In this document: positions 1 through 64,000 of the stretch, one piece after another
How positions within the stretch are numbered: the stretch's first letter is position 1
Layout: each line of letters begins with the position of its first letter
Origin: Macrostomum lignano
Taxonomy: Eukaryota
DNA: 64,000 nt
Reading direction: 5' to 3'
NCBI GenBank assembly: GCA_002269645.1
Contig: NIVC01001383.1
Location: 164,740-228,739, forward strand
Notes under the pieces: generated by a model
Told to the model about the DNA's origin: nothing
Databases searched by the model: none
The model's input: the letters and a program-made list of their open reading frames with translations, nothing else
Translations under genes and position numbers: made by a program

Positions 1-179
1 TACTAGCGGTTTTGCTAACAAATATTGCAAAAGTTCTTCCTGACTGAGGCGATCTAGAAAGCGCCTGACAGGTGCGTCTGAGTTTCAGCTGTTTCCGTGC
101 TCAGAAATGCCGATAAGGAGGGCAAACAGACGTTGCTGGATATCTTAGTAGAGGCATGGCAAGGACTGGCGCGTTGAAA

Positions 180-250
180 GGTGTCAGGCTTGATGAAAAC
201 ACGGTGTCAGGCTTGATGAAAACAGTGTCAGGCTTGATGAAAACAGTGCC
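180..250. repeat. Short intronic tandem repeat (GTGTCAGGCTTGATGAAAAC(A), about 3 copies)
   Basis: Three consecutive copies read directly from the sequence. Confidence 0.8.
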
Positions 251-359
251 AGATATGACAAAAAACAGTAGCAGACGTGATGAGCCGTCAGTGTGAGACG
301 GGATAAGCAGACAATGTCAGACATGATAAACACACTCTTGAACTAGGAGAGTTGCTCAC

Positions 360-1040
360 CAGAGAAAACTCTGCACCACAATCTAGCCGCTTGATTTCGA
401 CTCGATATTCGACAACCAGAGCTCCGTTGTTGGACACGGGCGGTCGCCAGGCCAAGCCAGCAGAGTGCGGGCCCCGGACGGACACAGCCGGCGGCGTGGG
501 AGCATCGGGCGGAGCCGCCGCCGTGGCGGCCTCCAGTGCCGGGGACCAGCGGCCTGGCCCGACCGAATTTCGTGCCCGGACTCGAGCCGCGTAGCGACGG
601 CCGGGCTCCAGATCGCTGATCGAGCACTCGAGTGCGGGACCACGGTAGACAATATCAGCGGTCGAATTTTTCTCCTCGCCATCGACTTCTTCGTCAACTA
701 AATAATCGACGCCGCCAGCGACAATCGGCGTCAGGCGAAGCTCGAACTCGACGGAATCATCGCCGGTGCGAACCACGTCCGGCGGCATCGGCGGCGCCGT
801 CCAAGCCAGGCAGAGCTGCGTCGGCCGAGGCCGGCCGGACAGACGAGGCGGCGCCAGCGGCTGTCCGGGCGGTCCGGGGGCGGAAGCGGCCAGCAGAGTC
901 TCGCTAGGCACGGACTGGCCGGAGGAGGAGGCGGCCACAACGGTGAGGGCGTGACGCCGGCCGGGCTGCAGGCCGGTGAGCACCAGCTGGCGCTGCTCAG
1001 CGGCATCCGTTTCAGCCACGATCCGGCCGTCCACCAGCAC
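360..1040 (-). CDS. FNDC3: FNDC3-like exon, FN3 repeats (gene apparently continues beyond the left edge)
   Basis: CAG acceptor at 1041-1043 and GTGAG donor at 355-359; 681 nt, phase 0/0. FN3 motifs LTGLQPGRRHALTVVA, ISDLEPGRRYAARVRARNSVGPGRWS, LAWRPPVSNNGALVVEYRVE. Confidence 0.9.
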
Positions 1041-1084
1041 CTGCGGAGTGAGGCAACTTCCGGTTGCTAATCTTCAATTTTTTG

Positions 1085-1500
1085 TGGATTGCTAATCTAC
1101 TCCTGGTTTTTATTTCCGGTGGATTGCTAATCTACTCCTGGTTTTTTATTTCCGGTGGATTGCTAATCTACTCCTGGTTTTTATTTCCGGTGGACTACTA
1201 ATCTACTCCTGGTTTTGGTGGATTGCTAATCTACTCCTGGTTGTATTTCCGGTGGATTGCTAATCTACTCCTGGTTTCGGTGGATTGCTCATCTACTCCA
1301 GGTTGTATTTCTGGTGGATTGCTAATCTACTCCTGGTTGTATTTTCGGTGGATTGCTAATCTACTCCTGGTTGTATTTCCGGTGGATTGCTAATCTACTC
1401 CTGGTTATATTCCTGGTGGATTGCTAATCTACTCCTGGTTGTATTTCGGGTGGATTGCTAATCTACTCCTGGTTATATTTCCGGTGGATGGCTAATCTAT
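1085..1500. repeat. Intronic minisatellite, about 34-bp unit GGTGGATTGCTAATCTACTCCTGGTTGTATTTCC, about 13 copies
   Basis: Period 34 between 1381 and 1415; some units are shortened. Confidence 0.95.
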
Positions 1501-1536
1501 ATTCCTGCATTTAAGATTTTATCCGAAAATACTCAC

Positions 1537-2439
1537 CAAATACCGTTTCACAGTCGAGCCACCGTCGTCCACAGGAGAATCCCAAGCCAGCCCAATAGAT
1601 CCCGGCTCCTGGCTAATCGAAGAGCCACCGCCTCCGCGGCCTCCACCGCCACGGCGTTTGCCACCGCCGGTTTTCTCAACCGTAGAAATCTTTTGCAGGC
1701 CAACAGGCGGGCCGGGCGGGTCGGCCGGAGTGCAGAACGCGGCCACAGGCGACCATTTAGACGCGGCGCCGTCGCTGCCCCTGGCCTGCAGCCGGAATCG
1801 GTACTCGGTGGCTCTGCGAAGATTGGCAACCCGATGCCTGTCCGAGTTGCCGCTGTAAACGGCGAGGAAGCCCAGTCCGGAGGCCGGATCCTCGCACTGC
1901 AGCTCGAATTCCTGATCCGCGGGCCGGCGGGACCAGGCCAAGAGAATCGACCGGGAGGAGCGCTCGACAGCGTACGGCGGCTCCGGTTGGGTTGGCGCCG
2001 AGCCGGCGGTTGCCATGGCAACAATCTGCGAATAGTCGCCAAGCCCGAGAGAGCTGAAGGCGGCTACGCGGATTAAATATTTTCGGCTGGGGGATAATTT
2101 ATTGATTTTAAATTGACGCTGACTGCCACGATATCGTTCGGTGAATTTCTCGGATCCGGACGGAGCTGATGAAGCCGCATCAGCGTCCGGTTCGCAATCG
2201 GCTTCGGAAGCGGCGGCAGCTTCCGCTAATTCTAACGCGTAGCCAGTCGGCTTGATGCCGCGATTCTCTGACGCACCCCATTTGACGGTGAGCGAATTAC
2301 GGCTGCGAGCCACCAGGACCGGGGCGCCTGGCGGCCCGGGCGGCAGGCAGCGGGTGCGGAAGGCCACCGACTCGGTGAACCGGCCGGCCAAGGCGTCCAG
2401 CTGCGGGGCCGGAGCGGGCGCAGTAGGAAGGATTTGGGG
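1537..2439 (-). CDS. FNDC3: FNDC3-like exon, FN3 repeats
   Basis: TAG acceptor at 2440-2442 and GTGAGT donor at 1531-1536; 903 nt, phase 0/0. FN3 motifs GAPVLVARSRNSLTVKW, FKINKLSPSRKYLIRVAAFS, VANLRRATEYRFRLQARG, LAWDSPVDDGGS. Confidence 0.9.
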
Positions 2440-3069
2440 CTAGGGTTTTCTAAGAAATGGTGGGAATAGCGAAATACAGTATAGTGACGGAATTGAGAGA
2501 GGTTAGCATTGAGAGGCCCATCAATATAAGTAGTGTGGCTCAATATTTGTAGTGTCGCTCAATATTTGTTATTAAAAAAGGCCTGGCAATAGGGGATTTC
2601 AAAGGAGAATTTATTTGAGAGAAAATCCCCGAGATTCTATAAGGAAACATTTGACGAACGGTTTTAAAAGAATCGAGAAGACGATTCTAAGAGGAAGGTT
2701 GAGAATAGGCCATTTGAAAAAATGGATTTAAAGCTTTGATTTCTTAATCCCTGCGATGAAAGGTTGCAAAGCGAGCGAGAGGCCTGAGAAATGAATAGGG
2801 GAGGAGGAGAGAGTTGAGAGAGACCAAACAGGTATCGCATCGCAAGCAATAAAACAGATGCCGCTGTAGAGTTTCGCTTCAAATTTGAAACACAATTGCA
2901 TTTTTTTTCAAAAAATCAAATTAAAAAGCAGCTCTTTTGATAGGTAAGCTGCTATTCTCTTACTAGCAATTCAATTTCTGCTTTCCCAAATGCTGATGAA
3001 TAGGCAGTTTTAACTGATTGGAATTCATGCCATTCACGTGATCGTGACTGACGCTGTCTACTGAGCGAA

Positions 3070-3545
3070 GCCAGCTGTTTACAGTTAATGCTAGATCATA
3101 TAACAGACTTCTACGATCGTTGGCCGGCAGTCCAGCGAAATGTCGCGACTTTCTTAGTCATTTCTTTAGTTCATCTGCACTCGCATCTGTTTGCTGATTT
3201 CTCCCTCTCTGTCTAGTAGTTCAATATTTTTATTCTTATCTCTCTCTCCCCTTGCTGTCTTCTGATTGGCCTCGGTCTCGCACTCCACCCCTCCTTCGCC
3301 CCACTTGCTACTGCCAGCTGTTTACAGCAAAGGCTAGATATAACAGACTTTTACGACCGTTGGCCAGCAGTCCAGTGAGGTGTCGCGACTTTCTTTAGTC
3401 ATTTATTCAGTTCATCTGCACTCGTCTTTGTTTACTGATTTCTCCCTCTCTGTCTAGTAGTTCAATATTGTTATTCTTATCTCTCTCCCCTCGCTGTCTT
3501 CTGATTGGCTCTTAAATCGCCCTTGGTCTCGCACTCCACCCCTCA
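3070..3545. repeat. Intronic direct duplication of about 240 bp
   Basis: GCCAGCTGTTTACAG...TAACAGACTT...TGTCGCGACTTT...GGTCTCGCACTCCACCCCTC occurs at about 3070-3300 and again at about 3313-3545. Confidence 0.85.
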
Positions 3546-4069
3546 TTTTCTTATCTGCACTCAACCACCCCACAGTTAATGACTTATAACTCAAATTTAA
3601 ATAGTTAATTAACGTATTACTCGTATTTTCTTTACAGGAGGCAAGCAGTCATGCCCGTTCCGCTGATACGTGCGCAGGAACACGCTTACACATAGTCAGC
3701 TTGGCTTTTCATTAATAACCTAATTACGAGTAACACCCTGTCCATAAGCGACATTCTATAGCTTAAATATATAATTTGTAGGATTTTTAATTTCATTAGT
3801 TCAAGAGTTATTTTACATTGTTTAGAACTATTTAATGATAGTTCAGGGTCTTCAAAAATGTTTGGATGCATTTTAGGGCGTTTAAGAGTGTTAAAAGGTA
3901 TTTTAGGATGCTAAAAAGTGTTTATAAACTTTCTAATGTTACTTAAGGTGTTTAAAGCTGATTAACAGTTTTAAGAGTGTTTTTTAGTATCCCTTATCGA
4001 GGAGACAAATATGAAGCATATCGCAGACCCCTAAAGCAAGATATTCAGCAATTATCAAGGCATGCTCAC

Positions 4070-4482
4070 ATTGGCCTTGGCCTTGACAAAATACTCCGTA
4101 TTTGGCTTCAAATCTTGTAGAGAAATCTCCTCGGCCGGACCTTTAAACACGCAATTATAGAAGCCTTTGCTGCCGGTCTCCGACAGCTGCAGTTCAAACG
4201 ACAGCATGGGAAACAGGGAGTCGGGCACCCGCTCGGGCGGATACAGGTGCACCAGACAGCTGTTTAACTCCGAGTCTGTCACAGTCGGCTGCGGCATCTC
4301 CGATAGGATGTCTGCCAGCTCCTCGGCAGTGATGCCTAGTTCGATGAGAGCCGCATCTAACGATCGCGGAGCGGCGGTGGCGGCATCAGTTGTCCTCAGA
4401 GCCGGACCGTCCAAGTTGTCGCTATTAGCTGGAGAAGCTGCCAAAGTGCCATTCTCGCCGGCTAAGCCGCCGTTGACGGAGC
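4070..4482 (-). CDS. FNDC3: FNDC3-like exon, first fibronectin type III repeat
   Basis: CAG acceptor (plus ctg 4483-4485) and GTGAG donor (plus ctcac 4065-4069). Phase 1 in, phase 0 out. Encodes EELADILSEMPQPTVTD...SFELQLSETG...VFKGPAEEISLQDLKPNTEYFVKAKA, an FN3 signature. Confidence 0.85.
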
Positions 4483-7400
4483 CTGTGTGCAATGTTGTTA
4501 ATAGAGTTCGAATTGTGCGGCCGTAAGATTAATCTCTTCTCTCTATCTATCTATCTATATCTTAATACTAAAAGTGGTGCGATGTTTGTTTGTGTGTTGC
4601 AATTTTTCTCCTAAACTACTGGCAAGTCAGCGTTGAAACTTATATGGGAAAACTGCAAATTTTCCGGATTGGGTTTATAGCTATTTTAATCTTTCATTTT
4701 TACATTTCTTCTTTCTTCTTAATACTAAAGTTGGTGCGTTGTTTGTCTGTGTGTGTGTGTGTTTGTTGGATAACTCCTCCTAGAATACTTGCAAGTCAGC
4801 GTTGAAACTTATATGGGAAAACTGCAAATTTTCCGAGGATGGCTTTAGGCTATTTTAATCTTTCATTTTCAATTTTTAAGATCCCTAAAAAAGCAGAAAA
4901 TGGCGGTCTTGACCTTTGATAATCTTAATTGTCCCCTCTTTCTGCTTGGAGCTGAAAATTTGTATCAATTTTAGTGATTGCGCCATAAAATTTTTCTATC
5001 TTGGCAGTGTATTTTCTCTCAAGTGGGGGATGGTCGCGTTCTCAGTGGCTGCGTGTGTACACTTGAACCCTGGCTCACTGACTGACTTTATAGACAATTG
5101 CGCAACTATTTGTGTTCTGTTTTTTAACAGGAAGCCCTGTGTATTTTTTGCACAGTGAAATTCAGTGCATTTTAATGCATAAACTTGCGAGCATCTTTAG
5201 CAGGCAGTGAACGTACACTCGATATTTCAATGCTTAAAATCAGAAAGTTTCAAACACTAACTGTTGCTCGAGTTTTGAACTTAGAGAGGAGAGACTTATA
5301 TTGCTGGAAAGATCTTGCTGCGATGAGTTCGGGGATATAAGTTTTTTGCTTTAAATATGAAAATTAAATTCACAGCATTCAAGAAAAGATTTTCATACTT
5401 TAAGCTTTCTGCAAAGATTGTGCTCATTTTGGAGTTCAATGGGGGTTCGACCGACCCCCAATAGTTGGTGGGGGGGTTCAATTTCTAGCTGCACTGCGTA
5501 TTGGAAGGGGGTCGGTTGCTGTGTATTTGAGGGTTGATTTAGATTGCGCAATCTTTTTGTTAACTTTAACTGAGGCTGATACTGACTGCCTGAGAAATAA
5601 GTTGCGCAATTTAATTGGTTCAATGTTTTTACGGCGCCTTTCAACACGCAGCTGTCAACCCTAACCCTAACCCTAACCAATGAATTCTGAGAGCTGGGCT
5701 ATTTGACGTAGAAATTTCGATTTAGTCCAGTTTCACGGAGAGGATTTCTATTTCGCGGAGAATATTTTAATACTAAAGTTGGTGCGTTGTTTGTTTGTTT
5801 GTTTGTCTGTTTGTTTGTAGGATATCTCCTCCTAGACTACGTGCAACTCAGCGTTGAAACTTATATGGGAATACTGCAAATTTTCCGGAATCGGCTTTAG
5901 GCTGTTTTAATCTTTCATTTTTTAATTTTAAGATCCCTAAAAAAGCAGAAATCTGATTTCCTAACCTTCTCTGGACACTTTTTCTGCTCGGAGCTGAAAA
6001 TTTGCATAAATTTTGAGTGATTACGCCACAACTTTTTCCTATGTCGCCAGTGCATTTTCTCTCCTGTGGGGGAATGGGCGCGTTCTCATTGGCGGCGTGT
6101 GTACAATTGGACCCTGGCTCACTGGCTGACTTTATAGACAATTGCGCAACTATTTGTGTTCTGTTTTTTAACAGGAAGCCCTGTGTATTTTTTGCACAGT
6201 GAAATTCAGTGCATTTTAATGCATAAACTCGCGAGCATCTTTAGCAGGCAGTGAAGGTACACTCGATATTTCAATGCTTAAAATCAGAAAGTTTCAAACA
6301 CTAACTGTTGCTCGAGTTTTGAACTTAGAGAGGAGAGACTTATATTGCTGGAAAGATCTTGCTGCGATGAGTTCGGGGATATAAGTTTTTTGCTTTAAAT
6401 ATGAAAATTAAATTCACAGCATTCAAGAAAAGATTTTCATACTTTAAGCTTTCTGCAAAGATTGTGCTCATTTTGGAGTTCAATGGGGGTTCGACCGACC
6501 CCCCAATAGTTGGTGGGGGGGGGGTTCAATTTCTAGCTGCACTGCGTATTGGAAGGGGGGTCGGTTGCTGTGTATTTGAGGGTTGATTTAGATTGCGCAA
6601 TCTTTTTGTTAACTTTAACTGAGGCTGATACTGACTGCCTGAGAAATAAGTTGCGCAATTTAATTGGTTCAATGTTTTTACGGCGCCTTTCAACACGCAG
6701 CTGTGTGTAGCTCTAACCCTAACCCTAACCAATGAATTCTGAGAGCTGGGCTGTTTGACGTAGAAATTTCGATTTAGTCCAGTTTCACGGAGAGGATTTC
6801 TATTTCGCGGAGAATATTTCGATGGTGTTCAGTTTCACGGAGAGGATTTCGATAGTGTTCAGTTTCACGGAGACGATTTCTGTTGCGCGGAGAGGTGTTG
6901 GAAAATGGGATTCCGCTGATGGAGTTCAGGGAATGGAATTCCGCTGATTGGAGTTCTTCCCCTTTCTTCTCCGAAGGAGGAGTTGGCCTCGTTCTTAATA
7001 CTAAAAGTGGTGCGATGTTTGTTTGTGTGTTGCAATTTTTCTCCTAGACTACTGGCAAGTCAGCGTTGAAACTTATATGGGAAAACTGCAAATTTTCCGG
7101 ATTGGGTTTATAGCTATTTTACTCTTTCATTTTTACATTTTAAGATCCCTAAAAAAGCAGAAAACTGTTTTTTTAACCCTCAATAACCTTCTTTGGCCAC
7201 TCTGCCTGGGGCTGCAGCCAGTTTGTAAAAATAGCCACCCCAACCTCCGCCCGCGGGTCGCTGTGTTTTTGGGGGGGGGGTGAGTGCGCGTGTTCCGCGT
7301 TCAATGCAAACCCCCCCCCCGCGTGTTAGGGGTTCAATTAAATTTAACGATTCCCCCGGAATGGGGGGTTGGGCTTGGGCTGAGTGTACATAGAAGTTGT

Positions 7401-10400
7401 ACAGTGTAAGGAGATAGCTAGGACTGTGTCGAGATTTAATTGGTTTTATTATCGGCGCCATTCAATAGGCAGCCATGTGTATTTGCTGGGCAGTAAAATT
7501 CATTGAATAAACTTGCGAGCCTCTTTAGCAGGCAGTGAACGTACACTCGATACTTCAATGCTTTAAATCAGGAAATTTCAAACGCTAACTGTTCCTCAAG
7601 TTTTACACTTTCAGAGGAGAGACTTACATTGCTGGAAAGATCTTGCAACGCTGAGTTCGGGGATATAAGTTGTTTGCTTTAAATGTGAAAACAAAAAGCA
7701 CAGCATTTAAAAAACGATTTCCATACTTTTAACTTTCTGCAGTGTTACTCATTTTGGAGTTCAATGGGGGTTCGACCAACCCCCGAACAGTTGGTGGGAG
7801 GGGAGGGGCGGTTCAACTTTTAATTGCCACTGCGGAAGGGGGTCAGTCGCTGTGTATTGAAGGGTTGATTTAGTTTGCGCAATCTTTTTGTTAACTTTTA
7901 CCGAGACTGATACTGACTGACTGTGAAATCGGTTGCGCATTCAATGAATTTAATTGGTTCAATTTTTTATCGGCGCCTTTCAACACGCTGCTGCGTTGTA
8001 GCTCTAACCCTAACCCTAACCCTAACCACTAAATCCTGAGAGTTGATTCTTTTTGACGGAGAAAATTTCGATTCAGTCCAGTTTTAAGGAGAGAATTTCT
8101 GTTTCGCGGAGACGATTTTGATGGATGTCAGTTTCACGCAGAGGATTTCCATGAAGTCCAGTTTAACGGAGAGGATTTCTGTTTCTCGGAGAGGATATTG
8201 ATGAATGTCAGTTTCACGGAGAGGTTTTTGATGGAGTTATCTTTTACGGAGAGGATTTCGATGATGTTCAGTTTCGCGGAGAGGAGTTGGATGATGGGAT
8301 TCAGGGAATGGCATTTCAGGGAATGGAGTTCCGGTGATGGGAATTCTTCCCCTTTCTCCTCCAGAGGAGGAGTTGGCCTCGTCTTAATACTAAAAGTGGT
8401 GCGTTGTTTGTTTGTGTGTTGCAATTTTTCTCCTAGACTACTGGCAAGTCAGCGTTGAAACTTATATGGGAAAACTGCAAATTTTCCGGATTGGGTTTAT
8501 AGCAATTTTAATCTTTCATTTTTACATTTTAAGATCCCTAGAAAAGCAGAAAACTGTTTTTTTAACCCTCAATAACCTTCTTTGGCCACTCTGCCTGGGG
8601 CTGCAGCCAGTTTGTAAAAATAGCCACCCCAACCTCCGCCCGCGGGCCGCTGTGTATTGAGGGGTGGTGGGTGCGCGTGTTCCGCGTTCAATGCAAATAA
8701 CCCCCCGCGTGTTGGGGGGTTCAATTAAATTTAACGATTCCCCCGGAATGGGAGGGGGTTGGGCTTGGGCTGAGTGTACATAGCAGTTGTACAGTGTAAG
8801 GAGATAGCTAGGACTGTGTCGAGATTTAATTGGTTTTATTATCGGCGGCATTCAATAGGCAGCCATGTGTATTTGCTGGGCAGTAAAATTTAATGTATAA
8901 ACTTGCGAGCCTCTTTAGCAGGCTGTGAACGTACACTCGATACTTTAATGCTTTAAATCAGGAAATTTCAAGCGCTAACTGTTCCTCGAGTTTTAAACTT
9001 TCAGAAGAGAGACTTATATTACTGGAAAGATCTTGCAATACTGAGTTCGGGGATATAAGTTGTTTGCTTTAAATGTGAAAACAAAAAGCACAGCATTTAA
9101 AAAACGATTTCCATACTTTTAACTTTCGGCAGTGTACTCATTTTGGAGTTCAATGGGGGTTCGACCAACCCCCAAAAGTTGGTGGGAGGGGGGGTTCAAC
9201 TTTTAATTGCCACTGCGTATTGGAAGGGGGTCAGTCGCTGTGTATTGGAGGGTTGATTTAGTTTGCGCAATCTTTTTGTTAACTTTTACCGAGACTGATA
9301 CTGACTGACTGTGAAATCGGTTGCGCATTCAATTAATTCAATTGGTTCAACACGCTGCTGCGTTGTAGCTCTAACCCTAACCCTAACCCTAACCCTAACC
9401 ACTAAATCCTGAGAGTTGATTCTTTTTTACGGAGAAAATTTCGATTCAGTCCAGTTTAATGGAGAGAATTTCTGTTTCGCGGAGACGATTTTGATGGATG
9501 TCAGTTTCACGGAGAGGATTTCCATGGAGTCCAGTTTCACGGAGAGGATTTCTGTTTCTCGGAGGGGATTTTGATGAATGTCAGTTTCACGGAGAGGATT
9601 TCCATGGAGTCCAGTTTCACGGAGAGGATTTCTGTTTCTCGGAGGGGATTTTGATGAATGTCAGTTTCACGGAGAGGATTTCCATGGAGTCCAGTTTCAC
9701 GGAGAGGATTTCTATTTCTCGGAGGGGATTTTGATGAATGTCAGTTTCACGGAGAGGTGTTTGATGGAGTTCTCTTTTACGGAGAAGATTTCGATGATGT
9801 TCAGTTTCGCGGAGAGAAGTTGGATGATGGGATTCAGGGAATGGCATTTCAGGGAATGGAGTACCGGTGATGGGAATTCTTCCCCTTTCTCCTCCAGAGG
9901 AGGAGTTGGCCTCGTCTCTCTACATATACTAAAGTTCACGTGTTGTTTGTCTGTCTGTCTGTCATTTCGACAACTCCTCCTTGAATAGTGGCAACTCAGC
10001 GTTGAAACTTATATGGGAAGATTGGAAATTATCCGAGGTCGGCTATAGGCTATTTTAATTCTGAAATTTTCTACATATACTAAAGTTCACGTGTTGTTTG
10101 TCTGTCTGTCTGTCATTTCGACAACTCCTCCTTGAATAGTGGCAACTCAGCGTTGAAACTTATATGGGAAGATTTGAAATTATCCGAGGTCGGCTATAGG
10201 CTATTTTAATTCTGAAATTTTCTACATATACTAAAGTTCACGTGTTGTTTGTCTGTCTGTCTGTCATTTCGACAACTCCTCCTTGAATAGTGGCAACTCA
10301 GCGTTGAAACTTATATGGGAAGATTGGAAATTATCCGAGGTCGGCTATAGGCTATTTTAATTCTGAAATTTTAATTTCTAAAATCCTCAAAAAAGCAGAA

Positions 10401-13400
10401 AACTGCTTTTTTGACCCCCAATGACCTTCTTTTGCCACTCTGCCTGGGGCTTCAGCCAGTTTGTAAAAATAGCCACCCCAACCTCCGCCCGCGGGCCGCT
10501 GTGTATTGAGGGGTGGTGGGTGCGCGTGTTCTGCGTTCAATGCAAATAAAACCCCCCGCGAGTTGAGGGGTTGAGTTAAATTTAATGATTCCCCCGGAAC
10601 GGGGGGGTTGGGCTTGGACTGAGTGTACATAGCTGTTGTAAACAGATAGAACTGTGCCGAGATTCAATTGGTTTTATTATCGGCCCTGTGTATTAGCTGG
10701 GCAGTGAAATTCAATGAATAAACTTGCGAGCTTCTCTAGCAAGCAGTCGGGAAACCGGTAAATTTTAAACGCTAACTGTTCCTCGAGTTTTAAACTTTGA
10801 GAGGAGAAACTTATATTGCTGGAAAGATCTTGCAACGCTGAGTTCGGGGATATAAGTTGTTTGCTTTAAATATGAAAAGAGAAAGCACAGCATTTGAAAA
10901 AGTATTTCCATACTTTTAACTTTCTGCAAAAATTGTACTCAGTTTTGCGAGACGTAATAGATAAAGTTGGGGGAGGGTTTAACTTCTCACTGCTGCTGTG
11001 TATTGGAGGGTTGATTTAGATTGCGCAATGTTTTTGTTAACTTTAACTGAGACTGATACTGACTGACTGTGAAATCGGTTGCGCCATCAATTTGTTTTAT
11101 TATCTGTGCCTTTCAATAGGCTGCCCTGTGTAATAGCCGGCGTGTGTAATTAATGAATAAACTTGCGAGCCTCTTTGGCAGGCAGTGAACGTACACTCGA
11201 TATTTCAATGCTTTAAAACGGGAACTTTCAAATGCTAACTGCTCTTCGAGTTCTAAACTTTAAGAGAAGAGACTTATACTGCTGAAAAGATCTTGCAACG
11301 CTGAGTTCAAGGATATAAATTGTTTGCTTTAAATATAAAGACTAAAAGCACAGCATAAAAAAACTATTTCCATACTTTTAGCTTTCTGCAAAGATTGTAC
11401 TCATTTTTAGTTCAATGCCCCCAACAGTTGGGGGTTCAATTTCTAATTGCCACTGCGTATTGAAAAGGGGTCGGTCTCTGTGTACTGGAGGGTTGATTTA
11501 AATTGCGCAATCTTTTTGTTAACTTTAACTGAGACTGATACTGACTGACTGAGAAATCTGTTGCGCAATCAATTGATTCAATTGTTTCAATTTTTTTTAT
11601 TTGGACACGCAGCTGTGTGTAGCTCTAACCCTAACCCTAACCCTAACAATAACCCTAACCAGTGAATCATGATATTTTATTCTTTTTGACGGAGAAAATT
11701 TCGATTGAGTCCAGTTTTAAAGAGAGAATTTCGATGGTTATCAGTTTCACGGACAGGATTTCTGTTTCGCTGAGAGGATTTCGATGGTTTTCAGTTTTAC
11801 GGAGAGGATTTCGATGGTTTTCAGTTGCACAGACTGCTTCGCGGAGAGGATCTTGATGGATTTGGCATCTTCAATCAGTCAGAGAAGAGAGTAAAGAGAA
11901 GAATGAAAAGAGAAGAGAGATGAGATGATAGAAAACAGAGTAGAAATGAATGGAGAGATTAGACATGACAGATGGGAGACTTAGCTGCAGGGCTGTCCCG
12001 GGGGGACACAGCGGGAAGGCGCGAACACCCATTCCGCTAAACAGATGGGAGAGAAGAGGGGAGTAAGGCCGGAACAAAGGAGGGAGAAGAGAAGAGGAGA
12101 GAGGAGATGAGAGGGGAGAAATGAGATAACAGAGGGAGACAAGTTAAGAGAGGAAAGTAGTGCGGAGAGGAGAGATGAGAGATGCGATGAGAAGAGAGGA
12201 GTGAGAAATAAGAGAGAAGAGATTAGAGATTAGAAAAGAGAGGGAAGAAGATGAAAGGAGCAAGGAGAGGAGAAAAGAGAGAATGGAAAGGATAGAAAAG
12301 AGAGAAGAGAAGAGAAAGGGGATAGTGGAAAGGAGGAACGAAAGATAGGAGATAAGAAAGTAGAGGGTGAGAGCGTATATGAGATATGAGAAATGAGAGC
12401 AGAGAGGAGAGAAAAGAGAAGTGAGAGAGGTTTAAGGAGAGACGATAGATAAGTGAGTAGAGATGACATATGAGAGAGGAGAGAAGAGGGAGAGATATGA
12501 GGGAAGAGAGGAGACAAGAGACAGGAGAGGGTACAGACGAAAGACGAGGGAGAAGAGACAAATAAGGAGTGGGGGTAGAGATGAGATGAGAGAGAGGAGA
12601 GAGAAGAGAGTCACGATAATAGCGAATAGAAGAGAGAGGAGATATGAGAGACGTGAGAGTCTTTGAGCTATGGTCTTTCAAAGATTTTGTAAAGAATTTG
12701 GAGACGATTTGGAAGATGGGATTCAAGTGGAGTTTCAGCTGATGGATTTCAGGGAATGGAATTCCGGTGATGGGAGTTCTTCCCCTTTCTCCTCCGAAGG
12801 AGGAGTTCCACTCGTATATACTAAAAATGAGTTGTCTGTATGTGGGTAGGTATGCGATAGATTTCAGAAAAAATGGCTCAACCAATTTTCTTTAAACTTG
12901 CACCATTTGATCAGAAATTTTCCTGGGACGGTACATGCATCTTGGCTAAGAAATTGCTCAATTTTAAAGGGATTAAATATTCGAAAAACATGCTTTTTTG
13001 CAAAGGTCAAGCAGCTCTTTTGACCTGAAATGCATTGTAAGAATGCTAGAGAAAAAACTGACTGACTGAATTCCGATTGTGATAAAGATTGCATCACAAC
13101 AAGTTGAAAACAGTGCCGAAGAAATGCACACACGACTTGATTAAAATTGCGTAACCAATATTGCTAACTTGAACTGAGACTGATACTGGCTGACTGAGAA
13201 ATTGATTATGTCATAACTTTTTACCCCAATTGACTTGCTGTAAGAATTTAATTATAAGGGCCACAATTCATGTACTCCAATTGAAAAGAGATAGCCTAGA
13301 TCCGAACAGACTGGACTGCCAACGTAGCGACCTGGGTTCGAATCTTAGTAGTGCAAAATAATTTTTTTATAAAACACCTTGAAAACACGAAACTGCTAAA

Positions 13401-13409
13401 CATAAAAAA

Positions 13410-15010
13410 GCACAATGTCAAACATAAAAGAGGCACCATGTCAAACATTACATGGGCACCATGTAAAACAAATACGTGACTCTATGTCAAACATTAAAGA
13501 GCCACCATGTGAAACATTAAAGAGTCACCATTTCGAACATTAAAAAGCCACCACGTCGAACATTAAAGTGCCACCATGTCAAACGTAAAAGAGCCACCAT
13601 GAAGAACATTAAAGAGCCACCATGCCAAACATAAAAGAGCCACTATGTCGAACATTAAAGAGCTAGCATGTCAAACATTAAAGAGCCACCATGTCGAACA
13701 TTAAAGAGCCACCATTTCGAACATAAAAGAGCCGCCATGTAAAACATTAAAGAGCCACATTGTCAAACATAAAAGAGCCACCATGTAAGACATTTAAGAG
13801 CCATCATGTGAAACATTTAAGAGCCACCATGTCGAACATAAAAGAGCTACCATGTCAAACCTAAAAGAGCCACCATGTCAAACCTAAAAGAGCCACCATG
13901 TCGAACATAAAAGAGCTACCATGTCAAACCTAAAAGAGCCACCATGTCGAACATAAACGAACCTTTATGTCGTACATTAAAGAGCCACCATGTCAAACAT
14001 TAAAGAGCCACCATGTCAAACATAAAAGAGCCACAATGTCAAACATAGAAGAGCCACAATGTCAGATATTAAAAAGCCACCGTATCAAACATAAAAGAGT
14101 TACCATGTAGAACAAAAAAGAGCCACCATGTCAAACATTAAAGAGCCACCATGTCGAACATTAAAGAGCCACCATGTCAAGCATAAAAGAGCCACCATGT
14201 CAAACATTAAAGAGCCATGTCAAACACTAAAGAGCCAACATGTCGAACATAAAAGAGCCACCATGTCAAACATTAAAGAGCCACCATGTCAGACATTAAA
14301 GAGCCACCATGTCAAACATTAAAGAGCCACCATATCGAACACTAAAGAGCCACCATGTCAAACATATGTGACTCCATGTCGAATATATACGTGCCTCCAT
14401 GTCACACATAAAAGGGCCACCATGTAAAACATATACATATGACTACATAACAAACATTAAACAGCCCACCATGTCGAACATTAAAGAGCCATCATGTCAA
14501 ACATAAAAGAGCCACCATGTCAAACATTAAAGAGCCACCATGTCAGACATTAAAGAGCCACTATGTCAAACATAAAAGAGCCACCATGTCAAACATTAAA
14601 GAGCCACCATATCGAACACTAAAGAGCCACCATGTCAAACATATGTGACTCCATGTCAAATATATACGTGACTCCATGTCACACATAAAAGAGCCACCAT
14701 GTAAAACATATACATATGACTACATAACAAACATTAAACAGCCACCATGTCGAACATTAAAGAGCCATCATGTCAAACATAAAAGAGCCACCATGTCAAA
14801 CATTAAAGAGCCACCATGTCAAACATTAAAGAGCCACATGTCGAACATAAAAGAGCCACTTTGTCAAACATCTACGAGTCACCATGTCAAGCGTATACAT
14901 GACTCCATTTCAGACATTAAAGTGCCACCATGTCAAACATAAAAGAGCCACCAGCTCAAACATTAAAGAGCCACCATGTCAGACACAAAACAGCTACCAT
15001 GTCAAACATA
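13410..15010. repeat. 23-bp satellite AAAGAGCCACCATGTCAAACAT(T/A), roughly 65-70 copies
   Basis: Period 23 (13981 to 14004), diverged copies. Confidence 0.95.
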
Positions 15011-15012
15011 AA

Positions 15013-15570
15013 TGGGGTGCCTACTATCTTGGAGTGCTTGCTATCTGGAGATGCGTGCTATCTGGGGGTGCTTGCTATCTGGGGGGATGCTTGCTATCTT
15101 GGGGGTTCTAGCTATCTGGGGGTGCTTGCTATTAGGTGGATGCTTGCTATCTGGGGTGCCTGCTATCTTGGAGTGCTTGCTATCTGGAGATGCGTGCTAT
15201 CTGGGGGTGCTTGCTATCTGGGGGTGCTTGCTATCTGGGGGTGCTTGCTATCTGGGGGTGCTTGCTATCTGGGGGTGCTTGCTATTAGGTGGATGCTTGC
15301 TATTAGGTGGATGCTTGCTATCTGGGGGTGCTTGCTATTAGGTGGATGCTTGCTATCTGGGGGTGCTTGCTATCTAAGGGTGCTTGCTATTAGGTGGATG
15401 CTTGCTATCTGGGGTGCCTGCTATCTGGGGGTGCTTGCTATCTGGAGATGCTTGCCTTGCTATCCAAGGGTGCTTGCTATCTGGGGATGCTTGCTATCTA
15501 AGGGTGCTTGCTATTAGGTGGATGCTTGCTATCTGGGGGTGCTTGCTATCTGGGGGGTTGCTTGCTGTCC
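15013..15570. repeat. About 17-bp satellite GGGGGTGCTTGCTATCT, about 30 copies
   Basis: Read directly; abuts the 23-bp satellite. Confidence 0.95.
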
Positions 15571-18500
15571 TGGGATATTTTTTTGCATTGCACTTCATTT
15601 GAGCAGTTTTTCTATTGTCTATGTGAAGGCTTTATTTGGCCGTCTTTTTGATACTTGTAGAGTGCCAGAGATTCTATCTAGATGCCCCCATCGGGGGGCG
15701 AAGATTGCTAGTCTCTATACTAAAGTTGACGCGTTGTTTGTCTGTATGTGTGTCTGTCATTTCGACAACTCCTCCTTGAATAGTGGCAACTCAGCGTTGA
15801 AACTTATATGGGAAGATTGGAAATTATCCGAGGTCGGCTATAGGCTATTTTAATTCTGAAATTTTAATTTCTAAGATCCTCAAAAAAGCAGAAAACTTGA
15901 ATCTTGACCTTTGATAATCTTATTTGTCCCCTCTTTCTGCTTGGAGCTGAAAAATGCATGAATTTTTAGTGATTGCGCCACAACTTTTCCCTATCTCTGT
16001 AGTGTATTTTCTTTCCAGTGGGGGGTGGGAGCGTTTTCAGTGGCTGCGTGTGTACACTTGGACCCTGGCTTACTGGCTGACTGTATAGATAATTGCGCAA
16101 TGATATGGCTACTGATAAGTTTTCCTGCCTCTCAATGGGCAGCCCTGTGTATTTGTTGGACATTGAAATTCAATGCATCAACTTGCAAGCAGGCAGTGAA
16201 CGTACACTCCATACTTCAATGCTATAAATCAGACAGTTTCAAACGCTAACTGTTCCTCGAGTTTTAAACTTTGAGAGGAGAAACTTATATTGCTGGAAAG
16301 ATCTTGCAACGCTGAGTTCGAGGATGTAAGTTGTTTGCTTTAAATATGAAAAGAAAAAGCACAGCATTTAAAAAACTATTTCCATACTTTTAACTTTCTG
16401 CAAAGATTGTACTTTAATCTGCAAAGATTGTTGGGGGGAGGGTTCAACTTCTCACTGCTGCTGTGTATTGGAGTGTTGATTTAGATTGCGCAATGTTTTT
16501 GTTAACTTTAACTGAGACTGATAATGACTGACTGTGAAATCGGTTGCGCCATCAATTTGTTTCATTATCTGTGCCTTTTAATAGGCTGCCCTGTGTAATA
16601 GCCGGCCTGTGTAATGAATGAATAAACTTGCGAGCCTCTTTGGCAGGCAGTGAACGTACACTCGATATTGCTTTAAAACGGAAACTTTCAAACGCTAACT
16701 GCTCTTCGAGTTCTAAACTTTAACAGAAGAGACTTATACTGCTGAAAAGATCTTGCAACGCTGAGTTCGAGGATATAAATTGTTCGCCTTAAATATAAAG
16801 ACTAAAAGCACAGCATCAAAAAAACTATTTCCATACTTTTAGCTTTCTGCAAAGATTGTACTCACTTTTTAGTTCAATGCCCCCAACACCCGGGTTCAAT
16901 TTCTAACTGCCACTCCGTATTGAAAATGGGTCGGTCTCTGTGTACTGGAGGGTTGATTTACATTGCGCAATCTTTTTTTAACTTTAACTGAGACTGATAC
17001 TGACTGACTGAGAAATCGGTTGCGCAATCAATTGATTCAATTGGTTCAATTTTTTATTTGGACACGCAGCTGTGTGTAGCTCTAACCCTAACCCTAACCC
17101 TAACAATAACCCTAACCAATGAATCCTGATATTTTATTCTTTTTGACGGAGAAAATTTCGATTGAGTCCAGTTTTAAAGAGAGAATTTCGATTGAGTCCA
17201 GTTTTAAAGAGAGAATTTCGATGGTTTTTAGTTTCACGGAGAGGATTTCTGTTTCGCGGAGAGGATTTCGATGGTATTCAGTTTCACGAAGAGGATTTCG
17301 ATGGTTTTCAGTTGCACAGACAAGATTTCTGCTTCGCGGAGAGGATCTTGATGGATTTGGCATCTTCAATCAGTCAGAGAAGAGAGTAAAGAGAAGAATG
17401 AAAAGAGAAGAGAGATGAGATGATAGAAAACAGAGTAGAAATGAGTGGAGAGATTAGACATGACAGATGGGAGAGAAGAGGGGAGTAAGGCGGGCACGAA
17501 GGAGAGAAGAGAAGAGAGGAGATGAGAGGGGAGATATGAGATAGCAAAGGGAGACAAGAGAGATGATAGGAGAGAGAATAGATGAGGGATAAGAGCTTAC
17601 AGAGAAAATAAAAGAGAGGAAAGAGAGGAGAGAGGTGAGAAGTGAGAGGAGAGAGATGAAAGATCAGAGATCAGAGATTTAAGAGAAGAAAGTAGTGAGG
17701 AGAAAGAAGAGAGTAAAGATGTGAGTGCAGAGAGGAGAGAAACGAGAGGAGACAGGTGGTAGAACGGAGTGTAAAAAACAGGAGATAAGAAAGGAGAGGA
17801 TGGGAGTGAGAGCATATAGGAAAGTGTAAAAGGGGAGCAGAGGAGAGAGAATAGATAAGTGAGTAGAGAAGAGATATCAGAGAGGAGAGATTCGAGATTA
17901 GAGAAGAGATGAGGGGAGATGAGAGGAGAGAAGAGAGAATGGAGAGGAGAGAAAAGAGAGGAGAGGAGACAAGAGAGAAGAGAAAAAAGGGAAGAGAGAA
18001 AGTAGAGCGGATACAATAGATAAGTGAGTAGAGATGAGATATGAGAGAGGAGAGAAAAGTGGAGAGATAAGAGAGAAGATAGGAGAGTAGACAGGAGAGG
18101 GTACAGACGAAAGACGAGGGAGAAGAGAAAAATAAGGGAGTAGAGATGAGAAATGAGAGAGAAGAGATAAGCGAGAAGATCAGGAATAGAGGAGAGAGAG
18201 AAGCGAGATAAGGGAGAGAGGAGGGAGAAGAGAGATGAAAGATCAGAGATGAGAGAGATGAAAGTGTAGAGAGGAGTAATTAGTGAGGAGAAAGAAGAGA
18301 GTAAAAATAAAAATCAGAGCGCAGGGCGCAAGAGATGAGAGATGGGAGTTGATAGATTGTAGAGGATTTGGAGATGATTTGGAAGATGGGATTCAATTCA
18401 TGGAATTTCAGCTGATAGGAGTTCTTCCCCTTCAGAATTCCGGTGATGGGAGTTCTTCCCCTTTCTCCTCCAGAGGAGGAGTTCCACTCGTCTCTTCTAC

Positions 18501-20767
18501 ATATACTAAAGTTCACGTGTTGTTTGTCTGTCTGTCTGTGTGTCTGTCTGTCATTTCGACAACTCCTCCTTGAATAGTGGCAACTCAGCGTTGAAACTTA
18601 TATGGGAAGATTGGAAATTATCCGAGGTCGGCTATAGGCTATTTTAATTCTGAAATTTTAATTTCTACGATCCTCAAAAAAGCAGAAAACGGCGGTCTTG
18701 ACCTTTGATAATCTTAATTGTCCCCTCTTTCTGCTTGGAGCTGAAAATTTGCATGAATTTTAAGTGATTGCGCCATAAAATTTTGCTAACTTGGCAGTGT
18801 ATTTTCTCTCCAGTGGGGGGATAGGAGCGTTCTCAGTGGCGGCGTGTGTACACTTGGACCCTAGCTAACTGGCGGACAGTGAAATTCAATGCATCAATTT
18901 GCGAGCCTCTCTAGCAGGCAGTGAACGTACACTCGATATTTCAATGCTTTAAATCAGAAAGTTTCAAATGCTAACTGTTGCTCGATTTTTGAACTTTGAG
19001 AGGAGAGACTTATATTGCTGGAAAGATCTTGCAACGCTGAGTTCAGGGATATAAGTTGTTTGCTTTAACTGTAAAAATTAAAAGCACAGCATTCAAAAAA
19101 CGATTTTATTACTTTTACTTTTAACTTGCTGCAAAGATTGTACTTATTTTTGCGATAGGTCAGAGATAAATTTGGGGGGTTCAATTGCTAATTGCCACTG
19201 CGTAGTGGAAGGCGGTCGGGCGCTGTGTATTGGAGGGTTGATTTAGATTGCGCAATCTTTTTGTTAACTGTAACTGAGACTGATACTGACATACTGTGAA
19301 ATCAGTTGCGCCATCAATTTTGTTTTATTATCTGTGCCTTTCAATAGGCTGCCCTGTGTAATAGCCGGCCTGTGTAGTAAATGAATAAACTTGCGAGCCT
19401 CTTTGGCAGGCAGTGAACGTACACGCGACATTTCAATGCTTTAAAACGGGAACTTTCAAACGCTAACTGCTCTTCGAGTTCTAAACTTTAAGAGAAGAGA
19501 CTTATACTGCTGAAAAGATCTTGCAACGCTGAGTTCGAGGATATAAAATGTTTCAAAAAACCATTTCCATACTTTTAGCTTTATGCAAAGATTGTACTCA
19601 TTTTTTTGTTCAATGCCCCCAAAAGTTTGAGGTTCAATTTCTAACTGCCACTGCGTATTGAAAAGGGGTCGGTCTCTGTGTACTGGAGGGTTGATTTAGA
19701 TTGCGCAATTTTTTTGCTAACTTTAACTGAGACTGATACTGACTGACTGTGAAATCGGTTGCGCAATCAATTGATTCAATTGGTTCATTTTTTATTTGAA
19801 CACGCAGCTGTGTGTAGCTCTAACCCTAACCCTAACCCTTAACAATAACCAATGAATCCTGATATTTATTCTTTTTGACGGAGAAAATTTCGATTGAGTC
19901 CAGTTTAAAAGAAAGAATTTCGATGGTTTTCAGTTTCACGGAGAGGATTTCTGTTTCGCGGAGAGGATTTCGATTCTCTTCAGTTTCACGGAGAGGATTT
20001 CGATGGTTTTCAGTTGCACGGACAGGATTTCTGCTTCGCGGAGAGGATCTTGATTGATTTGGCATCTTCAATCAGTCAGAGAAGAGAATAAAAAGAAGAA
20101 TGAAAAGAGAAGAGATATGAGATGGTAGAAAACAGAGTAGAAATGAGTGGAGAGATTAGACATGACAGATGGGAGAGAAGAGGGGATTAAGGCGGGAACG
20201 AAGGACAGAAAAGCGAAGAGGAGAGAGGAGATAAGAGTGGATATATGAGATAGCAAAGGGAGACAAGAGAGATAATAGGAGAGAGAATAGATGAAGGATA
20301 AGAGCGTACAGAGGAAATAGAAGAGAGGGGAGAGTAGAGGAGAAAGAAAGAGTGAGATGAGGGATGAGAGATGAGAGAGGAGCGGAGAGAGAAGAGAGAA
20401 AAGAGGAGAAAAAAGGGGAGAAAGGAGACAGACGAGAGTAGAGACGAAAGACGAGGGAGAAGATATAAATAAAGTAGTAGAGATGAGAGGAGAGGGAGGA
20501 GAGAGAAGCGAAAGGAAAAGAGCGAGAGGAGAGAGGAGAGAGATGAAAAATCAGAGATGAGAGAGTTAAGAGAGGGAAGTAGTGAGGAGAGGAGAGATGA
20601 GAGATGCGAGGAGAAGAGATGAGTGAGAACATAAGAGAGAAGAGATTAGAGATTAGAAAAGAGAGAAGAGAAGAGACGGGGGGTAGTGGAAAGGAGGAAA
20701 GAAAGATGGGAGACAAGAAAGTAGAGTCTGAGACCGTATATGAGATATAAGAAATGAGAGCAGAGAG

Positions 20768-20838
<71 letters not shown>

Positions 20839-22493
20839 TAAGAGAGACGATAGATAAGTGAGTAGAGATGACATATGAGAGAGAAGAGAAGAAGGAGAGA
20901 TAAGAGAGAAGAGAGGAGACAGGAGACAGAAGTGAAGAATAGAGATGTGATAGAACAGAGAACAGAGGAGACAGGAGGGGTACAGACGAAAGACGAGGGA
21001 GAAGAGATAAATAAGGAAGTAGGGGTAGAGATGAGATGAGAGAGAGGAGAGAGAAGAGAGTCACGATAATAGCGAAGAGAGGAGAGAGTAGATATGAGAG
21101 ACGTAAGAGTCTTTGAGCTATGGTCTTTGAAAGGTTTGTAAAGAATTTGGAGACGATTTGGAAGATGGGGTTCAAGACATGGAATTTCAGTTGATGGATA
21201 ATTCAGGGAATGGAATTCCGGTGATGGGAGTTCTTCCCCTTTCTCCTCCGAAGGAGGAGTTCCACTCGTCTATCTATCTATATATACTAAAGTTGACGCG
21301 TTGTTTGTCTGTCTGTATGTCTGTCTGTATGTCTGTCTGTATGTCTGTCTGTCATTTCGACAACTCCTCCTTGAATAGTGCCAACTCAGCGTTGAAACTT
21401 ATATGGGAAGATTGGAAATTATCCGAGGTCGGCTATAGGCTATTTTAATTCTGAAATTTTAATTTCTAAGATCCTCAAAAAAGCAGAAAACTGCCTTTTT
21501 GACCCCCAATAACCTTCTTTTGCTACTCTGCCTGGGGCTGCAGCCAGTTTGTAAAAATAGCCACCCCAACCTCCGCCCGCGGGCCGCTGTGTATTGAGGG
21601 GTGGTGGGTGCGCGTGTTCTGGGTTCAATGCAAATAAACCCCCCCGCGTGTTGGGGGGTTGAGTTAAATTTAACGCTTCCCCCAGAACGGGGGTTGGGCT
21701 TGAGCTGAGTGTACATAGCTGTTGTACAGTGTAAAAAGATAGATAGAAATGTGCCGAGATTCAATTGGTTTTATTATCGGCCCTGTGTATCAGCTGGGCA
21801 GTGAAATTCAATGAATAAACTTGCGAGCATCTCTAGCAAGAAGTCGGGAAATCGGTAAATTTCAAACGCTAACTGTTCCTCGAGTTTTAAACTTTGAGAG
21901 GAGAGACTTATATTGCTGGAAAGATCTTGCAACGCTGAGTTCGGGGTTATAATTTTCTTGCTTTAATCATGAAAACAAAAAGCACAGCATTCAAGAAAAA
22001 TCATTCTTTAAATTTTCTGACACTATTCAATTTAAATAACCCGTGTTAGGGCCCGCGTTGGGGCTGGGGGTGGCGGGCTGCGGTGGGGCCGGGGGTGGCG
22101 GGCTGCGGTGAAGTGATAGGGTTCAGTGTACACAGTGAATGCCCAGTAGGCTACAGATAGCAATGAATCGTGCTTCGTCATCGGTGAATCCTGAATTAAT
22201 AAACTAAATCGATTGTCTGTATGTACATTGAAGATAAGAAAAAATTTAATCCATAGAGAACTGTCCGCTGATTCGTTGGTTAGGCAGCGATTTTACTCAT
22301 CAAAGCGATGTTTGTACACTTGGTGTAGAGAAGTGGAGATTTTTGACGCAAATCTGCAGGCACGGGACAGCTAATTGCTTTATATAAAGTCACGTTTTTT
22401 TCGATACCACCAATCCACATTTGGCCGGATTGTTTCAATCGCCTTTCAATATTTTTTTTAATATTTTCTTTAAATATATTCCTTTCTTTTGTA

Positions 22494-25400
22494 ATGCCTA
22501 AACGCGGTCGAGGCAATTTGTCCCGCTCTACACGCGCTGCATCTGGTGCCAAGAAGCGGAGGGACTCCGAGACACCAGAGGAGCATGCAGCACGCCTGGA
22601 GCAGAATCGGCTTTGCCAGGCGGAAAGACGCGCAGTTGAGGGCGACGCCGAGCGCCAGCATCGCCTCGAGCAGGACCGGCTGCGAGCAGCTGAAGACCGC
22701 GCAGCTGAGGGTGAAGCCGAGCGCCAGCATCGCCTCGAGCAGGACCGGCTGCGAACAGCTGAAGACCGCGCAGCTGAGGGTGAAGCCGAGCGCCAGCATC
22801 GCCTCGAGCAGGACCGGCTGCGAACAGCTGAAGACCGCGCAGCTGAGGGTGAAGCCGAGCGCCAGCATCGCCTCGAGCAGAACCGGCTGCGAACAGCTGA
22901 AGACCGCGCAGCTGAGGGTGAAGCCGAGCGCCAGCATCGCCTCGAGCAGGACCGGCTGCGAACAGCTGAAGACCGCGCAGCTGAGGGTGAAGCCGAGCGC
23001 CAGCATCGCCTCGAGCAGGACCGGCTGCGAACAGCTGAAGACCGCGCAGCTGAGGGTGAAGCCGAGCGCCAGCATCGCCTCGAGCAGAACCGGCTGCGAA
23101 CAGCTGAAGACCGCGCAGCTGAGGGTGAAGCCGAGCGCCAGCATCGCCTCGAGCAGGACCGGCTGCGAACAGCTGAAGACCGCGCAGCTGAGGGTGAAGC
23201 CGAGCGCCAGCATCGCCGCGAGCTAGACCGGCAGCACACAGCGGAATGCCGCGCGAGTGAATCGGAGACGGTCCACATGCATCGCCTTGACGTGCAGCGG
23301 CAGCGACAGAGTCAGCGTCGCACGGCTGAGGCCGCTGATGAGCACGACCTGCGTCTGCATGCGCAAGCAGACCGGCGCCGAGACAGGTAGGCGTTTCACT
23401 CATTTTTATTTCACAATGTACATCAATGCTTTTACTGTGTATAATATTCTATGATAAGTATTATTAGTTCTTTTTTCATTAGTTCTTATTATTATTTTTA
23501 ATGTATATTTTTGTAGCCCATACATTACAACCTTTACGTAAAAGGCTCCTAGCGTAATAGGACTTTATATCCACATTCAGCATCTTTACTAAAATGATCC
23601 TCATAATTACATTTCCCATTTTTTGCTTCTCAGACTGCTGAAATTGGCACACCAGCCACATGTCCTCGGCCGCATGGACCGTCAGTGTTCGCACTGCGGC
23701 GCGCTACGCTGGAACGACGAGCCAGCCAGCATCTGCTGCCACTCTGGCAAGGTGAGTCCAGTTTTATTATTCAGTTTTATTGATCATTTTATTGATTACT
23801 TTATCAATGGCATAAAGCTTTAGACACTTAATGAATACCCTAGCAAGAGCATGCAAATGCTACATTTTTTAGTTTTTTACTGATTGTCATGCCGTAATTT
23901 TTATAACCTGTTTAAGATGAGGAATTTTCTAAACCCCACTTGCAGACCCACCTGGAGCCGTGCCGTGATCCACCCGATGTCCTGAAGCGACTGCTGACTG
24001 GCGAGCATCCGGACAGCTCGCAGTTCCTCAAGGACATTCGGAAGTACAACGGCGCCCTCCACATGACATCTCTCGGTGCCGCACAGCGAGAGCAGCCCGG
24101 CTGGAAGCCGAGCTTCATCCTCCATGGTCAGATGCACCATCGGATCGGCAGCCTGTTGCCGAACCCGGAGGACCCGGCTCGGTTCTGCCAGGTCTTCTTT
24201 GTAGACGAGGAGCTGCAAACTCGACTACAGTGGGCCACCGGGCTGAACAGCCGTCTGCTGGCGGAACTGCAGGCAACTCTGCACGACTGCAACAGCTACG
24301 TGCGCAGCTTCAAGTCCGCAGTCGACTTGCTGCGCAGCGATCCGCAGCTGCAGAACGCCAAGGTCGTGATTAACTCAGATGCCCGCCCATCTGGGGAGCA
24401 TGTCCGGCGCTTCAACTTGCCCGAGTGCAGTGAAGTTGGCATCCTAACGGACCTTGGCGATGATGAAGGCGTAATTCAGGCGCAGCGACGGGATGTGATC
24501 TTGCGTCTGAGAGATGGTGGTGAGTTCTATGGCATTGACAGGCACATTATTAATTTACTGCAATTATGGCTTATATGAAGTAGCTGCAATTAATTTATAG
24601 GAGCCGTAAAATTTTATTCTCCCCTAGAGTTACTTCCTAATTCTATTTTTACTCATTCGCAGGCCTGCAAGATATCTGCGAGACCCACCGCTCCTATGAT
24701 CCGTTGGAGTATGTGCTCCTATTCCCCTTCGGTGAGGACGGCTGGCACATTGGGCTCAAGCAGGATCGCGGCATCACCAACATGAAGTTCTACGCCTTCA
24801 TGATTCAGGTGCGGCCAGGCCAGTTCAACAGCCTGCTGTACGGTCGCCGGCTCTTCCAGCAGTACCTGGTGGACCAGGCTGCCAAGATCGAGTCCGAGCG
24901 CCTCAGCTTCATTCGGCAGCACCAGAAAGACCTGCAGTCCGAGAGTCTTCGCGGTCTCCGAGACGCGCTGCACGAGGACGACGGCAACCCGGAAGAAGTC
25001 GGGAAGCATATCATCCTGACCTCCAGCTACGTCGGAGGGCCACGTTACCGTCTTGAGCGTCAGCAGGATGCCATGGCATACGTTCACGCCTATGGCCGCC
25101 CAGACCTGTTCCTGACGATGACGTGTAACCCCAAGTGGCCCGAGATTCTGGCTGAGCTGCTTCCGGGCCAGACTGCCGTCGATCGGCCGGACATCACCGC
25201 CCGGGTGTTCGAGCTGAAGAAGAAGGCCTTCCTAAACAGGCTGAAGAGTCTGTTTGGAGATACTCTGGCTCGAGTCTGCTCGCTGGAGTACCAGAAGCGA
25301 GGCAAGTGTACTTTTAAGCTTTAAACTGTAGCATTATCTGTCGCCTCCAAAATTTCGTTAATTTCAATAAAATTAAATTTTATCCACATCCAGGTCTTCC

Positions 25401-28400
25401 CCACGTGCACGCTCTGCTGTGGCTAGCCGACAAGCTGAAGCCGGACCAGTACGACTCAATCATCAGCGCCGAGATCCCGGACCCAGTTGCCGACGCGGAC
25501 TTGCACAAGCTGGTCGCCGAGAATCTGCTGCATGGTCCGTGTGGCCAGCAGCTCAACCCGGCGGCGCCGTGCATGGAGAACGGGGTCTGCAGCAAACGCT
25601 ACCCGAGGGAATTCCTAGCAGCCACTAGGGTTGAAGAAGACGGCTACCCGCACTACTGCCGCAGATCTGTCGAGATGGGCGGCTTTTCGGTGACAAAGAT
25701 GGCCAAGCTGCGCGGCGGTCAGAAGGCGAATTTCACCTTCGACAACCGCTGGGTGGTTCCGTACTGCCCAGCGCTGCTGCGCGAGTTTCGCTGTCACCTT
25801 AATGTCGAGATCTGCGCGACAGTCAAGGCGATCAAGTATGTCGTCAAGTACATCACCAAGGGTAGCGACATGGCTGCCTATCAAGTCCGACAAGAGGCTG
25901 CATCTGCGTCAGCCAGCACTACTGCCCCTACTGTCGGTCAGTCGGCGCACGGCAAGATGATTGACGAGATCAAGGACTACCTTCTGGGCAGGTACATCGG
26001 TCCAATGGAAGCGGTCAATACGATCCTGGGCTTTGAAGTGCACAGCCGATACCCCCCTGTGATCAGACTCGCCGTCCATCTGAAGGGCGAGCAGCGGGTC
26101 TTCTTCACTCGCGAGACGGCCCAGGCTGTTGCTGCTCGGCCTAAAGACACGACTCTGACCGCCTTCTTTGATGTAAGTCTTTCAGCCAACTATTGCTTCT
26201 GCTTATATCTCTGTGTACTCTAGGCAATGCTTATACTAGATTGCTTCAAATTAATTAAAGCAGTCAACATTACTCAGCTTTTTTTACTGTAATAATTAAT
26301 ATCATGACACATTCATACACCTTGCCAGCTCTGTCGCCAAGATGAAGTCGCCCGCGGCCTGCTCTACCAAGAGGTGCCCCGGCACTTCACCTGGGACAAC
26401 AGGGCGCACACCTGGCATCGCGCAGGTCGCGGCCGAGAGACTGCCGGTCAGCCAGCTGGCGTTCTGACGACCGGCAATATCGGCCGCATTTACACAGTCA
26501 GTCCTCGGATGGGCGACTGCTTCTACTTGCGCTTGCTCTTGGTGAACGTGCGCGGCCCGACGTCATTCGAGGCGCTGCGCACTGTTGACGGCGTCCTGCT
26601 GCCGACCTTCAAGGCCGCTTGCCAGGCGAGAGGGCTGCTGGAAGACGACAAGCACTGGCAGCTGTGCATGCGCGAGGCTGTGGAGACGCGGCTGCCAGCA
26701 GCTCTGCGCCGGCTTTTCGCGGCAATTCTCACCCATGGTAACCCCAGCGATCCACCGAAGCTGTGGTGCGAGTTCTCCAGTGACATGGCTGGCGACCTGC
26801 TGCACCAGGGCTACAGCACCGAAGCTGCCGAGTCGGAAGTGCTGCGGCAACTGGAGAACTTTCTGGAGACCATGGGAGGATCCGAGCTGCCTGCCTACGG
26901 CCTGCCTAAGCCACGGGTAGAGCCGGATCAGGTAAGTGCACTTATTCTTATGAAAGTATTATTTCTGTAATTTTATTTCTTACCAGTACTCATTTATGCG
27001 GAAAAAATAATCACGTAATATGAAAATTTTACTATTGAGGAAGGCTATAAAGTGCAGCTTTAATGCAGAACTGATAAACAAAATCTTCTATAAGCAATTT
27101 CTTTTCTCTTTCCCAGACCCACCGACTTACTGACTGCCTGCCGACAAACGAAGAAGCAGTTGAGCTCCAGGCAAAAGTCATGGCGCAAATCGGCACCCTG
27201 ACTGGCGAGCAGCGGGCCATTTTCGACGCCATTCAGTCCAGCATGCAGGCCGGCGGTGGCGGTCTGTACTTTATCGATGCTCCCGGCGGCACGGGCAAGA
27301 CATTCTTGCTGACGCTTCTGCTTAATTCTGCTCGAGCGAAGCGTCAGATTGCTGTAGCGGTGGCATCGTCTGGAATTGCGGCGACCATTCTTCCCGGTGG
27401 AAGGACCGCACATTCAATGTGAGCCGCCCTTTCTGATTTTATTTCTGCTTTGCTAGCACTTTTTGTGACTCTTGCTTGCATATTTTAGCGGCTTCCGTTT
27501 CCTAATCAATTCATATCGAGCTTTGCTGTTCAACTTGAATCTTCATCCTCTCCGCCCAGGTTTAAGATACCCGTCTGCGCAGTTCGGCAAGACAGTGCCT
27601 TCTGCTCCATCGGCAGGCGGAGCAAGCTCGCAGAGATTCTGCGGAATGCGCGAATCATCGTGTGGGATGAGGCACCGATGACTCACCGCAAGGACCTGGA
27701 GATCGTGGACCGGTCTCTGCGAGATCTGCTGCGGGTCGAGCAGCCGTTCGGAGGAGCGCTGCTGGTGCTAGCCGGCGACTTCCGCCAGCTGCTGGCTGTG
27801 GTGCCCGGAGGAACGCAGGCGAACACGATCGACGCCTGCCTGACTCAGTCGGCTTTGTGGCCGCATTTCCAGCAGCACCACTTGACCAGAAATCTGCGGC
27901 TCGAGAGCGACTCTGATGCCAAAAGCTACGCAGATTTTCTTATGCAGGTGAGAAAATAATTCCTTCACTATTTTGCACGAAATTTTAAATTAATGCTTTT
28001 CATTAATAATCTACGTTCCAAAACAATTTCAAAATATGTACAATATTCTTCTAAATCGATTTCTGCATGCTTACAGAGACTAAATAAATAACTCTATGAC
28101 GTGAAATGTCTCTTTTATTCCTCAATTCCATTAGGTTGGCAACGGAGAGCTACCAGAGGACGAAGAGGGCATGGTTTCCCTGCCTAGCGAGATTCTCATG
28201 CCTGATGACACGACCACTGAGCAGCTCATCCGGCACGTCTACCCGTCGTTCGAGCCAAGCCCGCACCGTGACCAGATGTTCGCGGAGCGGAGCATTCTGT
28301 CGCCGCTCAACAGGACGGTAGACGAGACCAACGCCGCCTGCCTGGCGCTCTTTCCTGGAGACAGTCGGGCCTATCTATCAGTCGATTCAATTCCGAACGA

Positions 28401-29154
28401 CGATGTGGCAGCTACCAATTTTCCACCGGAGCTGCTGAACCGACTTGATCCCAACGGCCTGCCGCATCACCGGCTGGAGCTCAAGGTCGGCATGCCGGTC
28501 ATGATGATGCGGAACCTCGACCCACCGCTGCTGTGCAACGGAACCCGGCTGCTGCTGCGTGAGCTGCGGGACAACGTGCTGCTCGCGGAGGTCGCCACTG
28601 GCATCTACCGTGGGCGGCAGGTGTTCATCCCGCGAATCCCACAGGAGCCGAGTCCTACTGAGCTGCCCTTCACGTTCCGCCGCCTGCAGTTTCCAATCCG
28701 GCCATGCTTCGCCATGACCATCCACAAGAGCCAGGGCCAATCGCTGAGCACCTACGCCGTCGACCTGACGACAGGCTGCTTTCAGCACGGCCAGCTCTAC
28801 GTGGCTCTGAGTCGTGCGCGGAGTGCATCGGGCGTCAAGGTGCGCGCCCCAGGCGGTCGGACGCAGAACATCGTACTGCGGCAGCTCATTGGTAAGTTCA
28901 ATTGTTAAATCCCTAAATACATATTTTAGTGTCGTTAGCTGAATTTAGTGTATTTCAGCCTGTACTTTTTTGGGTGACCCGAAATATAAATATGGCAATA
29001 CCGGCAATATGGAAATTAAAAGTCAAAATTTAAGTCTGAAAGTAGCCGACACCGACATAGATGCTTAGGGAGTCTATAAGGAAATTGACTCGAATTTTCA
29101 TACTCAATTTGACTGCCAAATTTTTATTTTCTCACCCTAGCACGCAACTTCTGA
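22494..29154 (+). CDS. Helitron Rep/PIF1-family helicase (RepHel), 10 exons, about 1688 aa, no stops or frameshifts seen
   Basis: Exons 22494-23386, 23634-23751, 23946-24519, 24663-25301, 25394-26172, 26329-26931, 27117-27418, 27560-27947, 28135-28891, 29141-29154 join in consistent phase (5067 nt). Motifs: Zn-finger GRMDRQCSHCGALRW..CCHSGK, YDPLEYVLLFPFGEDGW, GRPDLFLTMTCNPKWPEI, HUH EYQKRGLPHVHALLW, KYVVKY, Walker A DAPGGTGKT, IVWDEAPM, GDFRQLL, FAMTIHKSQGQS, HGQLYVALSR. The last mini-exon is tentative; the unspliced alternative stops at 28908. Confidence 0.92.
22569..23380 (+). repeat. Coding 69-bp (23-aa) tandem repeat, STPR-like, in the RepHel N-terminus
   Basis: Unit (A)AEGEAERQHRLEQDRLRTAEDR with 69-bp period (22704 to 22773). 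About 8 near-perfect copies plus degenerate flanking copies such as ETPEEHAARLEQNRLCQAERRAV. Confidence 0.9.
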
Positions 29155-30876
29155 CCTCGCCGCTGACGTAGAGCCCGGTTACTTCATCGAGATCTGCGGG
29201 ACAATGAACTGGTCGCCGTGGTCGCTGCGGCCCAGTTTCAAAGGCGGTCGGCCTTCATCCCGCGGCGCGCAACACTGACCTGCGACAGCTCCCTCGCAGG
29301 CAAAGCAGCGCGCCGAGTGACCGGGTTCGTGTCCTTCTTTTGCCGGATTTGTCATTGTAAATAATAAGTCTGGGCTGCAGCTCAGCCAAAAGTAAAATAT
29401 CTATAACTTAATTTCTATTTAAGCTATAATTTGCAAGTTCAAACTAAAAATTTAACAGCAAATAATGCTTCACGTGCAGTATACGAGTAAATAATGAAAT
29501 TTTGAAATTAAGATTAACATCTGAAACGCCCTGCTGCAGGCTAGACTGATATTTCGCACTTTCTATTAATTTATTTGCACCCGATCAAGCCCCACTTTTT
29601 TATTGCTTTTTAATATTAAAACATTAAAAGATTTTTATAGCCCTAGAACACTTGATTCATGCTTTAAAGTCTCCCCTCATTTTCCTTCCCGCCGGAGCTG
29701 CTCAAACTTGACTTCAACGACTGGCCTCTCAACATCGACCCGAGCTGAATGTGCCATCAGCCCGCCCGTTGCTGCTGTCCCAATGGCCCGTTGCTGCTCA
29801 GGGATCTGAGGGTCGACACGCCGGTAGCTGAGGACGCCACCGGCCAGAGTCCCCTGGACAGCCTTCGGAGTCGCTGAAGCCCAAGCTGTGACCAATTTGC
29901 GCCCAGCTGCAGCTCCGTGCCATTGCTTCAATCTGATCAAGTGTTTTATCGTGCTTGCCCTGATCGGGTGCCTCATGAATTTTGCATGCCATCTTTCATT
30001 TATTGTATATTACTCATACATTTGTATTTCACCCATTCAAATATTCCCTTCGATAATTCAGGGCATCAAAAATTACATACGCCGTGTCGAAATTCATAGC
30101 AACTCGGCAATTTTGGCTCCTTTGTGAAAATTCCCGCTAAGCTAGAAAAATTTGCTGCTAGCTATTCAAGACTGTCAACTGTTCCATATGGGGATTCTAT
30201 CAGCCACATAGAATTGTCGAGGAATTTATCAAATTCACTTTATCCTTTCTCTACAAATTATTTTTTTTCAGGATGCCCTCCATTATCATGCGTACAAATA
30301 CATTCCCCAGGTTGTAAATAGCTATTTGCCAAAATTTTCTATCAGTAGAACTAAGCGATGGAAAATTGTTATTAATTGTTATTAATTGTTATTAATATAT
30401 TTTTCACTTCCTATATAAAAATCCCAGCTCGATACTTCTACTGCTATTTTTATTATGCTTTTTAACTTTTCTGCGTCACTAAAGTAAAATAATGTACAAT
30501 TCTAAATTTTTCAATGTAAATACAAATAGTAATTATATGAAAAAGGCCTCTTCACAAATTTCCTTCAATGTATGATTGTTACAGCTTATATCATCACTAT
30601 ATATTACTAAATCTCAAATCAATTGCTAAACTTTAATACCTGCTTCTACACAATGTCAAAACGCCTTTTTAAGTCATAACTGAACACATGTGGCTTCGTG
30701 AAATGAGGCACAGAAGGGCAGGAAATCTTCAAACTTACACGTGTTGAGGCCTTTTCTAATAAATTTCAATTAATAACTTTCGTCTCCGACTTGCCTAAAT
30801 CATTTACACGAAATTACTTAGCGAATGAGAATTTCTTCCTTGGAGATATTCAAATGGTGAGGGATCGTGACAGGGG

Positions 30877-31038
30877 CAGGGGCGTAGCCAGGAATTTCCT
30901 ACGGAGGGATACACCAAGGTAAAAGTGCTATGCAGAGTCACGTGGTAGCATGTATAGCAACAAAGGGCAACAAAAAAGTTTTGGTCAGGCTCTTCGGGGG
31001 GATACATCCCCCCTAACTCCCCCATCCCTACGCCCCTG
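30877..31038. mobile_element. Small MITE-like element with 11-bp TIRs (CAGGGGCGTAG...CTACGCCCCTG)
   Basis: Perfect inverted termini at 30877-30887 and 31028-31038. No clean TSD identified, so the superfamily is unassigned. Confidence 0.6.
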
Positions 31039-32146
31039 GGTCACAGGGGTGCAGAGTTCTGATGGGATATTTCAAATGGTGAGGGAGTGACAGGAGTGCA
31101 GGGATTTGAGGGGATATTGCAAAGCTCCTCAGTAGGGAAAGCGATATGGAGTACGAAAAACCAGTTAATGCAAAGAAAATTAGACTCCGTTATCAAAACA
31201 ACTAACTGCCAAGCATTGATCAGAATGTCTACAAGAGATAATTTATTAAAGTTAAAGTTAATAGGAAGGAAATAGATAATAGGAGAGAGTAGAGGAGAAA
31301 GAAGAGTGAGATGAGGGATGAGAGATGAGAGAGTAGAGGAGAGAGGAGAGAGAAATATGAGAAAAGAGGGGGGAAAGATATGAGAAAAGAGGGGGAAAAG
31401 ATACAGGAGAGAGTACAGACGCAATTTCAAACGCAACCTGTTCCTCGAGTTTTAAACTTTGAGAGAAGAGACTTATATTGCTGGAAAGAGCTTGCAACGC
31501 TGAGTTCGGGGATATAAGTTTCTTGCTTTAAACATGAAAACAAAAAGCACAGCATTCAAGAAAAAATCATTCTTTAAATTTTCTGACAACTATTCAATTC
31601 AAATAACCCGTGTTGGGGCCGGGGTGGCGGGGGTGGCGAGCGGTGAAGTGATAGGGTTCAGTGTACACAGTGAATGCCCAGTAGGCTACAGAACAAACTT
31701 TAAACTTTAAACTATCAACTTTAAAATGACACTCTGCACCTTTACACCTCAATAACTATCGGCCCCCACCACGACAACAGTGTATTGACTCAATAGCGTA
31801 AATAAGCTTAACCCTCTAACAATCAACCCCAAACTCTTGGATTTTCTCTATGCGCTCACAGTGTACAGCTGCAGGCCTACCCTACACAATGACTGTAATG
31901 TCTACGAGTAAATGAAAAAATCCTACAGACCTTTCTACCTGATCTCGACACAGGCCTTTTTGTCAATTTTTTTCAAGGTGCTAAAACCTTTAGCTGGCTA
32001 CCCCAACCAGTTCTAAACCAGTTCTGTGCAAATCTAGCCCGATAAATGTGACAGCAGCCATTCATCTGAAAAAATATCTGTTCCCAAAATAACGTCCAAA
32101 TTTTTTTCTTAATTTACTCTATTCACTTACCTAACTTAATTAACTT

Positions 32147-32578
32147 ATGGCTCATCACACAACACAATCCGGCAGCAACCTGGAGAAATTCGACAAGCAG
32201 AAGAAAGCCATGGAGCAGCACTTCAATACATTCTTAAGATTGACATCGGAAATAATTCAGGAGGACCACGAGACACTACAACACGAATCGAAGAGCAAGG
32301 CATCACTCGCCGAAGTCGTGGCTGAGCAAAGGCAGCAACTGGACGACTACAAGAAGCGACTGACAGACACCGAGGCTGAGCTGGAGCGCAAGAAGAGAGA
32401 GTGCGAGCGACTGGAAGCCCTGGTGCAAGAGCAGGAGCAAGTTCTGTTCGCAACCGTCGAGCTCAATTTGGAACCACCAGCCAAGCGACCCCACAGCCAG
32501 GACGAGCCCGACAAGAGCGATACCCTGGCTGAGGAGTCTGCGGCGGCGCCCAAGGAGGACCCGGCTGCGGCGAACTGA
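32147..32578 (+). CDS. Orphan 143-aa coiled-coil protein carried within the composite Helitron
   Basis: ATG-to-stop ORF with GC-rich, exon-like codon usage inside AT-rich flanks. Heptad-like E/K/R/Q-rich helix LAEVVAEQRQQLDDYKKRLTDTEAELERKKRECERLEALVQEQ and an NLS-like PPAKRP. No family recognised. Confidence 0.6.
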   Translation: MAHHTTQSGSNLEKFDKQKKAMEQHFNTFLRLTSEIIQEDHETLQHESKSKASLAEVVAEQRQQLDDYKKRLTDTEAELERKKRECERLEALVQEQEQVLFATVELNLEPPAKRPHSQDEPDKSDTLAEESAAAPKEDPAAAN

Positions 32579-35500
32579 ACTGACTTTCTGTTTTCTTTCT
32601 TTTTTGCGACCACATGTAACCATACTATTTAATAGCTATTTAGTTTAGTTAGTTTAATCAAACATGGTAAAATTAATTCAGAATTATTAGTTTCTACGAT
32701 GCAAACGATTTATTAGAAGATAAAATTATAGCTCCTGCTTCGGTAGTAGGGTTCCCAGGAAGTCGCACTTTCTCTTTTTGTAATCTTTCTCGGTCATGCC
32801 TGTCAGTCACTTTTTTGGTCATTCGTCAGTGAATGCGTTGCCCTTCGCTTTTGGTGTAGCATTTCCGCCTTCCCCTATTATTTCCGATGTCAATCTTAAC
32901 ATGTATTGCGATGCTCTACCATAGCTTTCTAATGCTTATCGACTTCAACTGTTGCTGTGGATTGTGTTTTGTGACAATGTAATTTATGTAATAAATATAA
33001 CTAAAAACTTAATATTTTTGTCATGTAGATATAATGTATTATTTGATAAAGTTCTGTTTCACAGAGACGATTTTGATGGCTTTCAGTTTCCCAAAGAAAA
33101 TTTTGATACATTTCTGTTTCTCGGAGAGAATTTTGATGGATTTCTATTTGACGGAGGATTTCGATGGATTTGGTACCTTCAGTCAGTCAGAGAAAAGAGA
33201 AAAGAGATTATAGAAAAGAGTAGATATGAGAGAGGAGAGATTAGAGATGACATATGGGAGAAAATAGGAGAGTAAGGCGAGAATGAAGAGGGAGAGAGAA
33301 GAGAAGAGGAGAGAGGAGATGAGAGGGGAGATATGAGATAGCAGAGGGAGACAGGAGAGATGATAGGAGAGAGAATAGATGAGGGATAAGAGCGTGAGAG
33401 AGAGTGTGTGTGAGAGTGTGAGAGCGTATATAAGATTTGAGAAATGAGAGCAGAGAGGAGAGAAAAGAGAAGAGAGAGAGAGGGTTAAGAGAGACGATAG
33501 ATAAGTGAGTAGAGATGACATATGAGAGAGAAGAGAAGAGGGAGAGATAAGAGAGAAGAAGCAAGACAAGAGACAAAAGAGGGTACAGACGAAAGACGAG
33601 GGAGAAGAGATAAATAAGTGAGTAGGGGTAATTCATGAAAATTTGCATGAATTTCAAGTGATTGCGCCACAACTTTTCCCTATCTCTGCAGTGTATTTTC
33701 TCTCCAGTGGGGGGATGGGGCGTTCTAAATGGCTGCATGTGTACAATCGGACCCTGGCTCACCGGCTGACTTTATAGACAATTGCGCAAAGATTTGTGTT
33801 CTAATTTTCAATAGGCAGCCCTGTGATTTTGTTGAACCTTGAAATTCAATGCATAAACTTGCGGGCCTCTTTAGCAGGCAGTGAACGTACAATCGATATT
33901 TCAATGCTTTAAATCAGAAAGTTTCAAACGCAAACTGTTGCTCGAGTTTTTAACTTTGAGAGAAAAAAATTATATTGCTGGAAAGAACTTGCAACGCTGA
34001 GTTCGAGGATATAAGTTGTTTGCTTTAAATATGAAAGAAAAAACACAGCATTTGAAAAACTTTCATACTTTTAACTTTCTGCAAAGATTGTACTCATTTT
34101 TAGTTCAATGCCCCCAACAGTTGGGGGTTCAATTTCTAACTGCCACTGCGTATTGAAAAGGGGTCGGTCTCTGTGTACTGGAGGGTTGATTTAAATTGCG
34201 CAATCTTTTTGTTAACTTTAACTGAGACTGATACTGACTGACTGAGAAATCAGTTGCGCAATCAATTGATTCAATTGGTTCAATTTTTTTATTTGGACAC
34301 GCAGATGTGTGTAGCTTTAACCCTAACCCTAACCCTAACCCTAACCCTAACCAATGAATCCTGATATTTTATTCTTTTTGACGGAGAAAATTTCGATTGA
34401 GTCCAGTTTTAAAGAGAGAATTTCGATGGTTTTCAGTTTCACGGAGAGGATTTCTGTTTCGCGGAGAGGATTTCGATGGTTTTCAGTTGCACAGACAAGA
34501 TTTCTGCTTCGCGGAGAGGATCTTGATAGATTTGGCATCTTCAATCAGTCAGAGAAGAGAGTAAAGAGAAGAATGAAAAAAGAAAATAGATGAGATGATA
34601 GACAACAGAGTAGAAATGAGTGGAGAGATTAGACATGACAGATGGAAGAGAAGAGGGGAGTAAGGCGGGGACGAAGGAGAGAGGAGATGAGAGGGGCGAT
34701 ATGAGATAGCAAAGGGAGAAAAGAGAGATTATAGGAGAGAGAATAGATGAGGGATAAGAGCATACAGAGGAAATAGAAGAGAGGGGAGAGTAGAGGAGAA
34801 CGAAAGAGTGAGATGGGGGATGAGAAATGAGAGAGGAGGGGAGAGAGAAGAGAGGAGAAAAGAGGGGAGAAAGGAGACAGGAGAGAGTACAGAAGAAAGA
34901 CCAGGGAGAAGATATAAATAAGGTAGTAGAGATGAGAGGAGAGAGAGGAGAGAGAAGCGAAAGGAGAAGAAAGAGAGGAGAGAGGAGAGAGATGAAAGAT
35001 CAGAGATAAGAGAATGTAGAGAGGAAAGTAGTGAGGAGAGGAGAGATGACAGATGCGATAAAAAGAGAGGATAGAAAAGAGAGAAGAGAAGAGACAGGGA
35101 AAAGTGGAAAGGTGGAAAGAAAGATTGAAGACAAGTAAGTGGACTGTGAGAGCGTATATGAGATATGAGAAATGAGAGCAGAGAGGAAAGAAAAGAGAAG
35201 AGAGAGAGGGTTAAGAGAGACAATAGATAAGTGAATAGGGATAACATATAAAAGAGGAGAGAAGAGGGAGAGATAAGAGAGAAGAGAGAAGACAGGAGAC
35301 AGAAGTGAAGAGGAGAGATATGAGAGAAGAGAGGAGACAAGAGACAGGAGAGGGTACAGACGAAAGACGAGGGAGAAAACATAAATAAGGGAGTACGGGT
35401 AGAGATGAGATGAGAGAGGAAGAGAGAAGAGAGTCACGATAATAGCACAGAGTGGAGAGAGTAGATATGAGAGACGTGAGAGTCTTTGAGCTATGGTCTT

Positions 35501-38500
35501 TGAAAGGTTTTCTAAAGAATTTGGAGACGATTTGGAAGATAGGGTTCAAGACATGGAATTTCAGTTGATGGATATTTCAGGGAATGGAATTCCGGTGATG
35601 GGAGTTCTTCCCCTTTCTCCTCCGAAGGAGGAGTTCCACTCGTATATACTAAAGTTGACGTGTTGTTTGTCTGTCTGTCTGTCTGTGTGTCTGTCATTTC
35701 GACAACTCCTCCTTGAATAGTGCCAACTCAGCGTTGAAACTTATATGGGAAGATTGGAAATTATCCGAGGTCGGCTATAGGCTATTTTAATTCTGAAATT
35801 TTAATTTCTAAGATCCTCAAAAAAGCAGAAAACGGCGGTCTTGACCTTTGATAATCTTAATTGTCCCCTCTTTCTGCTTGGAGCTGAAAATTTGCATGAA
35901 TTTCAAGTGATTGCGCCACAACTTTTCCCTATCTCTGCAGTGTATTTTCTCTCCAGTGGGGGGATGGGGCGTTCTAAATGGCTGCCTGTGTACAATCGGA
36001 CCCTGGCTCACTGGCTGACTGTATAGACAATTGCGCAAAGATTTGTGTTCTAATTTTCAATAGGCAGCCCTGTGATTTTGTTGAACCTTGAAATTCAATG
36101 CATAAACTTGCGGGCCTCTTTAGCAGGCAGTGAACGTACAATTGATATTTCAATGCTTTAAATCAGAAAGTTTCAAACGCAAACTGTTGCTCGAGTTTTT
36201 AACTTTGAGAGAAAAAATTAATATTGCTGGAAAGAACTTGCAAAGCTGATTTCAGGGATATAAATTGTTTGCTTTAAATATGAAAAGAAAAAGCACAGCA
36301 TTGAAAAAACTATTTCCATACTTTTAACTTTCTGCAAAAATTGTACTCAGTTTTGCGAGACGTAATAGATAAAGTTGGGGGGAGAGTTCAACTTCTCACT
36401 GCTGCTGTGTATTGGAGGGTTGATTTAGATTGCGCAATGTTTTTCTTAACTTTAACTGAGACTGATACTGACTGACTGAGAAATCGGTTGCGCAATCAAT
36501 TGATTCAATTGGTTCAATTTTTTATTTGAACACGCAGCTGTGTGTAGCTTTAACCCTAACCCTAACCCTAACAATAACCCTAACCAATGAATCCTGATAT
36601 TTATTTTTTTGACGGAGAAAATTTCGATTGAGTCCAGTTTAAAAGAGAGAATTTCGATGGTTTTCAGTTTCACGGAAAGGATTTCGAAGGAGTCCAGTTT
36701 CACGGAGAGGATTTCGATGGTTTTCAGTTGCACGGACAGGATTTCTGCTTCGCGGAGAGGATCTTGATGGATTTGGCATCTTCAATCAGTCAGAGAAAAG
36801 AGTAAAGAGAAGAATGAAAGCAGAAGAGAGATGAGATGATAGAAAACAGAGTAGAAATAAGTGGAGATATTAGACATGACAGATTGGAGAGAAGAGGGGA
36901 TTTAGGCGGGAACGAAGAGGGAGAGAGAAGAAAAGAGGAGAGAGGAGAGAAAATAGATTAGGGATAAGAGCGTACAGAGAAAATAGAAGAGAGGGGAGAG
37001 TAGAGGAGAAAGAAAGAGTGAGATGAGGGGATGAGGGATGAGAGAGGAGGGAGACAGGAGAGACAAGAAAGTAGAAAAGAGGGGAGAAAGGAGAAAGGAG
37101 AGAGTAGAGACGAAGGACCAGTTAGAAGATATAAATACGGTAGTAGAGATGAGAGGAGAGATAGGAGAGAGAAGCGAGAGAAGAAGCGAGAGGAGAAGAG
37201 AAAGAGGAGAGAGGAGAGAGATGAAATAGATAAGAGAGTTAAGAGAGGAAAGTAGTGAGGAGAGGAGAGATGAGAGATGCGATGATAAGAGATGAGTGAG
37301 AACATAAGAGAGAAGAGAGAAGAGATTAGAGAAGAGAGGGAAGAAGATAAAAGGAGCAAGGGGAGGAGAAAAGAGAGAATGGAGAGGATAGAAAAGAGAG
37401 AAGAGAAGAGACAGGGAAAAGTGGAAAGGAGGAAAGAAAGATTGAAGACAAGTAAGTGGAGTGTGAGAGCGTATATGAGATATGAGAAATGAGAGCAGAG
37501 AGGAAAGAAAAGAGAAGAGAGAGAGGGTTAAGAGAGACGATAGATAAGTGAATAGGGATGACATATAAAAGAGGAGAGAAGAGGGAGAGATAAGAGAGAA
37601 GAGAGGAGACAGGAGACAGAAGTGAAGAGGAGAGATATGAGAGAAGAGAGGAGACAAGAGACAGGAGAGGGTACAGACGAAAGACGAGGGAGAAAACATA
37701 AATAAGGGAGTACGGGTAGAGATGAGATGAGAGAGAGGAGAGAGAAGAGAGTCACGATAATAGCACAGAGTGGAGAGAGTAGATATGAGAGACGTGAGAG
37801 TCTTTGAGCTATGGTCTTTGAAAGGTTTTCTAAAGAATTTGGAGACGATTTGGAAGATAGGGTTCAAGACATGGAATTTCAGTTGATGGATATTTCAGGG
37901 AATGGAATTCCGGTGATGGGAGTTCTTCCCCTTTCTTCTCCGAAGGAGGAGTTGGCCTCGTCTCGTCTATATACTAAATCTCTTCTATCTTCTTCTTCTT
38001 CTTTCTTTCTTCTTCTTCTCTTCTCTATCTATATATACTAAAGTTAGTGCGATGTTTGTGTGTTTGTTTGTCTGTTGCATAACTCCTCCTAGAATACTTG
38101 CAACTCAGCGTTGAAACTTATATTGGAAAACTGCAAATTTTCCGAGGATGGCTTTAGGCTATTTTAATATTGCATTTTTACATTTTAAGATCCCTAAAAA
38201 AGCAGAAAACGGTGGTCTTGACCTTTGATAATCTTAATTGTCCCCTCTCTCTGCTTGGAGCTGAAAATTTACATGAATTTTGAGTGATTGCGCAACAACT
38301 GTCTCCTATCTCTACAGTGTATTTTCTCTCCAGTGGGGGGATGGTCGCATTCTCAGTGGCTGCGTGTGTACAATCGGACCCTAGCTCACTGGCTGATTGT
38401 ATAGATAGACAATTGCGCAACGATATGTGTTCTGATTTTCAATAGGCTGCCCTGTGTAGTTTTGGACAGTGAAAGTCAATGAATAAACTTGCGAGCCTCC

Positions 38501-41500
38501 CTCTGCTGCAGGCAGTGAACGTACACTCGATATTTCAATGCTTTAAATCAGAAAGTTTCAAACGCTAACTGTTGCTCGATTTTTGAACTTTGAGAGACGA
38601 GACTTTTATTGCTGGAAAGAGCTTGCAGCGCTGAGTTCGGGGATATAAGTTGTTTGCTTTAAATATGATAATAACTAAAAATACAGCATTCAAAAAACGA
38701 TTTCCATACTTTTGCAAAGATTGTACTTATTTTTGCGACAGGTCAGAGATAAAGTTGGGGGGTTCAACGTCTACTTGCCACTGCGTATTGGAAGGGGGGC
38801 GGTCACTGTGTATTGGATGGTTGATTTAAATTGCGCAATCATTTTGTTAACTTGAACTCAGACTGATACTGACTTATTGAGAAATCGATTGCGCAATCTG
38901 TTGCTTCAATTAGTTCAATTTTTTATTATCGCTGCCTTTCAACACGCAGCTGTGTGTAGCTCTAACCCTAACCCTAACCCTAGCCACTGAATCCTGAGAG
39001 TTGAGTTCTGTCTGACGAAGTAAATTTCGATTGAGTCCAGTTTCACGGAGAGGACTTTTTGTCCTCGGAGAGGACTTGGATGATGGAACTCGGGTCATGG
39101 AATTCAGCTAATGAAGTTCAGGGAATTGAATTCTGGTGATGGGAGTTCTTCCAATGGGAGAGAAAAGAGAGTAGATATGAGAGAGGAGAGATTAGAGATG
39201 ACATACGGGAGAGAATAGGAGAGTAAGGCGAGAATGAAGAGGGAGAGAGAAGCAAAAGGAGAAGAGAGTGAGGAGAGAGGAGAAAGATGAAAGATCAGAG
39301 ATAAGAGAGTGTAGAGAGGAAAGTAGTGTGGAGAGGAGAGATGAGAGATGCGATGAGAAGAGATGAGTGAGAACATAAGAGAGAAGAGATCAGAGATTAG
39401 AGAAGAGAGGGGAGAACATGAAAGGAGCAAGGAGAGGAGAAAAGAGAGAATGGAGAGAATAGAAAAGAGAGAAGAGAAGAGACAGGGGATAGTGGAAAGG
39501 AGGAAAGAAAGATGAGAGACAAGAAAGTAGAGCTTGAGAGCGTAAATGAGATATGAGAAATGAGAGCAGAGAGGAGAGAAAAGAGAAGAGAGAGAGAGGG
39601 TTAAGAGAGACAATAGATAAGTGAGTAGAGATGACATATGAGAGAGGAGAGAAGAGGGAGAGATAAGAGAGAAGAGAGGAGACAGGAGACAGAAAAGAAG
39701 AGGAGGGATGCGAGAAGAGAGGAGACAAGAGACAGGAGAAGGTACAGACGAAAGACAAGGGAGAAGAGATAAATGAGGGAGTAGGGGTAGTGATGAGATG
39801 ATAGAGAGGAGAGAGAAGAGAGTCACGATAATAGCGAAGAGAGGAGAGAGGAGATATGAGAGACGTGAGAGTCTTTGAGCTATGGTCTTTGAAACGTTTT
39901 GTAAAGAATTTGGAGACGATTTGGAATATAGGGTTCAAGGCATGGAATTTCAGTTGATGGATATTTCAGGGAATGGAATTCCGGTGATGGGATTTCTTCC
40001 TCTATCTCCTCCAGAGGAGGAGTTCCACTTCTTTAATACTAAAGTTGGTGCGTTGTTTGTCTGTGTGTGTGTGTGTTTGTTGGATAACTCCTCCTAGAAT
40101 ACTTGCAAGTCAGCGTTGAAACTTATGTGGGAAAACTGCAAATTTTCCGAGGATGGCTTTAGGCTATTTTAATCTTTTATTTTTACATTTTAAGATCCCT
40201 AAAAAAGCAGAAAATGGCGGTCTTGACCTTTGATAATCTTAATTGTCCCCTCTTTCTGCTTGGAGCTGAAAATTTGCATCAATTTTAGTGATTGCGCCAT
40301 AAAATTTTTCTATCTTGGCAGTGTATTTTCTCTCAAGTGGGGGGATGGTCGCGTTCTCAGTGGCTGCGTGTGTACACTTGAACCCTGGCTCACTGACTGA
40401 CTTTATAGACAATTGCGCAACTATTTGTGTTCTGTTTTTTAACAGGAAGCCCTGTGTACCACCTAGAATACTTGCAAGTCAGCGTTGAAACTTATGTGGG
40501 AAAACTGCAAATTTTCCGAGGATGGCTTTAGGCTATTTTAATCTTTTATTTTTACATTTTAAGATCCCTAAAAAAGCAGAAAATGGCGGTCTTGACCTTT
40601 GATAATCTTAATTGTCCCCTCTTTCTGCTTGGAGCTGAAAATTTGCATCAATTTTAGTGATTGCGCCATAAAATTTTTCTATCTTGGCAGTGTATTTTCT
40701 CTCAAGTGGGGGGATGGTCGCGTTCTCAGTGGCTGCGTGTGTACACTTGAACCCTGGCTCACTGACTGACTTTATAGACAATTGCGCAACTATTTGTGTT
40801 CTGTTTTTTAACAGGAAGCCCTGTGTATTTTTTGCACAGTGAAATTCAGTGCATTTTAATGCATAAACTTGCGAGCATCTTTAGCAGGCAGTGAACGTAC
40901 ACTCGATATTTCAATGCTTAAAATCAGAAAGTTTCAAACACTAACTGTTGCTCGAGTTTTGAACTTAGAGAGGAGAGACTTATATTGCTGGAAAGATCTT
41001 GCTGCAATGAGTTCGGGGATATAAGTTTTTTGCTTTAAATATGAAAATTAAATTCACAGCATTCAAGAAAAGATTTTCATACTTTTAGCTTTCTGCAAAG
41101 ATTGTGCTCATTTTGGAGTTCAATGGGGGTTCGACCGACCCCCCAATAGTTGGTGGGGGGAGTTCAATTTCTAGCTGCACTGCGTATTGGAAGGGGGGTC
41201 GGTTGCTGTGTATTTGAGGGTTGATTTAGATTGCGCAATCTTTTTGTTAACTTTAACTGAGGCTGATACTGACTGCCTGAGAAATAAGTTGCGCAATTTA
41301 ATTGGTTCAATGTTTTTACGGCGCCTTTCAACACGCAGCTGTCAACCCTAACCCTAACCCTAACCAATGAATTCTGAGAGCTGGGCTATTTGACGTAGAA
41401 ATTTCGATTTAGTCCAGTTTCACGGAGAGGATTTCTATTTCGCGGAGAATATTTCGATGGTGTTCAGTTTCACGGAGAGGATTTCGATAGTGTTCAGTTT

Positions 41501-44500
41501 CACGGAGACGATTTCTGTTGCGCGGAGAGGTGTTGGAAAATGGGATTCCGCTTATGGAGTTCAGGGAATGGAATTCCGCTGATTGGAGTTCTTCCCCTTT
41601 CTTCTCCGAAGGAGGAGTTGGCCTCGTATATACTAAAGTTGGTGCGATGTTTGTGTGTTTGTTTGTCTGTTGCATAACTCCTCCTAGAATACTTGCAACT
41701 CAGCGTTGAAACTTATATTGGAAAACTGCAAATTTTCCGAGGATGGCTTTAGGCTATTTTAATCTTTCATTTTTACATTTTAAGATCCCTAAAAAAGCAG
41801 AAAACGGCGGTTTTGACCTTTGATAATCTTAATTGTACCCTCTTTCTGCTTGGAGCTGAAAATTTGCATGAATTTTGAGCGATTGCGCCATAACTTTCTC
41901 CTATCTCTGCAGTGTATTTTCTCTCCAGTGGGGGGATGGTCGCGTTCTCAGTGGCTGCGTGTGTACAATCGGACCCTAGCTCACTGGCTGATTGTATAGA
42001 CAATTGCGCAACGATATGTGTTCTGATTTTCAATAGGCTGCCCTGTGTAGTTTTGGACAGTGAAATTCAATGAATAAACTTGCGAGCCTCCCACTGCTGC
42101 AGGCAGTGAACGTACACTCGATATTTCAATGCTTTAAATCAGAAAATTTCAAATGCTAACTGTTGCTCGATTTTTTAACTTTGAGAGGAGAGACTTATAT
42201 TGCTGGAAAGAGTTTGTAGCGTTGAGTTCAGGGATATAGGTTTTTTGCTTTAAATATGAAAACTAAAAGCACAGCATTCAAAAACGATTTAAATACTTTT
42301 GCAAAGATTGTACTTATTTTTGCGATAGGTCAGAGATAAAGTTGGGGGGGTTCAACTTCTACTTGCCACTGCGTATTGGAAGGGGTCGGTTGCTGTGTAT
42401 TTGAGGGTTGATTTAGATTGCGCAATCTTTTTGTTAACTTTAACTGAGGCTGATACTGACTGCCTGAGAAATAAGTTGCGCAATTTAATTGGTTCAATGT
42501 TTTTACGGCGCCTTTCAACACGCAGCTGTCAACCCTAACCCTAACCCTAACCAATGAATTCTGAGAGCTGGGCTATTTGACGTAGAAATTTCGATTTAGT
42601 CCAGTTTCACGGAGAGGATTTCTATTTCGCGGAGAATATTTCGATGGTGTTCAGTTTCACGGAGAGGATTTCGATAGTGTTCAGTTTCACGGAGACGATT
42701 TCTGTTGCGCGGAGAGGTGTTGGAAAATGGGATTCCGCTTATGGAGTTCAGGGAATGGAATTCCGCTGATTGGAGTTCTTCCCCTTTCTTCTCCGAAGGA
42801 GGAGTTGGCCTCGTATATACTAAAGTTGGTGCGATGTTTGTGTGTTTGTTTGTCTGTTGCATAACTCCTCCTAGAATACTTGCAACTCAGCGTTGAAACT
42901 TATATTGGAAAACTGCAAATTTTCCGAGGATGGCTTTAGGCTATTTTAATCTTTCATTTTTACATTTTAAGATCCCTAAAAAAGCAGAAAACGGCGGTTT
43001 TGACCTTTGATAATCTTAATTGTACCCTCTTTCTGCTTGGAGCTGAAAATTTGCATGAATTTTGAGCGATTGCGCCATAACTTTCTCCTATCTCTGCAGT
43101 GTATTTTCTCTCCAGTGGGGGGATGGTCGCGTTCTCAGTGGCTGCGTGTGTACAATCGGACCCTAGCTCACTGGCTGATTGTATAGACAATTGCGCAACG
43201 ATATGTGTTCTGATTTTCAATAGGCTGCCCTGTGTAGTTTTGGACAGTGAAATTCAATGAATAAACTTGCGAGCCTCCCACTGCTGCAGGCAGTGAACGT
43301 ACACTCGATATTTCAATGCTTTAAATCAGAAAATTTCAAATGCTAACTGTTGCTCGATTTTTTAACTTTGAGAGGAGAGACTTATATTGCTGGAAAGAGT
43401 TTGTAGCGTTGAGTTCAGGGATATAGGTTTTTTGCTTTAAATATGAAAACTAAAAGCACAGCATTCAAAAACGATTTAAATACTTTTGCAAAGATTGTAC
43501 TTATTTTTGCGATAGGTCAGAGATAAAGTTGGGGGGGTTCAACTTCTACTTGCCACTGCGTATTGGAAGGGGGCGGTGGCTGTGTATTGGATGGTTGATT
43601 TAAATTGCGCAATCATTTTGCTAACTTGAACTGAGACTGATACTGGCTGACTGAGAAATCGATTGCTCAATCTGTTGCTTCAATTAGTTCAATTTTTTAT
43701 TATTGGTGCCTTTCAACACGCAGCTGTGTGTAGCTCTAACCCTAACCCTAACCCTAGCCACTGAATCCTGAGAGTTGAGTTCTGTTTGACGGAGAAAATT
43801 TCGATTGAGTCCAGTTTCACGGAGAGGATCTTTTTGTCTTCGGAGAGGAGTTGGATGATGCAACTCGGGTTATGGAATTCAGCTAATGGAGTCCAGGAAA
43901 TCGAATTCCGGTGATGGGAATTCTTCCGATGCGAGAGAAAAGAGAAAAGAGAACAGAGAAAAGAGATTATAGAAAAGAGAGTAGATATGAGAGAGGAGAG
44001 ATTAGAGATTAGAGAAGAGAGGGGAGAAGATGAAAGGAGCAAGGAGAGGAGAGAAGAGAGAATGAAGAGGATAGAAAAGAGAGAAGAGAAGAGACGGGGA
44101 TAGTGGAAAGGAGGAAAGAAAGATGGGAGACAAGAAAGTAGAGTCTGAGAGCGTATATGAGATATGAGAAATGAGAGCAGAGAGGAGAGAAAAGAGAAGA
44201 GAGAGGGTTAAGAGAGACGATAGATAAGTGAGTAGAGATGACATATGAGAGAGGAGAGAAGAGGGAGAGATAAGAGAGAAGAGAGGAGACAGGAGACAGA
44301 AGTGAAGAGGAGAGATATGAGAGAAGAGAGGAGACAAGAGATAGGAGAGGGTACAGACGAAAGACGAGGGAGAAGAGATACATAAGGGAGTAGAGATAAG
44401 AGGAGAGAGAGGAGAGACTAGATATAAGATAGCAAAGAAGAGAGAGCAGAGATGAGAGACTAGAGATGGAAAGCAGATTAGAGAGAAGAGATAAGAGACT

Positions 44501-47500
44501 ACACTGTAGAGATGAGAGGGCAAAGAGGAGGGCAAAAAGGCTTTACAGAGGATTTGGAGATGATTTGGAAGATGGGATTCAAGTCATGGAGTTTCAGCTG
44601 ATTGATTTCAGGGAATGGAATTCCGGTGATGGGAGTTCTTCCCCTTTCTCCTCCGGAGGAGGAGTTCCACTCGTTATATCTAAAGCTGAGTGGATCGATC
44701 GACCGGCCGGGTTTAACGCGTATCTCCTCCTAAACGGCTGGCAACTCAAATGCGGGACTTATATATATCAATGCAGAATTTTCCTACGCAACAAATAGGC
44801 TATTTTAATGTTGAAATTTTCAAAATTAAGTCTGTTAAAAAAGCAGAAAACTGTTTTCTTAACCTTCTTTGGCCACATTGCCTCTCCAGTGGAGGGGTAG
44901 TGGCATAATTGTAAAAACAACCACCCCAACCTCCTCCCGCGGGTCGCTGTGTTTTGGAGGGGTGGGTGACGCGTGTTCTGGGTTCAATGCTAATAAAACC
45001 CCCGCGTGTTGGGGGTGCAGTAAAATTTAATGATTCCCCCGGAATAGGGGGGGGGTTGGTTTGGGCTGAGTGTACATAGCAATGTACTGTGTAAACAGAT
45101 AGATAAGGACTGTGTCGAGATTCAATTGGTTTTATTATCGGCGTCTTTCAAAAGGCTGTGTATTAGCTGGGCAGCTAAATTCAATGAATAAACTTGCGAG
45201 CGGGAAGTTCAAACGCCAACTGTTCCTTGAGTTTTAAGCTTTGAGAGGAGAGAATTTGTATTGCTGGAAAGATCTTGCAACGCTGAGTTTGGGGATATAA
45301 GTTATTTGTTTTAAATATGAAAACAAAAAGCACAGCATTGAAAAAACGATTTCCATACTTTTAAACTTTCTGCCAAGATTGTAGTTGGGGGGGGGGAAGG
45401 TTGCGTACACAAATTCAAGCCAGCTATCATTTGAGTAATTTCAGTAATGGAGGAGGCGGGTGATAAATTTCAATTGGTTTGATTATCGGCGCTTTCAGTC
45501 CGTCAGATAAGAGAGTAGAGAGAAGAGATTTCAAGGAGAAGAGAGGATAGAAAGATGATAGAAAAGACAGTAGATATGAGAGCTGTGAGATTAAAGACGA
45601 GTCGACGACAGAGGGGAGAGAAGAGGGGAGTGAGGCGGGAATGATGAAGAGGGAGAGCGAAGAGAAGAGAATGTAGAGGGAAAAAAGGAGGGGAGAGAGG
45701 AAAAATGAGAGAGCAAAGGAGGCAGGAAAGATGGGAGGAGAGAGAGGGATAAGAGAGTACAGAGGAGAGAGAAGAGAGAAGAGAGATGAGACAGGAGACG
45801 GTAGAGAGGAGAGGGGAAAGATGAGAGATGAAAAAGGAGAGGGTAAGAGAGAAAATAGGAGTATGAGAAATGAGAGCAGAGAGAAAAGAGAAGAGAGAGA
45901 GAGGGCAGGGTAGAGGAGAGGCGATAGATAAGCGAGTAGAGATGAGAGATGGAAGAGAAGAGGAGAGATAAGAGAGAATTGAGAGAAGACAGGAGAGAAG
46001 ACGGGAGAGAGAGAAGCGAGAAGAGAAGAGAGAGAGGACTCAGGAGAGAGATGAGAAAAGAAATGAGAGAGCAAAGGGGAAAGATGAGAGAATAGAGATA
46101 AGAAAAAAGAGATAAGAGCGCAGAGAGGAGAGATGAGAGATGGGAGGTGATTGATAAGAAAGTAAGAGTAGAGATGAGAGAGGAGATGAGAGCAGAGAGA
46201 AGAGATTAGATAAAGGAGCAAAGAGGAGAGAGGAGACAGGAGAGAGTCTCAGTCTGGACCTGGCAGTCAATTTTTGCGAACAGGGAAAACATGCTATGAT
46301 ATTTCAGAGGTTTTATGGAGGATTATTTAAATTTTTTGACGTACACCCAGACAAGTAAAAAGCATATTTTATAGACTTCAGTTTCATAGTCTTGAGTGAC
46401 TGAACTTTGATAGAGATAATATTCTTTTAATTGATGGATTGTAGCTTGAAGGAGATGATACACGCTGGATTGCATTTAACGGAGATGATTTTGATGATAT
46501 CTGTTTCATAGAGAGGATGAAATGGCTAAATGAAAGGGAATAGAGAAAAGAGAAAAGGAAAGAGTGGATAAAAGATTAGATGAAAGAGAACATGAAAAGA
46601 GAGAATCAAAAGGGACAGATTAGAGAAAAGAAAAAGAGAATAAAGGCGAGAGAAGAGATGAGGGAATTGAGAGGAGAGAGGAGAGGGGGTAAGAGAGGAG
46701 AAAGAGGAGACTGGAGGGAGTAGAGCCAAAAGACGAGAGAGAAGAGATAAAAGAGTAAAGATGAGGGGAGAGAGGAGAGAGAAGCGAGAGTATAAGGGAG
46801 AGAGGAGAGGGGAGAAAGTAGAAAGATGAGAGAGCAGAGAGGAGAGTGAAGAGATAAAAGAGAAGAGAGGAAAAAGTAGAGGAGAAAGAAGAGAGTAGAT
46901 ATGAGAGTGCAGAAAGGAGAGATAAGAGAGTAGAGATGAGAGATAAGAGATGAGATGAGAAATGATTGATAAACGAGCAGATGAGAGCAGAGAGGAGATA
47001 GGAGAGATTAGAGATGAGAGAGCAAAGAGGAGAGAGGGACAGACGAGAGTCTCAATCTGGACAATGGCAGTCAATTTTTGCAAACAGGTAAAACAACATG
47101 ATATTTGGGGGTTAATAGAGGATTTGGAGAGGATTTGGACGATGGGATTCGTGTCATTGGATTCAGCTGATGGATTTCAGGGAATGAAATTCTGGCGATG
47201 GGAGTTCTATCCCCATACTCCGCCAACGGAGGAGTTGGCCTCGTTTATTTATATACTCGTAAGAGACTGCACATCGCTAATAGGATTTTGGAATGCCATT
47301 CTCATCCGTCAGACAAGTCAAATCTGTCTGACCTATGTTCGATGTTGAATTACACGCTAGGCTGTCTTAGTGTCCGTCAATCTGTGTGTCTGTTTGTCTG
47401 TCTGTCTGTCTGTCTGGCTGCCTGTCTGTCTGTCACTCTGTCTGTCTGTCTAGCGCGCATTAGTTTGATTAGCCACCCATTTTGAAAAGCACTGGACACA

Positions 47501-48654
47501 AAAGCGCACAGAGGCTATTGTTAGAAGAATTGCCCAAATCGCCTAAATGTCGGGAGATTAAACTTGGAACGCCTATAATTTTAACACTCTAGTTACCATG
47601 CCGTATTGCGCTTTGGCCATCATGATGCATTAAAAAGCTATTTTCTTCCAATATCTTTGCAAATATTGAAACGATATTCGATAGTCAGGCAAAAACACAT
47701 CTTAAAATATAGAAAAGTTTGATTGAAGGGCATTTTATCCGTTAAAACCGAAGATAAAGACGGGTTGGCCGGTTGGCCCATTCCCAAGTTTCATTGTCTC
47801 GCAGTTCACCGCTAATGGACTGCTTCCAATTCCGATAGACATTAAGAGACGATAGGAGGCATTTTCGCTTGAGAGAAACATATATGATACTAAATTTATA
47901 AGTTTGATGACGATCAGGCGTGAGCAAATAGAGGGGAAAAAGCACTTTTTCTATTTTTTTACAGAAATGCTATTAACTTAACGCTAAAAGTTTTACATTT
48001 GCATGCGCTCAGGAGTCAGCGGACTGGGCAGAATTGCCGTCAGCGCTGGCTGTGGGACGATGTCGCACGGGAGGCGTTGCATCAGGGTGCCCGCAGCTCT
48101 TTTGTGAATATTTACAATTATATTTAAAGTGCTGTGTTGCGTGAAGGGCAAAGAAAAGACTCGAAATTTTAGTCTTAGCTACAGATTCGCCTAAAACGTT
48201 ATCCTGCTACTGCTACAGATGAGACTGAAGACACAGTTATTACAATTAGAATCGCGATTCAATGCCAGGGCATAGACGGGAGGCAGACAGGCAGGCAACC
48301 GAAACGATAGAAAATAATGAGACAGACACGAAACTGAGACTGGCAGGCGGGAGAAGAGAAAAGACAGCAATAAAAATCCAATCAAAAAACGCGGCAAAAC
48401 AGACAAGCGACTACCATGCAGATATTAACTGGGCGGAGCTAGATCAGCTTTCAAATCAATAACAAAAAGCTGGAAAAATTCATCCAAAGATTCCCGGATA
48501 GATCAGGCACCCAAAGTAAATGATTAAATCCCATTGGAGCATGAAATCTCATTACATTACAAAACGCACACAAAACAGCACATTATAGATAAAGCATTGC
48601 CAATAGGCTTAAATATGATGTCGGACAAGGGAGAATTAGGTTTAGACTAGATCA

Positions 48655-48774
48655 GAGACAGACAGACACTAAGACTAAGACAAGACACTAAGACAGACAT
48701 TAAGACAGACACTAAGACTAAGACAAGACACTAAGACAGACACTAAGACAGACAGACAGACAAAACAGAGAGGC

Positions 48775-48830
<56 letters not shown>

Positions 48831-48887
48831 TGACTGACTTACTGACAGAAAGACAGACAGACAGACAGACAGACAAAACAGAGAGGC

Positions 48888-48935
<48 letters not shown>

Positions 48936-48955
48936 TGACTGACTTACTGACAGAA

Positions 48956-49011
<56 letters not shown>

Positions 49012-49038
49012 TGACTGACAGAAAGACAGACAGACAAA

Positions 49039-49085
<47 letters not shown>

Positions 49086-49113
49086 TACAGACAGACAGAC
49101 AGACAGACAGACT

Positions 49114-49155
<42 letters not shown>

Positions 49156-49177
49156 AAGACAGACAGACAGACAGACA

Positions 49178-49223
<46 letters not shown>

Positions 49224-49257
49224 AAGACAGACAGACAGACAGACAGACATACAGACG

Positions 49258-49288
<31 letters not shown>

Positions 49289-49333
49289 ACTAAGACAGAC
49301 AGGCAGACAGACAGACAGACAAAACAGAGAGGC

Positions 49334-49369
<36 letters not shown>

Positions 49370-49385
49370 TGACTTACTGACAGAA

Positions 49386-49421
<36 letters not shown>

Positions 49422-49448
49422 TGACTGACAGAAAGACAGACAGACAAA

Positions 49449-49514
<66 letters not shown>

Positions 49515-49515
49515 T

Positions 49516-49561
<46 letters not shown>

Positions 49562-49583
49562 AAGACAGACAGACAGACAGACA

Positions 49584-49625
<42 letters not shown>

Positions 49626-49659
49626 AAGACAGACAGACAGACAGACAGACATACAGACG

Positions 49660-49690
<31 letters not shown>

Positions 49691-49742
49691 ACTAAGACAG
49701 ACAGGCAGACAGACAGACAGACAGACACTAAGACAGACAGGC

Positions 49743-49779
<37 letters not shown>

Positions 49780-49782
49780 CTA

Positions 49783-49847
<65 letters not shown>

Positions 49848-49850
49848 CAG
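48655..49850. repeat. (GACA)n microsatellite, about 1.2 kb, with internal higher-order duplication
   Basis: Read directly. Variant motifs (GACAAAACAGAGAGGCA, GACTGACTTACTGACAGAAA, GACATACAGACGGAC) recur. Confidence 0.97.
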
Positions 49851-50384
49851 ACTGATGATCAGTATAGCAATTCCTGTCAAGTGATAACAATGCACTGATG
49901 CAATGAAAGGCGATATTCTATTGAGAGGGCGGGTTTACTCGCCCATGCGCATAGGGAGCTTCGCAGTTTCTATAGATATTGAGACAGCAAATGCATCAAC
50001 TGTTAGCAGCACGGGGATGCATTCTCAAGCCTTACAGACTGTCTGAACGAGCAGAATAATAAGCCCGCATGCCTACTGTATGCATACCTATCTATACATC
50101 TACAGTTCCATCCGTGCTTTTTAGCCCAAGCCAGTTTGCAAAAAATCCATCCGGCTTTTAAAACAAAAGCAGCCGAAAGGGGGAACAAATCAATGCCAGC
50201 CAAATACCTAAGCAGTGATTCACTAAACAGTTGACATGAAATAATTTTCTGTGCTTTAGCATATTAAACAAAAAACGAATGCCTGGATGCTACAAAATAA
50301 ATGGGAACTAAGGAAGACATATTACAATTATTAGCTTACAGGTAACACTATGTCAGCATGGCGATTTGTCTATATAATAAGCAA

Positions 50385-50650
50385 CAGATAACACTGTGTC
50401 AGCATCATTCAATTAGCTACAGGTAACACTGTGTCAGCATCATTCAATTAGCTACAGGTAACACTGTGTCAGCATCATTCAATTAGCTACAGGTAACACT
50501 GTGTCAGAATCATTCAATTAGCTACAGGTAACACTGTGTCAGCATCATTCAATTAGCTACAGATAACACTGTGTCAGCATCGTTCAATTAGCTACAGGTA
50601 ACACTGTGTCAGCATCATTCAATTAGCTACAGGTAACACTGTGTCAGCAT
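50385..50650. repeat. 35-bp minisatellite AGGTAACACTGTGTCAGCATCATTCAATTAGCTAC, about 7 copies
   Basis: Period 35 (50421 to 50456), no spacers. Confidence 0.95.
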
Positions 50651-50735
50651 GGTGATTCTCCCACTATCTAAATTTTCTGCTAAATGCAAGTCAGATATTA
50701 TTTTAACTTATAAATGCAGAAATTACACAACTTAC

Positions 50736-51309
50736 ACAAGCAGATGGGAGATCCTGCATGAGCTGTAATTGGATGAGCATAGGCCAGCGGATAAGGCACT
50801 GGTATGTGAGCCTGCTGCACAGTGGTCACCGCACCGCTGGGCGGACCAGCCGGCTGAGCAGCGGTCGGAGGCGACTGCAAGATACCTGACGGACCATAAA
50901 AACCCGTAGCTGCGTCAGGCTGCGGCGCCAGAATGACGTGAGTCAGGATGCCATTCTCGTCGACAATCTGCTGCACCAGATGACCCGGCGGCACCTGCAT
51001 GGGCATCGGCAGAGGCGGCCCACTGTTGGACACCATTCTGACTGTGGCCGGGCCGCACACGTTTTGAATTTGATTGCCAGCCCGGACTGAGAAAGTCTCG
51101 CCAACGCCAACGTGCACCATGACAATGTGCTCGCCCGGGCCGCCGGGGGCAGTCTCCGAGGTGCCACCGGGTACAGGAAGGATCAGTGGATTCTGCTGAT
51201 GAGCCTGATAATGGCGGTGGTGGTTCGACGAATGCTCGGACGATGGAGACGACTGCTGTTGTTCATTTGAAGCAGATGAAGGAGGCGTGGCGCCACAACT
51301 ACTCAGCAT
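50736..51309 (-). CDS. FNDC3: FNDC3-like (FNDC3A/B, miles-to-go family) gene, putative first coding exon
   Basis: Translation MLSSCGATPP...IVMVHVGVGETFSVRAGNQIQNVCGPATVRMVSNSGPPLPMPMQVPPGHLVQQIVDENGILTHVIL resembles the proline-rich FNDC3 N-terminus. Perfect GTAAGT donor (plus-strand acttac 50730-50735), phase 1. Start at ATG 51309 is inferred. Confidence 0.8.
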
Positions 51310-52899
51310 GCTGGCTCTGTATTGACTATTCAAATGGCTGAATATGTAAGTGCAACTGGCCCTTGCAATTGCTGCTTTTAAAAGGCTTGTGTCGTCTCCA
51401 GTAAGAGTAAATTTAGCGAAAATATCTAGACAAATGAAACAAAGTGCACTACTTCTGTAAGTAGGCAATGAAGCATTTTTTGTCAAAAAATCTCATGTAG
51501 TCTTGCATGTTTATATGCTATAATATTGCTAGTTGTTTATCAAAACTATGGGAAAATGCACAGTTGGTATTTGACATAAACACAATGCCTTACATATGTA
51601 TATCATTTTATGCATATTAATATATACTGGAGTAATTAAATAACGGTCTAGACAATCTAGTCTGATTATACTAGTCTAGGGTTCATGGTGGTTAAATATG
51701 ACAATAATGGTTATATATGAAAATACCTAATAGCTAGAACTCTACTATGGACTTGCAATCATATTAGTAATGCCAATTTGGTTAGATGTTAAGGGGCTTT
51801 ATACATCATGGCACACTTTAAGCAATATAAATTCTATAAACAGTTTATGCCTGCCCATTTTGCCAACTCTCCTGAGCAAGCATATACACACATAAGAGTG
51901 AATATATAGCAGTTTTAATTTCATTTATTTATAGGCATTTTAGCCCTTATATACTTTTCTTAGGCAATTAGCCCTTAAAGGATTTATTGCACCAAGCAAT
52001 AGGTTCCAATTCAGCACTAAATAAATTATTAAACTTGGAATCACACCTTGGGCCATTGGTCAATAAGAGTAAGAGTACTATACTAAACCACTAGGCTATG
52101 AATCTCCCTAGAAATAACCATAGTCTAGATCATGATTAACCATTAGCCTCCTGCGTCTATTTTTGCTTACCCCCATAGCCTCCTGTAGAAGCTCTGCTGC
52201 CATAGATTTAAATAGATTTAAAACTTCTACTAGAAAATTATTTCACCCCCACTCCCTCCCATAACTTGCTGTCAAAAAATAAATATTGAAACATTACTAG
52301 ACATCAGTAGGAAGTAGTATGATGGGGTGAAAATATCGGTAGAAGTTGCTTGCATTATAATTCTAACTACACCCGCTGTCTTATGGCCAGCAGGTCGAGT
52401 CAGAGCCTACTAAAAATAGCTAGCTACTAGCCATGCTTCTAGAAGCAGCCCAGGACTGGTATGAGAACTTTACATAGACAAACCAAAGTCACTTTTTGCC
52501 ATAAACAGATATTGCTTCATATATCCATCTTATTTATTATGCATAGTGTAAAGAGATGAGACAAGTATTGCAAGCATAGACATTTCTACGAGCGTATATA
52601 AGTGATTGCCATAGACAATAAGATTTGGTTTTTTGAAGGGATGAATGCAATACAGTATTGCATATATGTTCTTCTCTTATGAAATGAGTATAAACCAATA
52701 AAAAATATTTTTTATATTCCCCACAAATATAATTTTCAAACAATATTCTACAATGCAAACTGGCAATCCAACCCTTCAAAATTTGGGCTTGGATAGCGAC
52801 TCAAATAACAAATCATACGTGACTGCATCTGGTACCAGTGGAGGCTCCTCTGATGAGCAGAGTGACCTTGAGGAGGTCCAGATTGTGAATCTGCCAGAC

Positions 52900-53601
52900 A
52901 GCATTGCATGATACCACTCCGGAAATGGATCATCGGCCCAAACCACTTCCCGAGTTTCTCGGCTTGCCTGGTTTTATCCAGATTTTCTTGTGCTGGACAA
53001 TATTGAAAAAGGTGTGGCTGCCATCCTTGGTCAGTTTCTTCCTGACAGTCTGCTGCAAAGTTTGTGAGACTGGACAAGCGCCAGAACAGACAGAACTGTC
53101 ACACAAATTCAACAAGAAAAGGGAAAGCTGCCATGGAAGCTCCTAAATTGGAAGCCATGCAACCTGAATGAAATGAAGAAGCTTATCGGAATTCTGCTGC
53201 ACATGGGAATAGTACAGAATCCAGATATTAGCATGTATTTGTCAACCCATCTAATGTACCATCAGGACTTCTTCCACCATGAGTCATGTCTGTCGCATAA
53301 TAGGTTTCAGCTCATCATGACCTGGTTTCGCTGCTACGATTGCATGGAGGTGAACGAAGCTGATCCGCTGTGCAAGATCAGACCTTTTTTGAACAAAGTC
53401 CAGTCTATCTGTCAAAATAAATACATGCCACATCAACATATTTCTGTTGACGAGTCATTGCTACTTTACAAAGGTAGGCTCCACTTTCTTCAGTACATGC
53501 CCAACAAAAAGGCAAAGCTCAGCATCAAGCTGTATTGTCTAGCCATTCAGAACATGGCACGAGGCCCAAAACTAAAAGCAAATGCTGATGGATTATGCTA
53601 G
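52900..53601 (+). pseudogene. Degenerate piggyBac (PGBD4-like, DDE_Tnp_1_7) transposase fragment
   Basis: WKPCNLNEMKKLIGILLHMGIV..., LSHNRFQLI, DPLCKIRPFL, ISVDESLLLYKGRLHFLQYMPNKKAK.SIKLYCL are typical piggyBac motifs including the first catalytic D. Frameshifted upstream, truncated downstream, no TIRs found. Confidence 0.85.
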
Positions 53602-54730
53602 AACAAGCTGCTTGACACTGTGTTATTCATATGATTAGCTTACTTTGTCGCCTACGAGAATTTTTATATTGCTTTCTATACTGTTGTCACTCTATTTGTA
53701 ATGATGCTGTTTTCTTTACTGTCATGCTGTTTTCTCTCTACTTGTAATGATGCTGTTTTCTATACTGTCATGCTGTTTTATCTCTACTTCTGAAAATGCT
53801 GCTTTTTATACAGTTATGTTGTTTTCTGTGCTGGCTTTCTAATAGTATATATATACTACTTGTCTTATTATATCTAAGATTGTTAAATTAAATAAAAGTC
53901 ATATGATTCTAAAACCAACTCTTTGTTATGTTTAATTTCCAATTAACAAAACATTTTTTGCAGCAGCTCTACTGTTGACTGCGGGAGACTAAAGGGGTGC
54001 TGGGGTAGGAAGTCTGTTTGCCATAGACACAGAAATTCTGTAATCACAGGAAGGAGTTGGGGTGAGCTAGTGGCAGCAGAGCTGCCACTGGAAAATGAAT
54101 GGTTAAGCTAATATATACCAAAGTAAAAAATAAGATTCATTTTAAGCAATTGCATAACAAAGTTTTGATTCTTGATTAGCTTAATTATACATATCTAAGA
54201 ATCCAATGATAACCCATTAGACATTTTAGTGGCTGGCATTTATTGCAGCCCTATAGTCAAGATCATACCATGCTTGCGCTAGAACAAATTCTATTAAAAA
54301 AAGTTTGATTGCAGCATGCAGCAGAACTATTCCTATTAAAAAAAGTTTGCTTATGCTATATACTGCAACTTTTTGAAAAAATGCAAAAATCAATCATTTC
54401 TGTTTGAACAATACTAATAAAACTTATATTTGAATCCCCGATATTAACTTAAATTAATTAAAAAAGCTATCAATACATTAGCAAACAAAAAGTGCTAATA
54501 AAAAGAAATTATATGCTAACTTTTTGTTGTGCCAGACTGCTGCTGTGCCAGAATGTGCTAGCATAGCACATGTCCAACCCCTTTTGCACTGGAATTTTCT
54601 ATGAAAAAGACCATTTTCCTGACTATTATAGTATTATAGCCTAGTGGTATAGTATAGAATGGCATTGTATAATAAAGATGCAACAAGGCAGAGAGGTCTA
54701 GTATTAGAAAGAAGCATGGCAAAGTAGGAA

Positions 54731-55132
54731 GGCAGTTGTTATTTGTCCAGTGACCGGACAAATAGCCTTTTTGCTATTTGTCTGGTTAAATTGCTAACAC
54801 AAATATCTTATTTGTTTTGTGATGAATATTCTAGATTTTAAGACTTATTCTCGTATACTGATTAATATTTTCTTGTATAGCGTTAAGCAAAGCAGTATAT
54901 TATTCAATTCGGCATAATTTGGTGTATAAGACACACACTAGTATAACAATATAATAATCAAGATACAAGTAAGAAGTCTTTGAATATATTTACCCTTGTG
55001 GTTTTTATGAACTAGATATTTTAGAATTATCAATTTAACCAGACAAATAACAAAATGTCTATTTGTCTGGTATTAACCGGATGAATAGGAAAGCATGGTC
55101 AGGATCCAGTAACCGGATAAATAACAACTGCC
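54731..55132. mobile_element. Mutator (MULE)-like MITE
   Basis: Imperfect long TIRs (GGCAGTTGTTATTTGTCC.../...GGATAAATAACAACTGCC, with an inner TATTTGTCTGGTTAAATTG / CAATTTAACCAGACAAATA pair). Perfect 9-bp TSD AAGTAGGAA at 54722-54730 and 55133-55141. Confidence 0.85.
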
Positions 55133-56815
55133 AAGTAGGAAAAGATACAACAAAATATAAAGGCTCTTATCTCTTTTAAGTGCCATTGGCACCAGTTTAT
55201 CACACTTAAGTCGTAAATGTAAGCTATGTATTACAAATAGGTCCAATGAAATTATTTAATAGTTAAAAAATTTTAGAAATATTTTATGCCGAAGCATATT
55301 TATTTTAAATAGTTTTAAATAGATTTCAGTAGTAAAAATATTAAAAATTCTTTTTTAATATTTATATAGAAATAGCAGCTAGACAGTATAATAGGCCTAC
55401 TCTTGACACAATGACAGAGTCAGAGCAAGGTATAACAGCAAAAAATTAAGTTGCTCATAAGCGCAGCAGAGCTAGAGCAGGGACAGGGTAAGCAATTGCT
55501 TATCCAATAATTTTGTTGGGAGGCATTGCCTTCCCAATATTTTAAAGACAATTATGACATCAATAACTATCTCATAGCAGAACAGAATGTAACTATCACT
55601 ATGTACGAGTACCAGAAAGCGAAAGGGTTCTCCATCCAAAAATATCCTTGCCCATGTGTTGCTACCCTATTATTTTTTTCTTCCACCGCGCCTGATAGCT
55701 CGTACTACTAATCGACGTTATATCAACGCCTCACATTGTGTTGCGTCAACAAAATCAAATTGAATTATGTCATAAAGACTAAGAGAAGCCGAGAGGCCGA
55801 GAGGGTACTTTTACCATAATTTATTGCGCTAAACGCTACTTACGAAGCTAGAAAATACACAGAGAAATCAGTCAAATGCTGCCAATATCCTATATCATAC
55901 AAACATAAAAATTTCAATTTTTTGACTGTTAAGTGCAGTGGGTCTAGTGCTAGGCATAAGTGATATTGTCGTGTCATACTGATTTATTGCTGACTTGCAA
56001 GAAATTTAGTTATTGCTTCTTTGAAAGACAGTTTAAATGTATAGCTCGCGTTGGCACGTCGAAACAAAGTTTTAATCCACTAAAATATTCAAGTCTATAT
56101 TTTGAGTAAGAGAATATTTAGAAAAATGAAAAATATCTTTCCTTAATTTTTTTATGTTTAATCCGTTTTTAACTATCGGTTGTAGAAAGAGTCTGAGAGT
56201 TTCAATTTGCTCCATTTTCCAAGATACGAGTAAAAATTCCATTGCGCTTAGCGCCTATACTGCTTTTGATATTGATTGTATTTTGTTAAACAACGTCCTA
56301 ATGCATTGATTAATAGAGAAAATGTAAAGTAAAAGTATTTTGAAATAAAAATGTTTGAAACACTTCAATTGCAGGTCTGAACTCAATCCTGCAAAAAGAC
56401 AATTCTGTGGAAAATTCTACACTGTTAAAGTTTACGCCATAAGCACTAATATAAATTTAGAATGTGTCTGTAACCTGTGCTGTACTTATATAATAATCTA
56501 AACGACCTTTAAAACAAGTTATGAAGTCATAGTGCCATTCTTCATTAGGTTTGTCGTCAGTCTGGTTTTATATGCAAAATATTTCTTTAATTTGTACTTC
56601 TTAAATCATTTAAGTTCTTTCAACTGAAAAAAAACATTAGATGAATTGGAGGTTTTATGTTTTTGATGAAATACTTTAGCCTAATATTTTATAGACTCCT
56701 CTGCATCCATGTCTAATTTTGAGGAAATTCATTTTAAGTACGCTAGCTCGAAGTTGAACCTTTAAATGACGAGATTGCAAAAAAGTTTGGTATTAAATTG
56801 CTTTCATAACTATAA

Positions 56816-57058
<243 letters not shown>

Positions 57059-57142
57059 TAGGCCTAGAGAGTGAATCATTTTTTTTTACTTTCAAGTGAC
57101 TTTCACTCATTTCAATTAAAATCAACTCTTCTAACCAAACAG

Positions 57143-58050
57143 TGGGATGACGCACTCGAGTTAGTAGAGCCGCTGTCCGATGCTCCAAGTGTGGACATTC
57201 GCACAGTCCGATGGGTCATCCTTCGACACAAATACTTGGAGCTAGTCTGCCTTTGCACTGCTGATGGCGGCGGCGGCGGCGGCGGGAGCGGCCTAGTAGC
57301 CGATGAGGTTCTGGCATGTCTCCAACAACTGGAAGCCGTCAGTCCGTCAAAGGAGGCTCATCGAGAGCTCTGCCTACTGCTCACTGGCGGCGGTTCACCA
57401 GACGCGGTTGAAACCCTAGTCGGCGGCGAAGTGTCCGGCGGTTGGAATCCGAGCGCTGGCAGAGTCGCCTGCTTTCGCCAGCTGCTTCCGCTACTCGAGC
57501 CCGTGCTCAAGCTCGACGGCTTCACCAACCATGGCGGCAGCGGCAACGGTGGCGCCAACATAGCAAGCGGAGATCGCCTGGTGCAGCTGCTGGCCAAAGC
57601 CTGCTGTACGAGACTTGCGTCGAGGTCTGCCAGGCCAGGGCAACCGGGGCTGATGCGGCCGCTGCTGCTGGTCCATCCCTCCTGACGGAGTCGTCAAGCT
57701 CGGCTCTGCAATCGGACGAGGCCGAATCGGCCGGTACGGCCTCCCTGCTGGCCTGGCTGGAGTCAGTGCCGGCCAGCGCCTTCGCCTGCCCGTTCGAGCA
57801 GCGCAGCCTCCGGCTGGACTTGCGCAGCCTGGCCCGGCCGAGCCTGGAGGCCAGCTGGGCCGACCAACTGCTGGTGGCGCCGCCGCGGCCCAGGGTTTTC
57901 CCGCACAGTCACGTGCCACACGGCCTCAGCCGGAGTGTCTGCGCTCTGCGAGCCAGCCTGGGAGCGCCGGCGCGACCGTCAGCGGCGGCGGCGGCGGCGG
58001 CGGCAACGACTGATGACACCGACGCCCCGACAAGAGAGCTTCGGCCTGCG
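57143..58050 (+). CDS. WDR47: WDR47-like exon 2 (CTLH region), one apparent 1-nt deletion at about 57599
   Basis: CAG acceptor, then WDDALELVEPL...RWVILRHKYLELVC. RLVQLLAK continues in another frame as LLYETCVEVCQARATG (WDR47 KGLLYECCVEFCQ). GTGAG donor at 58051. Confidence 0.8.
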
Positions 58051-58899
58051 GTGAGAGCTTTGTGACCATTTGCATGTAGCTTGTACTTTCAGTTTTAACT
58101 AAATCAATTATTGAGACTTACATAAAATTTCTCAATAAAGATCTTACGCACAAGATAAAGTATGTTATAAAGAAGTGTCATTCCTGAAAACAGGGTGCGT
58201 TCAAAAGCACAAAACTCGACTGCGCATTCCTGAAAATCATGCTCCCCAAGTTTCGCACCCAAATCTTCTGAATTCGGCATTGAAGAATATGAAAAGCCTA
58301 CGACAGCTAGAGCCAACCAGGAGATCATAAATAATGGCACCAATCTATGCTTTAATTTCAAAATGACAAAGCGAGATTCATACCGGTATTTTTGAAATTC
58401 AACTACGGGCTAGTCTGAGCCTACATGAGCTATTGTTGAAACCTTGAAAATTCGGCACCGGATCTCGCAACCCCAGCCGTGAATTGTGACGCCTTAACAT
58501 GCACCATCTCTCTGAGCCAAAGAGAGCGCAATACAGATGTAATTTTAAGGTCACGAGGTAAGTCTGCTCCCAAAAATCTGAGGCTTGGAAATAGTTCTCC
58601 CAAATACCCGATACGCTCGTAGAAATCGCCATCAGACAACGCACGAATCGGTACTACCGGTCCAATTTAACCAACCTTCGAACGTATCTTTGTGATAGTT
58701 TATTGCAAAGTACAACATTCATTCATTCAAGGATCACAACTGACAGTTAACGAGTTGATCCACTGGCCTCAGTTACTTGATTGATTCTGACAAGTAGAGT
58801 TTGTAGTTAAAAGACAGTAGGAACCAAACGCGCTTGACCACAAGCATGTTAAAACACCGTTTCAACCGCAACCCGTGACAGACCCTTTCGCCTTGGCAG

Positions 58900-59321
58900 T
58901 CGCTGGCCAGCATCAGGCTGAGCAGCCTCGGCCAGCGACCGAAATCGGCCGGCGCAGCGCCGTCGTCATCTTCGGCGCTTCGCCGTTCGGTAGATCGAAT
59001 GCTCTCCAACGGCGCGGCGGAAGCCGACGCCGAGGCTGTCGCCGAGCAGCACCGCCGGCCAATATCGGCGTCGGGAGCGCGCAGGCGCCAAGCGCCCAGC
59101 ATCATCGCTGAAGAGCCCGAAGAGATGCTCGACAGTCAGGAAGACCGCATCGAAGAAGCGGACGCAGCTGTAGAAGATGAAGCTGTAGAACAGAACAGGC
59201 CGGAGTCGGACGACAACGTAGAGACGGCAAACGGCGACGGTGGCGAAGATGCAGCGCAGCTGAGCGACTCGGCTGAGCAGGAGCAGCTGCGAGCCAGCGG
59301 GGCGGAGGAGGCAACTAGCAG
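58900..59321 (+). CDS. WDR47: WDR47-like exon 3 (low-complexity linker)
   Basis: CAG acceptor at 58897-58899 in phase with the previous exon. QRPKSAG resembles RRPQSAD. GTGAGT donor at 59322, phase 2. Confidence 0.7.
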
Positions 59322-59629
59322 GTGAGTGATAGGTGACTTAGACATTTGGTATCGATAGGGTTTCACTAGTCAATACTAGAGATCAAAATGGACAGAGAAG
59401 CACGAAAATTGCCCCCCTGAGAATTTCTTAGCCACAGAATGTCTCGCCTAGAATATCTTACGAAGTATAACGAGTGTTAGTCGGCAATCTTAGCCATGCA
59501 CTCACTGACAAGAAGTTCGATTCAACCAGACTCCAGCAGCAGTCTTAAAGACCTCTATATTTTTCAGCTCTTTTGCTCGCGCCACCTCTGTAGTTGGCGC
59601 CCCCTCTGTAGCTGGCGCCCACTTCGTTT

Positions 59630-59912
59630 GTGTAACTGGCGCCCGCTTCTTTATGTAACTGGCGCCCGCTTCTTTATGTAACTGACGCCCGCTTCTTTAT
59701 GTAACTGACGCCCGCTTCTTTATGTAACTGACGCCCGCTTCTTTATGTAACTGACGCCCGCTTCTTTATGTAACTGACGCCCGCTTCTTTATGTAACTGA
59801 CGCCCGCTTCTTTATGTAACTGACGCCCGCTTCTTTATGTAACTGACGCCCGCTTCTTTATGTAACTGACGCCCGCTTCTTTATGTAACTGACGCCCGCT
59901 TCTTTATGTAAC
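59630..59912. repeat. 23-bp minisatellite ATGTAACTGACGCCCGCTTCTTT, about 12 copies
   Basis: Period 23 (59699 to 59722), in a WDR47 intron. Confidence 0.95.
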
Positions 59913-59938
59913 AAGAAATCATTTTTCAAATTTCGCAG

Positions 59939-60889
59939 GCCTGGCACTGCGCAGTCGGGCGCTGGGCTGCGCCAAAGTGGCGCCGATTTGTTTCGCGAAT
60001 ATCAGCGCCGGCGCCAGGCCCTGGTTGCCGATCTGGAGCGCCGGGAACGCGAGCGGCAGCGAATGCAAGCCGACTTAGCTGAGCTGGCAGAGCGAGTCCG
60101 TGAGCATCAGCGACAGCAGGAGGGGGATGAGGAAGCGGAGGAGTCGGTTGAGCCGGCGGATCCGCCAGCAGCAGCGGCAGTTCAAGCGCCGCGTCAGAGC
60201 GTCGGCACGCCAAAGCCATCGGTGCTGCGCTCGTCCGGCGCCTCCGCCCGGTCTGCCGCAGCGTCTGGCAACTGCAACAGCCAGGCCCGGAACGTGCAGC
60301 AAAAGTCGTCGTCGCAAACAGCTCGAAACAGCCCGGCAGCTTCTCAGCAGAGCAGCGCCAGTCGCCGGCCGGGCTCGGCCACAGCGTCGACGAGTAAATC
60401 GGCCGTCAGAGCTTCCGGCGCCGTTCAGTCAGCTCGGCAGACGGCAGCATCGAAAAGTCACAGGTTGTCCGCTAGCATTGCCAACACCGCTTCTATCGCT
60501 ATTCCAGCCTCGGAGGCGGCTTCGGCAAGAGCGACATCAGCCAGGGGCTTGGCTCATCTCGTTGTCACCTCGACTACCGATGCTCCAACTCAGCCTGCGT
60601 CTGCAACTCCCAGGACCTCGGCAAACCTCAGTTCCGTCCCAGCTACAAACAGCGCCTCTCCAGCTGTCGTTTCGAATACAACATCCGCTGGCTTTGGCGC
60701 CGCACCGAAGCAAGGTCCGGCGGTTGCCGCCGACCGATTTGTTGCCATAGCAACAGTGCATGACGCGATGGCTGTGCGGGCCGTAGCTTTCGATCCGAGC
60801 GGTCGATTTCTGGCAATCGGCTCCAATAGTAAAACCCTGCGCGTCTGCCGGTCGCCGAGTCATCGCCGGCCGCTGCTGTTGCAGGACAA
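59939..60889 (+). CDS. WDR47: WDR47-like exon 4 (coiled coil, linker and first WD40)
   Basis: CAG acceptor in matching phase. LFREYQRRRQ coiled coil, then FVAIATVHDAMAVRAVAFDPSGRFLAIGSNSKTLRVC. GTGAG donor at 60890. Confidence 0.88.
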
Positions 60890-61636
60890 GTGAGGGCATT
60901 CGGAGCAATTGCTTATTCCTAGGGGTGTGCAGCCTCAGGAGCTTACACTCACGGACATTGAAAAGTATCCACCCTGGTTTAGTGAGCCACTTCTCTCCGA
61001 TCGCAACTGCAAGTTACGCAACTGGCAGGCTCACTAGAGAAATGAAAAAACAGCTCAGTAGATCAGGGTGGATAATTTTCAATGTCCGTGAGTGTATGTG
61101 GTTAAGAGCGAACAACAAGCATTGAACTTGGTGTACGTACAAAAGTGAAGTGAAGCGCGCAAGACGGAAAAATACAGCGTATGACGGGGGCAGGCTTAAA
61201 CCGGCTCAGCCAATGAGGGAGCAGTAAGGAGAGAGGTCAAAGTCAGACGGACGAATCTTAGCCTAAGGGGCAGGCCCAATCTGGCTCAGCCAATGAGAGA
61301 GCATTAAGGAAAGAGGTTGAAGTTAGACACAAGCAAAGTTGGACAAGTTGGCAAGAGAAAAGCATTACAAAGCAACCAAGTAAAAAAGCAAGAGCGATTG
61401 CTGCAGCTTGAAAACTAGAAAATATTTTATAAAATTTATTAGATTCATATTTAAAAAATATATTAAAAGCAAAAACGCTAGTTTTACTACTGGAAGTGGA
61501 GTAGATGAACGCATTTTTCTATTGATATATCTAGTGCAACTTTCTAATTCAAATGCAATTGAACCGAGACAATAATATTAAGGCCGACATCTCAATTTGA
61601 GTTCTTTTAAAGCTCTAATTGTCAGCCTCTGCATAA

Positions 61637-62360
<724 letters not shown>

Positions 62361-62367
62361 GTGAGCT

Positions 62368-62595
62368 GCTTTTATCACCCTGCAAATGTACATGTAGCTG
62401 CCTTTATCACCCTGCAAATGTAATGTAGCTGCTTTTATCACCCTGCAAATGTACATGTAGCTGCTTTTATCACCCTGCAAATGTACATGTAGCTGCTTTT
62501 ATTACCTGCAAATGTACATGTAGCTGCTTTTATCACCCTGCAAATGTACATGTAGCTGCTTTTATCGTACCCTGCAAATGTACATGTAGCTGCTT
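62368..62595. repeat. 31-32-bp minisatellite TTTATCACCCTGCAAATGTACATGTAGCTGC, about 7 copies
   Basis: Read directly; begins a few bases after the splice donor at 62361. Confidence 0.93.
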
Positions 62596-63187
62596 TTCAG
62601 GATCGGGAAGGGATAAGGGACGTAAGGGGAGGCAAGGCTGGGTATTATTGTGTCATACGAGATATCAACTCTAATTTTGGCACCCTAAGTTTAGACCCCA
62701 GATGCCAAGTTGACACCAGCTGTTCTTTCAATCTAAGGGAAGCTGGATTTGAGCGCGCATTTTTAATTCATTCAATGCGACAACGCGATAAAAGTAACTT
62801 GTCAAGTTTGGTCAAGCACTTATCACCACCGGACTTATTCAAGTTTTAATTTGATTACGTTTGATTACGTTTAATTTGAGTTCCATATTTTCTGTAACTC
62901 ATATTTCATTGTAGCATCAATCCTAATGTACATAATTATTGGGATTCTTGAGATTTCAAGACTCTACGTACCAATAATTGTCTCAAGTTAAGCCTGAGTA
63001 ATCTGTAAACATGGAATCTGCAGACCTACAACTGTCCTACAAGTTGTCCGTGTCCTACAAGTCTGTCCTACAACTTCTGTGGGACAGACAGGCTTAGCAA
63101 TGCAAATTGTAGGGTACTACAATTAGAGATATTGGTATTGTATTGGTATTGGTATCGAAGCTGAAACATAGTTGGGGGTTGTTGTTG

Positions 63188-63430
63188 TAGCCAGTGTTAG
63201 TGGTTAGAGCGTCGGACTCCGACTAGTAGGCCGGGGGTTCAATTTCCGATCCACTGGAGCAATTTGTATCTTCGAGCAAGACACACTTAGCTGTGCATTG
63301 CTTCAGTTCACCCAGCTGTAAAATGGGTGCCAACATTAGCTGGGGTAATTGAGGGTGTGTGTGGCGACCCCCCCCCCAGTCCTTGGACTGAACAGCCGTA
63401 CGCAGCCTCCAGATGCGTCGCGCAACAGCT
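63188..63430 (+). mobile_element. tRNA-derived SINE with CORE/MIR-like central domain
   Basis: A-box-like GTGTTAGTGGTTAGAGCG and B-box-like GGTTCAATTTCC, then CTTCGAGCAAGACACACTTAGC...CTTCAGTTCACCCAGCTGTAAAATGGG, which resembles the CORE consensus (CCTTGGGCAAGTCACTTAAC...CTCAGTTTCCTCATCTGTAAAATGGG). The 3' end is uncertain. Confidence 0.7.
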
Positions 63431-63891
63431 GCGGCTGAGCTGTCGGTTGCACATTTGGTCCGATTGGGGCAGGTGTTATCAATTATTACTATATACTACG
63501 CTACGCTCGTATATTAATATTTATTTGAGTTTGCGCTGGCCTCCTGGTGTTCAATTTGGCATCCTAATCGAATTCGCACCCAGATGCCAAATTGGGACTT
63601 GCAATGCTGAATCGAGGGACAGGGGCGTCTCCCTCCCCTTAAACAGTCCTGTACAGCAATCGGACGTTCTCATATCGTCGATGCTCAGCCGAGAACAAGC
63701 ATACAAGTACTTTACATGTATAGTACTCAAAGTAGCACGGAGGCCCATTTTTCCGCGACTAGATTAGTACACTGTGATAAACTCAGGGTCCTCATCAAGT
63801 CCTTTGAAGCTGCATATAGCTGCACACAGCTGATATCCAAAGTTATCCAAAGCTAGTGCTTACCCGCCTGACTATATTTTTCTTCCAACAG

Positions 63892-64000
63892 GCGACCTGA
63901 TGCAGCCTCTGCCGCACGTGAGCAGTGGCGAGCACTCGGACAAGGGTGATCCAGTGCCGCTGGCACCCGGACTGCACAGCATTTGCCAGCTCCAGTGCGG
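63892..64000 (+). CDS. WDR47: WDR47-like exon 6 (last WD40; partial, with indel)
   Basis: CAG acceptor, then GDLMQPLPHV..EHSDK and, after one extra G, VIQCRWHPDCTAFASSSA (WDR47 GDL...EHKDKVIQCRWH). Confidence 0.8.

What the first reader, a model, noticed from the sequence alone, without database searches (positions are those of the whole stretch)
4533..47243. 42.7-kb head-to-tail Helitron concatemer with direct 3'-end to 5'-end junctions
Seen: 14 same-orientation units in which each 3' terminus directly abuts the next 5' motif with no host DNA between. Examples: CTCG|TCTTAATACT (8381), CTCG|TCTCTCTACATATACT (9914), CTAG|TCTCTATACT (15711), CTCG|TCTATCTATCTATATATACT (21268), CTCG|TATATACT (12814, 35642, 41626, 42813). 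Only the leftmost start has the canonical preceding A (A|TC 4532/4533). Established: Helitrons insert between A and T, make circular intermediates with end-to-start junctions, and can form tandem arrays. Inference: these joins look like rolling-circle or circle junctions. Because neighbours differ in subtype and even family, either elements target each other's termini or mixed concatemers are copied as a block. This would make it a self-growing Helitron 'train' with one coding engine.
Basis: partly seen in the sequence, partly recalled or inferred. Interest (0 to 1): 0.85.

Follow-up and report, generated by a model that had tools for sequence, protein, structure and literature searches.

The report
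Head-to-tail Helitron transposon array, flatworm
A 42.7-kb stretch of a flatworm (Macrostomum lignano) genome is a real chain of 14 rolling-circle transposons (Helitrons) joined tail to head in one orientation; this kind of array is already known from bats, plants and fungi, but here it mixes different subfamilies and appears to be the family's usual arrangement.

Summary
Window 4533-47243 holds 14 Helitron 3' ends, each a hairpin plus CTCG (one is CTAG), all on the + strand. Thirteen are followed within 2-15 nt by a 5' end, made of a T-rich leader plus ATACTAAAG. The window is Macrostomum lignano. One unit encodes a RepHel protein collinear with Helraiser (E 1e-214), and one unit belongs to a second Helitron family.

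Four other M. lignano contigs show the same arrangement. Over all loci, 26 of 28 3' ends abut a 5' end, and no solo copy was seen.

The 'rolling-circle train' reading is only partly supported. Neighbouring units differ, so this is not one concatemer. At least one unit is a perfect 1187-bp tandem duplication. The coding unit has lost its own 3' end through a roughly 500-bp deletion. No multi-unit block is shared between loci at uniform identity.

The most likely history is precise joining by the transposase at or next to resident termini, followed by unequal recombination, duplication and deletion. Targeted insertion, multimer integration and recombination could not be separated with the data available. 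Head-to-tail Helitron junctions and arrays are already described, so this is a new member of a known kind and of moderate interest.

The parts
4533..4721 (+). U1a: 5'-only stub (32-nt TC/TCTA leader plus 157 nt of a 5' module), left edge of the array, preceded by host A
   Evidence: first 157 nt nearly identical to the start of U2
4722..5769 (+). U1b: unit lacking its last ~170 nt, 98-99.7% identical to U11
5770..6991 (+). U1c: non-autonomous unit ending in a hairpin+TTGGCCTCG 3' end
6992..8381 (+). U2: non-autonomous unit; an older tandem duplicate of U3 (89-96% identity)
8382..9914 (+). U3: non-autonomous unit
9915..12814 (+). U4: non-autonomous unit whose 151-bp 5' module is present three times (9919-10372, 99% identity)
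12815..15711 (+). U5: unit of a second Helitron family. It has a CTAG end, a GCCCCC/GGGGGGC hairpin, a 23-bp x70 satellite and a 17-bp x32 satellite. Only its first 11 nt (TATATACTAAA) are shared with family 1
   Evidence: the satellite and 3' end match L002 11932-13212, next to a 54%-identical helicase gene
15712..18490 (+). U6: non-autonomous unit
18491..21268 (+). U7: non-autonomous unit
21269..33630 (+). U8a: RepHel-encoding (autonomous-type) Helitron whose own 3' terminus is missing
   Evidence: 99.2% identical to L010 and 98.1% to L011
22494..28908 (+). RepHel coding region: 8 open blocks separated by short stop-containing spacers (probable introns). Motifs present are HUH (LPHVHALLW), YVVKY and Walker A (GGTGKT). 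The N-terminus carries a 69-bp x9 coding repeat
   Evidence: L011 carries an annotated 1468-aa gene model
32147..32578 (+). 143-aa ORF downstream of RepHel, identical in two other copies and kept (as 122 aa) in a RepHel-deleted derivative; function unknown
33631..35642 (+). U8b: unit lacking its first ~260 nt, fused to U8a by a ~500-bp deletion across a former junction; it supplies the 3' end at 35642
   Evidence: compared with L010 11484-11984
35643..37965 (+). U9: non-autonomous unit; its 3' end is followed by a repeated TCTCG
37966..40030 (+). U10: a 13-nt 5' stub, then a 50-nt T/C-rich leader, then a full unit; the 3' end lacks the final CG
40031..41626 (+). U11: non-autonomous unit with an internal 369-bp x2 duplication (100% identity)
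41627..42813 (+). U12: a hybrid unit created by a perfect tandem duplication (41195-42385 equals 42382-43572)
42814..44673 (+). U13: non-autonomous unit
44674..47243 (+). U14: the most diverged unit (74-85% to the others), with a mismatched hairpin; right edge of the array
47244..47258 (+). Possible further 5' stub (TTTATTTATATACT) before unrelated DNA
   Evidence: reading of the sequence only

Best explanation
What it is (shown): a genuine head-to-tail array of Helitron units in one orientation in Macrostomum lignano. It holds twelve non-autonomous family-1 units, one RepHel-encoding copy and one unit of a second family. It sits about 40 nt from an exon of a minus-strand FN3-repeat gene. This arrangement is the normal state of the family: 26 of 28 3' ends in five loci abut a 5' end.

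How it most likely arises (inferred), in two layers:
1. The Helitron transposase joins the 3' end of one element directly to the 5' end of another, using the same chemistry that makes the Helraiser circle junction. The nick it makes at a resident element's terminus, at an existing 3'|5' junction, or at A|T sites in the (TCTA)n/TA leader just upstream of a 5' end serves as the integration site. Elements of different subfamilies, and even a second family, therefore accrete in one orientation with no host DNA between them.
2. Because all units share conserved ends, the array is then reshaped by unequal homologous recombination, tandem duplication, microsatellite slippage in the leaders, and deletions across junctions. 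This second layer is shown for specific units.
For: Identity as a Helitron:
- Rep and helicase match Helraiser at E 1e-214 and are collinear over residues 161-1476.
- The HUH, YxxxY and Walker A motifs are present.
- A 7-bp hairpin lies 9 nt from the end, and there are no TIRs.

Organism: 99-100% identity to an M. lignano UniRef protein.

Array is real and non-random: 13 of 14 3' ends are followed by the 5' core (P about 3e-25), with 0 minus-strand motifs.

Recurrence: L001 has 4 junctions, L010 and L011 one each, and L012 seven. They lie on different contigs and have different unit orders.

Heterologous precise joins that homology cannot make:
- The family-2 3' end CTAG directly abuts a family-1 leader at 15711|15712.
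- Family 2 shares only 11 nt with family 1 at its 5' side.

Nearly identical ends with different partners:
- The 3' ends of U1c and U11 differ by 0.8%, but the next 5' ends differ by 23%.
- The 3' ends of U4 and L001-c differ by 1.2%, but they are followed by family 2 in one case and family 1 in the other.

Layer 2 events:
- 1191 nt are identical at offset 1187, which makes U12 a hybrid of U13's 5' part and U11's 3' part.
- A 151-bp x3 repeat and a 369-bp x2 repeat.
- A two-unit, 5.4-kb repeat in L012.
- A ~500-bp deletion across the junction after the coding unit.
- The leader series (TCTA)0-3+TAT.

Literature:
- The Helraiser circle junction joins CTAG directly to TC, and the transposase cleaves that plus-strand junction precisely (PMC5876387).
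- Maize HelA elements prefer to insert near or inside other Helitrons (PMC3288121).
- A Helitron inserted 2 bp from another's 5' end, and a tandem triple, are reported in fungi (PMC5148889).
Against: - No empty site or polymorphic junction was available, so no single integration event was seen directly.
- Tracts of 100% identity between loci do not stop exactly at junctions. They fade from about 300 nt before the 3' end, or within about 50-200 nt after it. Recombination hot spots in the conserved termini would give the same picture.
- Mantel tests show moderate association both within units (r 0.45, p 0.012) and across junctions (r 0.35, p 0.02 in the subset; r 0.10, p 0.22 with all junctions). 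They do not favour unit-wise inheritance.
- Nine of 26 leaders are just TAT, without the canonical TC.
- A join between G and T is not the canonical A|T target.
- The loci were reached through Helitron genes, so the absence of solo copies may be a sampling effect.
Confidence: 0.5

Rival explanations
1. Satellite-type evolution after one or a few founding dimers. A single head-to-tail dimer arose once. Everything else is unequal crossing-over, gene conversion with dispersed copies, and segmental duplication (including the recent genome duplication of M. lignano), with no continuing targeting by the transposase.
For: - Perfect 1187-bp tandem duplicate.
- Two-unit 5.4-kb repeat in L012.
- Units are mosaic, with breakpoints near the conserved ends.
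- Junction-spanning segments of ~600 nt are shared between loci at 96%.
- Identity decays gradually across junctions.
- Association across junctions is significant in the subset test.
Against: - It cannot create the family-2|family-1 join, where there is no homology.
- It cannot place 98-99% identical coding copies into arrays at three or four different loci with different neighbours.
- No higher-order periodicity is seen in the window.
Confidence: 0.22
2. Rolling-circle multimers. Circles replicate for more than one round and integrate as ready-made concatemers. Today's heterogeneity comes from age, gene conversion and template switching between circles.
For: - The junction form equals the circle junction (PMC5876387).
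- Orientation is strictly uniform.
- 5'-only stubs occur at the right edge and inside the array, as expected for an unfinished last round.
- In L011 the coding copy is followed by a 5' end of its own type.
- The literature explains plant arrays this way (PMC11934779; PMC5148889).
Against: - Neighbouring units are structurally different (1.2-14 kb, different internal content) and 75-96% alike.
- A second family sits inside the array.
- The only identical neighbours have duplication breakpoints inside units, not at termini.
Confidence: 0.15
3. Weak CTCG terminators are read through, so several units are excised and re-inserted together as one composite Helitron driven by the single coding copy.
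For: - The family-1 3' end is CTCG rather than CTRR.
- Maize Helitrons with multiple termini carry damaged internal 3' ends (PMC3288121).
- The array as a whole is flanked by A and T.
- The coding unit must use a neighbour's 3' end.
Against: - No block of two or more units is shared between loci at uniform high identity. The unit order differs in every locus.
- CTCG is also the outermost end of arrays (47243; L001 11392), so it does terminate.
Confidence: 0.08
4. Assembly artefact: a repeat that was expanded or chimerically joined by the assembler.
For: - Two related copies lie at contig ends (L010, L011).
- One 1.19-kb duplicate and one 369-bp duplicate are 100% identical.
Against: - Most units are diverged and structurally distinct, which assemblers do not invent.
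- The same architecture appears on four other contigs of GCA_002269645.1.
Confidence: 0.03

Closest known systems
[quoted passage not shown]
   Same: Same-orientation units with the 3' end directly abutting the next 5' end. Truncated units and multiple termini occur. The arrays are read as a signature of rolling-circle transposition.
   Different: As far as the papers I could read describe them, those arrays consist of one family or of truncated copies of one element. Here neighbours belong to different subfamilies. A second family and a 12-kb coding copy are included, and the arrangement seems to be the rule for the family. The two primary papers were not readable here.
Helraiser circle junction (Grabundzija et al. 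2016, 2018; PMC5876387)
   Same: The 3' tetranucleotide is joined directly to the 5' T(C) with no extra bases, on the plus strand. The RepHel here is collinear with Helraiser. The 5' ends are alike: TCCTATATAATAAAAG in Helraiser (from memory) against (TCTA)nTATATACTAAAG here.
   Different: These joins are chromosomal and connect different elements. The 3' end is CTCG, not CTAG. The leader before the 5' core varies from 2 to 15 nt.
Maize Helitrons with multiple termini, and the preference to insert near or inside other Helitrons (PMC3288121, citing Yang & Bennetzen 2009 and Du et al. 2009)
   Same: Clusters of termini in one element, with nested or adjacent insertion proposed as the cause.
   Different: In maize the internal 3' ends are mostly damaged (CTAT) and host or captured DNA lies between termini. 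Here the internal ends are intact and abut directly.
Fusarium and Metarhizium Helitrons (PMC5148889)
   Same: One element was found inserted 2 bp from another's 5' end. Three copies were found in tandem. The first 73 nt of the 5' end were found repeated. The authors state the same two explanations (insertion into a 5' end, or rolling-circle replication).
   Different: Those are Helitron2-type elements with asymmetric TIRs and occur as isolated cases. This is a Helitron1-type family with arrays of 7-14 or more units.
Helitron-derived satellites (Drosophila DINE-TR1, Hydractinia HSymSHlR, oyster Helentron repeats; PMC11934779, PMC7492417)
   Same: Helitron sequence amplified in tandem by local processes.
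   Different: Those repeat an internal segment or a short monomer. Here each repeat unit is a whole element with both termini.

Membership tests
Canonical Helitron (Helitron1) | RepHel protein: HUH/two-tyrosine Rep domain fused to a PIF1-type helicase | tested here: met
   The conceptual protein from 23916-28905 matches Helraiser 7lcc at E 1.3e-214 and is collinear over residues 161-1476. The motifs LPHVHALLW, YVVKY and GGTGKT are present. A 98%-identical copy has an annotated 1468-aa gene model.
Canonical Helitron (Helitron1) | 5' terminus TC | tested here: inconclusive
   10 of 26 leaders start with TC, 9 are TAT and 7 are other T-initial variants. The leader behaves as a (TCTA)n microsatellite, so the true first base cannot be fixed.
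Canonical Helitron (Helitron1) | 3' terminus CTRR | tested here: not met
   Family 1 ends in CTCG in every intact copy, including the array-terminal ones. Only the family-2 unit ends in CTAG. This is a terminal-sequence variant; all other features fit.
Canonical Helitron (Helitron1) | Short GC-rich hairpin about 10-12 nt before the 3' end | tested here: met
   Family 1 has a 7-bp stem with a 3-nt loop, 9 nt from the end. Family 2 has a 6-bp stem 12 nt from the end. Folding energies are -7.9 to -9.2 kcal/mol, but z-scores against shuffles are only -1.4 to -2.1.
Canonical Helitron (Helitron1) | Insertion between A and T without target-site duplication | tested here: inconclusive
   The array is flanked by A (4532) and T (47244), and the L001 array ends CTCG|T. 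No empty site was obtainable. A 7-bp repeat, CGTAAGA, lies near both edges and may be chance.
Helitron2 / Helentron | Asymmetric terminal inverted repeats; endonuclease domain after the helicase (Helentron) | tested here: not met
   No reverse-complement match of 8 nt or more was found between the first 40 nt and the last 150 nt of any unit. The protein match ends at Helraiser residue 1476 of 1496, and no further domain-sized ORF follows.
Rolling-circle concatemer of one element | Neighbouring units identical or nearly so at formation, with unit boundaries at the termini | tested here: not met
   Neighbours are 75-96% alike and differ in length and content. The one identical pair has its breakpoints inside units.
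Rolling-circle concatemer of one element | Precise 3'-to-5' junction, with a last unit truncated at its 3' side | tested here: inconclusive
   The junctions are direct. A 15-nt stub resembling a 5' end follows the last 3' end, but it is too short to be certain.
Tandem repeat shaped by unequal crossing-over | Hybrid units and block duplications with arbitrary register | tested here: met
   U12 combines U13's 5' part and U11's 3' part, with 1191 nt identical. There are 151-bp x3 and 369-bp x2 repeats. L012 carries a two-unit repeat. This accounts for part of the array, not for the heterologous joins.

The most novel reading that the evidence does not exclude
In this flatworm a Helitron1-type transposase integrates new copies preferentially at the termini of resident copies: at the 3'|5' junction itself, or at A|T sites of the (TCTA)n leader next to a 5' end. 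It does so across subfamilies and families. Helitrons therefore build self-extending, single-orientation arrays as their main mode of accumulation. That would be a site-specific, terminus-homing form of Helitron integration, which has been proposed but never demonstrated.
Probability: 0.35. Interest if true: 0.65.

Novelty: new member of a known kind. Interest (0 to 1): 0.4.

Why it matters
How Helitrons choose targets and how their tandem arrays arise are still argued from data mining. The two standing explanations are rolling-circle multimers and insertion next to each other.

This family offers many young, heterogeneous junctions. Its coding copies are 98-99% identical at several loci. The host is a laboratory animal with several inbred lines and close sister species. 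Polymorphic arrays could therefore show directly where a new unit enters.

There are practical consequences too. Such arrays break assemblies, since two related copies sit at contig ends. They inflate gene counts with spurious stop-free ORFs on the pyrimidine-rich strand. Here the array also lies about 40 nt from an exon of a host gene.

If the arrays turn out to be only recombination products, the finding is an ordinary repeat cluster.

Tried and rejected
1. Searching for paralogous or allelic copies of the flanking FN3 gene to find an empty site. The protein search returned nothing at E<=1e-20. The index seems to hold only proteins under about 500 aa, since every hit was that short.
2. An exact-product look-up of six other window ORFs found nothing: 28171-28908, 22494-23390, 46962-47348, 34729-35382 and 14930-15517. 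Only the 143-aa ORF worked.
3. A scan of metagenome contigs for the 3'-end motif gave 0 hits.
4. Mantel tests of whether ends are inherited with their unit or with their junction partner gave moderate signal for both, so they were not decisive.
5. A test for block copying across the junction after the coding copy in L010, L011 and L012. The 100% identity tract ends about 300 nt before the 3' end, and similarity then declines gradually. This neither supports nor excludes co-inheritance.
6. L012 units 1-2337 and 5427-7761 are about 100% identical up to the junction, but identity continues 40 nt past it and then fades. The boundary cannot be pinned to the terminus.
7. The idea that L012's join (a unit with a U4-like interior followed by a U6-like unit) is the empty site for the family-2 unit was rejected. 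The upstream unit's 3' half is not U4-like.
8. Helentron/Helitron2 classification was rejected.
9. Pritham & Feschotte 2007 could not be read, so comparison with the bat arrays rests on how other papers cite it.
10. The 143-aa ORF has no significant match to solved structures.

Full report
SOURCE AND NATURE OF THE WINDOW. The window is eukaryotic. The Rep-domain ORF 25405-26223 is 99% identical to a UniRef protein of the flatworm Macrostomum lignano, and the helicase ORF is 100% identical to the same entry over the shared part. Related loci were all recovered from the M. lignano assembly GCA_002269645.1.

OBSERVATION CHECK.
- The typical 3' end is ...TTCCCCTTTCTCCTCC-GAA/AGA-GGAGGAG-TTCCACTCG or -TTGGCCTCG. 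This is a 7-bp hairpin placed 9 nt from the terminus.
- One unit ends differently, in GCCCCC-ATCG-GGGGGC-GAAGATTGCTAG (15711).
- There are 14 such ends between 6991 and 47243, all on the + strand and none on the minus strand.
- Thirteen are followed by a 5' end after 2-15 nt of T/C/A leader. The 5' end has the core ATACTAAAG, then a (TGTC)n microsatellite, then a conserved ~150-nt module.
- Given the density of the core motif inside the region, chance would give this with P of about 3e-25.
- A self-comparison shows only direct repeats, at 72-100% identity.
- The array starts after host ...GATTAA (A at 4532) and ends CTCG|TTTATTTATATACTCG....

ANATOMY.
- The coding unit. It starts at 21269 and carries eight open blocks (22494-28908) separated by short stop-containing spacers. 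Concatenated, they align collinearly with the Helraiser transposase (PDB 7lcc) over residues 161-1476, at E 1.3e-214. The HUH motif (LPHVHALLW, split from ...EYQKRG by a spacer), the two tyrosines (YVVKY) and Walker A (GGTGKT) are all present. A 98%-identical copy on another contig has an annotated 1468-aa gene model. The protein ends where Helraiser ends, and no unit has terminal inverted repeats. This is therefore a Helitron1-type element, not a Helentron or Helitron2.
- The 3' tetranucleotide. It is CTCG rather than CTRR in all family-1 copies.
- Unit 5 (12815-15711). It belongs to another family. Its 23-bp satellite and 3' end match the region downstream of a helicase gene that is only 54% identical (L002 11932-13212, ending CTAG|TCTAG...). 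It shares just TATATACTAAA with family 1 at the 5' side.
- Additional 5'-only pieces. A 189-nt stub lies at the left edge. A 1048-nt unit lacks its last ~170 nt. The 151-bp 5' module of unit 4 is present three times. A 13-nt stub lies at 37966. In three cases the new 5' end follows a T-run inside the truncated predecessor.

RECURRENCE.
- L001 has four direct junctions and an array end CTCG|TTG.
- L010 and L011 carry coding copies 99.2% and 98.1% identical to the window's. Each is followed directly by another unit and lies at a contig end.
- L012 is 20.4 kb of uninterrupted array with seven junctions. It includes a RepHel-deleted derivative.
- Over all loci, 26 of 28 3' ends abut a 5' end. The other two are array edges, and no solo element was seen.
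- The unit order differs in every locus.
- The leaders form a series: TAT (nine times), TCTATAT, TCTATCTATAT and TCTATCTATCTATAT. That is (TCTA)n+TAT, plus variants. Such leaders contain internal A|TC sites.

HOW THE ARRAY WAS BUILT: WHAT IS SHOWN.
(a) Local duplication. Positions 41195-42385 are identical to 42382-43572 (1191 nt at offset 1187). 'Unit 12' is therefore a hybrid of the 5' part of unit 13 and the 3' part of unit 11, as expected from unequal crossing-over or a simple tandem duplication. Units 2 and 3 are an older pair of the same kind. The 151-bp x3 and 369-bp x2 repeats are further local events. L012 carries a two-unit, 5.4-kb repeat.
(b) Deletion. Compared with L010 and L011, the window's coding copy stops at 33630. 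About 237 nt of its 3' end and about 262 nt of the next unit are missing. The copy is thus fused to its neighbour and has no terminus of its own.
(c) Mosaicism. 300-nt windows of one unit find their best matches (95-100%) in different units and different loci.
(d) Heterologous precise joins. The family-2 CTAG end abuts a family-1 leader where no homology exists. Nearly identical ends also have unrelated partners. The 3' ends of units 1c and 11 differ by 0.8%, while the following 5' ends differ by 23%.

WHAT COULD NOT BE SETTLED. I tested whether ends are inherited with their own unit (transposition of units) or with their junction partner (duplication of blocks). Both associations are moderate. 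Within units r is 0.45 (p 0.012). Across junctions r is 0.35 (p 0.02) in a cleaned subset and 0.10 (p 0.22) with all junctions. Tracts of 100% identity between loci fade near junctions but not exactly at them. Recombination concentrated in the conserved termini would give the same result. No block of two or more units is shared between loci at uniform identity.

MECHANISM.
- Established facts. Helraiser circles join CTAG directly to TC. The transposase makes and re-cleaves that plus-strand junction precisely (PMC5876387).
- Inference. The same cleavage at a resident element's end or junction, or canonical A|T cleavage inside the AT-rich (TCTA)n leader, supplies the integration site. Incoming elements therefore end up tail to head and in one orientation.
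- What this explains. It accounts for the mixed subfamilies, the second family, the coding copies sitting in arrays at several loci, and the uniform orientation. Unequal recombination, slippage and deletion then remodel the array.
- Weighting. I put about 0.5 on this two-layer account. I put about 0.22 on recombination alone after rare founding dimers, and about 0.15 on integration of rolling-circle multimers.

COMPARISON WITH WHAT IS KNOWN.
- Head-to-tail junctions and tandem Helitron arrays are reported from bat and plant genomes, and are used as support for rolling-circle transposition (PMC5876387 introduction; PMC5148889; PMC11934779; PMC12001565).
- Insertion near or inside other Helitrons, and elements with multiple termini, are described in maize (PMC3288121).
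- Repeated 5' ends, an insertion 2 bp from another element's 5' end, and a tandem triple are described in fungi. The authors offer the same two explanations (PMC5148889).
- Nothing on Helitron arrays in M. lignano was found.
- The features that stand out here are the heterogeneity of neighbours, the inclusion of a second family and of coding copies, and the near absence of non-arrayed ends in the sequence sampled.
- I file it as a new member of a known kind and give it moderate interest (0.4).

LIMITS. The loci were reached through Helitron genes, so the census is not unbiased. No reads, no empty sites and no second assembly of this locus were available. The key primary paper on bat arrays was not readable. 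Helraiser's 5' sequence, maize excision footprints and the FNDC3-like assignment of the upstream exon are from memory and were not tested.

Noticed in passing
window 288-1040, 1519-2391, 4055-4492 (minus strand); possibly 50698-51486: A host gene with fibronectin type III repeats lies on the minus strand; its matches include FNDC3A domains and titin. The array's left edge is about 40 nt from the 4055-4492 exon. If 50698-51486 is an upstream exon of the same gene (my recollection of the FNDC3 N-terminus, with no database hit), the whole array sits antisense in a ~46-kb intron.
   Followed up: partly
window 4522-4528 and 47259-47265: The 7-bp sequence CGTAAGA occurs just outside both edges of the array (…GGCCGTAAGATTAA|TC… and …TATATACTCGTAAGAGACT…). 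It could be chance (roughly a few percent) or could mean the true outer boundaries differ from A|TC … CTCG|T.
   Followed up: no
window 47244-49873: Right of the array there is a TATATACT stub, a (TGTC)n tract at 47385-47450, and a 1.1-kb (AGAC)277 microsatellite (48734-47847 region, i.e. 48734-49847). On the minus strand at 49866 there is TATACT…TCTGTGTTTGTCTGTC, which resembles a Helitron 5' end pointing leftwards. This may be a remnant of an oppositely oriented element with an expanded microsatellite.
   Followed up: no
window 22625-23254: A 69-bp x9.1 in-frame tandem repeat encodes a 23-aa unit (AEDRAAEGEAERQHRLEQDRLRT) at the RepHel N-terminus. The alignment offsets suggest the window has about three more repeats than copy L010.
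   Followed up: partly
window 32147-32578; L010, L011, L012 at 10001-10432: A 143-aa ORF rich in charged residues lies downstream of RepHel. It is identical in two other copies, is annotated as a gene in the NCBI assembly, and is retained (as 122 aa) in a derivative that has lost RepHel. It has no significant match to solved structures. It could be an accessory gene or a captured fragment.
   Followed up: partly
window 53173-53601: An ORF fragment related to piggyBac-type transposases (piggyBat, E 1.9e-12).
   Followed up: partly
window 50376-50650: A 35-bp x7.9 minisatellite (96% matches) just beside the ORF at 50698-51486.
   Followed up: no
3' halves of units, e.g. window 20156-21175, 36902-37867, 39104-39826 (minus strand): The 3' halves of the units are strongly purine-rich on the + strand (GC skew up to 0.5). 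The minus strand therefore carries 170-340-aa stop-free ORFs of Ser/Leu-rich low complexity. These are almost certainly not genes but could be called as such.
   Followed up: no
window 37952-37970: After the 3' end …TTGGCCTCG comes TCTCG and then a 13-nt 5' stub. The repeated T+CTCG looks like a unit reduced to its first base and last four bases, possibly an excision or deletion footprint.
   Followed up: no
L002 13212-13240; L001 11454-12134: In L002 the family-2 coding Helitron ends CTAG|TCTAGATAACTAAC…, which faintly resembles another Helitron 5' end. In L001 the array is followed by a gene with a DNA polymerase B (DNA_pol_B_2) hit, possibly from a Polinton-like element.
   Followed up: no
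L003-L009 (Logan assemblies SRR19430222, SRR316283xx/SRR316284xx): Helitron copies with 52-61% identical helicases, from unidentified sequencing runs. One carries an ORF with a faint RPA/OB-fold hit after the helicase. They show no family-1 termini.
   Followed up: no
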